A stretch of 43,439 bases of DNA. Source: an uncultured Clostridia bacterium. Its GTDB lineage: Bacteria; Bacillota; Clostridia; TANB77; CAG-508. The position numbers were made by a program, and so were the translations under genes. The first letter of the stretch is position 1; each line of letters starts with the position of its first letter. This document shows positions 1-43,439 of this stretch, piece by piece. The stretch is taken from positions 1-43,439 of the forward strand of contig CALXZZ010000002.1 of assembly GCA_944393365.1 (NCBI GenBank). The letters are read 5' to 3'. Below the pieces are notes generated by a model. It had not been told where the DNA came from, ran no database searches, and was given only the letters and a program-made list of their open reading frames with translations.

Positions 1-56
1 CCTACCTTTGTATATTCAATTCCATATTTATTTTTTCTTAATTCTTTATTTTCCAT
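1..56 (-). CDS. 5' end of an unidentified protein-coding gene that runs off the left edge of the window
   Basis: ATG at 56 (minus strand) is preceded by GGAGGA (64-69) with 7-nt spacing. It reads MENKELRKNKYGIEYTKV... to the window edge. Too short to assign a family. Confidence 0.35.
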   Translation of the reverse strand, partial: MENKELRKNKYGIEYTKV

Positions 57-183
57 TTTCAAATCCTCCAATTTCTAATTTATAATTTGAAATTTTACTA
101 TTTTTATAAAATCAAAAAAAGATGAACTTGTATTATTATTTTTTACAATTCATCTTTTAAATATGTGAAAATTTTATAATTTA

Positions 184-369
184 CTAAATTGTTTGTAGGA
201 GGAAACCTTTGCTATTACTGAATTTCAACTTTTCGTCATAAGAGAATAAAATTGTTATTACTAACGCAATTAATGTGATTCCTTTTATCCCTTTTCTTTT
301 CTCTTCTATTTGTTTTAAATTTTTTAATTCTCTTTTTTCTTGTTCCTTAATTTCTTTTACTTTTTTCAT
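184..369 (-). CDS. Small Lys/Glu-rich protein with a short pilin-like hydrophobic motif (KGIKGITLIALVITI); possibly a gene remnant
   Basis: The ORF-track ORF is 184..402. I prefer the internal ATG at 369 because GGAGG (380-384) lies 10 nt upstream. The hydrophobic stretch is only ~13 residues and then breaks off, so a real product is uncertain. Confidence 0.3.
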   Translation of the reverse strand: MKKVKEIKEQEKRELKNLKQIEEKRKGIKGITLIALVITILFSYDEKLKFSNSKGFLLQTI

Positions 370-629
370 TTTAAGGTTTCCTCCATTTTCTTTAATTATC
401 ATCTGTTTAGTATTACCATTTTTCTTTTATGTATTCTTTGCATACATATTTTACTATAACTTTTTATGTTTGAAAATGAAGTTAAAACCACAAAATGCGG
501 TTTATTTCCACATTTTTTTAAATACATATTACTTTTTTTATTCTCTTTTTGTTAAATTAACAAAAAAGTATACTTCAATAAAATGTAATTATTAAATTAC
601 AGAATTTTCACCAAATTTTCACATAATTA

Positions 630-658
630 TTGTATAAAAAAAATTAATATGTTATCAT
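630..658 (+). promoter_or_regulatory. Candidate sigma-A-type promoter for lemA-htpX
   Basis: TTGTAT (630-635), a 17-nt spacer, then TATCAT (653-658) with TG two nt upstream (extended -10). It lies ~45 nt upstream of the lemA ATG. Confidence 0.35.
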
Positions 659-704
659 AATTTTGTATATAATAATAAATATAGAATAGATTGGAGGAAA
701 AAAC

Positions 705-1256
705 ATGATTGGTTGGATAATATTAGCCATTGTAGTTATTCTAGTTATCGCAGTAATTGGAATGTATAACAGTTTAGTTCAAGCAAGAATTAAAGTAGAC
801 AATGCTTGGAGTCAAATTGATGTACAATTACAAAGAAGATTTGATTTAATACCAAATTTTGTTGAAACAGTAAAAGGCTACATGACACATGAAAAAGAAA
901 CATTCGAAAAAATTACAAATTTAAGAAGTTCTTGGTCAGAAACACAAACTGTAGCTGAAAAAGCTAATTTGGATAACGAATTATCAACTGCTTTAAAAAC
1001 AATAATGGCAGTTGCTGAAAACTATCCAGATTTAAAAGCTAATCAAAACTTCTCAGAACTATCAGAAGAATTAAGAAATACAGAGAATAAAATATCTTTC
1101 TCAAGACAATTTTACAATGATACTGTAACAATGTATAACACAAAATTAGAAGTTTTCCCTTCTAATGTAATCGCAAACATATTCAAATTTAAAGCTCGTG
1201 AATTATTTACAACAGAGAACGATGAAGCTAGAAAAAATGTAAAAGTAAGTTTTTAG
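705..1256 (+). CDS. lemA: LemA family membrane protein
   Basis: GGAGGA RBS upstream of the ATG. There is an N-terminal TM helix followed by YNSLVQARIKVDNAWSQIDVQLQRRFDLIPNFVETVKGY and SRQFYNDTVTMYNTKLEVFPSNV, both typical of LemA proteins. It precedes htpX, a common pairing. Confidence 0.9.
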   Translation: MIGWIILAIVVILVIAVIGMYNSLVQARIKVDNAWSQIDVQLQRRFDLIPNFVETVKGYMTHEKETFEKITNLRSSWSETQTVAEKANLDNELSTALKTIMAVAENYPDLKANQNFSELSEELRNTENKISFSRQFYNDTVTMYNTKLEVFPSNVIANIFKFKARELFTTENDEARKNVKVSF

Positions 1257-1268
1257 AAAAAGGGATTA

Positions 1269-1317
1269 GGGGACGGTCCTGAAAATCCCTGCTTTTAGGG
1301 ATTTAGGGACGGACCTT
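1269..1317 (+). repeat. Diverged copy of the 'GGGAC' 3'-end-associated repeat element
   Basis: It starts GGGGACGG and ends GGGACGGACCTT, matching the termini of the copies at 2358-2404, 2431-2476 and 9470-9516. It begins 13 nt after the lemA stop codon, in the same orientation as lemA. Confidence 0.5.
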
Positions 1318-1451
1318 CAAACAGAAGAGGGACATTCTTTATATAAAGATGTCTCTTATTTAATAAGAAAGGAGAATTTCGTATAATAAACTTATCATAT
1401 ATTATTACTATTTATCCTTAAAAACTATTTATACGAAAAAAATAATATCAT

Positions 1452-2354
1452 ATGTTTAAAAGTATAAAAAAGAATAAAATTGAATCTGGAATAATCATAG
1501 CAATCTTCATAATTGTAATAACATTAATTGTATATTATATTTGTCATGCATTAAGATTAGGAAGTTTATCAATTGTAATTGCTTTAGTATTCTCAATTGC
1601 AACAGCTTGGGGATCATATTACTACAGTGATAAAATTGTACTTTCAGTTAATAGGGCTAGACCAGCAACTAAAGAAGAAGATTTAAAATTGGTAAATATT
1701 CTTGATTCTTTAATGGTAGCATCTGGTTTAGAATACAAACCTAGATTGTATGTAGTTGATGATCCTCAACCAAATGCCTTTGCGACTGGTAGAAATCCTA
1801 AAAATGCAGTAGTTTGTGTCACAACTGGTTTATTAGAAAAATTAGATTACTATGAGTTAGAAGGTGTTGTTGCTCATGAGTTAAGCCATATCAAAAATCA
1901 TGATATTCTTTTAAGTTGTGTAGTTTCTGTTATGGTAGGATTTATTGTAATGTTAGCAGATTTATTCTCTAGATTTTTATTCTGGGGAGGAATAGGAGAT
2001 AGAGATAGTGATAATAAGGGAAATGGTATTTTAATGTTAATTGGACTTATTTTCTTGATTTTATCACCTATATTTGGCTCTCTAATGCAACTTGCTTTAT
2101 CTAGAAAAAGAGAATTTCTAGCTGATAGCACAGCAGTTGAATTTACTAGAAATCCAGAAGGATTAATTTCTGCTCTGCAAAAACTTGACGCAGATGAAAA
2201 TCAATTACAAACTGCAAATAGTGCAACTGCTAATATGTATATTGTAAATCCATTTAAGAAAAATACTAAAGAAGGCAAGAAAAAATCTTCTAGCATTTGG
2301 TCTACTCACCCAAGTATAGAAGATAGAATTGAAGCCTTAAGAAATTTGAATTAA
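1452..2354 (+). CDS. htpX: HtpX-like M48 family zinc metalloprotease
   Basis: Two N-terminal TM helices, an HELSHIKNHD zinc site (HExxH), a second TM pair, and an REFLADSTAVEFT region. No clear Shine-Dalgarno sequence precedes the ATG at 1452. Confidence 0.88.
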   Translation: MFKSIKKNKIESGIIIAIFIIVITLIVYYICHALRLGSLSIVIALVFSIATAWGSYYYSDKIVLSVNRARPATKEEDLKLVNILDSLMVASGLEYKPRLYVVDDPQPNAFATGRNPKNAVVCVTTGLLEKLDYYELEGVVAHELSHIKNHDILLSCVVSVMVGFIVMLADLFSRFLFWGGIGDRDSDNKGNGILMLIGLIFLILSPIFGSLMQLALSRKREFLADSTAVEFTRNPEGLISALQKLDADENQLQTANSATANMYIVNPFKKNTKEGKKKSSSIWSTHPSIEDRIEALRNLN

Positions 2355-2357
2355 TTA

Positions 2358-2404
2358 GGGACGTGCCAAATCGTTTCAAAATGATATCAAAAGGGACAGA
2401 CCTT
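2358..2404 (+). repeat. 'GGGAC' repeat element, copy in + orientation
   Basis: GGGACGTGCCAAATCGTTTCAAAATGATATCAAAAGGGACAGACCTT. It begins 3 nt after the htpX stop codon and is nearly identical to the reverse complement of 9470-9516. Confidence 0.7.
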
Positions 2405-2446
2405 TTAAACGTTAATTTACATTAACACTTAGGTCTGTCCCTTTTG
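2388..2446. terminator. Bidirectional terminator-like hairpin between convergent htpX and tatD, built from two inverted 'GGGAC' elements
   Basis: Perfect 16-bp inverted repeat: CAAAAGGGACAGACCT (2388-2403) and AGGTCTGTCCCTTTTG (2431-2446). The loop is 27 nt and the flanks are T-rich. Confidence 0.5.
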
Positions 2447-2476
2447 TGCATTTTTTGCTCATTTTGGCATGTCCCC
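2431..2476 (-). repeat. 'GGGAC' repeat element, copy in - orientation, overlapping the tatD 3' end
   Basis: The reverse complement reads GGGGACATGCCAAAATGAGCAAAAAATGCACAAAAGGGACAGACCT. The first 18 nt encode the last five tatD codons (G-D-M-P-K) plus the TGA stop. Confidence 0.7.
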
Positions 2477-3250
2477 AAATAACGAAATTGCATTTTCATA
2501 CGTTATTTTTGCCACTTCATCTAGTGGCATTTTTTTAACTTCTGCTATTTTTTGCGCCATAAATTTTACGTTTCTAGAATCATTTCTTTTTCCTCTTAAT
2601 GGTTCTGGTGAAAGGTATGGGCTATCTGTTTCTATTAGCATTCTATTATTTGGTACCATTTCTATTATTTCAGATGCATTTTTTGAATTTTTAAAAGTTA
2701 TTGGTCCTGCAAATGATATATAAAATCCTAATTTTAATGCTTCTTTTACAAGTTCCCTATTTAAAGGGCAACAATGTAACACACCTTTTTTTAACACTTC
2801 ATTTTCTTTTAATATTTGAAGTGTATCCATTACCGCTTCTCTTGTATGAATTACTATTGGCAATTGCAATTCATTTGCTAATTCAATTTGCTTAATAAAT
2901 GCTTTTCGTTGTAATTCTCTTCTGTCAATATCCTTTTCCCAATAATAATCTAAACCTATCTCACCAATCGCAACAACCTTTGAATTATCTATTACAATCT
3001 GCTTTATTTCACTTATATTTTTCCACAATTCTTCTTCAGTTTGTGGAATATCATTTGGTGAGATACCACAAGTTGCATAAATAAAATCATATTTTTTTGA
3101 TAATTCTACTGCTTTTTTTGAGCCTTCTAAACTATATCCTGCACTGATTAATCTTGTAACTCCACTATTTTTTATTTTTTCTATGATTTCTTCTCTATCT
3201 TCATCAAATCTTTCGTCATCTAAATGTGCATGACTATCAAAAAATTCCAT
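2459..3250 (-). CDS. tatD: TatD family metal-dependent hydrolase (DNase)
   Basis: MEFFDSHAHLDDERF, GEIGLDYYW, VIHTREA, HCC and ETDSPYL motifs. I place the start at ATG 3250 (RBS tagGGGGaaat) rather than the ORF-track start at 3268. Confidence 0.9.
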   Translation of the reverse strand: MEFFDSHAHLDDERFDEDREEIIEKIKNSGVTRLISAGYSLEGSKKAVELSKKYDFIYATCGISPNDIPQTEEELWKNISEIKQIVIDNSKVVAIGEIGLDYYWEKDIDRRELQRKAFIKQIELANELQLPIVIHTREAVMDTLQILKENEVLKKGVLHCCPLNRELVKEALKLGFYISFAGPITFKNSKNASEIIEMVPNNRMLIETDSPYLSPEPLRGKRNDSRNVKFMAQKIAEVKKMPLDEVAKITYENAISLFGDMPK

Positions 3251-3277
3251 ATTTCCCCCTAAAAGCATAAATTGTAA

Positions 3278-3646
3278 TTATTTTTCAACAAGCATTACTA
3301 CCATTGCTACAGCATACTCCTTACAATGCGAAATACTAATATCTATATTTTCTTTTTGAACTCCCTTAATTTTAACTTGTGGTCTTCCCTGTTCATCATT
3401 AAAAATCTCCATGTCTTTCCAACCTATTTCATACTTATCATTCAATTCTTTTGAAATTGCTTTAAATATTGCCTCTTTTGCAGCAAATCTAGCAGCGTAA
3501 TGCTGATATTTTTGACTTTTCTTGCTTTCACAATATTCAATTTCTTTTTGTGTATAAATTCTATTTAAAAATTTTTCTCCTAAATCTTCTATACTTTCTT
3601 TTATTCTTCCTATTTCAATTATATCTGTTCCACAAGATATCTGCAT
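3278..3646 (-). CDS. acpS: Holo-[acyl-carrier-protein] synthase (4'-phosphopantetheinyl transferase)
   Basis: 122 aa with GTDIIEIGRI, FAAKEAIFKA and ISISH motifs. An AGAGGAG RBS lies upstream of the ATG. Confidence 0.9.
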   Translation of the reverse strand: MQISCGTDIIEIGRIKESIEDLGEKFLNRIYTQKEIEYCESKKSQKYQHYAARFAAKEAIFKAISKELNDKYEIGWKDMEIFNDEQGRPQVKIKGVQKENIDISISHCKEYAVAMVVMLVEK

Positions 3647-3663
3647 TTTTTACTCCTCTTTCA

Positions 3664-3692
3664 GAAAAAGTTTCATCTTAATGAAACTTTTC
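3664..3692 (-). terminator. Hairpin between the 3731-4966 gene and acpS (weak terminator or attenuator)
   Basis: GAAAAAGTTTCAT (3664-3676) pairs with ATGAAACTTTTC (3681-3692) around a 4-nt loop. On the - strand the T-run is largely part of the stem, so termination strength is unclear. Confidence 0.4.
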
Positions 3693-3730
3693 TTTTATTT
3701 TATATTAAAATTTGTTATTTCAAATTACTA

Positions 3731-4966
3731 TTACTTATTATTTGTTAAAGCAATAAAGTTCAAAATATTAAGTATTAATGAAATGACCAATATTACAGAA
3801 ATTATTATTAATGAATTTCTATTTCTTTCGATATTTAACTCTTTATATAATACATCATATTTGTTTTTTACTTCTCCATATAGTTCTTCTAGTTCAAATA
3901 CTTCTTGTAATTTGTGATTTAATAATGTACCTGTTTCATCATCTGTTATTTCTTGTATCCACATTTTTTTAGTAAAGTCTATAAATTTTCTTCTTGCTTT
4001 TTTAATATTCTTTCCATTTTTAAATTCATTTTCAAGTTTCTTTAAATATATCTTTTTATATAAATTAATAATATATGTATAAAAATATTGATTTTCATAT
4101 TCTTCTGGAAGAATAGTATAATTATTCATATCACTTGTTGAAGAAAACAATGTCATACCTAACTTAGTTAATCCTAACTTTGCATACTTCCATTTTGAAA
4201 AAATTTCTACTTTATCACTATCTAGCTCTCTACTATTGTCTGCTGGCAAAATATTTGCGTATTTATTAAAATAATATTGAATATTTTCAAATTGTGTCGT
4301 AGAATTCCATGCTTCTTGATCTATACAAACATATGAATATGTTAAAAATCTCTCTGTATCTATATTTAATTTTAATGCTTCAGACTTTCCTCCTGTAATT
4401 TTTCTTACAAAATCTCTAAAATTTTGTGCAGTTGCAAAACTATCTGTTTGTATTGAAATATTATCGTAATTTTCTAGGTCAGATAATTCATTATTAATAT
4501 TTTTAAATTTGTAATTAAAATTTAATATATTCGAAAATTTTTCATATTCATCTAAAGTTGTTTTTATTGCCAAAAAAGCTATCCCAGTTTGAAAACATAT
4601 AACTTCAATTTTTTGTATTTTGAAAAATATTCCTGATTTGTCTTGCACTTTAGCTTGAATATCCTTTTTCAAATGATATTCAAATATATTACATTGAAAT
4701 TTAGCCAGAAGTGCTGCTCTTGTTTCAATTGGTAATTCTTCTAATTGCTTTATTTTTTCATTTCCCATACTAAAACTTGAAAATAGAAATTCTCTCGTTT
4801 TAGGCAAAAAGTATTTATACATTTTAAAGTCTTTTTCTTTTTGAAATATTTTTAATTTACAATTTTCGTCTTTTAACATTTTTAAAATGTATTTTTGATA
4901 TTGCCCATTTTTTATTATAAATGGATGAATAAAATATGTATATTGGTAGTTCGTCTTTAGTTCCAC
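3731..4966 (-). CDS. Hypothetical protein with a single C-terminal TM helix
   Basis: Long intact ORF. The C-terminus SLIIISVILVISLILNILNFIALT is hydrophobic. I recognised no family motif. The start is ambiguous: GTG at 4975 (ORF track) or GTG at 4966, which has AAGGTGA 5 nt upstream. Confidence 0.6.
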   Translation of the reverse strand: MELKTNYQYTYFIHPFIIKNGQYQKYILKMLKDENCKLKIFQKEKDFKMYKYFLPKTREFLFSSFSMGNEKIKQLEELPIETRAALLAKFQCNIFEYHLKKDIQAKVQDKSGIFFKIQKIEVICFQTGIAFLAIKTTLDEYEKFSNILNFNYKFKNINNELSDLENYDNISIQTDSFATAQNFRDFVRKITGGKSEALKLNIDTERFLTYSYVCIDQEAWNSTTQFENIQYYFNKYANILPADNSRELDSDKVEIFSKWKYAKLGLTKLGMTLFSSTSDMNNYTILPEEYENQYFYTYIINLYKKIYLKKLENEFKNGKNIKKARRKFIDFTKKMWIQEITDDETGTLLNHKLQEVFELEELYGEVKNKYDVLYKELNIERNRNSLIIISVILVISLILNILNFIALTNNK

Positions 4967-5051
4967 AATTATCACCTTCTCTTTTGCTTTTATTATTGTA
5001 ATTATTATCCATAATTTACTAAGTTGGAAAAGAATTGTAATTATTTTTCAA

Positions 5052-6572
5052 CTATAATTGGTTGTAGTAATTCATATTAACATCTTTTCCATAATGCCAT
5101 CTTCCTATAAAATCAATTGTTAAATAATCATCTAAATTATAAGTAGGCTCTTGAATTACTGTACCTTTATCATCAATACTGCCCCATATTCCATCTTTCT
5201 TTACTGCTGCATATCCAAAATTATTTTGTGAAGTTGCATCATCATAAATATAATCTACAACAACATTTCCAGATTTATCAACAAAACCATATTTTCCATC
5301 TTTTTTGCTTAAAAATAATGTACGATTTGGAAATATTTCTGATTCTTGTTTTTCATTAAAAGAAAAATCATAGTATTTATTTTCATCATCTTGTCTTATT
5401 TGAAGATATCCTTCATCTTCGTTTATATCAATTAAAATACCTGTTTGTTTTACTTCAAAATTCCCATTAATTATTGAATTATTAAAGTTTTCATCTTCCC
5501 CTACATATAAATCTGCTTTTTCATAATAATTTAGACTTTGATATGTAAATCCTAATTTTTCAGCTCCTGTCAAATCTATTATGCCATATTTTCCACCTTG
5601 CTCGGCAATAAATATTCCTGTTTTTGCTTCTTTTAAATCATCATATGTTGGATTTAACGTAACTTCTCCTGACATATTCATAATTCCATATTTTTCGCCT
5701 TGCTTAAATATTACACCATTTTCTTCATTTTTTAATATCCCTGTAATTTCATCAAATCCAGTTGTTAAAACATCTGCGCCATCTTTTCCTATTAACTTTT
5801 CTGCTTCTCCCTGTTTTACAACATAATAATTAGTTGTATAAACATCCTTTATTTCATCATAATTAGGTTCTAAAATTACTTGATTACTATTACTTATGAT
5901 TCCATATTTTCCTTCTTCATTTTGAACTAGGTAGTTTGTTGTGTCATCAGCTTTTAATGTTCTAATATCAGCATATTGTATTGGTATTAATTCTTTTCCT
6001 TTAACATCTACAAGTCCATATTTTCCATCTTTTTGTACTTTTATTACGTCTTGTTTTCCTTCCAAAGTTGAAATCAAATCATATTGACAAGGTTGCAATT
6101 CATTTCCGTCTAAATCAATAAGTCCATATTTTCCATCTTTTTGCACCTTTAAAGCAGTGCTTATATAACTTACTTGCCCATTTTTATCAACTACTTGTAA
6201 TGATTCTACTTGATTATATTGTGTAAATATCTCTTCGTTCTTACTATTTAGAGCTTTTGTACTATATGCTCCTGTTTCATAATTCACATCAAAAGTGCAT
6301 AAAAATACGTCTTTTTTGCTATTTGGAACTACCATCATTTCTTGGTATGATGGATCTATAACAACTGCTCCTGTTGAATCGATAATCCCCCATTTGTTAT
6401 TTTGAAATGCTGCAAAGTAGTCCTTGCTTGTTATTCTTGTTTGCTCTCCATCTCTTGCAAATAGTCCTCTTATCATGAATATGAACATTATTAATACTAC
6501 AAATGCTATTATTACTGCAAAAACTTTTTTTAAATTTAGTTTTGGTTCTTCGTATCTCTTTCCTCTACTCAA
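5052..6572 (-). CDS. WG-repeat (KWG-type beta-propeller-like repeat) protein with an N-terminal membrane anchor
   Basis: TTG start with AGGAGG 6 nt upstream. An N-terminal TM helix is followed by at least 8 repeats of the type GKYG[LIF][IV]D..G..[VIL]..P.Y[DQ], for example GKYGLIDLDGNELQPCQYD and GKYGLVDVKGKELIPIQYA. Confidence 0.8.
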   Translation of the reverse strand: MSRGKRYEEPKLNLKKVFAVIIAFVVLIMFIFMIRGLFARDGEQTRITSKDYFAAFQNNKWGIIDSTGAVVIDPSYQEMMVVPNSKKDVFLCTFDVNYETGAYSTKALNSKNEEIFTQYNQVESLQVVDKNGQVSYISTALKVQKDGKYGLIDLDGNELQPCQYDLISTLEGKQDVIKVQKDGKYGLVDVKGKELIPIQYADIRTLKADDTTNYLVQNEEGKYGIISNSNQVILEPNYDEIKDVYTTNYYVVKQGEAEKLIGKDGADVLTTGFDEITGILKNEENGVIFKQGEKYGIMNMSGEVTLNPTYDDLKEAKTGIFIAEQGGKYGIIDLTGAEKLGFTYQSLNYYEKADLYVGEDENFNNSIINGNFEVKQTGILIDINEDEGYLQIRQDDENKYYDFSFNEKQESEIFPNRTLFLSKKDGKYGFVDKSGNVVVDYIYDDATSQNNFGYAAVKKDGIWGSIDDKGTVIQEPTYNLDDYLTIDFIGRWHYGKDVNMNYYNQL

Positions 6573-6582
6573 AATTGTCCTC

Positions 6583-9030
6583 CTAATCCCTCTTTTTGAA
6601 TTTGCATACTATTATGCTCATGTCGTCTTTTATTACTCCAAAGTTGTTGTCTATTGCTTCATTTAATATTAAGTCCACTATTTTTCCTGTGTTTGTTGTT
6701 TCTATGTCTTCTAATAAGTATTTTAACCATAGGTCTTTATTTTTGTATTCTATGTTTGCGTCTAATACTCCATCTGTACACATTAATAGAATATCACCTG
6801 AATTTATGTCATAGTCAAATGTTTGTATGTTTCCTTTTTCTATTATTCCTGTTGGTAATGAGTTTGCTTTTATTATTTGTACTCTTTTATTGTTTTTTAT
6901 GTATGTTGGACATGCCCCACTCTTGATAAATTCTATAATTCCTTTATATAAGTCCACAATTGCTATGTCTAATGTTGCAAATACTTCATTGTCCTGATTT
7001 ATTAATGATGAGTTTATTAAGTCTAAGGATGTTTTTTTGTCAAATCCTGATAATAGTAAGTTTTCTAACATTTTTAATGCTTGTGTACTACTTTTTTTAG
7101 CTTGATTTCCTGTTCCCATTCCATCACTTATTGCGACAAGGTATTTTCCATCTTTTAGTCTTATATTTAATATGCTATCTCCTGATACCTCACTTTTTGA
7201 TTTTGTTGCCATACTATTTCCAATTGCCATTTCAAATTTGTCATCTGATAAAAATGTGTATTTTGTTCCAACACTTGTTTCATCATTTAATACTATTTTT
7301 TCTCCTAAACTCTTTGTTAATAGCTTTTCAATTAGTTCTATCTTAGCTGTTTCTAATATCTCTTTTGCGTATATTGTAACAAAAAATCTATCTTGTTTTT
7401 GTATTAATATTTCTTCTACTTGTATATCTTTTTGTTTTAAAAGTTCTGTGATTTCTATTGTTTCTTTTTGATAATTTTCATTTTTTCCGCTTGCTTCTTC
7501 TTGTATTTCTTGTTTCATTCCTTTTGCCATTTTTTCAATAGCTTTTGACATCGCTGTTAATTGGTTTCCTATATTTTTTTGATTTTGTTCTATCTTTTTT
7601 CTCCATATAAAATCATTTTTGCTAACTTTATATGAAATGTTTATTAATGTAATCATTTGAGAGATATTATCTTCTAAATATTGACTAACTTCTTTATCAT
7701 CAAATCCTACAACATAGCTATTACAATCTGCAAATATTTGTAACAATGCTTTTCTGTCTATTTCTTGTTTATCTAATAAATATTCAAAAATCTTTCTTGT
7801 AATTTCACTTTCTGGATTTGCTATGTCATCATATAGCATATTATCTTTATATGGCTCTAAATTATTTAATAATTCAGTCATAAATATTTCTTTATTTTTT
7901 TCGTTTATTTCTATATCACTTGCATCCTCAATGTTTCCTCTATAAGATGTTGCCATTTCTTTTATTGCATCTGATACATGTGTTAAGTTTTCTGCAACTT
8001 CTTTACTTTTATTTAATGCTCCATTTGGTGTAACTGGTAAAAATTTTGAATTTCCTATAAATTCTTCTAAATCTATTTGGAAATTTTTTGGTAATAAAAG
8101 TAATCCTATTGATGCCACTAATATTTCTTTAAAGTATATTAGTTCTACAGTATATCCATTTGAAACATAGGCAAGTAGCACATTTCCTAATGCAAATCCT
8201 ATTATTACTCCAATTTTCCCTAGTTTATTGAATATTCCTGCAAGCATACCTGATATTGCATATGCTGCTATCATAATTGGCTCTGAACCTGTTATTACTC
8301 CTAAAGTAACTCCTATTGTTACTCCAGAGGTTGTCCCAACTAGTATTCCATTTTTCCATCCTAATGCCATTACTATAAATATGCTTAATATATTTCTAAT
8401 ATTAAATCCTACTATGTTAAAATCTCCAAATGCTCCTACGGAAATCGCAAGTAACAGACTTGCTCCCATTAATTCTTCGATTGAAAATGCTCTTTTTTGT
8501 CTAAAGTTTTGCAATACAACAATAGAATTTACAAATATCTTGTAAAATACCATTGCAATTATTGATACTGTAATTCCTGATAATATATCATAAAGTGTAA
8601 ATCCTGAAATTGCATATTTTGCAATTTGTATTATGATTGTTGCTAAAAATATATTTTTTCCTATTCTTATTTTTTCATTTCTTTCATTTTCATTATATCT
8701 TGGTTTAAATATGAAAAAAGATACTACTAAAACTAATGTTGTTAAAAAGTATTCTAATGCCCCTCCTACTCCAAATTTAATACCATTTCCTACTAATGAA
8801 ATAAGTACAATTCCAAGTACAGGAACAGATGAACCTAGACAAGCACCTAATAAACTAATGCTAAATACTGAAAAATCCCATCCTATACTTACTAATGATA
8901 CTAATAATGATACTATATATATTAATATATTTTTCTTTGTAAATACATTTGAAAAAATATTTACTCCACTTTTTACTTCCTTTTTTCCTTCATTTACATT
9001 TATTGCATTTCCATCCATATTTTGAAACAT
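6583..9030 (-). CDS. spoIIE: Stage II sporulation protein E (membrane-bound PP2C-type phosphatase)
   Basis: About 10 N-terminal TM segments and a long central region. The C-terminal PP2C-like domain contains GDSILNIRLKDGKYLVAISDGMGTG, ATLDIAIVDL, LLMCTDGV and DDMSIIV. I prefer ATG 9030 (GAGGTGG 5 nt upstream) to the ORF-track GTG at 9039. Confidence 0.9.
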   Translation of the reverse strand: MFQNMDGNAINVNEGKKEVKSGVNIFSNVFTKKNILIYIVSLLVSLVSIGWDFSVFSISLLGACLGSSVPVLGIVLISLVGNGIKFGVGGALEYFLTTLVLVVSFFIFKPRYNENERNEKIRIGKNIFLATIIIQIAKYAISGFTLYDILSGITVSIIAMVFYKIFVNSIVVLQNFRQKRAFSIEELMGASLLLAISVGAFGDFNIVGFNIRNILSIFIVMALGWKNGILVGTTSGVTIGVTLGVITGSEPIMIAAYAISGMLAGIFNKLGKIGVIIGFALGNVLLAYVSNGYTVELIYFKEILVASIGLLLLPKNFQIDLEEFIGNSKFLPVTPNGALNKSKEVAENLTHVSDAIKEMATSYRGNIEDASDIEINEKNKEIFMTELLNNLEPYKDNMLYDDIANPESEITRKIFEYLLDKQEIDRKALLQIFADCNSYVVGFDDKEVSQYLEDNISQMITLINISYKVSKNDFIWRKKIEQNQKNIGNQLTAMSKAIEKMAKGMKQEIQEEASGKNENYQKETIEITELLKQKDIQVEEILIQKQDRFFVTIYAKEILETAKIELIEKLLTKSLGEKIVLNDETSVGTKYTFLSDDKFEMAIGNSMATKSKSEVSGDSILNIRLKDGKYLVAISDGMGTGNQAKKSSTQALKMLENLLLSGFDKKTSLDLINSSLINQDNEVFATLDIAIVDLYKGIIEFIKSGACPTYIKNNKRVQIIKANSLPTGIIEKGNIQTFDYDINSGDILLMCTDGVLDANIEYKNKDLWLKYLLEDIETTNTGKIVDLILNEAIDNNFGVIKDDMSIIVCKFKKRD

Positions 9031-9203
9031 CCTTACCACCTCTTTGTTTTTGATAAGCTTATTTTACTACTTGTCCTTTGTGGTTTTTGTCTTTTTTAGT
9101 AATCTAATCCAAAAAAGTTTTTTACATTTTTTTATGTTTTTTTAAGAGGTTTTCCTTTATTTCTTTTATTTACTCTTTTTACGTTTTTTATTTTATTATA
9201 TAT

Positions 9204-9210
9204 TGTCGAA
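9204..9210 (+). promoter_or_regulatory. Candidate Spo0A box (TGTCGAA) upstream of spoIIE
   Basis: Exact match to the 0A-box consensus, ~170 nt upstream of the spoIIE start. On the spoIIE strand it reads TTCGACA followed 4 nt later by TATAAT. A single 7-mer match could be chance. Confidence 0.3.
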
Positions 9211-9227
9211 AAAAGCAAGCACTATTA

Positions 9228-9412
9228 TTTTTAAATTCTAAGAAATTGTTACTACTCAGCTTTCAAATTTGTATGCCCTGTTTAACCGTAATTGATTTCA
9301 AAAAAATTGGTCCCCCTTTTAAGGATATCCACCAATTTTTTTGAAATCAATTACTGACGCGGGCTTCAAGTAAATAGAAGCTGAGTAGTAACAATTTTTT
9401 AGAATTTAAAAA
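9228..9412. repeat. 185-bp nested palindrome (MITE-like or long-hairpin element)
   Basis: The outer 34-nt arms (9228-9261 and 9379-9412) are complementary at 33 of 34 positions. The inner 24-nt arms (9288-9311 and 9331-9354) are perfectly complementary around a 19-nt loop. The segments between the arm pairs are non-complementary and unusually GC-rich (GACGCGGGCTTC). Confidence 0.75.
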
Positions 9413-9426
9413 AGCAATCTGAACAC

Positions 9427-9460
9427 AAAAAAACTACTGAAAATTATTTCAATAGTTTTT
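9427..9460 (-). terminator. Rho-independent terminator downstream of the cassette-3 ORF
   Basis: On the - strand AAAACTATTGAAA pairs with TTTCAGTAGTTTT (one mismatch, 4-nt loop) and is followed by a T-run. Confidence 0.6.
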
Positions 9461-9469
9461 ATTTACATC

Positions 9470-9516
9470 AAGGTCTGTCCCTTTTGTTTCATTTTGAAAC
9501 GTTTTGGCACGTCCCC
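9470..9516 (-). repeat. 'GGGAC' repeat element, copy in - orientation
   Basis: The reverse complement reads GGGGACGTGCCAAAACGTTTCAAAATGAAACAAAAGGGACAGACCTT. It starts 2 nt after the stop codon of the 9519-18047 ORF, in the same orientation as that gene. Confidence 0.7.
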
Positions 9517-9518
9517 AT

Positions 9519-12500
9519 TTAATTCTTTCCTAAAACGAATTTCTTAATTAAGATTATTCCTGATACTAATATTCCAAGTGAACTTATTGCTAATGTAATA
9601 TATGCTATATAATTTGTATTTAATCCTGTTGGTGGTAATATTACTAAACTTTCTGATGTCGCATCATCTGGCTCTGATGTACTTGAATCTGTTGGTACAT
9701 AATTTCCTGGTGTTGTTATTAATACAGATCCTCCGTTTTTAATTATCCTTATAATTTCTGCATTGTTTTCTAAGAATGTTTCATCTGCATTAGATAATAA
9801 TCTATATCCTTTTAATGCTACTTCTATAGTTGATCTGCTGTCTGAAGTTATTGTTTCTAAACCAACTGGTACTAATGCTTCACCTTCAAAGTCATCTGTT
9901 GTAATAACTCTACTAGTATCTGATAATACATCTTCTAAATCTTCTGATAATAATCCAGTGTTTATCAATTGTTCTTTTCTATTATCTTGATTTATTGTAT
10001 CCCAAGCTGCGTTTTCACTCATATCTGTTGATAAATTATTATCCAAATAATCTATAATCAATGCTGGTTGTAATGTTACTATACTATTTGCTTCTTCACC
10101 ATGACCAGTTCCATACATATAGAAATCTTGTGTTAAATATTCTAATTCACTAGTATTTGTTACTTCTAAGTTGTATTCTAATTCTATTCTTGCACTTTGT
10201 ACAACTTCTTGATCAACCTCTATTCTTACCATTCCATTTGCTCCTGGAGAAACCGGTGTTACAGATACATGTTGTGCTTGATCTACTAATTGTCCGTTTT
10301 CTAATTTTGCATTAACTAACAAGTTTCCGTCTGCTAATGTAATTCTTGCTGAAGTTATATGCTTATCTAATTCTAATATTTGTCTTGCTCTTTCAATTAT
10401 ACCAAAATCAACACTACTAATTGTATTTTCTAATTGATTAGTATAATCTGTAATATTATTATTATTGTCATCTGTATCAGTATATTCAATATATACTCTA
10501 AAGCTTTGTGTATTAGAATTCATTTGTGCATTATCATATTTATCTCCTGTTTCACTATCTCTATATGTATTTTCAAATTTTTGTTTTTCTCCATAAGTCA
10601 TTTCTTCTGTTTCTGAATCTATTTCAACTCTTGTTGCATAATCATCTACAGCATCTGAAGTTCTTATTTCTGTATTTGTTGTAGTATTCCATTCTAAGTC
10701 TTCATATGCTTGTTTAAAGGTATCATTATACCATTGATCTGATGTTCCTTTTGCATTCCATACATCTTCATTTACTACTGTACTCTTATAATTTTGTACA
10801 TTAACAACTTGTTCTTCTCCATCGTCTAAGGTATATGTTGAGTTAAGACCTGCGCCGTCTATATTTCCTCCCCATGTATACTGAACTTCATATTCTCCTG
10901 GTATAAATCCTTCAATTGTATATTCTCCGTTTTCATCTGTATATGTTATAGCATCTTCAAATTCTTCTGTATCTTTGTTATACACTTGAACTACATTTCC
11001 ATCTGTATCTACTAATGATACTCTTACATTTTCAATTCCTAGCTCATCTTCGTCATATTGTCCATTTCCTTGTCTTGCTATTCCTGTATGTACTTGCTGT
11101 CCGTCCTCTACAGCATTTTCGTCAGTATCTAAGAATACTTTTCCATTTACTCGTCTTTCTAACAAATCTGGATTTTCGTCTGGATCTGGATCTGGGTCTG
11201 GATCTGGGTCTGGATCTGGATCTGGGTCTGGATCCGGACTAGGATCTGGAATAAGTTCATTTGTTAATACTAATAATATACCTGGTGCTTTATCAGTATC
11301 GTCTTCCCATGTTGTCCTATCATTAATATCTGTATTTCCTGGTTGAGAATCTTTGTCTATTCCTGCATATACTTCATTTGTTCCTTCACTATTTGTTTTG
11401 GTTATACCATATTTCTTAATTTCTGATATATTATCCAATTTAGAATTTTCACTATCAGTATTTTCTATAATTTCAATAATGTCATCTTTATGAACTTGGA
11501 ATTGTATATATATATATCTTTCTTCTAACGGTTTTAATTCCAATATTGGCATATTATCTCCACCTATTGTCATTCCTTCATATTCACTACTTATTTCTTC
11601 TATTAATGAAGTATTAAGTCTAGTTTCTTCCTTTATGCTTCCATCCACATTAATATCTGTTCCTACTGCTATCAAATTATATTTTGAATCAAAATAATCA
11701 TCTAATTCATATATTTTTGCTCCTAGATTAGTTGAATTATTTCTAACAGCTATTTTATATGTCAATTCTACAGCTAATGGATCACCATTATCTCCATTAT
11801 AATATACATCTGATGCATATAATGGCCTTGTATATGACATTTCAGAATATTTTTCTTCAAATTTCACTTTTGGATCTAATTCATGTCCACTTACACCATT
11901 ACTATTATCTGCCCATAATTCTTGATTAAATCTATCTCCGTATTTATATACGTGTTGCGTTCCTACTATACTTACTTTAGCACTTTCTATATCTTTTACT
12001 ACAGATAAATCTGGTCTTTCTCTTTTCTTTAATCCCAAATTTATTCCTTCATCAAATGTAGAACCTATTTCTGTTATTCCATTTCTTCTTATATAGTCTG
12101 CAGTCATTATATCTGATAAATATCCTGTTTGACCAACTGATGTATATGCATTATATGTACTAGACGAAATTAAGTATTTATCATCAACTCCATTGACTGG
12201 ATAATATGTTTTATATTCATCTAATGTAACTCCTACATATGGTGCAACTTCTTCTATTGTATCATCATTATATCCAAATAGATATTCTCCTTCATAATCG
12301 ATTGAACTTGTGTAATTTCCAGTATTATATTGGATATCATTTATTTTTGTTCCACTACTATCATTTGATTGTCCTGTTGTAATTTGAGCAAAACCTTCAT
12401 TAAATATTGCTCTATTTTCACCTTCAATAGCATCTGTTCCTCTTTTATTATTTATATCTATAATACTAACTGATTCATAAGCCATACCATTATAAGAAAA

Positions 12501-15500
12501 TTCTATATAATACTTATCTAAGTTGTCTATTAATACATCTACCATTGTATACTTTCCATTAGAATCAGTGTAAGTCTCATCGACTAGCTCTCCATCATCT
12601 TCTTCTCTAAACTGTACTATATTACCTTCATTATCTCTCAGTCTAACAGTAATATTTTCAAGTAATTTGTCATTAACATCATCGCCTATAGACTGATATA
12701 AGTCATTTGTTTCATCTGTTTTTCCTATTTCCCAAGGTATATCTTCCCACGCATATCCTGAAATTTTTATATATTTTCTTTGGTTTTTAACATTCAATGT
12801 GGTTTTTTTGCCATTATTAATAGTCAAACTACTATTTACAACTTTAGGTAAGTCTTCATAACCATAATACGGATTTACAGTTTCTGTTAATTTATATGTT
12901 CCTGCTTCTAATAATTTTATTTCAATCTTTCCATTTTTATTTGTAGTTAGAGTTGTGGCTTTAGTAGTATAAGAAGCATTTCCGTTTTTATCAATTGATA
13001 CATAATAGTTTTCATGAGTGCCTGATGAAGTTTTTTGTAATGTAAATCCTATACCTTGTAATGCTTTATTACTATCTTCATCTGTTTTAGTTATTTCAAG
13101 TCTCCCCTTAATGTCTACAGCTCCAAAAGTAGCAGTCTTTGAAGCATTCGCATATGTATAAACTGTACTACTAGTATAGCTAGCTGTTATCATTCCTTGT
13201 GTTGAACTGGCTGAAATATCAACAGGTCTGCCACTTGAATTTTGATGTTCACCTGATCCAATAGAAGTACATCTATAATATAATTTATATTTTGTTGTTT
13301 TTGGTGTTCTTACAGCATTTTTAGTAGTAACTGTTATTTTCAAGCTATTAATTTTTTCTACATTAGTATTCACTTTTATATAAAATGTTTTATTACTATT
13401 TTGACTCATACTCAAACTAATTGGGTTACCACTACTATTAACAAGAAGACTTGTACTAGTTGACGTTTTTGTTTTGCCACTTTCAGTATAATTTAAAGTC
13501 ATCCCAGTAATTGATGATTCAGTACAATTACTTTTTAATTTATAGGGTCCAACTAGATTATAATTATTATTTAATGCTATTGTATCAACTGAATTAGCAT
13601 CTGCTGTTAAAGTTAATGTTTTTAACGTTTCATTAGAACCGTTCGTTGTAGATTGATTTCTTTTTGATCCTGAACCTCTATAATAATGATCATTTACTGC
13701 ACATAGATGCCATCCAGGATTTGCACAGTTATAACTAACTCCATTACTTCCAGTATATACACCACCTGAAGTCCATCTAATACTAAATCCATATACATTT
13801 GAAGATATAACAACTCCTAACATTCCTGTCATTATAAATACACTAAGCATATTTTTTATTTTTTTATTTTTAAAAGGTTTTATTTTTATTTTACCTTTAA
13901 TAACTAATATTACTACACTCAATAAACCTACTGCTAAAATTGCAAATATAGTATAAGTTATAATACCAGTTTCTATTGAAATCAATAGTTCTGCTTGCGA
14001 ATAATCATCTTCTGATGAATCATTATTTCCTGGGGTAGAATCAATATCAGCTAAATTATTTGCATTTTGACTTATTCCTATTTCTGAAATATTTATAACA
14101 CTTCCTGTTGAATCTTCATCCAAATCTCTTCTTAATGTTAGAGTTAATTCTCTTGATTCACCTGGCTCTATGAATTCTCCTGCAAGACTAGTATTTATTA
14201 AATCTCCACTTTCATTTTTTGACCACGTCATATTATCAGTAGCACTAAATGTGAATCCTTCTGGAATATAGTCTATTATTTGACTTGCAAATCCTTCTGT
14301 ATCACCTTCATTTGTTACAACAATAGTATACTTAACAGTAATACTACTATTTGCAATTTCTCTTGACTTTATATCAACTTTTGTAAATTGTGTATTTTGA
14401 TAATCATAAGTTTTAGTACCACTTGGTGTATTTACTACAACTTGACTTATGTATTTATCTAGCTTAAAGTCAAATCTACTATTACTTACTAATCCCATAT
14501 CAATATTTGATAAACCATTATCGGCAATAGTTAATGTATCAGTTATTCCTACATTTTTTACTACTCCATCTATTGATACTTCTCTAGAAATAGTATCTGA
14601 ATTCAATGTAGCTGAAACATTACTTTTTTGATAAGACGTTAAAGAATATTTACCCGTATCATATTCGAACAATACCCAATAATTACCATTTACAATGTTA
14701 TTAAATTCATATGCACCTTGTTCATTTGTAGTTGTTCTTAAAGTTTCACCATTCTCATTTTGTGCTATAGTTTGAGTATTTGCATCATAAACTTTTACTT
14801 CTATACCACTCATTAATTGTTCTGAATTGTCTCTTTTTCCATCTCTATTTGAATCTATCCAAGCAACACCTGAAATAGAATTAGGTTCTGCAGTTGTTCC
14901 CCCATTATTGTTATCTCCATCTCCACCTTGATCACCATCGCCGGTATTAGGATCTTCTTCATCTTCATATGCTGCTAACAATGTAAAACTAACAATATTA
15001 GAAGTAACTGTTTTTATTCCTTCATTTGCCTCTTCTTCAGTTCTTTCAGCAGTTGCATAATTAGACACTTCTACTGTTTCAATAGAATCTATTGCAGTAG
15101 CTTTAATTGTCATTGTAACAGTTTTTCCAGCAGGTATTTCTAAATATTCATCTACATTTGCCTCTCCTTCAATTATTAATGAAAGATCTCTTTCAACTTT
15201 TTCCATTTCATATTTAAGATTTGCTTCAGCTTCAATATCATACATAGTATCCCCAAACTCATCATCTAGGATAACATATTTTTCATATTCAAGAGAAATA
15301 GGTTCAAGATATTCTGGTAAATAATCATATACATGAGCAGTTGCCCTAATTTTTGATTCATTTGTTATTTTCAATGTGTATGTAACTTCTTCTCCTACTG
15401 TAACTTCTTCTCCTTCTTTATCAGAAGACATTTTTATTGTTACATAAGTTGGATATGCAGATCTTCTATTTTCATTTGAATAATAAATATCGTTTTCATC

Positions 15501-18047
15501 ACTATATGCTTTTACTGATAATCTTAATGGAACTTCATTTACATTATCATCAAAATTATATGCTTCTACATCAATTACTATTGTTATCGTTTGCCCTGGA
15601 GCAATAGAAGGTATAATTCCCTCTAAATATCCATTTGCATAATTTCCAAACTTTTGAAGCATTAAATCACTATTAAAAGTATAATAATAAGAATCAAGAA
15701 CATTTAGTTCTTTTTGAAATTCAGTAGATTCTACATATACATTATTTACCGTTTCATTTGTCAAATTGGTAATTTCCAAGAAATATGAAAAAGCATTTTT
15801 TTGGTCTCTTCCTATATATGATTTCAAGTATACATCTAAATCTGATTTTATTAATTTATTTTCTAGTGTAACTCTGTCATATTCTTCATTATCAATACTT
15901 GCAGAAATTGTATTACTTATATCTTTTTCATTAACACCATCTTCTAGGTCTTTAACTACTACTTCATAAAAACCTGTTTTAGTCTGTCCTGGCTCTAATG
16001 TCTCTGCAACAAATGAATATTCTTTCAAATCTGGATTTTCAATATAATCATATGCCTCTTCAAGATATGTACCAATATCTACTGTTGCATAAACTGTATT
16101 TTCTGGTATTTGACAATTTATATTAACATTATTCATTGTTTTATCTGTTGTATTTGTAACATTTACAACATATTTAATAATTTCACTAGTATGAATACTA
16201 TCTCCATTTTCTAGTATTTTATCTCCTACTTGTGCATATACATCTAATTTGATTCCTTCTCTTCTAATTTCTTCATTAGATGTATTTATATTTGAATTCT
16301 CTGAGTCTGGAGTTTCTGTTATTGAATTATTTACATCCTGATCTACTTCTGTTTCCACTAATTGTTCGTTTGTATCTGTTTCAATATTATTAACATTATT
16401 TACTGTATTAACAATATTTAATAAAATATCTTCGCATATTCCTTGTTCTGTTATATAATTATTTCCAGAGATAACCTCATTTGTAAAACTTGCTTTAATA
16501 GCAGTTTCTGTTGTAGTAATGTCATTTCTTACTATTATATTAGCAGGAATTACAATATTAGTTCCATTGTTAATTGTATCATTATTATATGAAGTTTGTT
16601 CTCCTTCTAATTGTATAACAATTTCCTTACTTCCATCACTATTATCTATCACATTGCTATCTGCAACATTAAGACCATTTCCATATAATACAGAAACATC
16701 ACCTAATACTACTTTTTCCACTTCTGATGGTAATGTAATTCTTAAAACAGGGTTTCTAAATAAATTGTATTCATTATCATTTGATTTTAAAGTTGCCGTT
16801 AATACAACATTATTAGTCACACCATTGCCTAAATTATTATTATCAATTTGAAGATCAATATCAGATTTTGCACTTTCTATCTCTGTAATTTTTTGTGAAT
16901 CTTCAACTAACCCATTTGCTAATGATATATTTTCACTAGTAACTATTCTTTTTGCATTCAAATCAGTTACTGTACTTTTTATAACCTTATTATTTTGTAA
17001 TCTAATAATTCCTTCCTTAATTGGTGTAGAAAATTCTAATTTAATATTTTCTGTATTTTCTCCATATAATATTTCTATAATACCTTCTTGAGATTCTTCT
17101 GTATCTTTATTTATCTCTTGCAAAACACTTCCGTCTTGTGCCAATAACTTTATAGTTCCATTTTCTCCCAAAATATTAATCATATCTTGTTTACTTATTT
17201 GAGTACTTGTATAAATAATATTATCAACATCATTCAAATCTTGTCCGTTCTCATTTTGCCAAGTATTACTTTGTTCTATTACTATTTTTTCTCCTATATC
17301 TTTGTAACTAACTAATATATTCATAGATTCTTTATATGTAGTTTCATAAGTAGTACCATAAGCTTTATTGGATTTAATATAACCATCATATACTGTTTCA
17401 GTTCTAATATCTGAAGAAATTATACTACCAATATTTTCAGTAAGATTTTGTGTATATGATAATGTTTGTGTAACACTTCCTATTTCTTCATTATATAAAT
17501 CTTCACTAACTACTGCTTTTATTTCAATATTTCGTTCAGCATTTTGATCTGTATACACATTTTCTCCATATATACAGATAACTTCATATTCATCTCTTGC
17601 TGTGCTATTATATTGATTATATGGCTCTTCTCCTTCATTACTAGCAGTTAATTGTAAAATTCCTTTTTCATTATCATATGAATAATTACCTTCTATATTG
17701 CTAGTCTGTCCATTAGTAGCTTTTGTACTTTGAGCAATTACTTCTATTCTTTCTGGTAATTCTCCATTTATTTTAGGAACTTCTACTAATGTTGTTGTCT
17801 TTTTAATCGCACCATAATTCTGACCCTCTTCATATTCAATTCCTGTTTTTACATTAAATTGCAAAAGAGTGCCTTTTCTTTCTTCGATATTAAAATTATT
17901 ATATTTACTAATTGATATTTCTATTAAAGCTTTTGCTTTTTCTTCTAAGCTATTTACTATTTCTTCTGCAAAAACCATTGAATGTGCAAATAGCAAAGTA
18001 AATATCAACATAAATACAATGACAGTTTTTAAAACTCTTCCCTTCAT
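9519..18047 (-). CDS. Giant fused surface protein (cassette 3: A3 and B3 modules in one 2,842-codon ORF)
   Basis: GGAGG RBS and signal peptide (MKGRVLKTVIVFMLIFTLLFAHSMVFA). The N-terminal 1,399 aa are collinear with the A proteins at 28942-33876 and 38115-42926. The C-terminal 1,443 aa are collinear with the B proteins at 24534-28937 and 34120-38097. It ends with LPPTG, a TM helix and a basic tail. Confidence 0.8.
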   Translation of the reverse strand: MKGRVLKTVIVFMLIFTLLFAHSMVFAEEIVNSLEEKAKALIEISISKYNNFNIEERKGTLLQFNVKTGIEYEEGQNYGAIKKTTTLVEVPKINGELPERIEVIAQSTKATNGQTSNIEGNYSYDNEKGILQLTASNEGEEPYNQYNSTARDEYEVICIYGENVYTDQNAERNIEIKAVVSEDLYNEEIGSVTQTLSYTQNLTENIGSIISSDIRTETVYDGYIKSNKAYGTTYETTYKESMNILVSYKDIGEKIVIEQSNTWQNENGQDLNDVDNIIYTSTQISKQDMINILGENGTIKLLAQDGSVLQEINKDTEESQEGIIEILYGENTENIKLEFSTPIKEGIIRLQNNKVIKSTVTDLNAKRIVTSENISLANGLVEDSQKITEIESAKSDIDLQIDNNNLGNGVTNNVVLTATLKSNDNEYNLFRNPVLRITLPSEVEKVVLGDVSVLYGNGLNVADSNVIDNSDGSKEIVIQLEGEQTSYNNDTINNGTNIVIPANIIVRNDITTTETAIKASFTNEVISGNNYITEQGICEDILLNIVNTVNNVNNIETDTNEQLVETEVDQDVNNSITETPDSENSNINTSNEEIRREGIKLDVYAQVGDKILENGDSIHTSEIIKYVVNVTNTTDKTMNNVNINCQIPENTVYATVDIGTYLEEAYDYIENPDLKEYSFVAETLEPGQTKTGFYEVVVKDLEDGVNEKDISNTISASIDNEEYDRVTLENKLIKSDLDVYLKSYIGRDQKNAFSYFLEITNLTNETVNNVYVESTEFQKELNVLDSYYYTFNSDLMLQKFGNYANGYLEGIIPSIAPGQTITIVIDVEAYNFDDNVNEVPLRLSVKAYSDENDIYYSNENRRSAYPTYVTIKMSSDKEGEEVTVGEEVTYTLKITNESKIRATAHVYDYLPEYLEPISLEYEKYVILDDEFGDTMYDIEAEANLKYEMEKVERDLSLIIEGEANVDEYLEIPAGKTVTMTIKATAIDSIETVEVSNYATAERTEEEANEGIKTVTSNIVSFTLLAAYEDEEDPNTGDGDQGGDGDNNNGGTTAEPNSISGVAWIDSNRDGKRDNSEQLMSGIEVKVYDANTQTIAQNENGETLRTTTNEQGAYEFNNIVNGNYWVLFEYDTGKYSLTSYQKSNVSATLNSDTISREVSIDGVVKNVGITDTLTIADNGLSNIDMGLVSNSRFDFKLDKYISQVVVNTPSGTKTYDYQNTQFTKVDIKSREIANSSITVKYTIVVTNEGDTEGFASQIIDYIPEGFTFSATDNMTWSKNESGDLINTSLAGEFIEPGESRELTLTLRRDLDEDSTGSVINISEIGISQNANNLADIDSTPGNNDSSEDDYSQAELLISIETGIITYTIFAILAVGLLSVVILVIKGKIKIKPFKNKKIKNMLSVFIMTGMLGVVISSNVYGFSIRWTSGGVYTGSNGVSYNCANPGWHLCAVNDHYYRGSGSKRNQSTTNGSNETLKTLTLTADANSVDTIALNNNYNLVGPYKLKSNCTESSITGMTLNYTESGKTKTSTSTSLLVNSSGNPISLSMSQNSNKTFYIKVNTNVEKINSLKITVTTKNAVRTPKTTKYKLYYRCTSIGSGEHQNSSGRPVDISASSTQGMITASYTSSTVYTYANASKTATFGAVDIKGRLEITKTDEDSNKALQGIGFTLQKTSSGTHENYYVSIDKNGNASYTTKATTLTTNKNGKIEIKLLEAGTYKLTETVNPYYGYEDLPKVVNSSLTINNGKKTTLNVKNQRKYIKISGYAWEDIPWEIGKTDETNDLYQSIGDDVNDKLLENITVRLRDNEGNIVQFREEDDGELVDETYTDSNGKYTMVDVLIDNLDKYYIEFSYNGMAYESVSIIDINNKRGTDAIEGENRAIFNEGFAQITTGQSNDSSGTKINDIQYNTGNYTSSIDYEGEYLFGYNDDTIEEVAPYVGVTLDEYKTYYPVNGVDDKYLISSSTYNAYTSVGQTGYLSDIMTADYIRRNGITEIGSTFDEGINLGLKKRERPDLSVVKDIESAKVSIVGTQHVYKYGDRFNQELWADNSNGVSGHELDPKVKFEEKYSEMSYTRPLYASDVYYNGDNGDPLAVELTYKIAVRNNSTNLGAKIYELDDYFDSKYNLIAVGTDINVDGSIKEETRLNTSLIEEISSEYEGMTIGGDNMPILELKPLEERYIYIQFQVHKDDIIEIIENTDSENSKLDNISEIKKYGITKTNSEGTNEVYAGIDKDSQPGNTDINDRTTWEDDTDKAPGILLVLTNELIPDPSPDPDPDPDPDPDPDPDPDPDENPDLLERRVNGKVFLDTDENAVEDGQQVHTGIARQGNGQYDEDELGIENVRVSLVDTDGNVVQVYNKDTEEFEDAITYTDENGEYTIEGFIPGEYEVQYTWGGNIDGAGLNSTYTLDDGEEQVVNVQNYKSTVVNEDVWNAKGTSDQWYNDTFKQAYEDLEWNTTTNTEIRTSDAVDDYATRVEIDSETEEMTYGEKQKFENTYRDSETGDKYDNAQMNSNTQSFRVYIEYTDTDDNNNNITDYTNQLENTISSVDFGIIERARQILELDKHITSARITLADGNLLVNAKLENGQLVDQAQHVSVTPVSPGANGMVRIEVDQEVVQSARIELEYNLEVTNTSELEYLTQDFYMYGTGHGEEANSIVTLQPALIIDYLDNNLSTDMSENAAWDTINQDNRKEQLINTGLLSEDLEDVLSDTSRVITTDDFEGEALVPVGLETITSDSRSTIEVALKGYRLLSNADETFLENNAEIIRIIKNGGSVLITTPGNYVPTDSSTSEPDDATSESLVILPPTGLNTNYIAYITLAISSLGILVSGIILIKKFVLGKN
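9624..9638 (-). other. LPPTG sortase-type sorting motif (B3)
   Basis: VILPPTGLNTNYIAYITLAISSLGILVSGIILIKKFVLGKN: motif, hydrophobic helix and basic tail. Confidence 0.75.
11178..11249 (-). repeat. Hexanucleotide tandem repeat encoding a PDPS(PD)10 linker
   Basis: Repeats of CCAGAT/CCAGAC on the - strand (GGATCTGG/GGGTCTGG on the + strand). They translate to PDPSPDPDPDPDPDPDPDPDPDPD within the B3 module. Confidence 0.9.
13851..18047 (-). other. A3 module of the fused ORF
   Basis: DUF11-like repeats (e.g. VTYTLKITNESKIRATAHVYDYLPEYLEP). SdrD-B-like domain ISGVAWIDSNRDGKRDNSEQLMSGIEVKVYD...GAYEFNNIVNGNYWVLFEYD. The C-terminus is ADIDSTPGNNDSSEDDYSQAELLISIETG, a TM helix and a Lys-rich stretch. 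Confidence 0.75.
13965..13979 (-). other. SIETG motif preceding the A3 TM helix
   Basis: AELLISIETGIITYTIFAILAVGLLSVVILVIKGK. It is positionally equivalent to SIRTG in A1 and A2. Confidence 0.6.
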
Positions 18048-18088
18048 AATTTTCCTCCAATAGCTTAAATATAAATTTCCTTAAATAT

Positions 18089-18117
18089 ATAGTAACTTTT
18101 ATTAAAATTTAAATCAA
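18089..18117 (-). promoter_or_regulatory. Candidate promoter for the cassette-3 ORF
   Basis: On the - strand TTGATT (18117-18112), a 17-nt spacer and TACTAT (18094-18089). All are conserved in the A2 copy. It lies ~40 nt upstream of the start codon. Confidence 0.4.
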
Positions 18118-18140
18118 TATCAGTTTTTTCCAAGCATAAT

Positions 18141-18169
18141 AAAAAAACCTTCCGCCTACTACGGAAGGT
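18141..18169 (-). terminator. Intrinsic terminator hairpin inside the conserved module (A3 copy)
   Basis: On the - strand ACCTTCCG, a 7-nt loop and CGGAAGGT are followed by TTTTTTT. No co-directional gene lies immediately upstream of this copy. Confidence 0.6.
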
Positions 18170-18282
18170 CATTTCGCCATTTTTCGTCTTGTTTTTTTAA
18201 GTTTACTTTACATTTGTGTAACATTTGTAATATTTTTTATTTTTATTTCTACCCAAAATTATTAATACATAGGGAGAGTTGA

Positions 18283-19374
18283 TTTATAGATTTAATATTT
18301 AAACTAAATGGTTTACTTTTTAGCACAAATGATACATTATATGCAATCTGGAAAGATACAACACCTCCAACCATAGGATTAATACTTAAAGAACAATCAT
18401 CTAGTGAAGATACTATTAATTTAGTTGGTAAAGCTAGAGATATTGGTTCAGGTATAAGTTATTATCAATTTAGTACTCAAAAAGACCTTACAGCTAATTC
18501 TAGTGGATGGATAGAAATAGAAAATACTACTGAGGAAGTTAGTTTATCTTATCCAATATCTGACGGAAATATATATTACTTTTATGTTAAAGACGCATTT
18601 GAAAACATAAATATGAAACCAATTGTAATTACAAAAACTGTTTCACTATATTCTGGACCTACAAAAACAGAATATAAAAATACAGAAGCAGTTGATTATA
18701 CTGGTTTAAAACTAAAACTTGATTATGGCGATGGTATTTATAAAATTATTGATGGTGAACCATATGTTACTTCATGTATAGAAAACGATGATGCAACAAA
18801 TGGTATTAGATATGAAATTACAGTTAAATATGAAAACGATATATTTGAAATTGATACATATAAACTTTCATGGTATTTTAATGAAAATTCTTCTACAGAT
18901 ATGGTAGACTGGTATTATTATGAAAATAATGGACAAAAAGTAACAGGTGAAAGAGAATTAGAAAGTTCTATGGGGTCACAAATTAAAAGATGGTATTTAT
19001 TTGATAATAATGGTTTAATGCAAAGAGGTTGGAAAACAATTAATAGCAAATATAAATATTATTTAATAATCGATTCAACGGTTGGTAACAGAGATGAATT
19101 ATTGTCTAAAGGATTTAATGATGGATCATTAGCTACTAATACATGGGTTCAAATATATAATACAGGAGATCAACGTTATTATTGGTATCATTTTGATGCA
19201 GATGGATATATGCAAACAGGTTGGTTATATCTAAATGGTTATTATTATTATTTAAAACCTTTGAATTTTAGTGAGTGGAGTGGCCCAGAAGGAAGTATGA
19301 TAGTTAATAAAACTGTTACTATTGACGGAAAAAAATATACCTTTGATGAAGGAGGAGTATGTTTAAATCCTTAA
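18283..19374 (+). pseudogene. 5'-truncated surface protein gene: end of a Listeria-Bacteroides repeat, an Ig-like module and cell-wall-binding (choline-binding-type) repeats
   Basis: The reading frame is open from 18283, but the first ATG is at 18613 and no RBS or start codon occurs near 18283. The upstream in-frame part reads ...NDTLYAIWKDTTPPTIGL...DIGSGISYYQFS...GNIYYFYVKDAFEN, paralleling NDTLYANWKDTTLPTVTM...DIGSGLKTLQYAWS...GTYYLWTNVIDNDGN in the 19462-24246 protein. CW-binding repeats (WYYYENNGQKVTG, RWYLFDNNGLMQRGW, YYWYHFDADGYMQTGW) span 18910-19371. A shorter product from ATG 18613 cannot be excluded. Confidence 0.5.
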
Positions 19375-19388
19375 TTTAATATAAATAG

Positions 19389-19427
19389 TTTTGGGTGTGG
19401 AAAAGTTTAAATTTCCACACCCAAAAA
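19389..19427. terminator. Bidirectional intrinsic terminator between convergent genes
   Basis: Perfect 15-bp stem: TTTTGGGTGTGGAAA (19389-19403) and TTTCCACACCCAAAA (19412-19426). The loop is 8 nt, with T and A runs on both sides. Confidence 0.8.
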
Positions 19428-19461
19428 CATTAATATCGAGTTAGAATAAATAGGAATATTT

Positions 19462-22400
19462 CTATTTATATAATCTCATATATAAGTATTGCGTATTAGA
19501 AGTTGTTAAACCAGTATTATCCATATATCCTCCTACAAAACTTAAAATTTGATTTCCTGTATAATTTGAAATGTCTAATTTTACTTTTGTCCAAGCTGTA
19601 CTTAAATCTTTGTAGTATCTAGCCCATATATAGCTATTTCCTATATAAATCATACTTGAACCATTTTCTGCACCTTTTCTTACTTGGAATTCTAAGTAAT
19701 TATATTTAGTGAAATCAATTGTTTTATACCATCTCAATAAAGTATTTAATGGCTGATCATATATTCCTGATACTGGTGTATTATTCGCTCTACCAGTTAT
19801 ACTTAATCCGTAATTACTTCCCCAACTTGCAACAGTTGCACCATTTTTAGTTCCACTATCTAATACCGATTTTGTAAATATATATTCTGCACCTATATCT
19901 ATTATAATTTCTTTTGGTTCTGATATATTGCCTGCCTTATCTTTTAACCAGATATAATATGTTCCATCTGAATTGTATTGCTCTGATGAAACTATTTCAG
20001 ATATACTATTATTTGCTATTTCTTTAAATGTAGGTCTTGTTGTACTACTTTGATTTATTCCATATGCACTGATTCCACTTTCTGAATCATTTCCTGATAT
20101 AGCTAATGATCTTGCTTTATCAAAGTTAATATCTGTAATGTCTCTTACTTGAGCATAAGATACATCCCAACTAATTGGATTACTTGATGTTGCAGCTGTA
20201 CCATCAATATAGAAATAATTTGTAGTACTAAATGTTCCTGAATATCCACATGTTAATTTTACTATATATTCTTTCCAATCACCTGTTCCTGCTTGAGAAG
20301 TTAACCATTTTGAATTTCCATCTCCAGTACTATTGGTTGCCCATTTAAGAGTATATCCTGTAGGGATTTTGGCTATTATTTTTGCAATAAAAACTTTTCT
20401 AGATGCTGTTGTCGTTGCAAATGTAAATCCTCCTAAACCTGGTGAAGCTGTTCCACTTGTAGTTACTCTTAATCCATAATTAGACGTTGGATTTGGTGCA
20501 TCTGAAATTGCTACTCTAGTATTAGTAACAGTACCATTTTTTGAATTATTATAAACTGCAGTTCCATTTAATCCACTAGCAAATGTTGGATCTGCATATA
20601 AGTTATTACCAGCATTAAATACTTGAGCATATGATACATACCATGTTACTGGCTGACTTGTTGTAGCTGCGTTACCATTTAAATAAAAGAAATTAGTTGT
20701 TGTAATTGTTCCAGTCAATCCACATTCTACTTTAAATATGTATTCCTTCCAATCTCCTGTACCTTCTTGAGAAGTTAACCAACCTTGTTTTCCGTTATTT
20801 CCTATTTGATTACTTCCTCCCTCAATTGTATAACCTTGAGGTATTTTGGCTACTATTTTTGTTATTAAGACTTTTCCAGCAGAACAGTTTGTTCCAAAAT
20901 AGAATCCTCCTAAACCTAGTGAAGCTGTTCCATTTGTAGTTATTTTTAATCCATAATTAGATGTTGGGCTTGGTGCGTCTGAAATTGCTACTCTAGTATT
21001 AGTAACAGTACCATTTTGAGAATTATTATAAACAGCTGTTCCGTTCAATCCACTAGCAAATGTTGGGTCACTATATAAACCTACTCCTTCATCTACTATT
21101 CCAACTGTCGGAGCTATTTTATCTATATTTGTAATCTCTAAATAATTACTTATTTTATTACCAGCTATATCTGTTGCTTCTGCATATATATATCCATTTT
21201 CTGTCGCAATCACTCTTGATGAAGTTGATGCACTTATTGCTTGTTTTGCTTCTTCTAAAGTTGTTCCAAACCCAGCTTTTTTATTAGATGTTAGTGAAGA
21301 ACCATAAGTAACTGTTCCTATTACATTTTGATTAGTCCAATCTGTAGTATTTGGAGTTATTGTAATTTTACCAGTAGTATCAGTATTTGATTTTACCACA
21401 AATGCATTAGATACTCTTATTTCTGTTGCTCTATTACCAGCTTTATCTAATACTTTTGTCCATAAATAATATGTGCCAGGTGTAGTTATATCTGATTTAC
21501 TAATAGTTTCTCCACTTGTAAAAGTACTCCATTCAGAAGGTTCACTACTTGATGATGTAGACCAAGCATAAGATAATATATCTAGACCGCTTTCATTGTC
21601 AGTAGCATTAAGAGTTGCAGAAATTTTTGTGTTTCCACTAGATGATAATATATAATTTCCACCATTAGGTGATAGTGTTACTGTTGGAGCAATTTTATCT
21701 ATATTATCTATGATTAAATCATCATATACTTTATTTTCCATTGTATCTGTTGCTTCTGCATATATTAAACAATTTTTATCAATTGTAATATTAGTAGTTT
21801 GACCAGAAACAGTATATTCTTTTTCACTAACAAATATTAAATCTGTTCTTTTATTAACCATTTGTAAAAGATTAGACATGTCACTTATGTTTATTACATT
21901 GTCATTATTTACATCATATCTGCTTATATCTTCCGGAACTTCAAGACGTCCGTTTATTACATCTAGTAAAATATCTAAATCTTCCTGTGTTACTTCTCCG
22001 TCCTCATTAACATCTCCTTTATAATATCCTGTTTGAATCTTTCTGTTTTGTGTTAATGTGTCTCCAAATTTAACTGTAACTGTTATATTATTATTAGTCC
22101 ATGCTGTTGTATTTGGTGTAATTGTAATAGTATCATCAATTACTACAAATTCATTTGAAGTTCTAACATTTGTTGCTATATTTCCGTCATTATCTATTAC
22201 ATTTGTCCATAAATAATATGTTCCAACACTAGTAATATTATTCGTAATTGTAGAATCATTATCAAATGTACTCCATTCAGTTGGTACTGTTGTATTGCTT
22301 GTAGACCAAGCATATTGAAGTGTTTTTAATCCACTACCTATATCGTTAGCATTTAATTTTACAGATATTTTACAATTATTAAGAGTAGATAATGTAAATG

Positions 22401-24246
22401 TTCCTCCATTAGGTGACATTGTAACTGTTGGTAAAGTCGTATCTTTCCAATTTGCATATAATGTATCATTTTCACTAAGTTTTATTGTTCCACCTACTGA
22501 ATATGTTGTTCCGCTTCCATCACTTTCTGTATTCCAATTTTGGAATGTCCATCCTGTTCTTGTTGGCTCTATTGTACTTATAGTTATATCTGCTCCTATT
22601 GTTGTTCCCGCATAATTCATGTATGCTGTTCCTGATTGAGAATTAGGTGCTCCACTTCCTCCATTTGCATCATATGATAATGTTACTGTATATGTATATG
22701 ATGCATAATATGTTGTATTTGAACTTAGATTTGCTGTTTCATTTGCTTTTAAATTTATGGTTGCATTTCCTTCTCCATTTGTACTCCATCCTCTTGCTGT
22801 ATATGTTTTACCATTTAATGTTACATTAGCTATACTTGGTGCCGTTATTGATACTGATGTTTGATTATTATATGCTACTCCTGATAATGTCGTTGATTTA
22901 GTTTCTCCATCATAATAATTGAATGTAGCTGTTATTGTTTTACTAAATATTGCATATAATGTTACATTTGATGTTTGCATTGTTAATGAACTTAATCCTT
23001 TTGTTGCATCTTTATTTGTATTCCATCCAACAAATACATATCCAGCTTTTGTTGCTGTTGGTGTTAAATCAACTCTTTCTCCGTAATTTACTGTTTCCGT
23101 TGACTTTGTTGTACTACTTCCACCATTTGTTTTATAATCATATGTTACTGTATAGCCATTAACTTGCCAATTTGCAATATATTTTCTATCTCCTGTACTT
23201 CCTTTCTCAATTCTTACTTCTTTTTGTGGTATATTTCCATTGCTACCTGTCCATCCAATAAATGTATATCCTTGTTTTGTTGGATTATTTAAAGTAAATG
23301 TGTCTGATACATTTGTATATGAACTTGGATTTCCTGATACAGTTCCACCATTTAACTCATACTCAATTCTATACTCACTTACAGCATTATTAAATTTATA
23401 TTTTCCAAATCTATGATATTTCTTTCCATCAATAATTACTTTCTTTCCACCTATACTTTTATTTCCATTAACATCTTCTACTTCTTTTACATATAGATAA
23501 TATTCTCCTGTTAATCCTTGTCCTATATTAATTGATTCTCCTGATGTATATTTTATCCATTTCCCTTTTATAAAATCACTATTACTTGTTGATAAATAAT
23601 ATTCATATACATTACTGTTATTTAATTCATTAGTACCTTTTTGTACAGTAATTGAAACATCAACAGTTCCTGTTCCGTCATATTCGCTTGGATTAACGGT
23701 TATTTCTGGTCCATCATAATCAGTTTCTGTTCCGTTATTATATATAAAATTACCTTCCCCATCTCTTATCCAATATTCACTATCTTTTATATAATAAATA
23801 TCATTTGTTTTAAAATCTATGACAAATACATCATTTAAGTCTGTCAATTTTTCTACTTGATCTACATTTATATTTTTTGCATTATTTCCCAAATTCGAAT
23901 TTATCCCTAATTTATCTAAAAATATTATTCCTAATGTCATATCATTTTCTTTTACTGATATCTTTTTCAATATTCCTTCTTCTAATAAATCCGCATTGTC
24001 CATCTGCCCAGAGTAGTCTCCGTCACCTATTCTTTCTTTTTCATATCTAGCTTTATATTTATTTAAGGTTTCTTGCAATTGACTTAGTTCTGTTTCTACT
24101 TGACTATCAAATGCTTGTTGCATAATCCCATTATCTCCGGCAAATAAAACAATACTAATACTAGCCAATATTAACAACACTATTATTGTTACTACTAGCA
24201 CTACAATTGTTACTCCATTTTCTTTTCGAAATTTTAAATCTAACAT
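19462..24246 (-). CDS. Mosaic 1,594-aa surface protein: pilin-like N-terminal anchor, Listeria-Bacteroides (Flg_new) repeats, Ig-like modules, internal dockerin, duplicated CBM-like modules
   Basis: I place the start at ATG 24246 (GGAGG 8 nt upstream), not the ORF-track GTG at 24261. The N-terminus reads KENGVTIVVLVVTIIVLLILASISIVLFAGDNGIMQQA. Flg_new-type repeats include YRIEYELNGGTV...GYTFIGWTGSNG and YTVTLSYDANGGSG...GWTFQNWNTESDGSG. Confidence 0.8.
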   Translation of the reverse strand: MLDLKFRKENGVTIVVLVVTIIVLLILASISIVLFAGDNGIMQQAFDSQVETELSQLQETLNKYKARYEKERIGDGDYSGQMDNADLLEEGILKKISVKENDMTLGIIFLDKLGINSNLGNNAKNINVDQVEKLTDLNDVFVIDFKTNDIYYIKDSEYWIRDGEGNFIYNNGTETDYDGPEITVNPSEYDGTGTVDVSITVQKGTNELNNSNVYEYYLSTSNSDFIKGKWIKYTSGESINIGQGLTGEYYLYVKEVEDVNGNKSIGGKKVIIDGKKYHRFGKYKFNNAVSEYRIEYELNGGTVSGNPSSYTNVSDTFTLNNPTKQGYTFIGWTGSNGNIPQKEVRIEKGSTGDRKYIANWQVNGYTVTYDYKTNGGSSTTKSTETVNYGERVDLTPTATKAGYVFVGWNTNKDATKGLSSLTMQTSNVTLYAIFSKTITATFNYYDGETKSTTLSGVAYNNQTSVSITAPSIANVTLNGKTYTARGWSTNGEGNATINLKANETANLSSNTTYYASYTYTVTLSYDANGGSGAPNSQSGTAYMNYAGTTIGADITISTIEPTRTGWTFQNWNTESDGSGTTYSVGGTIKLSENDTLYANWKDTTLPTVTMSPNGGTFTLSTLNNCKISVKLNANDIGSGLKTLQYAWSTSNTTVPTEWSTFDNDSTITNNITSVGTYYLWTNVIDNDGNIATNVRTSNEFVVIDDTITITPNTTAWTNNNITVTVKFGDTLTQNRKIQTGYYKGDVNEDGEVTQEDLDILLDVINGRLEVPEDISRYDVNNDNVINISDMSNLLQMVNKRTDLIFVSEKEYTVSGQTTNITIDKNCLIYAEATDTMENKVYDDLIIDNIDKIAPTVTLSPNGGNYILSSSGNTKISATLNATDNESGLDILSYAWSTSSSSEPSEWSTFTSGETISKSDITTPGTYYLWTKVLDKAGNRATEIRVSNAFVVKSNTDTTGKITITPNTTDWTNQNVIGTVTYGSSLTSNKKAGFGTTLEEAKQAISASTSSRVIATENGYIYAEATDIAGNKISNYLEITNIDKIAPTVGIVDEGVGLYSDPTFASGLNGTAVYNNSQNGTVTNTRVAISDAPSPTSNYGLKITTNGTASLGLGGFYFGTNCSAGKVLITKIVAKIPQGYTIEGGSNQIGNNGKQGWLTSQEGTGDWKEYIFKVECGLTGTITTTNFFYLNGNAATTSQPVTWYVSYAQVFNAGNNLYADPTFASGLNGTAVYNNSKNGTVTNTRVAISDAPNPTSNYGLRVTTSGTASPGLGGFTFATTTASRKVFIAKIIAKIPTGYTLKWATNSTGDGNSKWLTSQAGTGDWKEYIVKLTCGYSGTFSTTNYFYIDGTAATSSNPISWDVSYAQVRDITDINFDKARSLAISGNDSESGISAYGINQSSTTRPTFKEIANNSISEIVSSEQYNSDGTYYIWLKDKAGNISEPKEIIIDIGAEYIFTKSVLDSGTKNGATVASWGSNYGLSITGRANNTPVSGIYDQPLNTLLRWYKTIDFTKYNYLEFQVRKGAENGSSMIYIGNSYIWARYYKDLSTAWTKVKLDISNYTGNQILSFVGGYMDNTGLTTSNTQYLYMRLYK
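20125..21078 (-). repeat. Tandem duplication of a 159-codon CBM-like module
   Basis: Module 1 is 20602-21078 and module 2 is 20125-20601. Both begin LY[SA]DPTFASGLNGTAVYNNS[QK]NGTVTNTRVAISDAP.PTSNYGL and end VSYAQV. The first ~45 codons are nearly identical at the nucleotide level. Confidence 0.85.
21853..22017 (-). other. Internal dockerin-like module (two EF-hand-like Ca-binding loops)
   Basis: GDVNEDGEVTQEDLDILLDVINGRLEVPEDISRYDVNNDNVINISDMSNLLQMVN shows the duplicated D.N.DG.[VI]...D pattern of type I dockerins. Confidence 0.7.
22450..23373 (-). other. Block of four Listeria-Bacteroides (Flg_new-type) repeats
   Basis: Repeats end in G[YW][TV]F.GW.T. The last ends NDTLYANW immediately before WKDTTLPTV. 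Confidence 0.65.
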
Positions 24247-24285
24247 TTGTAATTCCTCCACACAATTATGTTTATTACTAATATA

Positions 24286-24314
24286 ATTATATTAAGGAAA
24301 AAAATTTTTTTCAA
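24286..24314 (-). promoter_or_regulatory. Sigma-A-type promoter for the 19462-24246 gene
   Basis: On the - strand TTGAAA (24314-24309), a 17-nt spacer and TATAAT (24291-24286), ~40 nt upstream of ATG 24246. Confidence 0.65.
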
Positions 24315-24474
24315 TAGCAATTTTTACCGTTAATTATTTTGTCTTATATACTGTTACGGATAGTATTGATACCCTTTTTTATTAGTTTTTTTACATTTTT
24401 TTTACACTTCTATTACAATTTTTAAAAATTACCAATAATAATTCATTTTAAGGCAAATTTTCTAATAATATAAC

Positions 24475-24513
24475 AAAAAAACAGTTATATTAGTTTTAAA
24501 CTAATGTAACTGT
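24475..24513 (-). terminator. Rho-independent terminator after B2
   Basis: On the - strand a 15-bp stem (ACAGTTACATTAGTT / AACTAATATAACTGT, one mismatch) is followed by TTTTTT. It lies 21 nt downstream of the B2 stop codon. Confidence 0.65.
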
Positions 24514-24533
24514 CTTTAAATAAAATATAAAAT

Positions 24534-27500
24534 CTATTTTCTTAATGTTCTTTTTATTAGTATAATTCCTGCTGTAAATATTATTATAACAACAAATCCT
24601 ATAATTCCGTAAATTATATAATTTTGATTTCCTCCAGTTGGTCCAGTAATTATAATTTCAACTTCAGATTCATCAGGCTCATTTGGAGTTTCGCTTGGAT
24701 CATAGTTTCCAGGTATACTATCATCTGGAACTCTATTTGTCGTTTCAGTAACTTCTACATCATTGTCAAATGTAAAGTCCATCTCATTATTAGATAACAA
24801 TCTTGTTAGATATAATTTATTTGTTTTTATTCTGTTATTCTCATCAGGACTCATATCACTAAAATAATCTGTATGTAATACTTTATTATATCTAGTAAGT
24901 GCTTCTAATGCTTCTGGTGATAACTGACCACTTTCTATTTGATCTGCTGTAATAGAAACCCATCCATTGTCTAAGTTGTTATTTTCATCATAGTTCAAAT
25001 CATTTGATACATAATCAAATAAATCTGTTACAGTTGCCATCTTCCAAACACCTGACTCATTATAATTACTTGGTACAGTATTATAATAATAATAATCTTT
25101 ACTATTGTAATCTACCTCACAAGCACTTAAATCTACAGTTATTTCATATTCTACCTTTAATGTAGCACCTTGTATAATTTCATTATCTACTTCAAGATAT
25201 ACAGTTTGACCTTGTTGAGGATTGCTTGATTGTGGTATTAACCTTAAGTTTTCTATTGTTTCAGTTCTTGGATCACCACTTATAAGTGTTTGACCATTTG
25301 CAAGTGTAACCTCTATATATGAAATTTCTTTCTTTATTCTTAATTGTTGCATTGGTCTTCTTATTATACCAAAATCTATATTGTTAAAGTCAAATTTCAA
25401 ATCTGCACCATATTCACTTATATTATCTAAGTTAACATCATAATCTAATTTAATATCAAATTGTTTAGATTCTGCTGTTATTTCTTCTAATTTAGCATCT
25501 TCAACTGCATAAGCATAATTTACTACATCAACTGTTGTTCTTCTATCTACAATATCAATATTATCACTATTTTCTAAAGTTGAGTCATCACTATATTTTC
25601 CTGAAATATCTCGTGCATCTGATAATCTTGTTGCTTCACCTGTTTCTTGCCTATACCAATATAAATTATTATCTTCAGCTTCTTCTTTATTTCCATCCCT
25701 ATATTTTGTTGATTTATATTTTTGTGCTTGTATTTGTGTTTCAGTTCCACTATCTATGTCTACAATATAGCTATTATTACCATATGTATATCTTAGCAAA
25801 TATTGTCCAGGTATTACACCTTCAAATATGTAATTACCATCACTTCCTGTTGTGTATTGTGCAGGAACAGCATTCGCTTGTCCTCTTTGATATAGATTTG
25901 CAACAGAGTAATTTCCGTCATCATCTATTGATAATAATTCAACTTGTACATTTCTTACCACATTTTCATTTTCGGAATCATATCTTCCGTCACCTTCTCT
26001 ACGTTTGTCATATCCAGTACCATTTAGTAATTCTTCTATTGCACTATCTTCCCATATTGTTCCTTGAATTATTCTTGTATATGAATTACCATCTGGATCA
26101 TCAGGATTATCTGAATCTGTTGATTTTAATATTAATGTAGGTGCTGAATCTGTATCATCTTCATAAGTTGTTCTATCAATTGTTGTAATAGAATTTGGTC
26201 TTGAATCTTTATCTACTCCACTATATACTGTACTAAATCCATTTTCAAATGATGAATATGAAGTTACTTCTGTAATAGATGATAATGTTACATCTTGATT
26301 TAATACAGCATTTACTGCATCATTATTTAATTTATATTGTACATATATTTCTACTGTATTACTTTCACTAGCAGATATTGGTGGTATTTCTTCACCTGTT
26401 CCTACATAAATAATTGATTTTCTATAACCATTTTGGTTATATCCTTCATCTATTCTATTTTCAATAGAATTAACAACATCTCCATTTTCATCTATTTGAT
26501 ATCCTGTTGCTACAAGTTCAAAATCATCGTCATAGTAATTTGCCAATTCATTTAACCTAGTATATACACTTGTTGCTTCATTTCTAATAGCTATTTTATA
26601 TGTAATATATACTCCTAGTTTTCCGTTTCCTTCTTCTGATTGGTTATATATAAGGTCTGATGAGTATATTTCTCTTGTATAACTATTATCTAAGTATTTT
26701 TCTCCAAACTTAACAGATACATTAAATCCATCTTCTCCATTTTCTCTAAATTCTCCATCAGTATCAAATCTTTGTGAATATTGATATATATGTTCATAAC
26801 CATTTAATGTTACTTTTGCATTTTGTATATCCTGCATAACTGCTAAATCTGGCATTTCTCGTTGTACAATACCCAAATTGATATATGGTATTTCTTCCAT
26901 ATTATTTGCATAAATATCATTTGCCGTTAGATTTTTACCCATTATTCCATTATTTGCATCTTTTGTGTTTGCAAATGTTTTATATTTATTATCTATTCCG
27001 TCAATTGGGTATGCTTGTCCATCATATCCATATATGTAACTTGACGTATCACTAGAATATTTTAATGTACTTTTATTATTAGCATAATCATATTCTAAAT
27101 TAGTTAATCTTCCTTCTGTATCTGTAGCTCCCTCACTTGTTACTGTTGCATATCTTGTACTATAGAAATATTGATTATTTTCTCCAGATTTGTTTCTATT
27201 GGTTTCATCTGTTGCTTTACTTCCATTATTTGCACTTGGATTTAATGCTACTGATTTATAAGTCATTCCATTATACTCAAATTCAATATATGCACCATTT
27301 ACAATATCATCTATTAAGATTTTTTCATTTTCAAATCCACTTGCTAAATAATTTCCAAATGTATATTTACCTGAAGAATCTGTTTTCCTTGGTTGTATCT
27401 CATGTCCATCTTCTGCTTTTAAAAGATTTCCATTTGCATCTCTTAAACTTACTGTCATATTTGCAATTAGTTTATCGAAATTATCATTTTCATTTTGATT

Positions 27501-28937
27501 ATATAAGTCATTTCTTACTGATTGTTTTTCACTTATAATGTCTTCCCATACATAACCACTTAATTTTATATATTTTCTTTTATTTTTCATTGTTACGTTA
27601 ATTGTTTGTCCTACTGCTGATATATTTGCAGCCACTTCAGTAGATGGATTATCAATACTTGTTTCTTCATACCCAAAGTATGGTTGTTTTACTTCATAAA
27701 TTGTATATTTTCCACTTTTACTCAAGTTTCTTATATTTACTATTCCTTGAGAATTTGAAGTATATACCGTTGCATCTGATTTATTACTTACATATTGTGC
27801 AGGTGTTCCATCTTTAACCCATTTTTTTTCAGTTTCGTTATATACAATAAATCCTACATTTGCCAAAGCTTTTCCAGAATCTGCATCTTTTTTAGTTATT
27901 TTAATATAACTAAATGGAACTCCTGGTAATTCTATTTCATCTCGTGATGTTGAAGAATCAAGTGTTCCTCCCCATATTGCAACATTTTGACCACCATCTG
28001 ATTGACAGAAAATCATTCTTGCTCTCATAAAACCAGATGAAGTTTTTACAACTTTAACTTTATCAACACTATCTGGTTTATTAGTTCTAAATGCAAGATA
28101 AAATGTTGTTCCATTTGGTAGATTTTTATTTTGATGAATATTAGAAGTACTTACAGAAGTTGTCCAACCATCTGCTTCATATGATCTTCCAGATTTACTA
28201 ATTGCTGTAATACTACTAATTGTCCCTGATCCAGTATTTTCTATTTTATATGGTCCTACTAAAAGCCAATTTCCAACTTCATACATTGCTTGGGCATTTT
28301 TTGTACTTTTATCTTCAAACGAATATGTAACTGTACTATTTACATAGTTCATAGCTTCTTGTTTTAATCTTTCTGGTTGACCTGCATACATTTTACCAGC
28401 TAAATCATAATAACTTCCTGAAAAACAGCTTCCGAATAATCCCGCCATATTTGATTGATTATTAATTAATCTTCCTTGTAACATCATTTTATATGGAGTA
28501 TTATCAGCTCCAAATGTACTAGATTCATTGTTCTGATATGCCTTAGTAGCATAATACATTATTTCCATTACTGCTCTTGCAGCTTGATAATTATTGCTAG
28601 AACTACCTGTATTTTTAGTTGACCAATTATTAACACTTGAAATTCCATTTTTTCCCACATCTACTACATATGTTCTCATATTTCCATGGTTTGCACCACC
28701 ATGGTTATCATCTGGATCTATACAATATGCTGAACGTGTACGAGTAAGTCTGCTTATTACTCTTGTTGATCCGTCTGTATATGATTCAACTGACATGTTT
28801 AAAAATTCATCTAAATTATTTTCCGCTGCATACCACATATCATACATATAATTTTTTGCCATTGAAGCATTTGTACCAAAATATAGTGCTATGACAAATA
28901 TTATTATTAGTTTAATAAGTTTTCTCAATTTTTGCAT
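24534..28937 (-). CDS. B2: LPxTG-like-anchored giant surface protein (Cys-containing N-domain, SpaA-like and SdrD-B-like stalk)
   Basis: Signal peptide MQKLRKLIKLIIIFVIALYFGTNASMA. Motifs: AYCIDP, GGQNVAIWGG, a SpaA-like domain (GFIVYNETEKK...GKYTIYEVKQPYFGYE), RKYIKLSGYVWEDI, GVDKDSRPNS...YEDDTDSAP, and a second SdrD-B-like domain (IQGTIWEDSAIEE...GNYIFEGVIPGQYLLRYTY). The C-terminus is IITGPTGG, a TM helix and KRTLRK. The ATG lies 4 nt after the A2 stop codon, and the AGGAGG RBS sits inside the last A2 codons. Confidence 0.8.
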   Translation of the reverse strand: MQKLRKLIKLIIIFVIALYFGTNASMAKNYMYDMWYAAENNLDEFLNMSVESYTDGSTRVISRLTRTRSAYCIDPDDNHGGANHGNMRTYVVDVGKNGISSVNNWSTKNTGSSSNNYQAARAVMEIMYYATKAYQNNESSTFGADNTPYKMMLQGRLINNQSNMAGLFGSCFSGSYYDLAGKMYAGQPERLKQEAMNYVNSTVTYSFEDKSTKNAQAMYEVGNWLLVGPYKIENTGSGTISSITAISKSGRSYEADGWTTSVSTSNIHQNKNLPNGTTFYLAFRTNKPDSVDKVKVVKTSSGFMRARMIFCQSDGGQNVAIWGGTLDSSTSRDEIELPGVPFSYIKITKKDADSGKALANVGFIVYNETEKKWVKDGTPAQYVSNKSDATVYTSNSQGIVNIRNLSKSGKYTIYEVKQPYFGYEETSIDNPSTEVAANISAVGQTINVTMKNKRKYIKLSGYVWEDIISEKQSVRNDLYNQNENDNFDKLIANMTVSLRDANGNLLKAEDGHEIQPRKTDSSGKYTFGNYLASGFENEKILIDDIVNGAYIEFEYNGMTYKSVALNPSANNGSKATDETNRNKSGENNQYFYSTRYATVTSEGATDTEGRLTNLEYDYANNKSTLKYSSDTSSYIYGYDGQAYPIDGIDNKYKTFANTKDANNGIMGKNLTANDIYANNMEEIPYINLGIVQREMPDLAVMQDIQNAKVTLNGYEHIYQYSQRFDTDGEFRENGEDGFNVSVKFGEKYLDNSYTREIYSSDLIYNQSEEGNGKLGVYITYKIAIRNEATSVYTRLNELANYYDDDFELVATGYQIDENGDVVNSIENRIDEGYNQNGYRKSIIYVGTGEEIPPISASESNTVEIYVQYKLNNDAVNAVLNQDVTLSSITEVTSYSSFENGFSTVYSGVDKDSRPNSITTIDRTTYEDDTDSAPTLILKSTDSDNPDDPDGNSYTRIIQGTIWEDSAIEELLNGTGYDKRREGDGRYDSENENVVRNVQVELLSIDDDGNYSVANLYQRGQANAVPAQYTTGSDGNYIFEGVIPGQYLLRYTYGNNSYIVDIDSGTETQIQAQKYKSTKYRDGNKEEAEDNNLYWYRQETGEATRLSDARDISGKYSDDSTLENSDNIDIVDRRTTVDVVNYAYAVEDAKLEEITAESKQFDIKLDYDVNLDNISEYGADLKFDFNNIDFGIIRRPMQQLRIKKEISYIEVTLANGQTLISGDPRTETIENLRLIPQSSNPQQGQTVYLEVDNEIIQGATLKVEYEITVDLSACEVDYNSKDYYYYNTVPSNYNESGVWKMATVTDLFDYVSNDLNYDENNNLDNGWVSITADQIESGQLSPEALEALTRYNKVLHTDYFSDMSPDENNRIKTNKLYLTRLLSNNEMDFTFDNDVEVTETTNRVPDDSIPGNYDPSETPNEPDESEVEIIITGPTGGNQNYIIYGIIGFVVIIIFTAGIILIKRTLRK
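24633..24647 (-). other. TGPTG sorting-type motif (B2)
   Basis: EVEIIITGPTGGNQNYIIYGIIGFVVIIIFTAGIILIKRTLRK. Confidence 0.55.
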
Positions 28938-28941
28938 TTAT

Positions 28942-31900
28942 TTACCTCCTTTCTTTTTTTAGTAAATCATCTGTTAGTTTATCTTCATCTAATATATCTT
29001 CACTTAATGCATTTTCGCCAAATACATTTCTTCTTATTAAATAAATTCCTGCGCCTAAAATTCCAACTATTATAAATATTAAAGTTGTATAAATAATAGG
29101 GCCACCTGTTCTAATTGATACCAATACTTCCGCTGAACTCATATCATCTTCTCCACTGATTTTATTATTTGGTGTTGAATCAATATCATCAATAGATAGT
29201 GAGTTACTTACTTCAGTTAATTCAGCTTGGTTAATAATATTTCCAGTATTGTTGCTATTTAGATTTTTTATTAATGTTAATGTTACAGTTTTTGTTTCTC
29301 CCGGATTTATTATTTGATTTGAAAGTTCATTACTACTCAAATCACCATCTGCTGTTTGATACCAGTTTTTATTCATTTCAGAACTAAATTCCAAATCTTT
29401 TGGCATATAGTCTGTTAACCTATTTACATATCCTGCTAATTCACCTTCATTTGTAATATCAATTTGATATTCAATTATTATTCTTGCACCATTAATTCTC
29501 TTAGCATCTATTTCTACTTTAGCTAGTTTTTCTTTATTAAATTGATTTACAGTAGTTCCTCTTGAATCTTGAACAATTACTTCATTAACATATTTATCAA
29601 TTCTTAAATCAAATCTATCTGCTCTAATAAATCCAGCATCTATGTTAGTTATATTTGAATCACTTACCTCTATTGTAGCAGTTACAGCTACTGTATGCTC
29701 TGTACCCTGTAAGCTTAAGTTCCTACTAATAACGTCTGAATTTTTATCTTCAGTTATTCCTGATTTTTGATATTCTGTTAAGTAATATTCAGTATTATCA
29801 TATTGGAAAATAACTAAATAATTTCCTGGTTGTATTTCTGTAAATACATAACTACCTGTTTCATCAGTATTTTTAATACATTCATCTTCATTTTGGTTTA
29901 AAGCTATTTCTCCTGTTTCTGCATTTATTAAAAATACTGGAATATTAGAAAGAGTTTCTTCATAATCTTCTCTATAACCATTTTTATTTTCATCTAACCA
30001 AGCTGTTCCACTTATTTCATATGTATTATATTCACCTGGTACTTCTGGTTGATCTTCTCCTTCTCTTTCTACTTGATGAGTAATTTCATTACAAGTAATA
30101 TCTTGCATAAATACTTCAAATTCAACTTCGTTTGTAATTTCTTTTTCAAATGCTTTTTCAGTATCTATTACTGTATTAATAACTATTCTAGCTTCATAAC
30201 CATCTGCTAAATTAAAAGTATGAGTTATCATATTATTTGCTTCATCTATTTCAATTTCTTGTTCTTCTGCTAAATTTCCATCAGTATCATAAATTTCTAA
30301 TTTACTATTAGATATTACAGCAGCAAATGGTACATAATCTGTAATTGTTATTTCTTTATCTTCTGGTCCCTCATTTCTAACTGCTATTTCATATGTTAAC
30401 TCATCACCGTTTTTTACTGTATCTCCTTCTATACTTCCTGTTTGTTCTGCTGTAATCTTACTTATTTCATTATAGAAAGTTCTTGATAATTCATTTGAAA
30501 TATATGTTTCTCCATTCATTTCACCAGTAAAGAAGAAGTTCATTTCTTGTTCTCTAATATTTTCATCAAAAGCTTCAACATATAACGCAAGACGTATACC
30601 TATTTTTTCTCCCGCTGGAATTGTTGGTATTCTAAGTGTTAATACACTATCTTCATAAGATACAAATTCAAAATTATCTTCTTCAAATAGGTAATCTGTT
30701 GAAAATGAAAATCCTTCTGGTACATTTAATGTTAACATTACATCGTTTTGCTCTTCATTAGTCAAATTAGTTACATCCATAAAAAATGGATATTGCCTGT
30801 TTGTTAAAACTCTATATTCTTGAGCATATTTATCTCTCATTTGTAATTTTAATTGTGATTTTTCTATTTCATTAGTAACTGTATTTATCGTTTTTTCTTC
30901 AATTCCATCAGCAGATATTTTAATTTCACCACTTGTTTCTACTTGTTCTCCTTCAATTTGTTTTACTGAAAATTGATAACTTAAAGTTACACTTTCTCCT
31001 GGCTGTAATGAATCTACTGTTAATACTTTTTCTAGTAAATCTTCATTTTCTACTATATCAGTATATTTTATATCAGTTGCACCAGTAGTTGAATCCCAAC
31101 CATCATTTTGTACTAGTTCATCATAAAATATAGCATTTGTTTGGGTTGCATTTATATTTATATTTGTAATTTCTTCTGTTCCTGTATTTTCTAATCTAAT
31201 AATATTTTTTATTCCTTGCCCCTCTTTTACTATATCACCATCAGCTAAATTTTGTCCTCCAGTTCTTGATACTAGACTAACAGACAAATCTTTCACAATA
31301 TCTGTGACTTCTAAATTTTGATTCTCTTCTAATCCTTCTGAATTTGTCTCTACCTGTGCCTCTGTTGTTAATCTAATTTTAGAAACATTTTCTAAATCGT
31401 TTCCTAAATAATTATATCTTACATAAACTTGATTTTCTTCATTTATATTTCCTTGAAGTCCTTCTTTTATTTTTAAATCATATGTAACTTTTAGCACCTC
31501 AGATGAATTTAATTGATTTTCAGCTACATTTATCTTAAATAGTTTTACTTTACTTTCATCTTCTATTGTTTCTTGCCAATTTTGAGTATTTATATCTTCA
31601 TCTTCTGAATAATAAATTTTTGATTCTCTACCTTCAACAGCTATGTTATTAATATCCGTAATATTTGATATAGTTCCTATAATTTCAAAATTACTAATAT
31701 TAGTTGTATAATTATTTATAACAGATATTACTCCATTAGCATTTCTTTCACTTGCATTTATGTCTAATTTTGCCTCTTTTACATTATCATCGAAACTTTC
31801 TATACTTTCTCCACTATTATTATAATTTTCTAATTCATTAATTACTAAAATTCCATCTTTTGAATTTATTTTTATTGGAACAGAAGTATTAAATGTCTCT

Positions 31901-33876
31901 CCGCTTCTATTTTCATTTGTATAATTCATACTTATTTCTGTTTGCATTGTTGGTACTGTTTTATCAATTGTAATATCTGCTATAATTGAAATTTGAATTC
32001 CTTCATTAATATTATTTTCAAAAGATAACTGTTCTCCTTGTAAATGCAATGAAATTGTTTTAGTTCCATCTTCATTATTAATCAATCTTGGTTCTACTAT
32101 AGTTAATTCATTCTGTCTATTTAATTGTGTAATATTTTTAACATTAATATTTATCTCTCTTGGTAATACAATTTCAATACTTGGATTTTTATATAAATCA
32201 TATTGCTCATTATTACTTACTAAAGTAACTAAAAATTGTACATTTTCATTTGTTTGTAATGTAGATAAATTACTATTATTTACTTCTAACTTTGCTTCTG
32301 TCTTTGTATCAACTAAATTTATAGAAGCTTCTCCAATTTCTTCTCCTAATTGTGTTGATACTGAACTTCTAGAAATAAGTCTAGTAAATAATTTTAATTG
32401 ATCTTTAGTATAACTATTTTGTCCCTTTAAAGCCTTTGTATGTTTAAATATCAAAGTTCCTTCTGATATTGGTTTAGAAATAGTCATTTTAATATTTTTA
32501 TGCTCTACATCATAGGCAATATTTATATTTCCATTTTCATCTGTTATAGTATTATTATCAATTATTGTGATATTTACATCATTTTCGTCTTTAATTATGA
32601 TATTTCCAGATTCCCCTAAGATATCTAACATGTTTTGTTTATTTATAGAAATATCTTTATATGTAACACTATCATTTGCAACATATTCTTGATTTTCATC
32701 AGTTACAAATTGATTATCTAATGTTTGTATTTGCATATTTTCTATACTTTGTGCATTTGAAATATTAATACTATCTTCTTCTTCAAAAGCTATTTCATTT
32801 TCTACTCCGGCATATAAATATCCTTTATATATTTCTTGTTTTAATATACTTTTTTCCAAATCTACTATATTACCTTTTTTTGTAACTTGAACATCTTGCA
32901 TATCTTGTTTTTGGACTTCGTCTTTTGTAAATAACTTTGTAGACACTGATGTATTAATTTGTATTGTTTTGTCATTTTCACCAATTTCGCTTGGATATAT
33001 ATATATTATTTGATAAATATTTTGAGCATTTCCCCAATTAGTTGTATTATCTGTAGTTATTAAATCTATATTTTGAACTTGTAGCAAGTTATTTTCTTTA
33101 TCATAATTTATATTTCCTTGCTCTAATTTTTCTCCATTCAATAATACATATATGTCTTCAGGTTGTTGTTCTTCTATAACAGGAACATTTATATTTAATG
33201 TTTCTTGTTCTCTTGGTAATTTATCATCAATAACATTTGTTATAACATTTTGTTGCAACAAGATTCCATTGCTACCTAAATTTATAAACTTTTCTATATT
33301 TTGACTTAAAGTAATATCTGTATCCGCACTCCAATTAATTTTTAAATTTCTTTCTGCTGTTACAGTAGTTTCTGTTTCATCTTTGTAAGTTCCTGAAACT
33401 GTAATCAAATTTTCTTGTTCAAAGTAATTCATATCAAAAGTATTTTGTTTTTTAAATTTAATTGGAATTTCTATCTCTATATTATTTCCAGATGGTATTG
33501 AGTTTAAAGCTATTTCATTTGTTTCTTCATTTATTTCCTTTATATTTGAATTTTGTACTTTATCTTTAACTATTTCAAAATTACCATTTGCCATTTGTAT
33601 TTTTGCATCATTTAATATTCCCTTATTTTTAACACTTATGTATAAAATAAGAGTAGCTTCCACATCAACATTTATTTGTTTTTCATGTATTGTTGAATTA
33701 TCTTGTTTAAAATACACATCAAAATCAACATTTTGGACATTTGTTGATGTATTTTGTTCTTCTAAATTTTCTGATACTGCTAATACCAAATTATATCCAA
33801 TGAACACAAAGTTCACCATTGTTAATAGCACTATCAATAAAGATGCAATTAGTACTTTTAAAATCCTTCTTTTCAT
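28942..33876 (-). CDS. A2: giant DUF11-like and SdrD-B-like repeat surface protein with SIRTG, a TM helix and an acidic tail
   Basis: Signal peptide MKRRILKVLIASLLIVLLTMVNFVFIGYNLVLA. DUF11-like repeats (VTYEIAVRNEGPEDKEITITDYVP; IKNIIRLENTGTEEITNININ). SdrD-B-like domain ISGTAWLDENKNGYRED...GSYVFTEIQPGNYLVIFQYD. The C-terminus reads DDIDSTPNNKISGEDDMSSAEVLVSIRTGGPIIYTTLIFIIVGILGAGIYLIRRNVF, followed by a 25-aa acidic tail. Confidence 0.8.
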   Translation of the reverse strand: MKRRILKVLIASLLIVLLTMVNFVFIGYNLVLAVSENLEEQNTSTNVQNVDFDVYFKQDNSTIHEKQINVDVEATLILYISVKNKGILNDAKIQMANGNFEIVKDKVQNSNIKEINEETNEIALNSIPSGNNIEIEIPIKFKKQNTFDMNYFEQENLITVSGTYKDETETTVTAERNLKINWSADTDITLSQNIEKFINLGSNGILLQQNVITNVIDDKLPREQETLNINVPVIEEQQPEDIYVLLNGEKLEQGNINYDKENNLLQVQNIDLITTDNTTNWGNAQNIYQIIYIYPSEIGENDKTIQINTSVSTKLFTKDEVQKQDMQDVQVTKKGNIVDLEKSILKQEIYKGYLYAGVENEIAFEEEDSINISNAQSIENMQIQTLDNQFVTDENQEYVANDSVTYKDISINKQNMLDILGESGNIIIKDENDVNITIIDNNTITDENGNINIAYDVEHKNIKMTISKPISEGTLIFKHTKALKGQNSYTKDQLKLFTRLISRSSVSTQLGEEIGEASINLVDTKTEAKLEVNNSNLSTLQTNENVQFLVTLVSNNEQYDLYKNPSIEIVLPREININVKNITQLNRQNELTIVEPRLINNEDGTKTISLHLQGEQLSFENNINEGIQISIIADITIDKTVPTMQTEISMNYTNENRSGETFNTSVPIKINSKDGILVINELENYNNSGESIESFDDNVKEAKLDINASERNANGVISVINNYTTNISNFEIIGTISNITDINNIAVEGRESKIYYSEDEDINTQNWQETIEDESKVKLFKINVAENQLNSSEVLKVTYDLKIKEGLQGNINEENQVYVRYNYLGNDLENVSKIRLTTEAQVETNSEGLEENQNLEVTDIVKDLSVSLVSRTGGQNLADGDIVKEGQGIKNIIRLENTGTEEITNININATQTNAIFYDELVQNDGWDSTTGATDIKYTDIVENEDLLEKVLTVDSLQPGESVTLSYQFSVKQIEGEQVETSGEIKISADGIEEKTINTVTNEIEKSQLKLQMRDKYAQEYRVLTNRQYPFFMDVTNLTNEEQNDVMLTLNVPEGFSFSTDYLFEEDNFEFVSYEDSVLTLRIPTIPAGEKIGIRLALYVEAFDENIREQEMNFFFTGEMNGETYISNELSRTFYNEISKITAEQTGSIEGDTVKNGDELTYEIAVRNEGPEDKEITITDYVPFAAVISNSKLEIYDTDGNLAEEQEIEIDEANNMITHTFNLADGYEARIVINTVIDTEKAFEKEITNEVEFEVFMQDITCNEITHQVEREGEDQPEVPGEYNTYEISGTAWLDENKNGYREDYEETLSNIPVFLINAETGEIALNQNEDECIKNTDETGSYVFTEIQPGNYLVIFQYDNTEYYLTEYQKSGITEDKNSDVISRNLSLQGTEHTVAVTATIEVSDSNITNIDAGFIRADRFDLRIDKYVNEVIVQDSRGTTVNQFNKEKLAKVEIDAKRINGARIIIEYQIDITNEGELAGYVNRLTDYMPKDLEFSSEMNKNWYQTADGDLSSNELSNQIINPGETKTVTLTLIKNLNSNNTGNIINQAELTEVSNSLSIDDIDSTPNNKISGEDDMSSAEVLVSIRTGGPIIYTTLIFIIVGILGAGIYLIRRNVFGENALSEDILDEDKLTDDLLKKERR
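29104..29118 (-). other. SIRTG motif preceding the A2 TM helix
   Basis: SSAEVLVSIRTGGPIIYTTLIFIIVGILGAGIYLIRR. Confidence 0.6.
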
Positions 33877-33927
33877 TACTTACAACCCTTTCCCTCAATA
33901 ATTTTAGATATACTTTTCCTTAAATAT

Positions 33928-33956
33928 ATAGTAGCTTTTATTAAAAATTAAATCAA
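33928..33956 (-). promoter_or_regulatory. Candidate promoter for A2-B2
   Basis: On the - strand TTGATT (33956-33951), a 17-nt spacer and TACTAT (33933-33928). The geometry is identical to the A3 copy. Confidence 0.4.
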
Positions 33957-33979
33957 TATCAATTTTTTCCAAACATAAT

Positions 33980-34008
33980 AAAAAAACCTTCCGCCTGCTA
34001 CGGAAGGT
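33980..34008 (-). terminator. Intrinsic terminator after B1 (A2-copy of the module hairpin)
   Basis: On the - strand ACCTTCCG, a 7-nt loop, CGGAAGGT and TTTTTTT, ~110 nt downstream of the B1 stop codon. Confidence 0.7.
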
Positions 34009-34119
34009 CATTTCGCCATTTTTCGTCTTGTTTTTTTAAGTTTAGTTTACATTTGTGTAACATTTGTAATATTTTTTATTTTACTTCTTCTTAATATATT
34101 ACTTAATCTTTAGGGATAG

Positions 34120-37100
34120 TTAATCTTTAGATTTTTTTAGTACTTTTCTTTTTATTAGTATAATTCCTCCGCCAATAATTACTAATGCTACTATTCCGAT
34201 TGTTATTGGCAATACATATGCTAAATTTCTACCTGTTGCTGGAGTAATTATAACCGTCTCAGCCATATCATCATCAGATTCTGTATGTCCAGTACCTGGT
34301 ACGTAGTTTCCTGGTGTAGATACTAAATCTGATCCTCCTGTTTTATCTACTTCTACTATCTCAGTTTCATTATCTAAAGATATATCTTCACTTGTTGTTA
34401 ATATCTTAGATACATTTAACATTACACTTTGTGAATTTGCAGGTTCTATTGGTGTATTTCTTAAAGTATCTGTATAAAGAATTGTCTTGTCATTTATTGT
34501 TGTTGTTTCATTTTCAAATACATCTTGTTGTAACAATTCTCTTACTTCATCTAATGTTCTAACTTGCCAATCTGGGTTACTTGCATTATCAAATGCCCAA
34601 TCATTATCTAAGTAATCTATTATTCCTGATGCATTGATTGTTACTACATCTCCTTCTATAATTCCATATTTATAGAAGTTTTCTGATAAGTAATCTAATT
34701 CGCTATTATTAGTTGCTACAAATTCATATCCTACTTCTAGTGTTGCACCTTGTATCAATTCATTATCTAACTCTACTCTTACAAATCCATTAGCAGGACT
34801 TGTAGTATTTGATGGTGGCATATATGTTACATTACTGCTATCTCCTGTTATAGTTCCATCATCTTCTAATCTGATATTAGTAACTTGTTGTCCGTTAGCT
34901 AATGTAATTTTTAAGTTTCTTACTTTCTTAGCAATTGTAAGATCTTGTTTAGCTCTTTCAATAATTCCAAAGTCTATATTTCTTATTTGATATGTGTATC
35001 TATCTCCGGCTGATGCAGTTGTTGTTGTGTCATATTCTACACCTATTCCCATTGTTGGGGTTGTAGAATTCATTTTGTCAATTGTTGTTTGTGTACTATT
35101 TTGTATATGTGTTAATTCTGCATCTATTGCTTTTCTTAATTCATAATCATCTAAAGCATCCGTATAACGTGTGTCTACATCCTCTTTATACCATTCTTTA
35201 TTAGTTTGATCCCTATTAGTATTATATACTGTACCTTTATAGTTTTGTACTGTATAAGTTTCGTTTCCCCATGTATATGTTAATGTATAGTCTCCTGGTA
35301 TATATCCACTTATGTAGAAGTCACCATTTTCATCTGTTGTTGCAGTATAAACTTTTCCGCTTCCTGTATTTTCTGTTAATGTTACTTCTACTCCTGCAAT
35401 TCCAGTTTCTCCTTCTTCATAAATTCCGCTACCTTGTCTTACTTTTCCTGTCATAATTCCTGAAGTGTCTTGTCCATTTTCTGCTACTGGTTCATCCTCA
35501 AATACTTTACCTGTCATTTCTCTTGCGTCTGCTACTTCTAATTGTAATGACAATGCTGCATCTGTATCATCTTCATATGTTGTCTTGTCTTCTGGATTAG
35601 AACTTCCTGGATTTGAGTCTTTATCTATACCAGCATATATACTTCCACTTTCATCAAATATTGAATATGAATTAATTTCAACTACATTGTCTAAGTTTTC
35701 TTGTCCATTTAATACATTAATTACAGCTTCTCTATTTAATTCAAATTGTACATATACATTTCCTTCGTTTGAATTTAATGTACTTGTTAATGGTCCTATT
35801 CTAGTATTGTTATTAATTATAACTTTGTTATAGTTACTATCATAAGTTCCGTCTGTATATTCAAGTGCTCCTGTTATATTACCAGCTTCGTCTACACCTG
35901 TACCAATTCCAACAATACTATATCTGCTATCATAGTAATCTACAATACTATTTATTTGAGCAGTTAAAGTTGTTGATTGATTATTCATTGCTATTTTGTA
36001 TGTAATATATACTTTTAATTCTTTACTTGGATCATTTTCATTTACATATTCATAATCAGCTTCATAAATTGCTCTTTTATATGGCTCTGCCGCATATTTT
36101 TCTCCAAATTTAACACCTACATTAAATCCGTCTCCACCATACTCATCTGGATGATTAAATCTTTGTGCATATTCATATGTATGTTCATATCCATTTACTG
36201 CAACTCTTACATTTTCTATATCTTTTGCAATTGCTAAATCAGGTTGTTCTCTTTCATATAAACCTAAATTAATATATTTTATTTCTTCTTGTCCATATGT
36301 AAAATGTTCTCTAATTATATAATCAGTTACATCCGTATTAGCTGTTATTGGATATTGTCCATTATTTATTAATGTTGAAGTATGTTCTAGAGAATTAAAG
36401 TTATATGTTAGTTGATGTCTTTCGTTTCCGTTTTCATCTCTAGTAAATCCTGTTGTTTGTGTTCTTCCTTCTACTACACTAAATCCTCTATTAAATGCGT
36501 CTCTTTCTTCTTTACTTTCTGCAGATTTAGAACCATTATCTACATCAATATGTGGAATTACATTTGTATATGTTAATCCATCATATTCAAATTCAATATA
36601 GTAATCTGATAATTTTTCAATTAGTACATCTGTAAATAGGTATTGTCCATCACCTAAGTCAGCATTTTCTCCTGTCACCATTTCTTTAACAGTTTCACCT
36701 GTTGTTCTATCTTTTAGTCTTACAGTTATACCATTTAATAATATATCATTTGTGTCTGAATAGATTTCTTCACCATTTTCTATTATGTTCTCTTTATATA
36801 AATCATTTCTATCCCATTCTTTTTGGTCTGGTTTATCTACCCAAACGAATCCAGATAATTTTACATATATTTGTTTATTTCCTATTATAAAGTCTGTTGT
36901 TTTATCAACTACTATGTCTTGTTCTTGTCCATCTGTTATGATTTCATATCCATAATTAGGATTTTTAGTTTCATATGCTACATATGTACCAACAATCAAA
37001 TTCTTTATTAGTATTTGACCATTGCTATCTGTTACAAATTCTGTTGCTTGTGATTTGTTATCTACATATGATATATTACCATTTCCATCTTGGCGTACAT

Positions 37101-38097
37101 ATTTTCCAGTTTGTTTATGTTGGATATAGAAACCTACTCCTTGTAATTTAACTTCATGATTGTCCTCATTTACTTTTATTACTCTTAAGTTTCCTAAAAT
37201 AGGTATATCATAATCAAAATCCATTGTAATTTTTTCTTGATCATTATATGGTTCTCTAACTATTAAGTTTTGCATATATCCAGTTTGTGCTTCCAAAAAC
37301 CATATTTTTACACCTTTAACATCTACTGTAGCATTTGCTGTAATTTTTGTTATTCCAGTAACACCACTATTTACTGGGATAGATATGTAAAAATCTCTTC
37401 CAGATTTAATTTGATTTACTGAATACCAATATTCATTATTTCCATTAAAACTACTGTATAATAATCCATTTATACTACCACCATTTTGATCAAGTACTGT
37501 TACCCCTGTCATAGTTCCAGAGAAAGACCAATTAAATGGACCAATTCTTACATATTCTGTACCATTTCTTTGATATGATTTAACTCGAATATTATCTTTG
37601 TTTGTATTATCAGTAATTTTCATATTTCCTAAGCTATTAGCATATTCTGTAGCTTCTGAGTTTAAATAACTGCTATTTCCTTGTCTATTACTTACAAATC
37701 CATTATATAATCCTGCATGATGTTGCCCCACGTTTCTCATCCAAGTATACATGAAATTCCATATTCCATTTGCAACTGGTCCTTTACTTTTTACACTACC
37801 ATTATCTCCTGACAAAATATATGCTAATTTTGCATTATCATTATGTGTTATTTGTTTTCCAGTATAGTCTGTTGATGTCTTTCCACTAATATCTACTTGA
37901 GATATTACTCTATATGTAACACTATTTCTCAAAGCCTGTCCATGCTCAACACAATATATATTAGAATTACTCATATATTGCCAATATGATACTGATAAAT
38001 ATTGTCCAACATAATAGGCAGAACTAATTGTATTTATCCCAAATATTACTATTATTGCCAATATTACTGATAAGATAATTTTCTTTGTCTTATTCAT
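34120..38097 (-). CDS. B1: LPxTG-like-anchored giant surface protein (Cys-containing N-domain, SpaA-like and SdrD-B-like stalk)
   Basis: GGAGG RBS and signal peptide MNKTKKIILSVILAIIVIFGINTISSA. Motifs: IYCVEHG, YMQNLIV, a SpaA-like domain (GFYIQHKQTGKY...GTYVAYETKNPNYGYE), IYVKLSGFVWVDK, GIDKDSNPGS...YEDDTDAA, and a second SdrD-B-like domain (MTGKVFEDEPVAENG...GDFYISGYIPGDYTLTYTW). The C-terminus is VIITPATGRNLAYVLPITIGIVALVIIGGGIILIKRKVLKKSKD. Confidence 0.8.
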   Translation of the reverse strand: MNKTKKIILSVILAIIVIFGINTISSAYYVGQYLSVSYWQYMSNSNIYCVEHGQALRNSVTYRVISQVDISGKTSTDYTGKQITHNDNAKLAYILSGDNGSVKSKGPVANGIWNFMYTWMRNVGQHHAGLYNGFVSNRQGNSSYLNSEATEYANSLGNMKITDNTNKDNIRVKSYQRNGTEYVRIGPFNWSFSGTMTGVTVLDQNGGSINGLLYSSFNGNNEYWYSVNQIKSGRDFYISIPVNSGVTGITKITANATVDVKGVKIWFLEAQTGYMQNLIVREPYNDQEKITMDFDYDIPILGNLRVIKVNEDNHEVKLQGVGFYIQHKQTGKYVRQDGNGNISYVDNKSQATEFVTDSNGQILIKNLIVGTYVAYETKNPNYGYEIITDGQEQDIVVDKTTDFIIGNKQIYVKLSGFVWVDKPDQKEWDRNDLYKENIIENGEEIYSDTNDILLNGITVRLKDRTTGETVKEMVTGENADLGDGQYLFTDVLIEKLSDYYIEFEYDGLTYTNVIPHIDVDNGSKSAESKEERDAFNRGFSVVEGRTQTTGFTRDENGNERHQLTYNFNSLEHTSTLINNGQYPITANTDVTDYIIREHFTYGQEEIKYINLGLYEREQPDLAIAKDIENVRVAVNGYEHTYEYAQRFNHPDEYGGDGFNVGVKFGEKYAAEPYKRAIYEADYEYVNENDPSKELKVYITYKIAMNNQSTTLTAQINSIVDYYDSRYSIVGIGTGVDEAGNITGALEYTDGTYDSNYNKVIINNNTRIGPLTSTLNSNEGNVYVQFELNREAVINVLNGQENLDNVVEINSYSIFDESGSIYAGIDKDSNPGSSNPEDKTTYEDDTDAALSLQLEVADAREMTGKVFEDEPVAENGQDTSGIMTGKVRQGSGIYEEGETGIAGVEVTLTENTGSGKVYTATTDENGDFYISGYIPGDYTLTYTWGNETYTVQNYKGTVYNTNRDQTNKEWYKEDVDTRYTDALDDYELRKAIDAELTHIQNSTQTTIDKMNSTTPTMGIGVEYDTTTTASAGDRYTYQIRNIDFGIIERAKQDLTIAKKVRNLKITLANGQQVTNIRLEDDGTITGDSSNVTYMPPSNTTSPANGFVRVELDNELIQGATLEVGYEFVATNNSELDYLSENFYKYGIIEGDVVTINASGIIDYLDNDWAFDNASNPDWQVRTLDEVRELLQQDVFENETTTINDKTILYTDTLRNTPIEPANSQSVMLNVSKILTTSEDISLDNETEIVEVDKTGGSDLVSTPGNYVPGTGHTESDDDMAETVIITPATGRNLAYVLPITIGIVALVIIGGGIILIKRKVLKKSKD
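34231..34245 (-). other. TPATG sorting-type motif (B1)
   Basis: Motif, TM helix and basic tail, aligned with LPPTG of B3. Confidence 0.55.
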
Positions 38098-38114
38098 CGT
38101 TTCTTCCTCCTTTC

Positions 38115-41100
38115 CTATATTTTCTTATTATGATTTTTCTTTTTCCAAATCATAATTCCTATTATTGTTAATATTATAATAACTGCTACTACTATGCTTA
38201 TATATGTAACCGCACCTGTTCTAATACTTAAGATTACATCTGCGCTTCCTAAATCGTTTTCACTTGTGTCTTGATTTCCTGGTGTTGAATTTACATCAGC
38301 AATACCTAAATCATTATAATCTTCTGCAATTTCTGCTCTGTTATTAATACGTCCTGTATTATTTTCATTCATGTTTTTAACTACTGTTAATGTTACAGTT
38401 TTACTTTCACCTGGTGCTATTGGTTCATTTGATAAAACTGCTGTATAAATTCCATTTCCTGTTTGATACCAATCTTTATTCATTTCTGAGCTAAATGTAA
38501 GATCACTTGGTAGATAATCTACTATTCTTCTTACATATCCAGTTACATCTCCAACATTTGTAACTCTTATTTGGTACTCAATAATAGCTGTTGTTCCATT
38601 TATTTGTTTAGCATCTAATTCTACTTTTGCCATTGTTTCGTCTTGATATTCTCTTACTGTGGTTCCTTTACTATTTTGTAATAATATTCTACTTACATAT
38701 TTATCTAATTGTAAATCATAATTTTGTAATAATGCTAAACCAATATTTATATCTGAAATGTTATTGTTGTTGATTTCTAGAATATCTGTTGAAGCTACTT
38801 CTTCTTCAGTATCACCTATTGTTAATGTATTCATTAATACATCTGAGTTTTCGCTTTCTGTTGCTCCTCCAACTTTATATCTAGTTAAAGTATATCTAGT
38901 ATCATCATATCCAAATATTGCTATATATCTTCCATTTCCGATACCATCTAATACATATACTCCATTATCATTTGTTGTTGCTTCTAATATATCTCCGTCT
39001 GTTGTTCTTACATAATTATTAGTTTCTACATTTAATAATCTTACCGTAATTCCACTTAATTTTTCTTCATTACCATTTAATATACCATCTGCATTTGCAT
39101 CATACCAAGCAACACCTGTTATAGTTCTGTTTCCTGCAGCAATGTCATTGTCGTCTAAATTATTATCTTCATTTCCTGTAGATCCTTCATTTGCTAAAAT
39201 AATATGATTTATTTCTGAAGTAGTTGCAATTGTCTCTCCATAAACTTCTGCAGTTGCTACGTTTGTTATTGGTTCTGCTGTGTCTCTTCCTTCTGAGTAG
39301 TTAACAACAGCTTGAATTTCTATTTGAGTCTCTCCTCCTGCTTCTATATCACATGGTATTTCTAATTCATTAGTATCTGGTACTTCATATTGTTCTCCAT
39401 TTACCAATATTTGTTGAACACTTAATTGTGATGGTATACTATCTCTAATAATTAATCCTTCAGTTTCCGCAGTTGAATTGTTTTTAACATTTATAATATA
39501 TGTTACTACATCTCCTGAATTTAGATATTCGCTTTCTGTTCCATCTTCCATTGTTAATTCAATATCAAAGTTTCTTACTTCATCTTGTAAATTATTAGAT
39601 TTATAATCTTTTTCTCCATCACTTGCTGTAACAGCAAAGTTTATTGAATTATCATCCGTTCTAGTAATTAACATATCATAGCTTAATACTTTATTTTCTC
39701 CTGGTTGTAAACTTCCAATACTAATTTCATCACTATATTCAATATCTTCTGAAACTATATCAGTAGTTGTTTCTCCTATTGTTTCATCATTTTGAGCTAC
39801 TTCTTCAGATGCTTCTTCTCCTACTCTATATATCTCTCCATCTTCTTTTTCCATTCCAGTAATTAAAGTTACTCTTTGTACTTCTAAGTTATCAGAAAAA
39901 TCTGTATGTACTTTTACATCTGATAATTCTTCATCTGAAATATTTTCAATTATTGCAAAATATTGAACTACTCCTGCTGTATATAAATCAACACTGCTAT
40001 CTGTTACTCTTTTTACTGTAACTCTTAAGTTTCCTCTTTCAGTTGTCAATGTATGTGCTTCTGATTGTGAAGTTACCCCATTATATGTAACTTGTAATGT
40101 ATTTTCTAATTTAGTTCCTTCAGGGGTATCTGAATTTACTCTTACTTCATATGTAATTGTTCTTACTTCTCCTGGTTCAATATTTTGTATTGTTGTTCTA
40201 TATTCTCTGTCAGGTAATTCTTCGTAATATGAAGCTCCTGTATATTCATAATTTTCTTCTGGTACCACCATTGTTGTACCTTCTGGTACTTGGCCAACAA
40301 CTTCTATATTACTAATATCTTCTGATCCAGTATTTGAAACTTTTATATTATATTGAATTACTTCCCCATTTTTAACATTTTGTGTTATTTCTTGACCACC
40401 AATTGTTGCAGATAAACTAGCTTCTATTTTTGGTCCTATTCCTGTTTCTAAAGTAATTACTGAAGAATCTAATGTATTTTCTACTGAAGTTTCACTACTT
40501 ACATAACTTACACTATAATATTCTTCTGCTTGCTTATTATACTCTAAGTTTTCAGGAATTTGAATTGAGTATGCAATTTCAACACTTGCTCCTGTTTCTA
40601 ATTGGTCTACAATTATTAAGTATTTTTTCGCATCTTGTGTAAATTCTGTATTCCATCCATTATCTCTATTATTTAAATCATTTGTAGCATTTTCATTTCC
40701 AGTATAATAAATCGTAACATCTGGTTTTGATACTTGTATTGCATTAATAAGTTGAATTCCTAAATTATTTTCTTCACTATTTGTAGGTAATGTTCCAAGA
40801 ATTCTTACATTATTCATTATACTTTCTGTTGTATTTATTATTTCAGATTGTATTTCCAATTGTTTAGGTACATTTTGTGTTATTAAATTTACACTTGTAT
40901 TTTGTTCTTGCCCAGTTGTTTCTACTGAAATTGCTGGTATACTATTAATTATTGTCAAATCCTTTGGTGCAACTATTCTAATTGCTTGTGTTTCAGTACC
41001 TATAGTTGTATTATTTTTATATGAATGAGCATTTTCATTTTCGTAATACATTGTAATATTTGTATCTGCTGTTGCAGTTTTTCTATCTAAGCTTAAATTT

Positions 41101-42926
41101 GCATTTATTACTAATACTGCTCCTTCAATTGTTGCTTCTTTGTATTTTGTTTGTTCTCCTTGTAATGTAACTATAATATTTCTTCCGTCTACACTGTAAT
41201 TTGCTACACTTAATTCATCCTCATATAAAAGTTCTACACCTGTAATTTCAACATTCTGTACTTGCTCTGGTAATTCAAATCTAAATACAGGATTTCTATA
41301 TAAGTCATATTGTTCACTATTTGATAATAATGTAGCTCTTATTTCTATATCATTATCTACTACTGTAGATAATGTACTTTTGTCTACTTCAAATTTACTT
41401 TGTGTTGTTGTTTCATTTAAAATAATATTGTTTTCTACTGTTCCCATTTCTTGTCCATCATAGCTAAGTCTTGTTATATATCCAAATTGTCCTAATTCTG
41501 CTATGTTACTTGAACTGTCAGGAATTAGTTTTTTATAATTTTTTAGTTCTAAAGTTCCTTCTTTAATTGGTACTGATGTTTCTAATCTTATTGTTGTTGG
41601 TTCACTACTATAAGTGATTGCTATATTCCCATCTTCATCTATTTGACTTGAATTAGTAACTCTTCCTATAACTTGATTATTTTCATCATATATTGTTATC
41701 TCTCCTGTTTGTCCAAACAATTCATCAAATTGCTCTTTAGCTATAAGTGTTCTTGTATATACATCTCTTAATGTGTTTTGATTTGCACTTTCTTCAATTG
41801 TTATTCCTTCAGTAATAGCTCTAGCTAAATTAATATCAATATTTGTATCTACTACATATTCTTTTTCTAGTCCTGCATATAATTTTCCTTTATATATACT
41901 TTGTTGTTCTGACAATGAGTTAATAGTTACAATACTATCTTTTTCTTCATTATCTAAGATAATTGTTCTATCAAATGTTATCTCTTTATTGTCATATAAT
42001 GTTACTGATTCATTTACATCTAGTTCTTGATTTGTTATTTCTACATCACTATCATAAATAAATGTTAATACTATTTTTTCAGTTCCATCTAATTTCCAAC
42101 GAATTTCATTATTATCATTTGGATCATTTGTATAATTAAAGGTTACATATGATCCATCATATGCATAATCATAATATGTCATTTCATTGAAGTCTACAAC
42201 TCTTGCAACTTCTGCTCTTTTACCATCAATTGTTGGAACTTCTATTCTAAGTGAAATATCTTTCATAGGATAGTTATTATCTTCTAATCCAACATTCCAT
42301 AAAAATTGAACTACTCTTTTGTCTTCTCCATTTATAGATGCTATTTTATTTGTAATAACTTCAATATCATTTACTATATTATCAGATGAATAGTTTTCAA
42401 TTAAATTTAATTCTAGGTTTCTTTCAGCTTCTATTTTTATATCTCTTTCAGTACTATCATAATAATTTCCTTCTAGTTTTATCGTATTTGTTTTAGTTAA
42501 ATTGTCTAAATTGAAAATTTCATCTTTGATTAACTCTACTTTTATTTTGATATCTGCTACTGTATTTGCATTAATTTGATTTAGAGTAATCGTATTTCCT
42601 TCTATTTTGTTTACATAGCTACTGTCTGTATCTGTTAAAGTAAAATTGCTATCTTCAATAGTGATTTTACCATTAAAGTAACCTTCTTGTTTTACTTCAA
42701 CTTGCATATTTAAATAAATATCTCCTTCATTTGCCATATCAACAGAAGATATTCTTTGATTATTTGAATCTGTGAAATATGCATCAAATTCAATATTTCT
42801 GTGGTTTGTTTCTACTCCACTTGCTGCATAACTAATAAGACTTGAACCTACAAATATAAAATTTGTTAATGTTAAAGTCATAATTAGTAGTATGATTGTG
42901 GTTATTTTTATTATTTTATTTTTCAT
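38115..42926 (-). CDS. A1: giant DUF11-like and SdrD-B-like repeat surface protein with SIRTG and a TM helix
   Basis: I place the start at ATG 42926 (GGAGGA 7 nt upstream). The ORF-track GTG at 42962 falls at or upstream of the predicted transcription start. Signal peptide MKNKIIKITTIILLIMTLTLTNFIFVGSSLISYA. DUF11-like repeats (IQYNIKVSNTGSEDISNIEVVGQVPEG; VTYIINVKNNSTAETEGLIIRDSIPS). SdrD-B-like domain ITGVAWYDANADGILNGNEEKLSGITVRLLN. The C-terminus is ADVNSTPGNQDTSENDLGSADVILSIRTG, a TM helix and KKKNHNKKI. Confidence 0.8.
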   Translation of the reverse strand: MKNKIIKITTIILLIMTLTLTNFIFVGSSLISYAASGVETNHRNIEFDAYFTDSNNQRISSVDMANEGDIYLNMQVEVKQEGYFNGKITIEDSNFTLTDTDSSYVNKIEGNTITLNQINANTVADIKIKVELIKDEIFNLDNLTKTNTIKLEGNYYDSTERDIKIEAERNLELNLIENYSSDNIVNDIEVITNKIASINGEDKRVVQFLWNVGLEDNNYPMKDISLRIEVPTIDGKRAEVARVVDFNEMTYYDYAYDGSYVTFNYTNDPNDNNEIRWKLDGTEKIVLTFIYDSDVEITNQELDVNESVTLYDNKEITFDRTIILDNEEKDSIVTINSLSEQQSIYKGKLYAGLEKEYVVDTNIDINLARAITEGITIEESANQNTLRDVYTRTLIAKEQFDELFGQTGEITIYDENNQVIGRVTNSSQIDEDGNIAITYSSEPTTIRLETSVPIKEGTLELKNYKKLIPDSSSNIAELGQFGYITRLSYDGQEMGTVENNIILNETTTQSKFEVDKSTLSTVVDNDIEIRATLLSNSEQYDLYRNPVFRFELPEQVQNVEITGVELLYEDELSVANYSVDGRNIIVTLQGEQTKYKEATIEGAVLVINANLSLDRKTATADTNITMYYENENAHSYKNNTTIGTETQAIRIVAPKDLTIINSIPAISVETTGQEQNTSVNLITQNVPKQLEIQSEIINTTESIMNNVRILGTLPTNSEENNLGIQLINAIQVSKPDVTIYYTGNENATNDLNNRDNGWNTEFTQDAKKYLIIVDQLETGASVEIAYSIQIPENLEYNKQAEEYYSVSYVSSETSVENTLDSSVITLETGIGPKIEASLSATIGGQEITQNVKNGEVIQYNIKVSNTGSEDISNIEVVGQVPEGTTMVVPEENYEYTGASYYEELPDREYRTTIQNIEPGEVRTITYEVRVNSDTPEGTKLENTLQVTYNGVTSQSEAHTLTTERGNLRVTVKRVTDSSVDLYTAGVVQYFAIIENISDEELSDVKVHTDFSDNLEVQRVTLITGMEKEDGEIYRVGEEASEEVAQNDETIGETTTDIVSEDIEYSDEISIGSLQPGENKVLSYDMLITRTDDNSINFAVTASDGEKDYKSNNLQDEVRNFDIELTMEDGTESEYLNSGDVVTYIINVKNNSTAETEGLIIRDSIPSQLSVQQILVNGEQYEVPDTNELEIPCDIEAGGETQIEIQAVVNYSEGRDTAEPITNVATAEVYGETIATTSEINHIILANEGSTGNEDNNLDDNDIAAGNRTITGVAWYDANADGILNGNEEKLSGITVRLLNVETNNYVRTTDGDILEATTNDNGVYVLDGIGNGRYIAIFGYDDTRYTLTRYKVGGATESENSDVLMNTLTIGDTEEEVASTDILEINNNNISDINIGLALLQNYDLQLDKYVSRILLQNSKGTTVREYQDETMAKVELDAKQINGTTAIIEYQIRVTNVGDVTGYVRRIVDYLPSDLTFSSEMNKDWYQTGNGIYTAVLSNEPIAPGESKTVTLTVVKNMNENNTGRINNRAEIAEDYNDLGIADVNSTPGNQDTSENDLGSADVILSIRTGAVTYISIVVAVIIILTIIGIMIWKKKNHNKKI
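38214..38228 (-). other. SIRTG motif preceding the A1 TM helix
   Basis: GSADVILSIRTGAVTYISIVVAVIIILTIIGIMIWKKKNHNKKI. Confidence 0.6.
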
Positions 42927-42971
42927 AGTGATGTCCTCCTTTTCATTTCTACATTTTCCCACCTATTACAT

Positions 42972-43000
42972 ATTATATCGCATTTTTCCAGTTTTTTCAA
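42972..43000 (-). promoter_or_regulatory. Consensus sigma-A-type promoter for A1-B1
   Basis: On the - strand TTGAAA (43000-42995), a 17-nt spacer and TATAAT (42977-42972). Confidence 0.7.
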
Positions 43001-43072
43001 CACTTTTTCGGTTATTTTTTAAGTTTTTATGTAGATTTCCGAAGGTTGCTAATATATAATTTAAATAAATAG

Positions 43073-43112
43073 AAAAAAATAAGATTAAGTAAAGTCTTAA
43101 TCCTATTTTTTT
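43073..43112 (-). terminator. AT-rich terminator hairpin after the PD-(D/E)XK gene
   Basis: On the - strand ATAGGATTAAG pairs with CTTAATCTTAT (one mismatch, 6-nt loop) and is followed by TTTTTTT. An A-run on the other side makes it potentially bidirectional. Confidence 0.5.
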
Positions 43113-43116
43113 CCGT

Positions 43117-43439
43117 TTAATATACTTCCATTTTCACTTCTTTGCCTTTGAAAGCATACACCATTTTTGTTATATTTTTAAATCCTCTTTCTCTTAAGTT
43201 TTGCTCATAGCCTTTTTCTTCTATTTGTTTTTTAGCATTTTCTATTGTTTCTTCTATTGTCTTTTCTTCCATATCTTCCATTACTTTGAATTCCATTATA
43301 AAACTATTTCCATTTTTATCTTTTGGCTCTAACATTATGTCATACCTTCCTATTCCTGATTCTCTATTTGAATTCACATAGTAGCTATCTTTTAATCCTA
43401 CTAACATTCCTAATACAAATGCATGGTAGAAATTCTCTG
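43117..43439 (-). CDS. C-terminal PD-(D/E)XK nuclease-like domain of an AAA-ATPase-like (DUF1703-type) protein; the 5' part is outside the window
   Basis: The frame stays open to the right edge (ENFYHAFVLGMLVGLKD...). The motif SNRESGIGRYDIMLEPKDKNGNSFIMEFKV matches the ESG.GR.D / E.K core of this family. Confidence 0.7.
   Translation of the reverse strand, partial: ENFYHAFVLGMLVGLKDSYYVNSNRESGIGRYDIMLEPKDKNGNSFIMEFKVMEDMEEKTIEETIENAKKQIEEKGYEQNLRERGFKNITKMVYAFKGKEVKMEVY

Follow-up and report, generated by a model that had tools for sequence, protein, structure and literature searches.

Paired and sometimes fused stalk-like surface proteins encoded by a conserved two-gene cassette in a lineage of uncultured gut Clostridia

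The minus strand of the window, by which we mean the whole 43,439-nt stretch of DNA analyzed here, carries three copies of a two-gene cassette in which a gene A is followed by a gene B (A1-B1, A2-B2, and a fused A3-B3). A1 (38115..42926; 1603 aa; defined by ORF, Pfam, and AlphaFold2), B1 (34120..38097; 1325 aa; ORF and Pfam), A2 (28942..33876; 1644 aa) and B2 (24534..28937; 1467 aa) are separate genes, with A2 and B2 repeating the architecture of A1 and B1, respectively. The source records give these proteins no names. The third cassette is a single ORF (9519..18047) made up of an A3 part (13965..18047, aa 1-1361, with SIETG at its end) and a B3 part (9519..13787, aa 1421-2842, with a membrane helix and basic tail at the C-terminus). 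A sequence-only reading of the window had proposed these three A-then-B cassettes with A-to-B spacings of 17 nt, 4 nt, and none, and the ORF list and the sequence bear out both the coordinates and the spacings. The mechanical call opens A1 at a GTG (42962), however, AGGAGG is found just before an alternative ATG at 42926, which is therefore the likely start. Another assembly carrying A1 likewise breaks ~640 nt upstream of the gene. The 17-nt A1-B1 spacer (38098..38114, minus strand) contains the B1 ribosome-binding site AAGGAGG, and the B2 site lies within the last A2 codons, ahead of the 4-nt gap. The suggestion that each B ribosome-binding site lies in or next to the A tail holds for these two cassettes but fails for the third, where inspection of the sequence revealed no such site before the internal Met. 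Enzyme, regulator, transporter, and sortase genes are absent from the block, as had been claimed. Two intervening genes had been listed in minus-strand order, however, one of them (18613-19374, between cassettes 2 and 3), which encodes choline-binding repeats, is on the plus strand.

Cassette 2 and the fused cassette are preceded by leaders that are ~95% identical to each other. The A2 leader (33877..34110, minus strand) has a direct repeat, ACAAATGTTACACAAATGTAAA, and a GC-rich hairpin with a T-run (34009-33985), followed by a promoter-like element (TTGATATTGATTT...TACTATAT), while the hairpin of the fused-cassette leader (18048..18280, minus strand) is at 18170-18146. No Rfam family reached its gathering score anywhere in the window and the leader fold is no more stable than that of shuffled sequence (z = -1.3). 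A riboswitch or other known RNA in the leaders was rejected, the A2 leader giving only a chance-level match (E 0.72).

Inspection of the translations shows a signal peptide in each of the six modules, with a basic n-region ahead of a hydrophobic core and a small-x-small cleavage site. In A1 the signal peptide is followed by approximately seven Ig-like domains, CLIPPER/DUF11 repeats, an SdrD_B domain (aa 1271-1375; Pfam), a C-terminal CLIPPER-like domain, the motif SIRTG, a membrane helix, and a KKK tail. DUF11 (PF01345), a family now named CLIPPER, is found above the 24.6-bit cut-off in A1 (64 bits), A2 (27.3), and the fused ORF (26.3); TIGR01451 scores 51.1 bits on A1. Pfam thus agrees with the DUF11 and SdrD_B domains that had been read from the A sequences. 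The Ig-like domains have no Pfam match. The AlphaFold2 model of this 815-residue region (aa 36-850) is all beta (pLDDT 88.6), and its best PDB matches are the Ig-like domains of PrgB and the legs of integrin and alpha-2-macroglobulin. This model makes A a rod of Ig-like domains that has no head, with a stalk resembling that of the PrgB adhesin, and no adhesive domain was recognized in it. DUF11 has been accounted for as a Lys-Asn-Asp isopeptide domain, with a triad of Lys715, Asp748, and Asn806 in the crystal structure (PMC12617251). K1409, D1470, and N1529, each 100% conserved in 129 A sequences, sit where that structure predicts the triad, the isopeptide bond itself being a prediction only. 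Two lysines of the N-terminal half of A, K397 and K465, are also more than 95% conserved.

B1 runs from a signal peptide through a head (aa 27-300), a SpaA domain (aa 302-401), an SdrD-like domain, a CLIPPER-like domain terminating in GIDKDSNPG...YEDDTD, an SdrD_B domain (aa 889-968), and a C-terminal CLIPPER-like domain to TPATG, a membrane helix, and a basic tail. SpaA scores 41.7-71.1 bits across the B proteins, and Pfam supports the SpaA and SdrD_B domains previously assigned to them. K308, E376, and N407 are 97-99% conserved in 113 B sequences, where the isopeptide bond is again predicted only; K1057 and N1243 are likewise invariant, which would fit the Lys and Asn positions of CLIPPER (PMC12617251).

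The B1 head (37198..38019, minus strand) is modeled with high confidence (AlphaFold2 pLDDT 92.1) and contains a Cys, C49, in the motif NIYCVEH (37939-37962). The corresponding minus-strand motifs are SAYCIDPD in B2 (28710-28733) and SYNCANPG in B3 (13713-13736). Cys49 is found in all 67 cassette-1 orthologues, and neither C49 nor Q276 varies across 15 diverse heads. These features bring to mind the TED/TIE adhesins (Streptococcus pyogenes Cpa and SfbI; Clostridium perfringens Cpe0147), which likewise have an N-terminal head on a stalk with isopeptide or ester bonds. The Cys context, [YF]C[IVM][EQDN], resembles that of the TED motif, a V-Q-N-A-I-W helix resembles the TED motif TQxA(I/V)W, and the invariant Q276 could be the bond partner. 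However, membership of the thioester-domain family was rejected. The head has no Pfam match, the Pfam TED model hitting none of seven heads at E<=10, a 15-sequence profile found nothing among PDB sequences at the same threshold, and Foldseek returned no fold match for the confident model at E<0.001 in PDB or BFVD. Furthermore, the Gln of the TQxAIW-like motif (head position 109) is not conserved, with Q in 32, A in 27, and S in 4 of the 67 cassette-1 orthologues, such that Ala or Ser replaces it in about half. The sequence comparisons and the model point instead to a predicted lineage-specific domain with no known adhesive or solved-fold relative.

The C-terminal third (the last ~340-445 residues) is homologous between A and B (hhalign 99.9%, E 1e-35). 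This common module closes with an invariant TG, a hydrophobic helix of ~23 residues, and a basic tail, an arrangement that, going by its residues, resembles an LPXTG anchor. On the minus strand, SIRTG of A1 (38214..38228) precedes a membrane helix (38145-38213) with a basic tail, and TPATG of B1 (34231..34245) precedes a membrane helix (34153-34224) with an IKRK tail. The motif is SIRTG again in A2 (29104-29118), TGPTG in B2 (24633-24647), and LPPTG in B3 (9624-9638). T1570 and G1571 are invariant in the 129 A sequences, as are T1288 and G1289 in the 113 B sequences, and the residues before them are class-specific across all species and cassettes (S-I-x-T-G in A; T-P-x-T-G or x-P-T-G in B). 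Scores against the LPXTG_anchor model TIGR01167 are borderline (A1 16.1, B1 15.5, and B2 14.0 bits; cut-off 15.9), and A2, A3, and B3 give no match. The A tail had been described as a membrane helix only; the helix is present, however, a sorting-signal-like motif precedes it. The proposal of a membrane-anchored A with a wall-anchored B finds no support in the form given, as both proteins have the homologous anchor module and A1 scores no lower than B1 against the LPXTG model. In the reading favored below, the two motif classes would give A and B different anchoring fates.

The three cassettes are collinear paralogues at 29-39% identity. All-vs-all BLASTP aligned A1 with A2 in one piece (residues 1-1596 and 1-1616, 29% identity, E 5e-157), A3 with A2 collinearly in two segments, and A3 with A1 over the C-terminal 340 residues (37% identity). 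B1, B2, and B3 are 29-33% identical in single alignments of ~1,000-1,250 residues (E 1e-120 to 5e-152), which leave the diverged head largely outside. The collinearity of the A modules and of the B modules was therefore read correctly from the sequence, and the shared motifs listed with it were all seen in the translations and the alignment.

All relatives of the cassette come from a single uncultured Clostridia lineage, recorded from the guts of humans, mice, chickens, rabbits, and ruminants, with one to three cassettes per genome. Across 80 species-level genomes a complete A gene lies directly upstream of 91 of the 92 B genes, with a gap of -17 to +27 nt. In the opposite direction, when metagenomes were scanned with a profile of the A N-terminal region built from 10 closer sequences, a recognized B followed 73 of the 107 complete A genes, and most of the others precede an ORF that starts with a signal peptide and runs off the contig. 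A/B adjacency is thus near-universal and unlinked genes are not usual, which is what the idea of a conserved unit had called for, and adjacency in both directions is joined by duplication as a pair and by repeated fusion. The locus always lies between MreC-MreD-PBP2-MinC, which function in cell shape and division, and SpoIIE. Moreover, A and B distances co-vary beyond those of the neighboring PBP2 (partial Mantel r = 0.59, with 0 of 999 permutations as high). Both the synteny and the co-variation might be a product of common descent and of shared recombination tracts, with no interaction involved.

Genes that fuse are classically taken to be functionally linked. Fusion of the second cassette was seen in 25 species, with products of 2558-3176 aa. 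Split and fused forms are intermingled on the B tree, from which we count at least three separate events (a neighbor-joining tree without support values). In the window the junction is a hairpin (13788..13964, minus strand) of a membrane helix (aa 1362-1383), a basic loop (KGKIKIKPFKNKKIKN, aa 1384-1399), and a signal-peptide-like helix (aa 1400-1420) that ends in VYG, with FS next. Fused relatives keep these elements, their junctions running from xxTG through a membrane helix and a basic loop to a signal peptide with a small-x-small cleavage site. The order of helix, loop, and signal peptide is predicted, from sequence alone, to be topologically correct. The A helix would run outward-to-inward, the basic loop would stay in the cytoplasm, and the internal signal peptide would re-export B. 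Signal peptidase would then part A from B, so that, as we propose, the fusion would act as a polyprotein. The fused cassette may in this way offer a natural example of a membrane-resolved surface polyprotein, and because fusion has recurred with the membrane hairpin kept, the coupling hypothesis is directly testable.

Together, linkage, paired duplication, and fusion support functional coupling, and A and B very likely work together, being always adjacent and sometimes fused. We favor, with moderate confidence, a reading in which each cassette encodes two co-expressed, long, rod-shaped surface proteins made in equal amounts, very likely as parts of one fibrillar structure, which most plausibly serves gut adhesion. 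Considering that the head has no recognizable adhesin fold, it is the architecture that suggests the adhesive role. A and B would be exported by the Sec pathway and tethered either through the C-terminal signal, by a housekeeping sortase encoded elsewhere, or by the membrane helix alone. The B head would be a ligand-binding tip, and the diverged cassettes 2 and 3 would supply alternative specificities or antigenic variants. As in known fibrillar adhesins, both proteins place many successive beta-sandwich stalk domains between a signal peptide and an anchor-like C-terminal end, with CLIPPER, SpaA, and SdrD_B above their Pfam gathering scores and conserved triads of Lys, Asp/Glu, and Asn. They depart from these adhesins in the obligatory A-then-B pair, in the fusions, in the headless A, in a B head without a known adhesive domain, and in the non-canonical motifs SIxTG and TPxTG. 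Within this widespread, uncultured, low-GC gut lineage, few surface proteins are larger or more consistently present than A and B. They are prime candidates for mediating attachment to other cells, mucus, or food particles, and for being the part of these bacteria that host immunity encounters.

It could also be argued that A and B are two independent adhesins in a shared operon, with an inherited order, neutral fusion by loss of a stop codon, and no A:B interaction, although we think this unlikely. With a single lineage and a syntenic locus, the linkage may be historical, and the distant paralogy of the C-terminal thirds fits an old tandem duplication of one adhesin gene. Cassette 1 is never fused in the 80 species-level genomes, and the interconversion of fused and split forms elsewhere suggests that the selective difference between them is small. 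Nevertheless, the pair has survived ~55-70% divergence between paralogous cassettes and several duplications without any clear lone A or B, and the cassette-1 spacer, most often 20-21 nt in relatives, has been held at that length. The internal signal peptide and its cleavage site have been kept at the fused junctions, the partial Mantel correlation controlling for PBP2 also speaks against this scenario, and a headless A would be unusual as a stand-alone adhesin.

Quite improbable, in our view, is a sortase-assembled two-subunit pilus, in which a sortase would cut B, the tip, at T-P-x-T|G and join its Thr to a Lys of A, before A in turn was cut at S-I-x-T|G and attached to the wall. There is a precedent in Bacillus cereus, where BcpB forms the pilus tip and BcpA the shaft, and different sorting motifs direct different sortase reactions. 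The A/B locus shares tandem structural genes, SpaA/CnaB domains, and subunit-specific motifs with the BcpA-SrtD-BcpB and Corynebacterium SpaABC systems. The B profile matches only pilin SpaA/CnaB domains in PDB (3kpt, which is BcpA, 9lty, 4oq1, and 3phs), the distinct A and B motifs before the invariant TG recur in all species and cassettes, fixed order and equal-dose expression would suit a heterodimeric fiber, and K397 and K465 of A are candidate attachment residues. However, pilus clusters normally encode their own class C sortase. No sortase ORF was found in the window nor, within 10 kb, in any of 163 related loci (3.1 Mb; phmmer E<=10 with Staphylococcus aureus SrtA as the query), and TLxTC motifs in these loci occur only in antisense ORFs. 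At the scope of the loci, sortase processing is therefore unsupported. The one pilin-motif-like site of A, YP[IM]K (A1 aa 220-223), was rejected as a pilin-motif Lys, being Q, E, or R in close orthologues and absent from the A2 type, and no conserved pilin-motif Lys was found; the conserved A lysines may instead be intramolecular isopeptide partners. At 1300-1650 aa, compared with ~300-900 aa for sortase-dependent pilus subunits, A and B are three to five times the size of typical pilins. They also differ from such pili in being only two partners in a fixed 1:1 arrangement.

A bolder version of the fibrillar reading, which we consider doubtful, is an obligate two-component fiber whose fusions are polyproteins separated at the membrane by an internal stop-transfer helix and signal peptide, perhaps cut by sortase at the A motif as well, and whose B head is a new fold with the Cys, perhaps together with Q276, bonding a host or partner molecule in a thioester-like manner. 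If the head did form a covalent bond, it would add to the known kinds of covalent bacterial adhesin and to the tools for protein ligation.

In Clostridioides difficile, the protease Cwp84 cleaves SlpA extracellularly, and SlpA is held on the wall by its CWB2 domains. The fused cassette is analogous to SlpA in that one product or coupled pair would yield two equimolar surface proteins, however, separation is here predicted to occur via an internal membrane helix and signal peptide, and the two systems have no domain in common. A structural envelope or spore-associated coat, that is, a surface layer like the SlpA pair or a product of sporulation, would sit well with the invariable position between cell-shape/division genes and spoIIE, with a cassette 1 kept in every genome found and evolving slowly and uniformly on the B tree, with a fused precursor of two products, which recalls SlpA, and with the ATATT-containing promoter-like element of the leader, but it is highly improbable given that Pfam finds no S-layer homology or CWB2 domains, that A and B have the build of elongated, C-terminally anchored stalks rather than of lattice-forming proteins, that adjacency to spoIIE is no evidence of co-regulation, and that nothing ties the genes to sporulation sigma factors.

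Returning to the favored fibrillar pair, the sequence-only reading had not recognized the A-B arrangement as a described system, and no published description was found in the literature on internal signal peptides with sortase or on CAG-508 surface proteins. The pairing appears to be new; the component proteins mostly consist of known adhesin-stalk domains, fibrillar-adhesin or pilin-like, and as its parts are known the cassette is a variation on known surface proteins. A Tad-type pilus with TadZ, CpaF, TadBC, and pilins of 143-236 aa has been described in TANB77 (PMC11680825). That locus likewise encodes a surface appendage specific to a lineage of uncultured low-GC gut Clostridia, although its machinery is different and A and B are unrelated to it.

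The locus pairs two adjacent genes, either translationally coupled or fused into one, whose products are exported rods that share an anchor module. The minus-strand layout proposed in the sequence-only reading of this DNA (G+C ~28%) stands: A1 (38115-42926), B1 (34120-38097), A2 (28942-33876) and B2 (24534-28937) are separate large open reading frames (ORFs), and A3 is fused to B3 in a single ORF of 2842 aa (9519-18047). Called mechanically, the A1 ORF opens at 42962 with a GTG; the likely start is the ATG at 42926, since AGGAGG sits before it. The spacings reported in that reading were borne out by the sequence: 17 nt between A1 and B1 with AAGGAGG inside the spacer, 4 nt between A2 and B2 with the B2 site within the final A2 codons, and a fused third cassette whose A3-B3 junction contains neither a stop codon nor a ribosome-binding site. 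BLASTP comparisons agree that the A modules, and likewise the B modules, are collinear paralogues. A1 and A2 give one full-length alignment (29%, E 5e-157), A3 matches A2 in two collinear segments and A1 across the C-terminal 340 residues (37%), and B1, B2 and B3 align mutually in single segments covering ~1,000-1,250 residues of each (29-33%, E 1e-120 to 5e-152), with the diverged N-terminal domain of B, its head, falling mostly outside.

The A and B sequence motifs listed in the earlier reading are all visible, and Pfam recovers the DUF11 and SdrD_B domains it had assigned to A and the SpaA and SdrD_B domains assigned to B. DUF11 was renamed CLIPPER in 2025, a CnaA-like stalk domain for which crystallography revealed an intramolecular Lys-Asn isopeptide bond (PMC12617251). 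Residues 36-850 of A have no Pfam match; their AlphaFold2 model is confident (pLDDT 88.6) and all beta, with ~seven sandwich domains, and in the PDB it most resembles the Ig-like stalk of PrgB, an Enterococcus adhesin, along with integrin alpha legs and the MG domains of alpha-2-macroglobulin, making A a headless rod. The PDB entries matched by a profile of B proteins were all pilin SpaA/CnaB domains (9lty, 4oq1, 3phs and BcpA 3kpt). The residues expected for isopeptide bonding are conserved (129 A and 113 B sequences compared) in the C-terminal CLIPPER-like domain of A (K1409, D1470, N1529), the SpaA domain of B (K308, E376, N407) and the C-terminal domain of B (K1057, N1243).

The A-then-B order also holds in relatives. 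A search with the B alignment against one genome per species gave 266 relatives, and ORFs in the best 80 of these loci, all from uncultured gut Clostridia MAGs of humans, mice, chickens and rabbits and including Clostridium sp. CAG:343, were classed with purpose-built A and B HMMs. A complete A lies directly upstream of 91/92 B genes with an intact N-terminus in these 80 loci, the single exception having no flank present, and the gap ranges from -17 to +27 nt, mostly 20-21. Among them, loci most commonly hold a single cassette, a pair of split cassettes, or a split cassette together with a fused one. In the reverse direction, the A alignment retrieved 107 complete A genes from metagenomes, of which 73 are followed by an HMM-recognised B and 12 have too short a flank. 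The remaining 22 are mostly followed within ~30 nt by a signal-peptide ORF cut by the contig end, and both such ORFs that were checked carry B-type domains; the exceptions are a truncated B (L096), larger gaps (L131, L151) and an apparently frameshifted fused cassette (L111). Distances between pairs of A sequences co-vary with those between pairs of B sequences when the neighbouring PBP2 is controlled for (partial Mantel r = 0.59; 0/999 permutations as high), to which a common recombination history could contribute.

Fused ORFs of 2558-3176 aa occur in 25 of the best 80 of 266 loci, in none of which is the first cassette fused. The fused junctions, examined in 23 of the 25 ORFs, differ widely in sequence but retain the A motif and membrane helix, then a short basic loop, then a helix resembling a signal peptide that closes with a small-x-small site (e.g., VFA, VNA, VSA, VYG). 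On a neighbour-joining tree of B without support values, fused and split forms are intermixed, therefore at least three or four transitions are implied. Some seemingly split second cassettes are of the fused type, broken by a frameshift into overlapping ORFs (L016, 14240-23210; L036, 15288-24390; L111, 19058-24767), and may be assembly errors or pseudogenes. In the proposed working, A and B would cross the membrane by Sec and their C-terminal signals would retain them at the membrane or wall. The fused form would place the A ectodomain outside, a helix crossing inward, the basic loop inside, as the positive-inside rule predicts, and an internal signal peptide re-exporting B, a topology that is self-consistent. 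From the conserved cleavage site, signal peptidase is expected to cut A from B, so that fusion would equal the split pair with a guaranteed 1:1 ratio and co-localisation. That A and B are independent adhesins whose synteny is merely inherited appears unlikely; a single lineage does supply all of the data, but inheritance accounts badly for three features: the lack of any clear case of either gene on its own, the retention of a cleavable internal signal peptide and the headless form of A.

An addition to the earlier reading is that the final third of A is homologous to the final third of B (last 340 residues of A against last 445 of B; hhalign 99.9%, E 1e-35). This common module comprises SdrD_B, a CLIPPER-like domain bearing the signature D-x-[DN]-S-T-P-G-N ... 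E-D-D, and the anchor. The transmembrane helix previously assigned to the A C-terminus is present but does not stand alone, as a sorting-signal-like motif accompanies it: [SG][IVL]xTG in A, compared with TP[ANSP]TG in first-cassette B and xPTG in B of the other cassettes, each leading into a hydrophobic helix of ~23 residues and then a Lys/Arg tail. In both families (129 A, 113 B) conservation of the TG is 100%, and the NCBI LPXTG_anchor model scores borderline (A1 16.1 bits, B1 15.5, B2 14.0; cut-off 15.9). That A and B have different fates is suggested by the class-specific residues ahead of the TG. This dichotomy, together with the pilin domains, could be read as a sortase-built pilus of two subunits, but we consider this quite improbable given that no sortase was found in any of 163 loci and that the sole pilin-motif-like Lys is not conserved. 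Taken singly, A and B are each recognisable as surface proteins of the fibrillar-adhesin or pilin-like kind. Our literature search found no description of the obligatory A-B pairing, of repeated fusion via a membrane hairpin, of a common anchor module with two motif classes, or of the B head domain, which lacks a solved relative. The Tad 'pilin' cluster reported for the uncultured order TANB77 is a separate system.

In the coupled-rod reading, B, head included, is likely the binding component and A may be a partner rod or spacer. The model of B1 residues 27-300 is confident (pLDDT 92.1) and consists of an alpha/beta part and then a beta sandwich, with no fold match at E<0.001 in PDB or BFVD. 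The domain is rare (198 clusters among 1.84 billion representatives) and N-terminal in nearly all matches, in full-length proteins of ~1300-1900 aa. Its Cys (NIYCVEH, C49 in B1) is present in 67/67 first-cassette orthologues, and a Cys with similar surroundings (C[IVM][NQDE]) occurs in most of the very diverged heads of other cassettes. A V-Q-N-A-I-W helix resembles the thioester-domain motif; at the Gln of this TQxAIW-like stretch (37753-37779, B1 aa 107-115), 32 of the 67 orthologues have Q, 27 have A and 4 have S, B1 itself being among those with a replacement. Q276 and C49 are both invariant in 15 diverse heads. Membership of the thioester-domain family was rejected by every test run: the head had no match at E<=10 in Pfam, that family included, nor did a 15-sequence profile against PDB sequences, and the fold search agreed. 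The Cys of the head may be reactive. On the B tree, evolution is much faster in the second and third cassettes than in the first, which fits variation in specificity or antigenicity.

The non-coding minus-strand leaders of A2 (33877-34110) and A3-B3 (18048-18280) are ~95% identical over ~220 nt, compared with only ~30-39% for the proteins behind them, which points to either recent gene conversion or strong regulatory constraint. Each carries the direct repeat ACAAATGTTACACAAATGTAAA, then a GC-rich hairpin and T-run, then a promoter-like element. Relatives conserve these leaders in part, and Rfam gave no family match. The A3-B3 hairpin is not the terminator of an upstream gene because the preceding gene is divergently oriented.

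In relatives the locus lies between MreC-MreD-PBP2-MinC and SpoIIE. Downstream of the block here are SpoIIE, a WG-repeat protein and a 414-aa protein without a Pfam match (minus strand; 3731-4975, 5052-6572, 6583-9039); relatives have size-matched genes in the same order, SpoIIE being identified in three and the other two by ORF length only, from which the cassettes appear to hold a fixed chromosomal slot. This neighbourhood is the only basis for an envelope-coat or sporulation role, which we regard as very improbable. Just upstream of A1, a 96-aa ORF (43117-43407, -) encodes the C-terminal portion of a protein in the PDDEXK_9 nuclease family, and in the related locus L131 a complete AAA-ATPase_like/PDDEXK_9 gene (7896-9564) lies between two A-B cassettes; a fourth cassette may therefore exist beyond the window edge. 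The sole other assembly with A1 also breaks at the PDDEXK_9 gene. The fragment takes the place of two small opposite-strand ORFs (~126-178 aa, without a Pfam match) found between MinC and the first A in relatives L004-L083. Two genes do intervene between cassettes 2 and 3, as first described, but the small one (18613-19374), encoding a 253-aa protein with choline-binding (cell-wall-binding) repeats, sits on the plus strand, the sole such gene within the block and divergent from the fused cassette. The other (19462-24261, -) is a large ORF for a 1599-aa protein whose single N-terminal membrane helix (KENGVTIVVLVVTIIVLLILA) is prepilin-signal-like without the usual Glu at +5, and which carries Listeria-Bacteroides repeats, a dockerin domain and large internal duplications.

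Follow-up and report, generated by a model that had tools for sequence, protein, structure and literature searches.

To our knowledge, a cell-wall sorting signal is regarded as an exclusively C-terminal element. The streptococcal IgA1 protease/Zmp proteins carry an N-terminal LPXTG motif and two transmembrane (TM) segments, the second of which has been proposed to be a signal peptide with a signal-peptidase site (PMC3518915). In clostridia, the C. difficile sortase SrtB cleaves substrates of the (S/P)PXTG class between T and G, and the peptide NVQTG, from CbpA, was not cut by this enzyme in vitro in two studies. Literature searches for internal LPXTG motifs, for internal signal peptides together with LPXTG, for sortase polyproteins, and for S[IV]xTG pentapeptides found no work bearing on the arrangement described here.

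The 2,842-codon open reading frame (ORF) examined in this work is a genuine, evolutionarily old gene, and its product is a precursor that unites two Gram-positive surface proteins. A complete A-type protein runs in frame into a complete B-type protein, an arrangement shared by a large clade of uncultured gut Clostridia. The gene lies in a window of 43,439 nucleotides, the whole stretch of DNA that was analysed, which also contains two cassettes in which A and B are encoded by separate genes.

Organization of the fused gene and the split cassettes

The in-frame A-B fusion claimed in the first-pass annotation was confirmed, with the gene located on the minus strand. The fused A3-B3 gene occupies positions 9519..18047 (2,842 codons plus the stop; full-length homologues P0001-P0086), has a GGAGG 8 nt 5' of its ATG at 18047, and reads through from the A3 tail into B3 without a stop codon. 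The translation begins with a Sec signal peptide, MKGRVLKTVIVFMLIFTLLFAHSMVFA, followed by EE after the predicted cleavage site (17967..18047), and the N-terminal hydropathy peak is kept in homologues. The A3 ectodomain (residues 28-1356; 13980..17966) consists of beta-sandwich domains of the SdrD_B, DUF11, and CarboxypepD_reg types by Pfam, and A3 is paralogous to A1 and A2 at 29-39% identity.

The region from 13788 to 13979, to which the fusion had originally been assigned, covers exactly the stretch from the motif to the c-region. It opens with a sorting-signal-like pentapeptide, SIETG (residues 1357-1361; 13965..13979), which places this internal A-type signal about 1,480 residues before the C terminus of the fused protein. 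TM1, IITYTIFAILAVGLLSVVILVI (13899..13964), is a 22-residue, strongly hydrophobic, AF2-predicted helix that constitutes the stop-transfer element of the A-type anchor. It is followed by a Lys-rich loop, KGKIKIKPFKNKKIKN (13851..13898), with a net charge of +8 and a predicted cytoplasmic location. This loop consists of the A tail plus what was once the n-region of a B signal peptide, and its coding sequence includes a run of seven adenines (A7). The internal signal-peptide-like segment MLSVFIMTGMLGVVISSNVYG (13788..13850; Met codon 13850-13848) has a short h-region and a polar c-region, with position -3 occupied by Val and -1 by Gly; the predicted signal peptidase I site is at its end, between VYG1420 and the FS that comes next. 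The junction as a whole is modelled by AF2 as a helix-loop-helix.

The B3 ectodomain (residues 1421-2803; 9639..13787), with domains assigned by Pfam and the AF2 model, comprises an N-terminal beta domain in which Cys, His, and Gln residues are invariant, E-box-containing domains of the SpaA/CnaB type, a linker of PD repeats, and an SdrD_B domain. The protein ends in a cell-wall sorting signal of standard layout (9522..9638), namely LPPTG (9624-9638), the 26 uncharged residues of TM3 (9546-9623), and the basic tail KKFVLGKN (9522-9545). Pfam found no peptidase domain in the fused protein. A sequence search of the PDB matched B to one CnaB-type domain, 4oq1, and returned no match with A.

In cassettes 1 and 2, also on the minus strand, a stop codon, a ribosome binding site, and an ATG stand at the position of the junction, as the first-pass annotation had stated. 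Cassette 1 (34120..42962) comprises A1 (38115-42962) and B1 (34120-38097). The A1 tail consists of SIRTG, a TM segment, and a terminal KKKNHNKKI, and the gap reads ...ATA TAG gaaAGGAGGaagaaacg ATG, a 17-nt spacer containing AGGAGG. Cassette 2 (24534..33876) comprises A2 (28942-33876) and B2 (24534-28937). Here SIRTG and the TM segment are followed by an acidic tail, and the gap reads ...GAA AGG AGG TAA ataa ATG, with a 4-nt spacer, so that the AGGAGG ahead of B2 sits within the 3' end of A2. The orthologues of B1 are all split. These translationally coupled split pairs, and those of related metagenome-assembled genomes (MAGs), encode the same proteins in the same order, with the same A tail and B signal peptide as the fusion. 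They differ in that a stop codon, AGGAGG, and an ATG separate the genes, where the fused form has an in-frame basic linker, and the two forms fall into separate clades.

The reading frame across the junction

The junction is A rich, and both alternative frames meet stops, TAA among them, within a few codons. These features had been noted in the first-pass annotation, together with the suggestion that a 1-nt indel or a sequencing error could create the fusion. In that case there would really be two genes, and an indel in the A7 run would have removed the stop between them; indeed, loss of one A from the run would yield ...KNKK-TAA and then the ATG. The sequence features stand as described, but the family-wide conservation of the open frame speaks against their having produced an artefact. 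Four other sequences of the same species, the comparison with other strains that had been suggested, keep an identical junction peptide. Three of these come from ENA and Logan (P0378, P0380, and P0381). The one that was compared in DNA, P0001, belongs to a different strain (99% identity, 14 substitutions, and an indel in the PD repeats) and has identical junction DNA, as found in the independent strain assembly L001. The orthologous loci L002 and L004 use different codons at the junction (AAC AAT AAA ATT), have no A7 run, and are still open in frame, and orthologues offer neither a Shine-Dalgarno sequence nor a start codon for a separate B3. The 8.5-kb open frame itself is not due to chance, because the off-frames are full of stops. 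Given the identical same-species junctions, the open MAG loci, and the many fused homologue clusters described below, we reject a sequencing error, and an artefact of sequencing or assembly is extremely improbable.

A second alternative accepts the ORF and derives two products from it, either by initiation at Met 13850 or by frameshifting or transcriptional slippage at the A7 run, which would end A3 early. The ATG does stand at the start of the h-region, and both shifted frames contain stops at the A7 run. However, the 30 nt 5' of the ATG (AAACCTTTTAAAAATAAAAAAATAAAAAAT) hold no G and hence no Shine-Dalgarno sequence, and Met1400 is replaced by Ile (ATA) in P0002-P0007 and in L002, L004, and L005. 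The first-pass annotation had judged independent initiation of B3 unlikely for the first of these reasons, and the Ile codons make it less likely still. In L002 and L004 at most A5 remains of the A run, and more distant members lack it altogether. The annotation had also likened the B3 segment to the signal peptide of B1, and that likeness holds once the n-region is counted (KNKKIKNMLSV... in B3 and MNKTKKIILSV... in B1). The B3 n-region is thus still present, as the second half of the loop, and a start at Met 13850 would drop this basic n-region, which a signal peptide requires. Since neither the Met nor the A7 run is conserved, internal initiation and slippage are unlikely. We rejected internal initiation because it lacks a Shine-Dalgarno sequence and a conserved Met, and a conserved slippery run or programmed frameshift because the A7 run is not conserved; a translational origin of two products is accordingly very improbable.

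Conservation of the fusion

Homologues spanning both halves of the protein formed about 85 clusters at 90% identity, with lengths of 2,575-3,745 amino acids and identities to the fused protein ranging from 72% down to about 30%. In nearly all of them, a signal peptide and a C-terminal TM segment flank a pair of hydrophobic segments that lie inside the protein about 30 residues from each other. The homologue searches were seeded with fused queries, which biases the share of fused to split proteins and leaves the existence of many fused clusters unaffected. A search with a junction profile gave 265 representatives at E<=1e-10; among the best 150 of these, 72 were full fused proteins and 32 were incomplete but ran past TM1. 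At 50% identity, at least 100 clusters in the profile search run on past TM1. The genome scan for loci was based on the closer alignment (alignment A2), the diverse alignment (alignment A1) being without a conserved stretch, and all 18 species-representative MAG loci were open through the junction with differing nucleotide sequences. Synteny is also kept, with spoIIE next to the fused gene both here and in a species of 72% identity. In a neighbor-joining tree of the A C-terminal region, the fused proteins make up one clade and a single change between the fused and split states suffices.

From these comparisons, the A3-B3 fusion is almost certainly genuine and conserved, and the open junction appears as a family-wide architecture, not peculiar to the window. 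Giant ORFs of this type should therefore not be "corrected" as frameshifts during annotation. In the paralogous cassettes 1 and 2, two tightly coupled genes supply this pair, and the fusion is thus a Rosetta-stone sign of joint function. We count it as strong evidence for concerted action of A and B, in support of the partnership proposed in the first-pass annotation. A and B emerge as widespread, unannotated surface proteins of uncultured gut Clostridia that are paired by gene-fusion evidence.

Processing-type features and proposed export

Features of the kind expected for processing are conserved. The family consensus of the A-type motif is [LIV]-I-[SG]-[IV]-x-T-G, and T-G precedes TM1 in 84/84 fused and 34/34 split proteins inspected. 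In an alignment of 27 diverse junctions with a mean column identity of 28%, T34 and G35 are the sole invariant columns. The junction loop is always basic, with a median net charge of +5. TM1 has a median hydropathy of 2.91 over 19 residues and TM2 one of 2.0, the lower value for TM2 reflecting a shorter h-region. Behind TM2, a [VSTAI]-x-[GA] block, with small residues at -3 and -1, was recognized by eye in approximately 23 of the 27 aligned junctions. The C termini are likewise uniform. Among 83 complete fused proteins, 79 have at this end [LVIT]-P-[PS]-T-G, or an x-x-x-T-G sequence close to it, followed by a TM segment and KK, and the remaining 4 end in P-[PA]-Q-G.

On this basis we propose a route by which the precursor would be exported and divided. 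The N-terminal signal peptide would start Sec export of A, and TM1 would stop transfer, leaving the +8 loop in the cytoplasm. The second hydrophobic segment would then re-insert in an N-in/C-out orientation and restart export, now of B, until TM3 stops transfer again. Signal peptidase I would cut after VYG1420, and sortase would cut between T and G at LPPTG and probably also at SIETG. Two proteins would result, of about 1,330 and 1,390 residues, each anchored to the wall on its own and both produced at one membrane site in a strict 1:1 ratio, with a 60-residue hairpin as the by-product. The internal out-in-out hairpin, formed by a C-terminal anchor and a signal peptide, had been predicted in the first-pass annotation and is supported here. 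Taken as a whole, an out-in-out two-in-one precursor that is cut by signal peptidase and sortase is probably the best explanation of the locus, and for the processing step in particular the balance tips slightly toward two wall-anchored products.

Several observations count against this scheme. The S-[IV]-x-T-G motif has Ile or Val at P4, the position at which a proven sortase motif has Pro, and we downgraded it as a sortase site because the analogous NVQTG peptide is not cut by C. difficile SrtB. Neither sorting signal was matched by the anchor models of Pfam and NCBIfam, even at E<=1. A search for sortase genes (TLxTC-type signature) in all ORFs of the window and of 21 loci (L001-L021) yielded only spurious antisense ORFs, so that no linked sortase was found there. 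All three observations would fit a protein in which the fusion is real, SIETG is not a sortase site, and the TM1-loop-TM2 hairpin persists in an uncleaved or half-cleaved giant membrane protein. Were the signal peptidase cut absent too, the hairpin would tether both ectodomains in one polypeptide; alternatively, A would be held in the membrane by TM1-loop-TM2 and only B would be linked to the wall through LPPTG. We regard this outcome as possible but doubtful. Amid variable neighbouring columns, every one of the 118 proteins inspected, fused or split, has T-G immediately in front of the TM helix, a constancy that is hard to account for unless the motif is processed or recognized. In addition, the split A proteins carry the full layout of a sorting signal, with motif, TM segment, and basic tail, and the small residues at -3 and -1 behind TM2 are conserved.

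Two further outcomes concern what might become of the pieces if SIETG is cut. The acyl-enzyme formed at S-[IV]-x-T-G could be resolved on B instead of lipid II, which would give an LPPTG-anchored, covalent A-on-B fibre, a two-subunit "pilus in one gene" in which the differing A and B motifs would direct the two steps. This is improbable. In a weaker variant, the freed 60-residue TM1-loop-TM2 hairpin may function as a membrane peptide.

The preferred reading, a precursor divided by signal peptidase and sortase, has consequences beyond this gene. A complete sorting-type signal here sits internally and a complete signal peptide comes after it; if the reading is true, one gene gives two wall proteins in a 1:1 ratio. 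Substrate predictors that consider only the C terminus will miss such an internal signal. The Pro-less T-G motif would point to an extended sortase specificity or to another processing enzyme. The family is also a natural example in which to study how substrates in tandem are dealt with by Sec, signal peptidase, and sortase.

Comparison with known systems

B resembles the TIE/TED adhesins and the sortase-assembled pilins in having SpaA/CnaB-type domains with an E-box. Its N-terminal domain, modelled by AF2 with a pLDDT of 91, has an invariant Cys20 and Gln196, reminiscent of the Cys-Gln thioester adhesins. Foldseek gave no PDB fold match for this domain at E<0.02, the best TED-type match being B. 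anthracis TIE 6fwv with values that are not significant (E 0.17-0.23, prob 0.47-0.66, TM 0.23-0.26), and Pfam gave no match to a TED in B. A sortase-assembled pilus locus was considered and rejected, there being no pilin sortase gene in the window or the 21 loci and no YPK pilin motif in B1, B2, or B3, which have the E-box only.

With respect to clostridial sortase substrates, the B3 end and most ends in the fused family fit the (S/P)PXTG layout and the class cleaved between T and G. The A-type tail shares with canonical sortase substrates the order of motif, TM segment, and basic residues, and differs from them in its Ile or Val at P4, where it is like CbpA NVQTG.

The closest precedent is the streptococcal Zmp/IgA1 protease group, in which the order of elements is the same: a signal peptide, a motif, two hydrophobic segments, and an exported domain. 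The fusion has the corresponding anchor elements in SIETG, TM1, the +8 loop, TM2, and the putative cleavage site between VYG and F, and in both cases the sorting signal sits upstream of the exported domain. The two are nonetheless unlike in what the anchor separates. In Zmp proteins a short peptide precedes the motif, and an M26 metalloprotease without a C-terminal sorting signal follows it. The fused protein has neither a near-N-terminal motif nor an M26 domain, shows no sequence homology to the Zmp proteins, and stands outside that family. Its motif is preceded by an adhesin-like ectodomain of about 1,330 residues, and what lies downstream is a complete sortase-type substrate that ends in its own LPPTG signal.

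The junction of the fused gene

The third A/B surface-protein cassette is a single ORF (9519..18047, minus strand; 2,842 residues) whose ATG, as read from the sequence, has GGAGG in front of it and a typical signal peptide after it. The junction between A3 and B3 (residues 1357-1420, window 13979-13788, minus strand) reads ...ELLI-SIETG-IITYTIFAILAVGLLSVVILVI-KGKIKIKPFKNKKIKN-MLSVFIMTGMLGVVISSNVYG-FSIRW... and is followed by 1,420 further residues, ending in LPPTG, a hydrophobic segment, and KKFVLGKN. At the split junctions of cassettes 1 and 2, the corresponding DNA is ATA TAG gaaAGGAGGaagaaacg ATG (A1/B1) and AGG AGG TAA ataa ATG (A2/B2). The AGGAGG of B2 sits within the last A2 codons and the stop-to-start gap is only 4 nt, suggesting that these two genes are tightly coupled in translation. 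Unusually, the TM helix of A2 is followed by a long acidic extension (RRNVFGENALSEDILDEDKLTDDLLKKERR, window 28938-29060, minus strand), the A1 and A3 tails being short and basic.

In the fused gene, stops are abundant in both off-frames across the junction, and the 30 nt preceding the ATG at 13850 contain no G. The first-pass annotation had described the ORF, its junction, the split cassettes 1 and 2, the missing Shine-Dalgarno sequence, and the off-frame stops correctly throughout. It had also judged independent initiation of B3 unlikely, and we agree: with no Shine-Dalgarno sequence, and with the Met at 13850 replaced by Ile in the closest orthologues, a B protein with a working signal peptide presumably cannot be made on its own. 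When the n-region is counted, the junction (KNKKIKN-MLSV...) matches the B1 signal peptide (MNKTKKI-ILSV...), so that the loop looks like an A tail joined to an old B n-region. An in-frame linker would have taken the place of the stop, ribosome-binding site, and start.

Conservation and history of the fusion

The fusion is real. Comparison with other strains, as the first-pass annotation had proposed, found it kept in the same-species homolog P0001, which is separated from the window protein by 14 substitutions and an indel of five PD-repeat units, and in three more same-species members from ENA and Logan assemblies, which have an identical junction peptide and differ among themselves in PD-repeat length. 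The Pro-Asp dipeptide repeat linker of B3 (PDPSPDPDPDPD..., window 11178-11249, minus strand) varies in length between same-species sequences, which total 2816, 2832, 2835, and 2842 aa and are ∼99% identical outside the repeat. The earlier concern that a 1-nt indel or sequencing error had produced the fusion is refuted, since the P0001 junction DNA is the same as that of the window, A7 run included, and since two other loci, L002 and L004, are open with the codons AAC AAT AAA ATT, without an A7 run, so that a homopolymer error is no explanation.

Both halves are covered by ∼85 clusters (90% identity) of 2,575 to 3,745 aa, ranging from 72% down to ∼30% identity. Nearly all show four hydrophobic peaks: one for the signal peptide, one for a C-terminal TM, and between them a pair of internal segments that lie ∼30 residues from each other around residue 1,350. 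The junction was open in all 18 of the species-representative genome loci found using two junction peptides. In three of these (L010, L013, and L016), the fused gene stops early, inside B and downstream of the open junction, possibly reflecting pseudogenes or assembly breaks; two others reach a contig end. The location is shared by a species at 72% identity, whose fused gene follows a split A/B pair and lies immediately upstream of spoIIE. Split and fused cassettes stand side by side in many metagenome-assembled genome (MAG) loci, and in seven (L002, L004, L005, L007, L009, L011, and L015) a split cassette with stop, AGGAGG, and ATG is directly upstream of the fused gene, ∼8 to 9 kb from its junction. 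Having both architectures in one locus is thus itself a conserved trait.

A junction profile searched against 1.84 billion cluster representatives matched 1,131 proteins at E≤1e-3, of which 265 reached E≤1e-10. The best 150 matches comprised 72 complete fused proteins, 32 fragments continuing past the first internal hydrophobic segment (TM1), and 44 sequences that stop shortly beyond the TM and are either split A proteins or fragments. The best 120 relatives of B1, down to 60% identity, were all stand-alone proteins. On a simple neighbor-joining tree with midpoint rooting, built from the C-terminal 330 residues of the A part in 84 fused and 34 split proteins, one change of state suffices. Together with the census and the split B1 lineage, this points to a single, ancient fusion (or fission) with both forms stable since, in a homolog sample biased by the fused query.

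The two halves and their neighborhood

The A half contains SdrD_B, DUF11, and CarboxypepD_reg-type beta-sandwich domains (Pfam), and the B half contains SpaA (CnaB-type, with E-box) and SdrD_B domains. Identities are 29 to 39% among A1, A2, and A3 and 29 to 33% among B1, B2, and B3; the three A/B cassettes are old paralogues of one another. Neither protein type has any name in the sources giving homologs, and the related loci are all from uncultured gut Clostridia MAGs (human, rabbit, and mouse). The region is chromosomal, from a spore-forming Clostridia bacterium; genes nearby include spoIIE, acpS, tatD, lemA, and those for a WG-repeat protein and an M48 peptidase. Between cassettes 2 and 3 lies a 1,599-aa protein (window 19462-24261, minus strand) with a pilin-like N-terminal hydrophobic segment (KENGVTIVVLVVTIIVLLILA), Listeria-Bacteroides (Flg_new) repeats, and a dockerin type I domain; its equivalent at the same location in the same-species strain L001 has 2,159 aa. 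A 253-aa ORF with choline-binding/cell-wall-binding repeats (window 18613-19374, plus strand) lies on the opposite strand, in the interval that separates the dockerin protein from the fused gene, and has 341 aa in L001.

The first ∼230 residues of mature B3 (window 13071-13787, minus strand; residues 1421-1659) form an all-beta domain in a confident AF2 model (pLDDT 91). Cys20, His33, Gly79-Pro80, Phe134-Tyr135, Gln196 (in the context T-Q-x-M), and Lys233 are invariant across 24 homologs. The model gave no PDB fold match at E<0.02, and the Bacillus anthracis TIE protein matched with a probability of only 0.47 to 0.66. A relationship to thioester adhesins was considered and is unproven; this could be an adhesin or covalent-bond domain of a new type.

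Junction features and a proposed processing model

Across 27 diverse junctions (mean column identity, 28%), just two columns are invariant, the T and the G immediately before TM1, and an Ile three residues further upstream is >90% conserved. T-G is present in 84/84 fused proteins and 34/34 split A tails inspected, within the consensus [LIV]-I-[SG]-[IV]-x-T-G. TM1 comprises ∼22 uncharged residues and is followed by a loop of 4 to 17 residues whose median net charge is +5. Median 19-residue hydropathy is 2.0 for the second internal segment, as expected from a short signal-peptide h-region, 2.91 for TM1, 2.5 for the N-terminal signal peptide, and 2.45 for the C-terminal TM (TM3). A polar stretch follows the second segment, and then an aligned [VSTAI]-x-[GA] block in ∼23/27 (VYG, VNA, VFG, TFA, VQA, etc.), which appears to follow the -3/-1 rule of signal peptidase I. 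As weak evidence, an AF2 junction model is helix-loop-helix (helices, pLDDT 80 to 87).

The evidence best supports a polyprotein-like precursor that would be threaded out-in-out-in. The signal peptide would export A, TM1 would halt transfer, and the basic loop would remain cytoplasmic; the internal signal peptide would then restart export, now of B, until TM3 halts it. Signal peptidase would free the B N terminus at F1421, and sortase would cut LPPTG and probably also SIETG, giving two products. Clostridioides difficile SrtB cleaves its motif class between T and G and links the product to meso-DAP, and the B-type ends, [LVIT]-P-[PS]-T-G, fit that class. The model is weakest at the A-type motif: this lacks Pro, SrtB failed in two studies to cleave NVQTG, a similar motif in CbpA, Pfam and NCBIfam anchor HMMs did not match the sorting signals, and no linked sortase gene occurs in the window or in loci L001-L021. 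The main rival, in which A remains membrane-tethered by the hairpin, seems to us less likely; the strict T-G conservation in fused and split proteins suggests that a processing enzyme of some kind recognizes the motif. Under either the processing model or the tethered alternative, the fusion enforces equimolar, co-localized production, and by the gene-fusion argument it supports the functional A-B partnership proposed in the first-pass annotation.

Full-text literature searches returned nothing relevant on internal LPXTG, LPXTG with an internal signal peptide, sortase with polyprotein, or A-type pentapeptides. The parts are known already, namely, the sorting signal, the signal peptide, and a hairpin precedent; joining two complete sortase-type substrates with them, in at least 100 clusters, is undescribed in the literature searched. 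The closest precedent, the streptococcal IgA1 protease/Zmp proteins, has a signal peptide, LPXTG, and two hydrophobic segments, with a second proposed signal-peptidase site preceding the exported enzyme (PMC3518915). The fused A3-B3 would work like this arrangement, yet it is no member of that family: it lacks the M26 protease domain, its motif comes after a complete 1,330-residue ectodomain, and the part downstream carries a C-terminal sorting signal of its own.

Follow-up and report, generated by a model that had tools for sequence, protein, structure and literature searches.

The window analysed here is the whole 43,439 nucleotide stretch, which carries A- and B-type surface-protein genes on the minus strand. 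The host is an uncultured, low-GC, spore-forming Firmicute of the chicken gut. The genes that matter for the module described below, and a diverged relative of that module, were placed as follows.

9519..18047, minus strand: A3 gene, 2842 aa, an A-B fusion whose product has an LPPTG sorting signal besides DUF11, SdrD_B and SpaA domains
18283..19374, plus strand: divergent ORF with choline-binding repeats
24280..24417, minus strand: a stretch ahead of gene C that is related to the module but diverged
28942..33876, minus strand: A2 gene, 1644 aa
34120..38097, minus strand: B1 gene, 1325 aa, whose transcript enters the A2 copy of the module

The first ATG of the plus-strand ORF is at 18613, and the 110 codons that are open upstream of it contain no start codon, so that this ORF is 5'-truncated near the edge of the module flank.

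The module itself lies upstream of both A3 and A2 and was divided into a core and, at A3, a 5' flank.

18076..18243, minus strand: core of the A3 copy, from the box to the transcription start region, with 6 mismatches to the A2 copy
33915..34082, minus strand: core of the A2 copy, bounded by the stop of B1 at 34120 and the start of A2 at 33876, by alignment
18244..18297, minus strand: 5' flank of the A3 copy, the decayed counterpart of 34083-34136, where the stop-codon region and 3'UTR of B1 lie; the stop codon is lost at A3, by alignment

The preliminary description of this DNA had reported, from alignment by hand, that the two intergenic modules are nearly identical beside diverged genes. 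Program alignment confirmed this, with mismatches at 6 of the 168 positions between 18076-18243 and 33915-34082 and a gap-free identity of 92% over 194 nt when 18050-18243 was compared to 33889-34082. All six core differences (A3 coordinates 18095, 18108, 18123, 18134, 18158 and 18206) fell in the hairpin loop or in spacers. The coding flanks of A2 and A3 were as poorly alignable as had been stated: sensitive blastn returned a single 74-nt patch of 73% identity, deep inside the genes, and protein identity was 28-39% among A1, A2 and A3N and 29-33% among B1, B2 and B3. A search of the genome for further copies gave exactly two, both before A genes, as judged from metagenome unitigs in which the module had 2x the depth of its flanks and the alternative flanks were those of the A2 copy and no others. 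Deletion or amplification junctions between the two copies, which had been suggested as a product of recombination, were not seen among short-read contigs (rare ones could escape), and a B1-module-A3 deletion variant was absent from both the assembled contigs and the joints.

The core and the DNA immediately downstream contain a predicted promoter and a ribosome binding site, as had also been proposed.

18124..18132, minus strand: TGGAAAAAA tract, conserved and resembling an UP element, 6 nt ahead of the -35 hexamer, with a putative function, from sequence
18112..18117, minus strand: -35 element TTGATT (33951-33956 in the A2 copy), from sequence
18089..18094, minus strand: -10 element TACTAT after a 17-nt spacer (33928-33933 in the A2 copy), from sequence
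near 18081-18082, minus strand: predicted transcription start (33920-33921 in the A2 copy), from the -10 element
18054..18058, minus strand: RBS GGAGG, ahead of the A3 start codon at 18045-18047

The hexamers are separated by 17 nt, within the 16-18 nt of SigA-type promoters. TTGATT-17-TACTAT agrees with the consensus at 8 of 12 positions, which is under the cut-off of the promoter scan, and the scan reported only an overlapping TTTAAA-18-TATATT. The frame TTGAWW-17-TAnnAT was conserved in the 15 related promoter regions displayed in full. RNA evidence was taken from assembled metatranscriptome contigs, which are strandless and of low depth, whose ends are not mapped 5' or 3' ends and whose libraries lose short RNAs. 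The A2 mRNA contig (depth 29) ended at 33914, 6-7 nt from the predicted start, A2 contigs of two further runs ended at 33892 and 33896, and none reached farther upstream. The A3 contig ended at 18055. These contig ends fit the predicted promoter. The B1 contig passed through the box and ended at 34027, 18 nt short of the hairpin stem, and no RNA contig was found over 33915-34026.

A strong intrinsic terminator had been noted in the module and was recovered in both copies.

18141..18169, minus strand: intrinsic terminator of the A3 copy, ACCTTCCG, loop TAGTAGG, CGGAAGGT, then T7, from hairpin scan and folding
33980..34008, minus strand: intrinsic terminator of the A2 copy, predicted to end the A1-B1 transcript, loop TAGCAGG, from hairpin scan and folding

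One terminator was found where 0.1-0.2 were expected, with a stem of 8-10 bp, a 7-nt loop and T7 after it, and the 51-nt stretch folded gave -18 kcal/mol. In the A2 copy the hairpin is placed at the expected stop of the B1 transcript and the RNA contig ends fit, in agreement with the proposal that it terminates A1-B1. Because RNAalifold, run on MAFFT-aligned hairpins, put the 3' arms of two of them out of register, the hairpins of seven related copies were folded singly. They comprised four stem variants, all between -15 and -21 kcal/mol and each with a T-run. At the sequence level, the stem changes between species were shown to be compensatory. In related modules the terminator was found in three different places, either ahead of the box, around motif 2 or downstream of motif 2. 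Directly before A3 there is no co-directional gene, as had been observed, the neighbour being the divergent plus-strand ORF. The best explanation is that the A3 hairpin terminates nothing useful and is present because it was copied along and because motif 2 lies inside it.

Upstream of the promoter the module contains two conserved motifs, one of which overlaps the direct repeat of the preliminary description.

18207..18223, minus strand: WalR-type box of the A3 copy, TGTTAC-ACAAA-TGTAAA, exact for TGTWAH-N5-TGTWAH
34046..34062, minus strand: WalR-type box of the A2 copy, exact for TGTWAH-N5-TGTWAH
18210-18228 and 34049-34067, minus strand: direct repeat ACAAATGT x2, from pattern count
18159..18166, minus strand: motif 2 of the A3 copy, TTCCGTAG, family consensus WTCCSTAR
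33998..34005, minus strand: motif 2 of the A2 copy, WTCCSTAR

The direct repeat was present in both copies (2 matches vs 0.23 expected) and at 18210-18228 is overlapped by a box that fits the WalR consensus TGTWAH-N5-TGTWAH (PMC9210968). Exact matches to this consensus numbered five within the window against 1.44 expected, and four of the five precede A3, A2 or C, on the same strand as these genes. The exact box was kept in 15 of 16 related promoter regions inspected, the other (L129_A2) having one mismatch, and a more distant region, L161, was without an exact box at the family distance. Motif 2 lies 41 nt past the box, where it makes up part of the hairpin's 5' arm and of its loop. A composite pattern of the box, 39-42 nt and TCCSTA was found three times in the window and not once in 300 random windows. 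It was present at every related locus fetched and, among ~140 other loci collected by box-sequence scans, only in L132, a relative. Scanning metagenomes with the box likewise recovered this one true relative together with unrelated promoters, such as one before a cell-wall hydrolase gene, and a metagenome scan with the promoter pattern gave zero matches.

The suggestion that a shared regulator site constrains the module gained a candidate site in this box, which is exact in both copies and recurs in related modules. A WalR-like regulator would bind it and co-regulate the A, B and C genes, although another OmpR-family regulator of similar specificity is equally possible, and motif 2 probably has a role in the promoter cassette. 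Regulator genes were found neither in the window nor in five related loci. From the box centre down to the predicted start there are ~135 nt, the terminator included, and the distance from the box end to the -35 element is 113 nt in the A2-type module and ~75-90 nt in the C-type, beyond classical activator positions and constant within the family. This is far for a classical OmpR-family activator site, and another mode of action or another target is possible. Other readings of these motifs were tried and set aside. A Bce/GraR operator fitted the box in part and was superseded by the exact WalR-consensus match, and where sigma-54, ECF-sigma, Xer/dif or TcdR-type sequences were considered for the box or motif 2, comparison by eye to their consensus gave a misfit in spacing or orientation.

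An RNA element could also be read into this region. It might be a leader, attenuator or riboswitch whose promoter lies in the box or farther upstream, or else a small RNA that has its end at the hairpin. It would explain a strong hairpin and T-run before A3 with nothing there to terminate and the fixed distance of motif 2 from the box, and a 21-codon ORF running from the box to a stop in the hairpin loop was kept in 5 of 7 copies. However, Rfam gave no match at the gathering threshold over the whole window and, with E up to 10 on 17950-18650, only far-sub-threshold matches of a terminator-like, noise kind. The fold of 18040-18300 was no better than shuffles (z = -0.9) except for the terminator, and the terminator shifts relative to the box and motif 2 among related modules. 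The A2 RNA contigs do not extend back as far as the promoter, and none covers the DNA between hairpin and promoter. The small ORF has no Shine-Dalgarno sequence or other RBS and is broken in two relatives, L127 and L124, and was rejected. We therefore regard an RNA element as quite improbable, and the earlier idea of a leader or attenuator (or riboswitch) was not upheld, given no Rfam match and no A2 RNA contig upstream of the promoter.

The module was not confined to A2 and A3. Its diverged relative before gene C has the following parts.

24475-24513, minus strand: B2 terminator, upstream of the gene C box
24390-24417, minus strand: double WalR-type box of the gene C region
24354-24362, minus strand: TATCCGTAA of the gene C region
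~24309-24314 and 24286-24291, minus strand: gene C promoter, TTGAAA-17-TATAAT

The frame of box, 40-41 nt, WTCCSTAR, ~50 nt and promoter occurred before unrelated surface-protein genes, gene C included, and the same module was found before A-type genes in related species (A homologues of 51-77% protein identity) and in other contexts, after rpoC (L124) and after an fn3/Y_Y_Y gene. Six same-species metagenome contigs had 0 differences in the A3 core with a surrounding region 96.6-98.7% identical, and across species the core was more conserved than the adjoining coding DNA. The A and B surface genes are hypervariable and mosaic between strains. Judged by its invariance among strains and its conservation across species, the core is under purifying selection, and the functional constraint that had been offered as one cause of the identity is thereby supported.

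A discrete block of ~190 nt with sharp edges, an A-B pair and module in new contexts (after rpoC in L124) and a box 19-mer that occurs in a widespread mobile element might together suggest that the module is mobile or repeated, in the manner of a MITE or REP, or else that it is an invertible promoter switch. In genome contigs the 19-mer, ACAAATGTTACACAAATGT, gave 117 matches, nearly all to one mobile two-component/ABC family of Lachnospiraceae and others, with similarity confined to the 19-mer and the window's species not among them, so that these elements have the 19-mer alone in common with the module. The two genomic copies both stand before A genes and share no flanking inverted repeats, the plasmid and phage collections gave no match, and four metagenome runs contained no inversion, deletion or strand-changing joints. 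Mobility or inversion is thus extremely unlikely as the source of the two copies.

Whether purifying selection alone, acting on copies that date from an ancient A-B duplication and in which nearly every base is functional, could have kept the two cores alike was judged by comparison to orthologues. Selection of this kind is compatible with a strain-invariant core better conserved across species than the adjoining coding DNA and with differences restricted to the hairpin loop or spacers. However, orthologous cores differ by 12-24% and the paralogous cores by 3.8%. The A3 core of the window is 96.2% identical to the A2 core, 87.9% to L127_A2 and only 75.8% to its orthologue L157_A3, whereas over the 5'UTR plus 90 nt at the start of the gene A3 is 70-71% identical to L157_A3 and 56-58% to A2. 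Within a bounded tract the A3 copy is therefore closer to its paralogue and groups with A2-type cores, while the flanks follow the gene tree. This comparison draws on a single A3-type orthologous module, that of L157, the A3 orthologue in L156 having no module. Mosaic alleles in the population were found as well. In L159, two neighbouring diagnostic sites of the A2 copy show A3 alleles, and at 18206 the A2 allele occurs in the A3 copies of both X1 and X19, on a unitig that in X1 is common to the two copies. These observations make selection alone improbable and point to ectopic gene conversion acting on a constrained promoter cassette, in line with the recent conversion that the preliminary description had named as a possible cause.

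The weak similarity of the 5' flank of the A3 copy to the B1 stop-codon region, noted earlier, proved real, with 29 of 37 positions matching in a local alignment and a score reached by 0 of 500 shuffles, and CTCCCTAT at 18269-18276 stands opposite ATCCCTAA at 34110-34117. The sole match of this flank was the window's own B1 3' flank, and the 3' ends of other B genes gave no significant score. Identity in the flank is only 67-78% as compared to 96% in the core, so that a single copying event would need later conversions of the core only or far stronger constraint on it.

The flank had led to the proposal that the A3 copy is the relic of a larger duplicated unit, one that comprised B end, terminator, promoter and A-B. 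A recent segmental duplication followed by very fast gene divergence would account for the B1 relic before A3 and could draw on genes that are hypervariable and mosaic between strains. This is contradicted by the A3 gene, whose identity is 28-39% to A2 but 69-72% to the A3 genes of related species, with the L156 gene likewise adjoining spoIIE. The A3 5'UTR, coding sequence and spoIIE neighbourhood are thus orthologous to those of related A3 genes, the only one of which to have a module (L157) has a different version. As the 5'UTR and first 90 nt follow the orthologue, only ~250 nt of upstream DNA would have been copied. The short relic of the B1 3' flank stood and the duplication of the whole unit, which we consider very unlikely, did not; taken as a whole, the preliminary interpretation was partly supported.

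Together these data suggest that the module is a cis-regulatory cassette of A-B surface-protein operons and that its A3 copy was overwritten from A2 by gene conversion, a reading we hold to be likely. On the minus strand, the cassette would begin with a direct-repeat site fitting the WalR (OmpR-family) consensus exactly, followed 41 nt beyond the box by the conserved WTCCSTAR motif. In the present module type, an intrinsic terminator built around motif 2 would halt transcripts from the upstream operon, and the A-tract and housekeeping-type TTGATT-17-TACTAT promoter would start the A-B mRNA ~35-45 nt before the ATG. In this lineage, ectopic gene conversion probably replaced DNA upstream of A3 with an A2-type segment of ~220-250 nt that runs from the final codons of B1 as far as the transcription start, and the strain mosaics suggest that short-tract exchange between the copies is ongoing. 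The locus so read is a tidy case of a known process and not a new kind of element.

A broader reading, which we put forward only tentatively as a possibility, is that the box-WTCCSTAR-promoter frame marks an undescribed promoter class and regulon for all the giant sortase-anchored surface proteins (A, B, Flg_new/dockerin and fn3) in a gut Clostridia lineage, with a WalR-like regulator at about -135, a motif 2 factor, and cassettes that serve as homology anchors for shuffling and conversion of hypervariable genes. The conversion reading explains how very different adhesin genes of one genome keep a common control region and documents gene conversion limited to non-coding regulatory DNA. It also offers a testable candidate regulon, a 17-nt box and an 8-nt motif at fixed spacing before the largest surface proteins of a chicken-gut bacterium. 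For annotation, the seemingly pointless A3 terminator is then a conversion passenger and not the sign of a hidden gene or RNA.

The module resembles several known systems in part. Like ordinary intercistronic terminator-promoter junctions, it has a Rho-independent terminator followed within ~25 nt by a housekeeping-type promoter, but its terminator is set between two conserved upstream promoter motifs and varies in position among related modules. Promoters of the WalR (YycF/VicR) regulon are known in Firmicutes, including B. subtilis yocH and predicted sites in C. difficile, where some are ~100 nt upstream of a sortase-substrate gene (PMC9210968). The module shares with these an exact direct-repeat consensus, a place before genes for exported wall-attached proteins and conservation across orthologues. 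It differs in that a terminator and ~135 nt in all separate the box from the start, that a second motif follows at a constant 40-41 nt, and that the putative targets are giant adhesin- or pilus-like proteins rather than peptidoglycan hydrolases.

Operators of Bce/Gra-type response regulators have been described as AnnTTACnAnnnnGTnAG (PMC10858260) and ACAAAWKTGT (PMC3128592). TTACACAAATGTAA, which makes up the second half of the box, fits TTACnAnnnnGTnA. In over 100 genomes of gut Firmicutes, the exact 19-mer occurs directly before the -35 element of an ABC-transporter gene that has an OmpR-type regulator and a kinase beside it. Unlike these operators, the module box agrees at 10 of 12 consensus positions and has no ABC transporter or two-component system nearby, and diverged module copies keep the WalR-type hexamer repeat and not the Bce-type inverted repeat.

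Upstream DNA kept alike by recombination is known from the upstream homology box of the erp/ospEF-related genes of Borrelia burgdorferi and from the babA/babB 5' regions of Helicobacter pylori. The module is like both in its near-identical promoters, diverged surface-protein genes and non-reciprocal exchange between paralogues. Unlike them, it has just two copies, and the tract converted here consists of non-coding DNA only and ends where transcription starts.

Program alignment of the two module copies, the near-identical non-coding blocks upstream of the surface-protein genes A3 and A2, resulted in 92% identity over 194 nt without gaps (18050-18243 against 33889-34082). This bore out the near-identity first seen by hand alignment. 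The core (18076-18243 against 33915-34082) carried six mismatches, at A3 coordinates 18095, 18108, 18123, 18134, 18158 and 18206. Sensitive blastn of the 2.2 kb around each copy detected no other similarity except a single 74-nt stretch at 73% far inside the genes, and the module was absent from the region upstream of A1. Protein identity was 28-39% among A1, A2 and A3N and 29-33% among B1, B2 and B3; by this measure the A proteins and the B proteins of the window are distant paralogues. The elements of the module are listed below.

Elements of the module in the A3 and A2 copies
18207-18223 (A3), 34046-34062 (A2), minus strand: box, TGTTAC-ACAAA-TGTAAA
18159-18166 (A3), 33998-34005 (A2), minus strand: motif 2, TTCCGTAG
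18147-18169 (A3), 33986-34008 (A2), minus strand: hairpin, ACCTTCCG/CGGAAGGT
18141-18147 (A3), 33980-33986 (A2), minus strand: T7 run
18124-18132 (A3), minus strand: TGGAAAAAA tract
18112-18117 (A3), 33951-33956 (A2), minus strand: -35 element, TTGATT
18089-18094 (A3), 33928-33933 (A2), minus strand: -10 element, TACTAT, after a 17-nt spacer
18054-18058 (A3, GGAGG), 33886-33896 (A2, GAGGGAAAGGG), minus strand: RBS
18045-18047 (A3), 33874-33876 (A2), minus strand: start codon

Copy number was assessed in four metagenome runs. Module unitig depth was twice that of the flanks, and at 18065 and 18243 the sequence continued alternatively into the A2-copy flanks and nowhere else, indicating two module copies in the genome. 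No joints were reported in these runs, no inverted repeats flanking the module were common to both copies, and plasmid and phage collections contained no match to it.

The direct repeat of the preliminary description (ACAAATGT, twice) is real but is better described as TGTTAC-N5-TGTAAA, an exact match to the WalR consensus TGTWAH-N5-TGTWAH applied to B. subtilis and C. difficile (PMC9210968). Five exact consensus matches were found in the window against 1.44 expected, four of them on the gene strand upstream of A3, A2 and C, a further large surface-protein gene with a double site. We infer from this match that a WalR-like regulator would bind the box. The box is part of a frame (box, 40-41 nt, WTCCSTAR, about 45-60 nt, TTGAWW-17-TAnnAT) that recurs in 16 promoter regions drawn from three unrelated gene families; one of these loci has an A protein just 37% identical. 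The composite pattern of box, 39-42 nt and TCCSTA occurred three times in the window, in none of 300 random windows and in every related locus fetched; with the exception of the relative L132, about 140 further loci, all of them obtained by scanning for the box, lacked it. A terminator scan detected the hairpin at both copies (0.1-0.2 expected). The terminator precedes the box in some loci (C-type, third-gene type, L132, first spacer of L160), encloses motif 2 in others (A2-type) or comes right behind it (second spacer of L160). As its place within the frame shifts, the fixed unit is made up of box, motif 2 and promoter, with the terminator as an accessory.

In L130 (8013-8034) and some 15 human-gut contigs like it, the same exact WalR-type box precedes a cell-wall hydrolase (Hydrolase_2) gene. 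There it stands 5 nt ahead of a perfect TTGACA-17-TATAAT promoter, and a second, partial box follows shortly after the -10 element. More than 100 genomes of gut Firmicutes contain an exact 19-mer of the box, ACAAATGTTACACAAATGT, directly ahead of the -35 element of a gene for an ABC transporter adjoining an OmpR-type regulator and kinase. These genes (regulator, kinase, ABC/FtsX transporter) form a mobile module in L011 (6616-6760), L014 (4948-5134) and about 110 other loci of Lachnospiraceae, Oscillospiraceae, Holdemania and even Collinsella, where the 19-mer is the apparent operator beside a long-range inverted repeat (AAATGTCCGAG...CTCGGACATTT). Beyond the 19-mer these loci had nothing in common with the module, and the lead they offered was a partial one.

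Homologues of A2 formed a graded series from 77% to 28% identity, and several carried the module before the A gene with core identities of 79-88%, also where the upstream neighbour was rpoC (L124) or an fn3/Y_Y_Y gene (L127). In L124 (9744-10000) the A-B pair and module lie directly downstream of rpoB-rpoC, so the hairpin there would serve as the rpoC terminator. Seven copies contained four stem variants (ACCTTCCG/CGGAAGGT, ATGTCTTTCC/GGAAAGACAT, AACCT(T)CCCT/AGGGAGGTT and a G-U variant), and all seven folded at -15 to -21 kcal/mol with a T-run at the end, so the hairpin is maintained as a structure. Assembled contigs from four chicken-gut metatranscriptome runs, which are strandless with inexact ends, were placed over the module. 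The best-covered A2 mRNA contig (depth 29) stopped at 33914, 6-7 nt before reaching the start that the -10 element predicts, and A2 contigs of two further runs ended at 33892 and 33896. The B1 mRNA contig ran through the box to 34027, no RNA contig from the four runs was placed in 33915-34026, and the A3 mRNA contig ended at 18055. Within the precision of such contigs, the pattern is consistent with A1-B1 transcription stopping at the hairpin and a new transcript starting from the promoter.

Orthologues of A3 were found in two relatives. L156 is syntenic beside spoIIE (81% DNA identity) and has B2, 66 nt and A3 (72% protein identity) with the module absent; L157, a short contig ending before spoIIE, has B2, the module and A3 (69%). 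The A3 core was 96.2% identical to its A2 paralogue, 87.9% to the A2 copy of L127 and 75.8% to the orthologous copy of L157, the one A3-type module available for this comparison. Over the 5'UTR and first 90 nt of coding sequence the same comparisons gave 56-58%, 57% and 70-71%. This incongruence indicates that the A3 core was replaced by an A2-type core in the window's lineage. The preliminary interpretation was largely right, but the recent duplication of a whole A-B unit that it proposed was not borne out, as the A3 5'UTR and coding start follow the orthologue.

Significant similarity of the A3-copy 5' flank (18244-18297) was confined to the B1 stop-codon region of the window itself (29/37 matches, a local alignment score reached in 0/500 shuffles), indicating that the copied segment began within the end of B1. 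The A3 and A2 5' flanks are much less similar than the cores, reflecting either later conversions confined to the core or free decay of the flank with constraint on the core. Six same-species contigs showed no differences in the A3 core, in surrounding DNA 96.6-98.7% identical, while the 5' flank was variable. Exchange between the copies seems to be continuing, judging by mosaic alleles: the A2 copy of strain L159 carries A3 alleles at two neighbouring diagnostic sites, and at 18206 the A2 allele is present in the A3 copies of the metagenome sequences X1 and X19. Several B genes have, between their stop codon and the box, a second motif-2-like sequence, ATCCCTAR (34110-34117 and 18269-18276 in the window; B-gene 3' flanks of L157, L129 and L156). 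The "relic" similarity before A3 may in part be this conserved motif rather than pure decay.

The window (G+C 27.9%), present in many chicken-gut metagenomes, has a tandem array of giant surface-protein genes on its minus strand (A1-B1, A2-B2, C, A3), adjoining spoIIE, an ACP synthase gene and tatD. A3 is here an A-B fusion of 2842 aa with a C-terminal LPPTG sorting signal, a single ORF (9519-18047) with a hydrophobic anchor-like segment mid-protein; in the syntenic L156 (10001-18351) A3 and B3 form two genes (1676 and 1012 aa). A2 has a mosaic allelic structure: the window and strain L126 are 98.9% identical over 31674-43107 and just 66% over its middle and C-terminal part (29021-31231). Gene C encodes Flg_new repeats and a dockerin domain. 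Its true start is more likely ATG 24246, with GGAGG 7 nt upstream, than GTG 24261 of the ORF list (24244-24261), and the ATG context is kept before Flg_new genes of L126 and L127. A plus-strand ORF (18283-19374) encodes a 253-aa choline-binding-repeat protein from its first ATG at 18613; the 110 codons open upstream have no start codon or RBS, and the ORF appears to have lost its 5' end near where the module's flank ends. Unitig depth of 2-4 times at 18320-18362 indicates paralogues elsewhere in the genome. Only this species has gene C and the truncated ORF between B2 and A3, indicating an insertion relative to L156, L157 and L129. A 70-nt direct repeat (2413-2482 and 9453-9522, 73% identical, GGTCTGTCCCTTTTGT...TTTTGGCAyGTCCCC) has one copy between the convergent M48-peptidase and tatD genes and the other right after the A3 stop codon; it had no Rfam match and folded weakly.

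Together these data show that the near-identical module is real. It is a promoter-terminator cassette under constraint, with a candidate site for a response regulator, and the sequence comparisons indicate that gene conversion has homogenised its two loci in this species. The part worth follow-up is the fixed two-motif upstream frame common to all the large surface-protein genes. Among known operators, those of the Bce/GraR type partially fit the 19-mer, and the cassette itself belongs to already known kinds.
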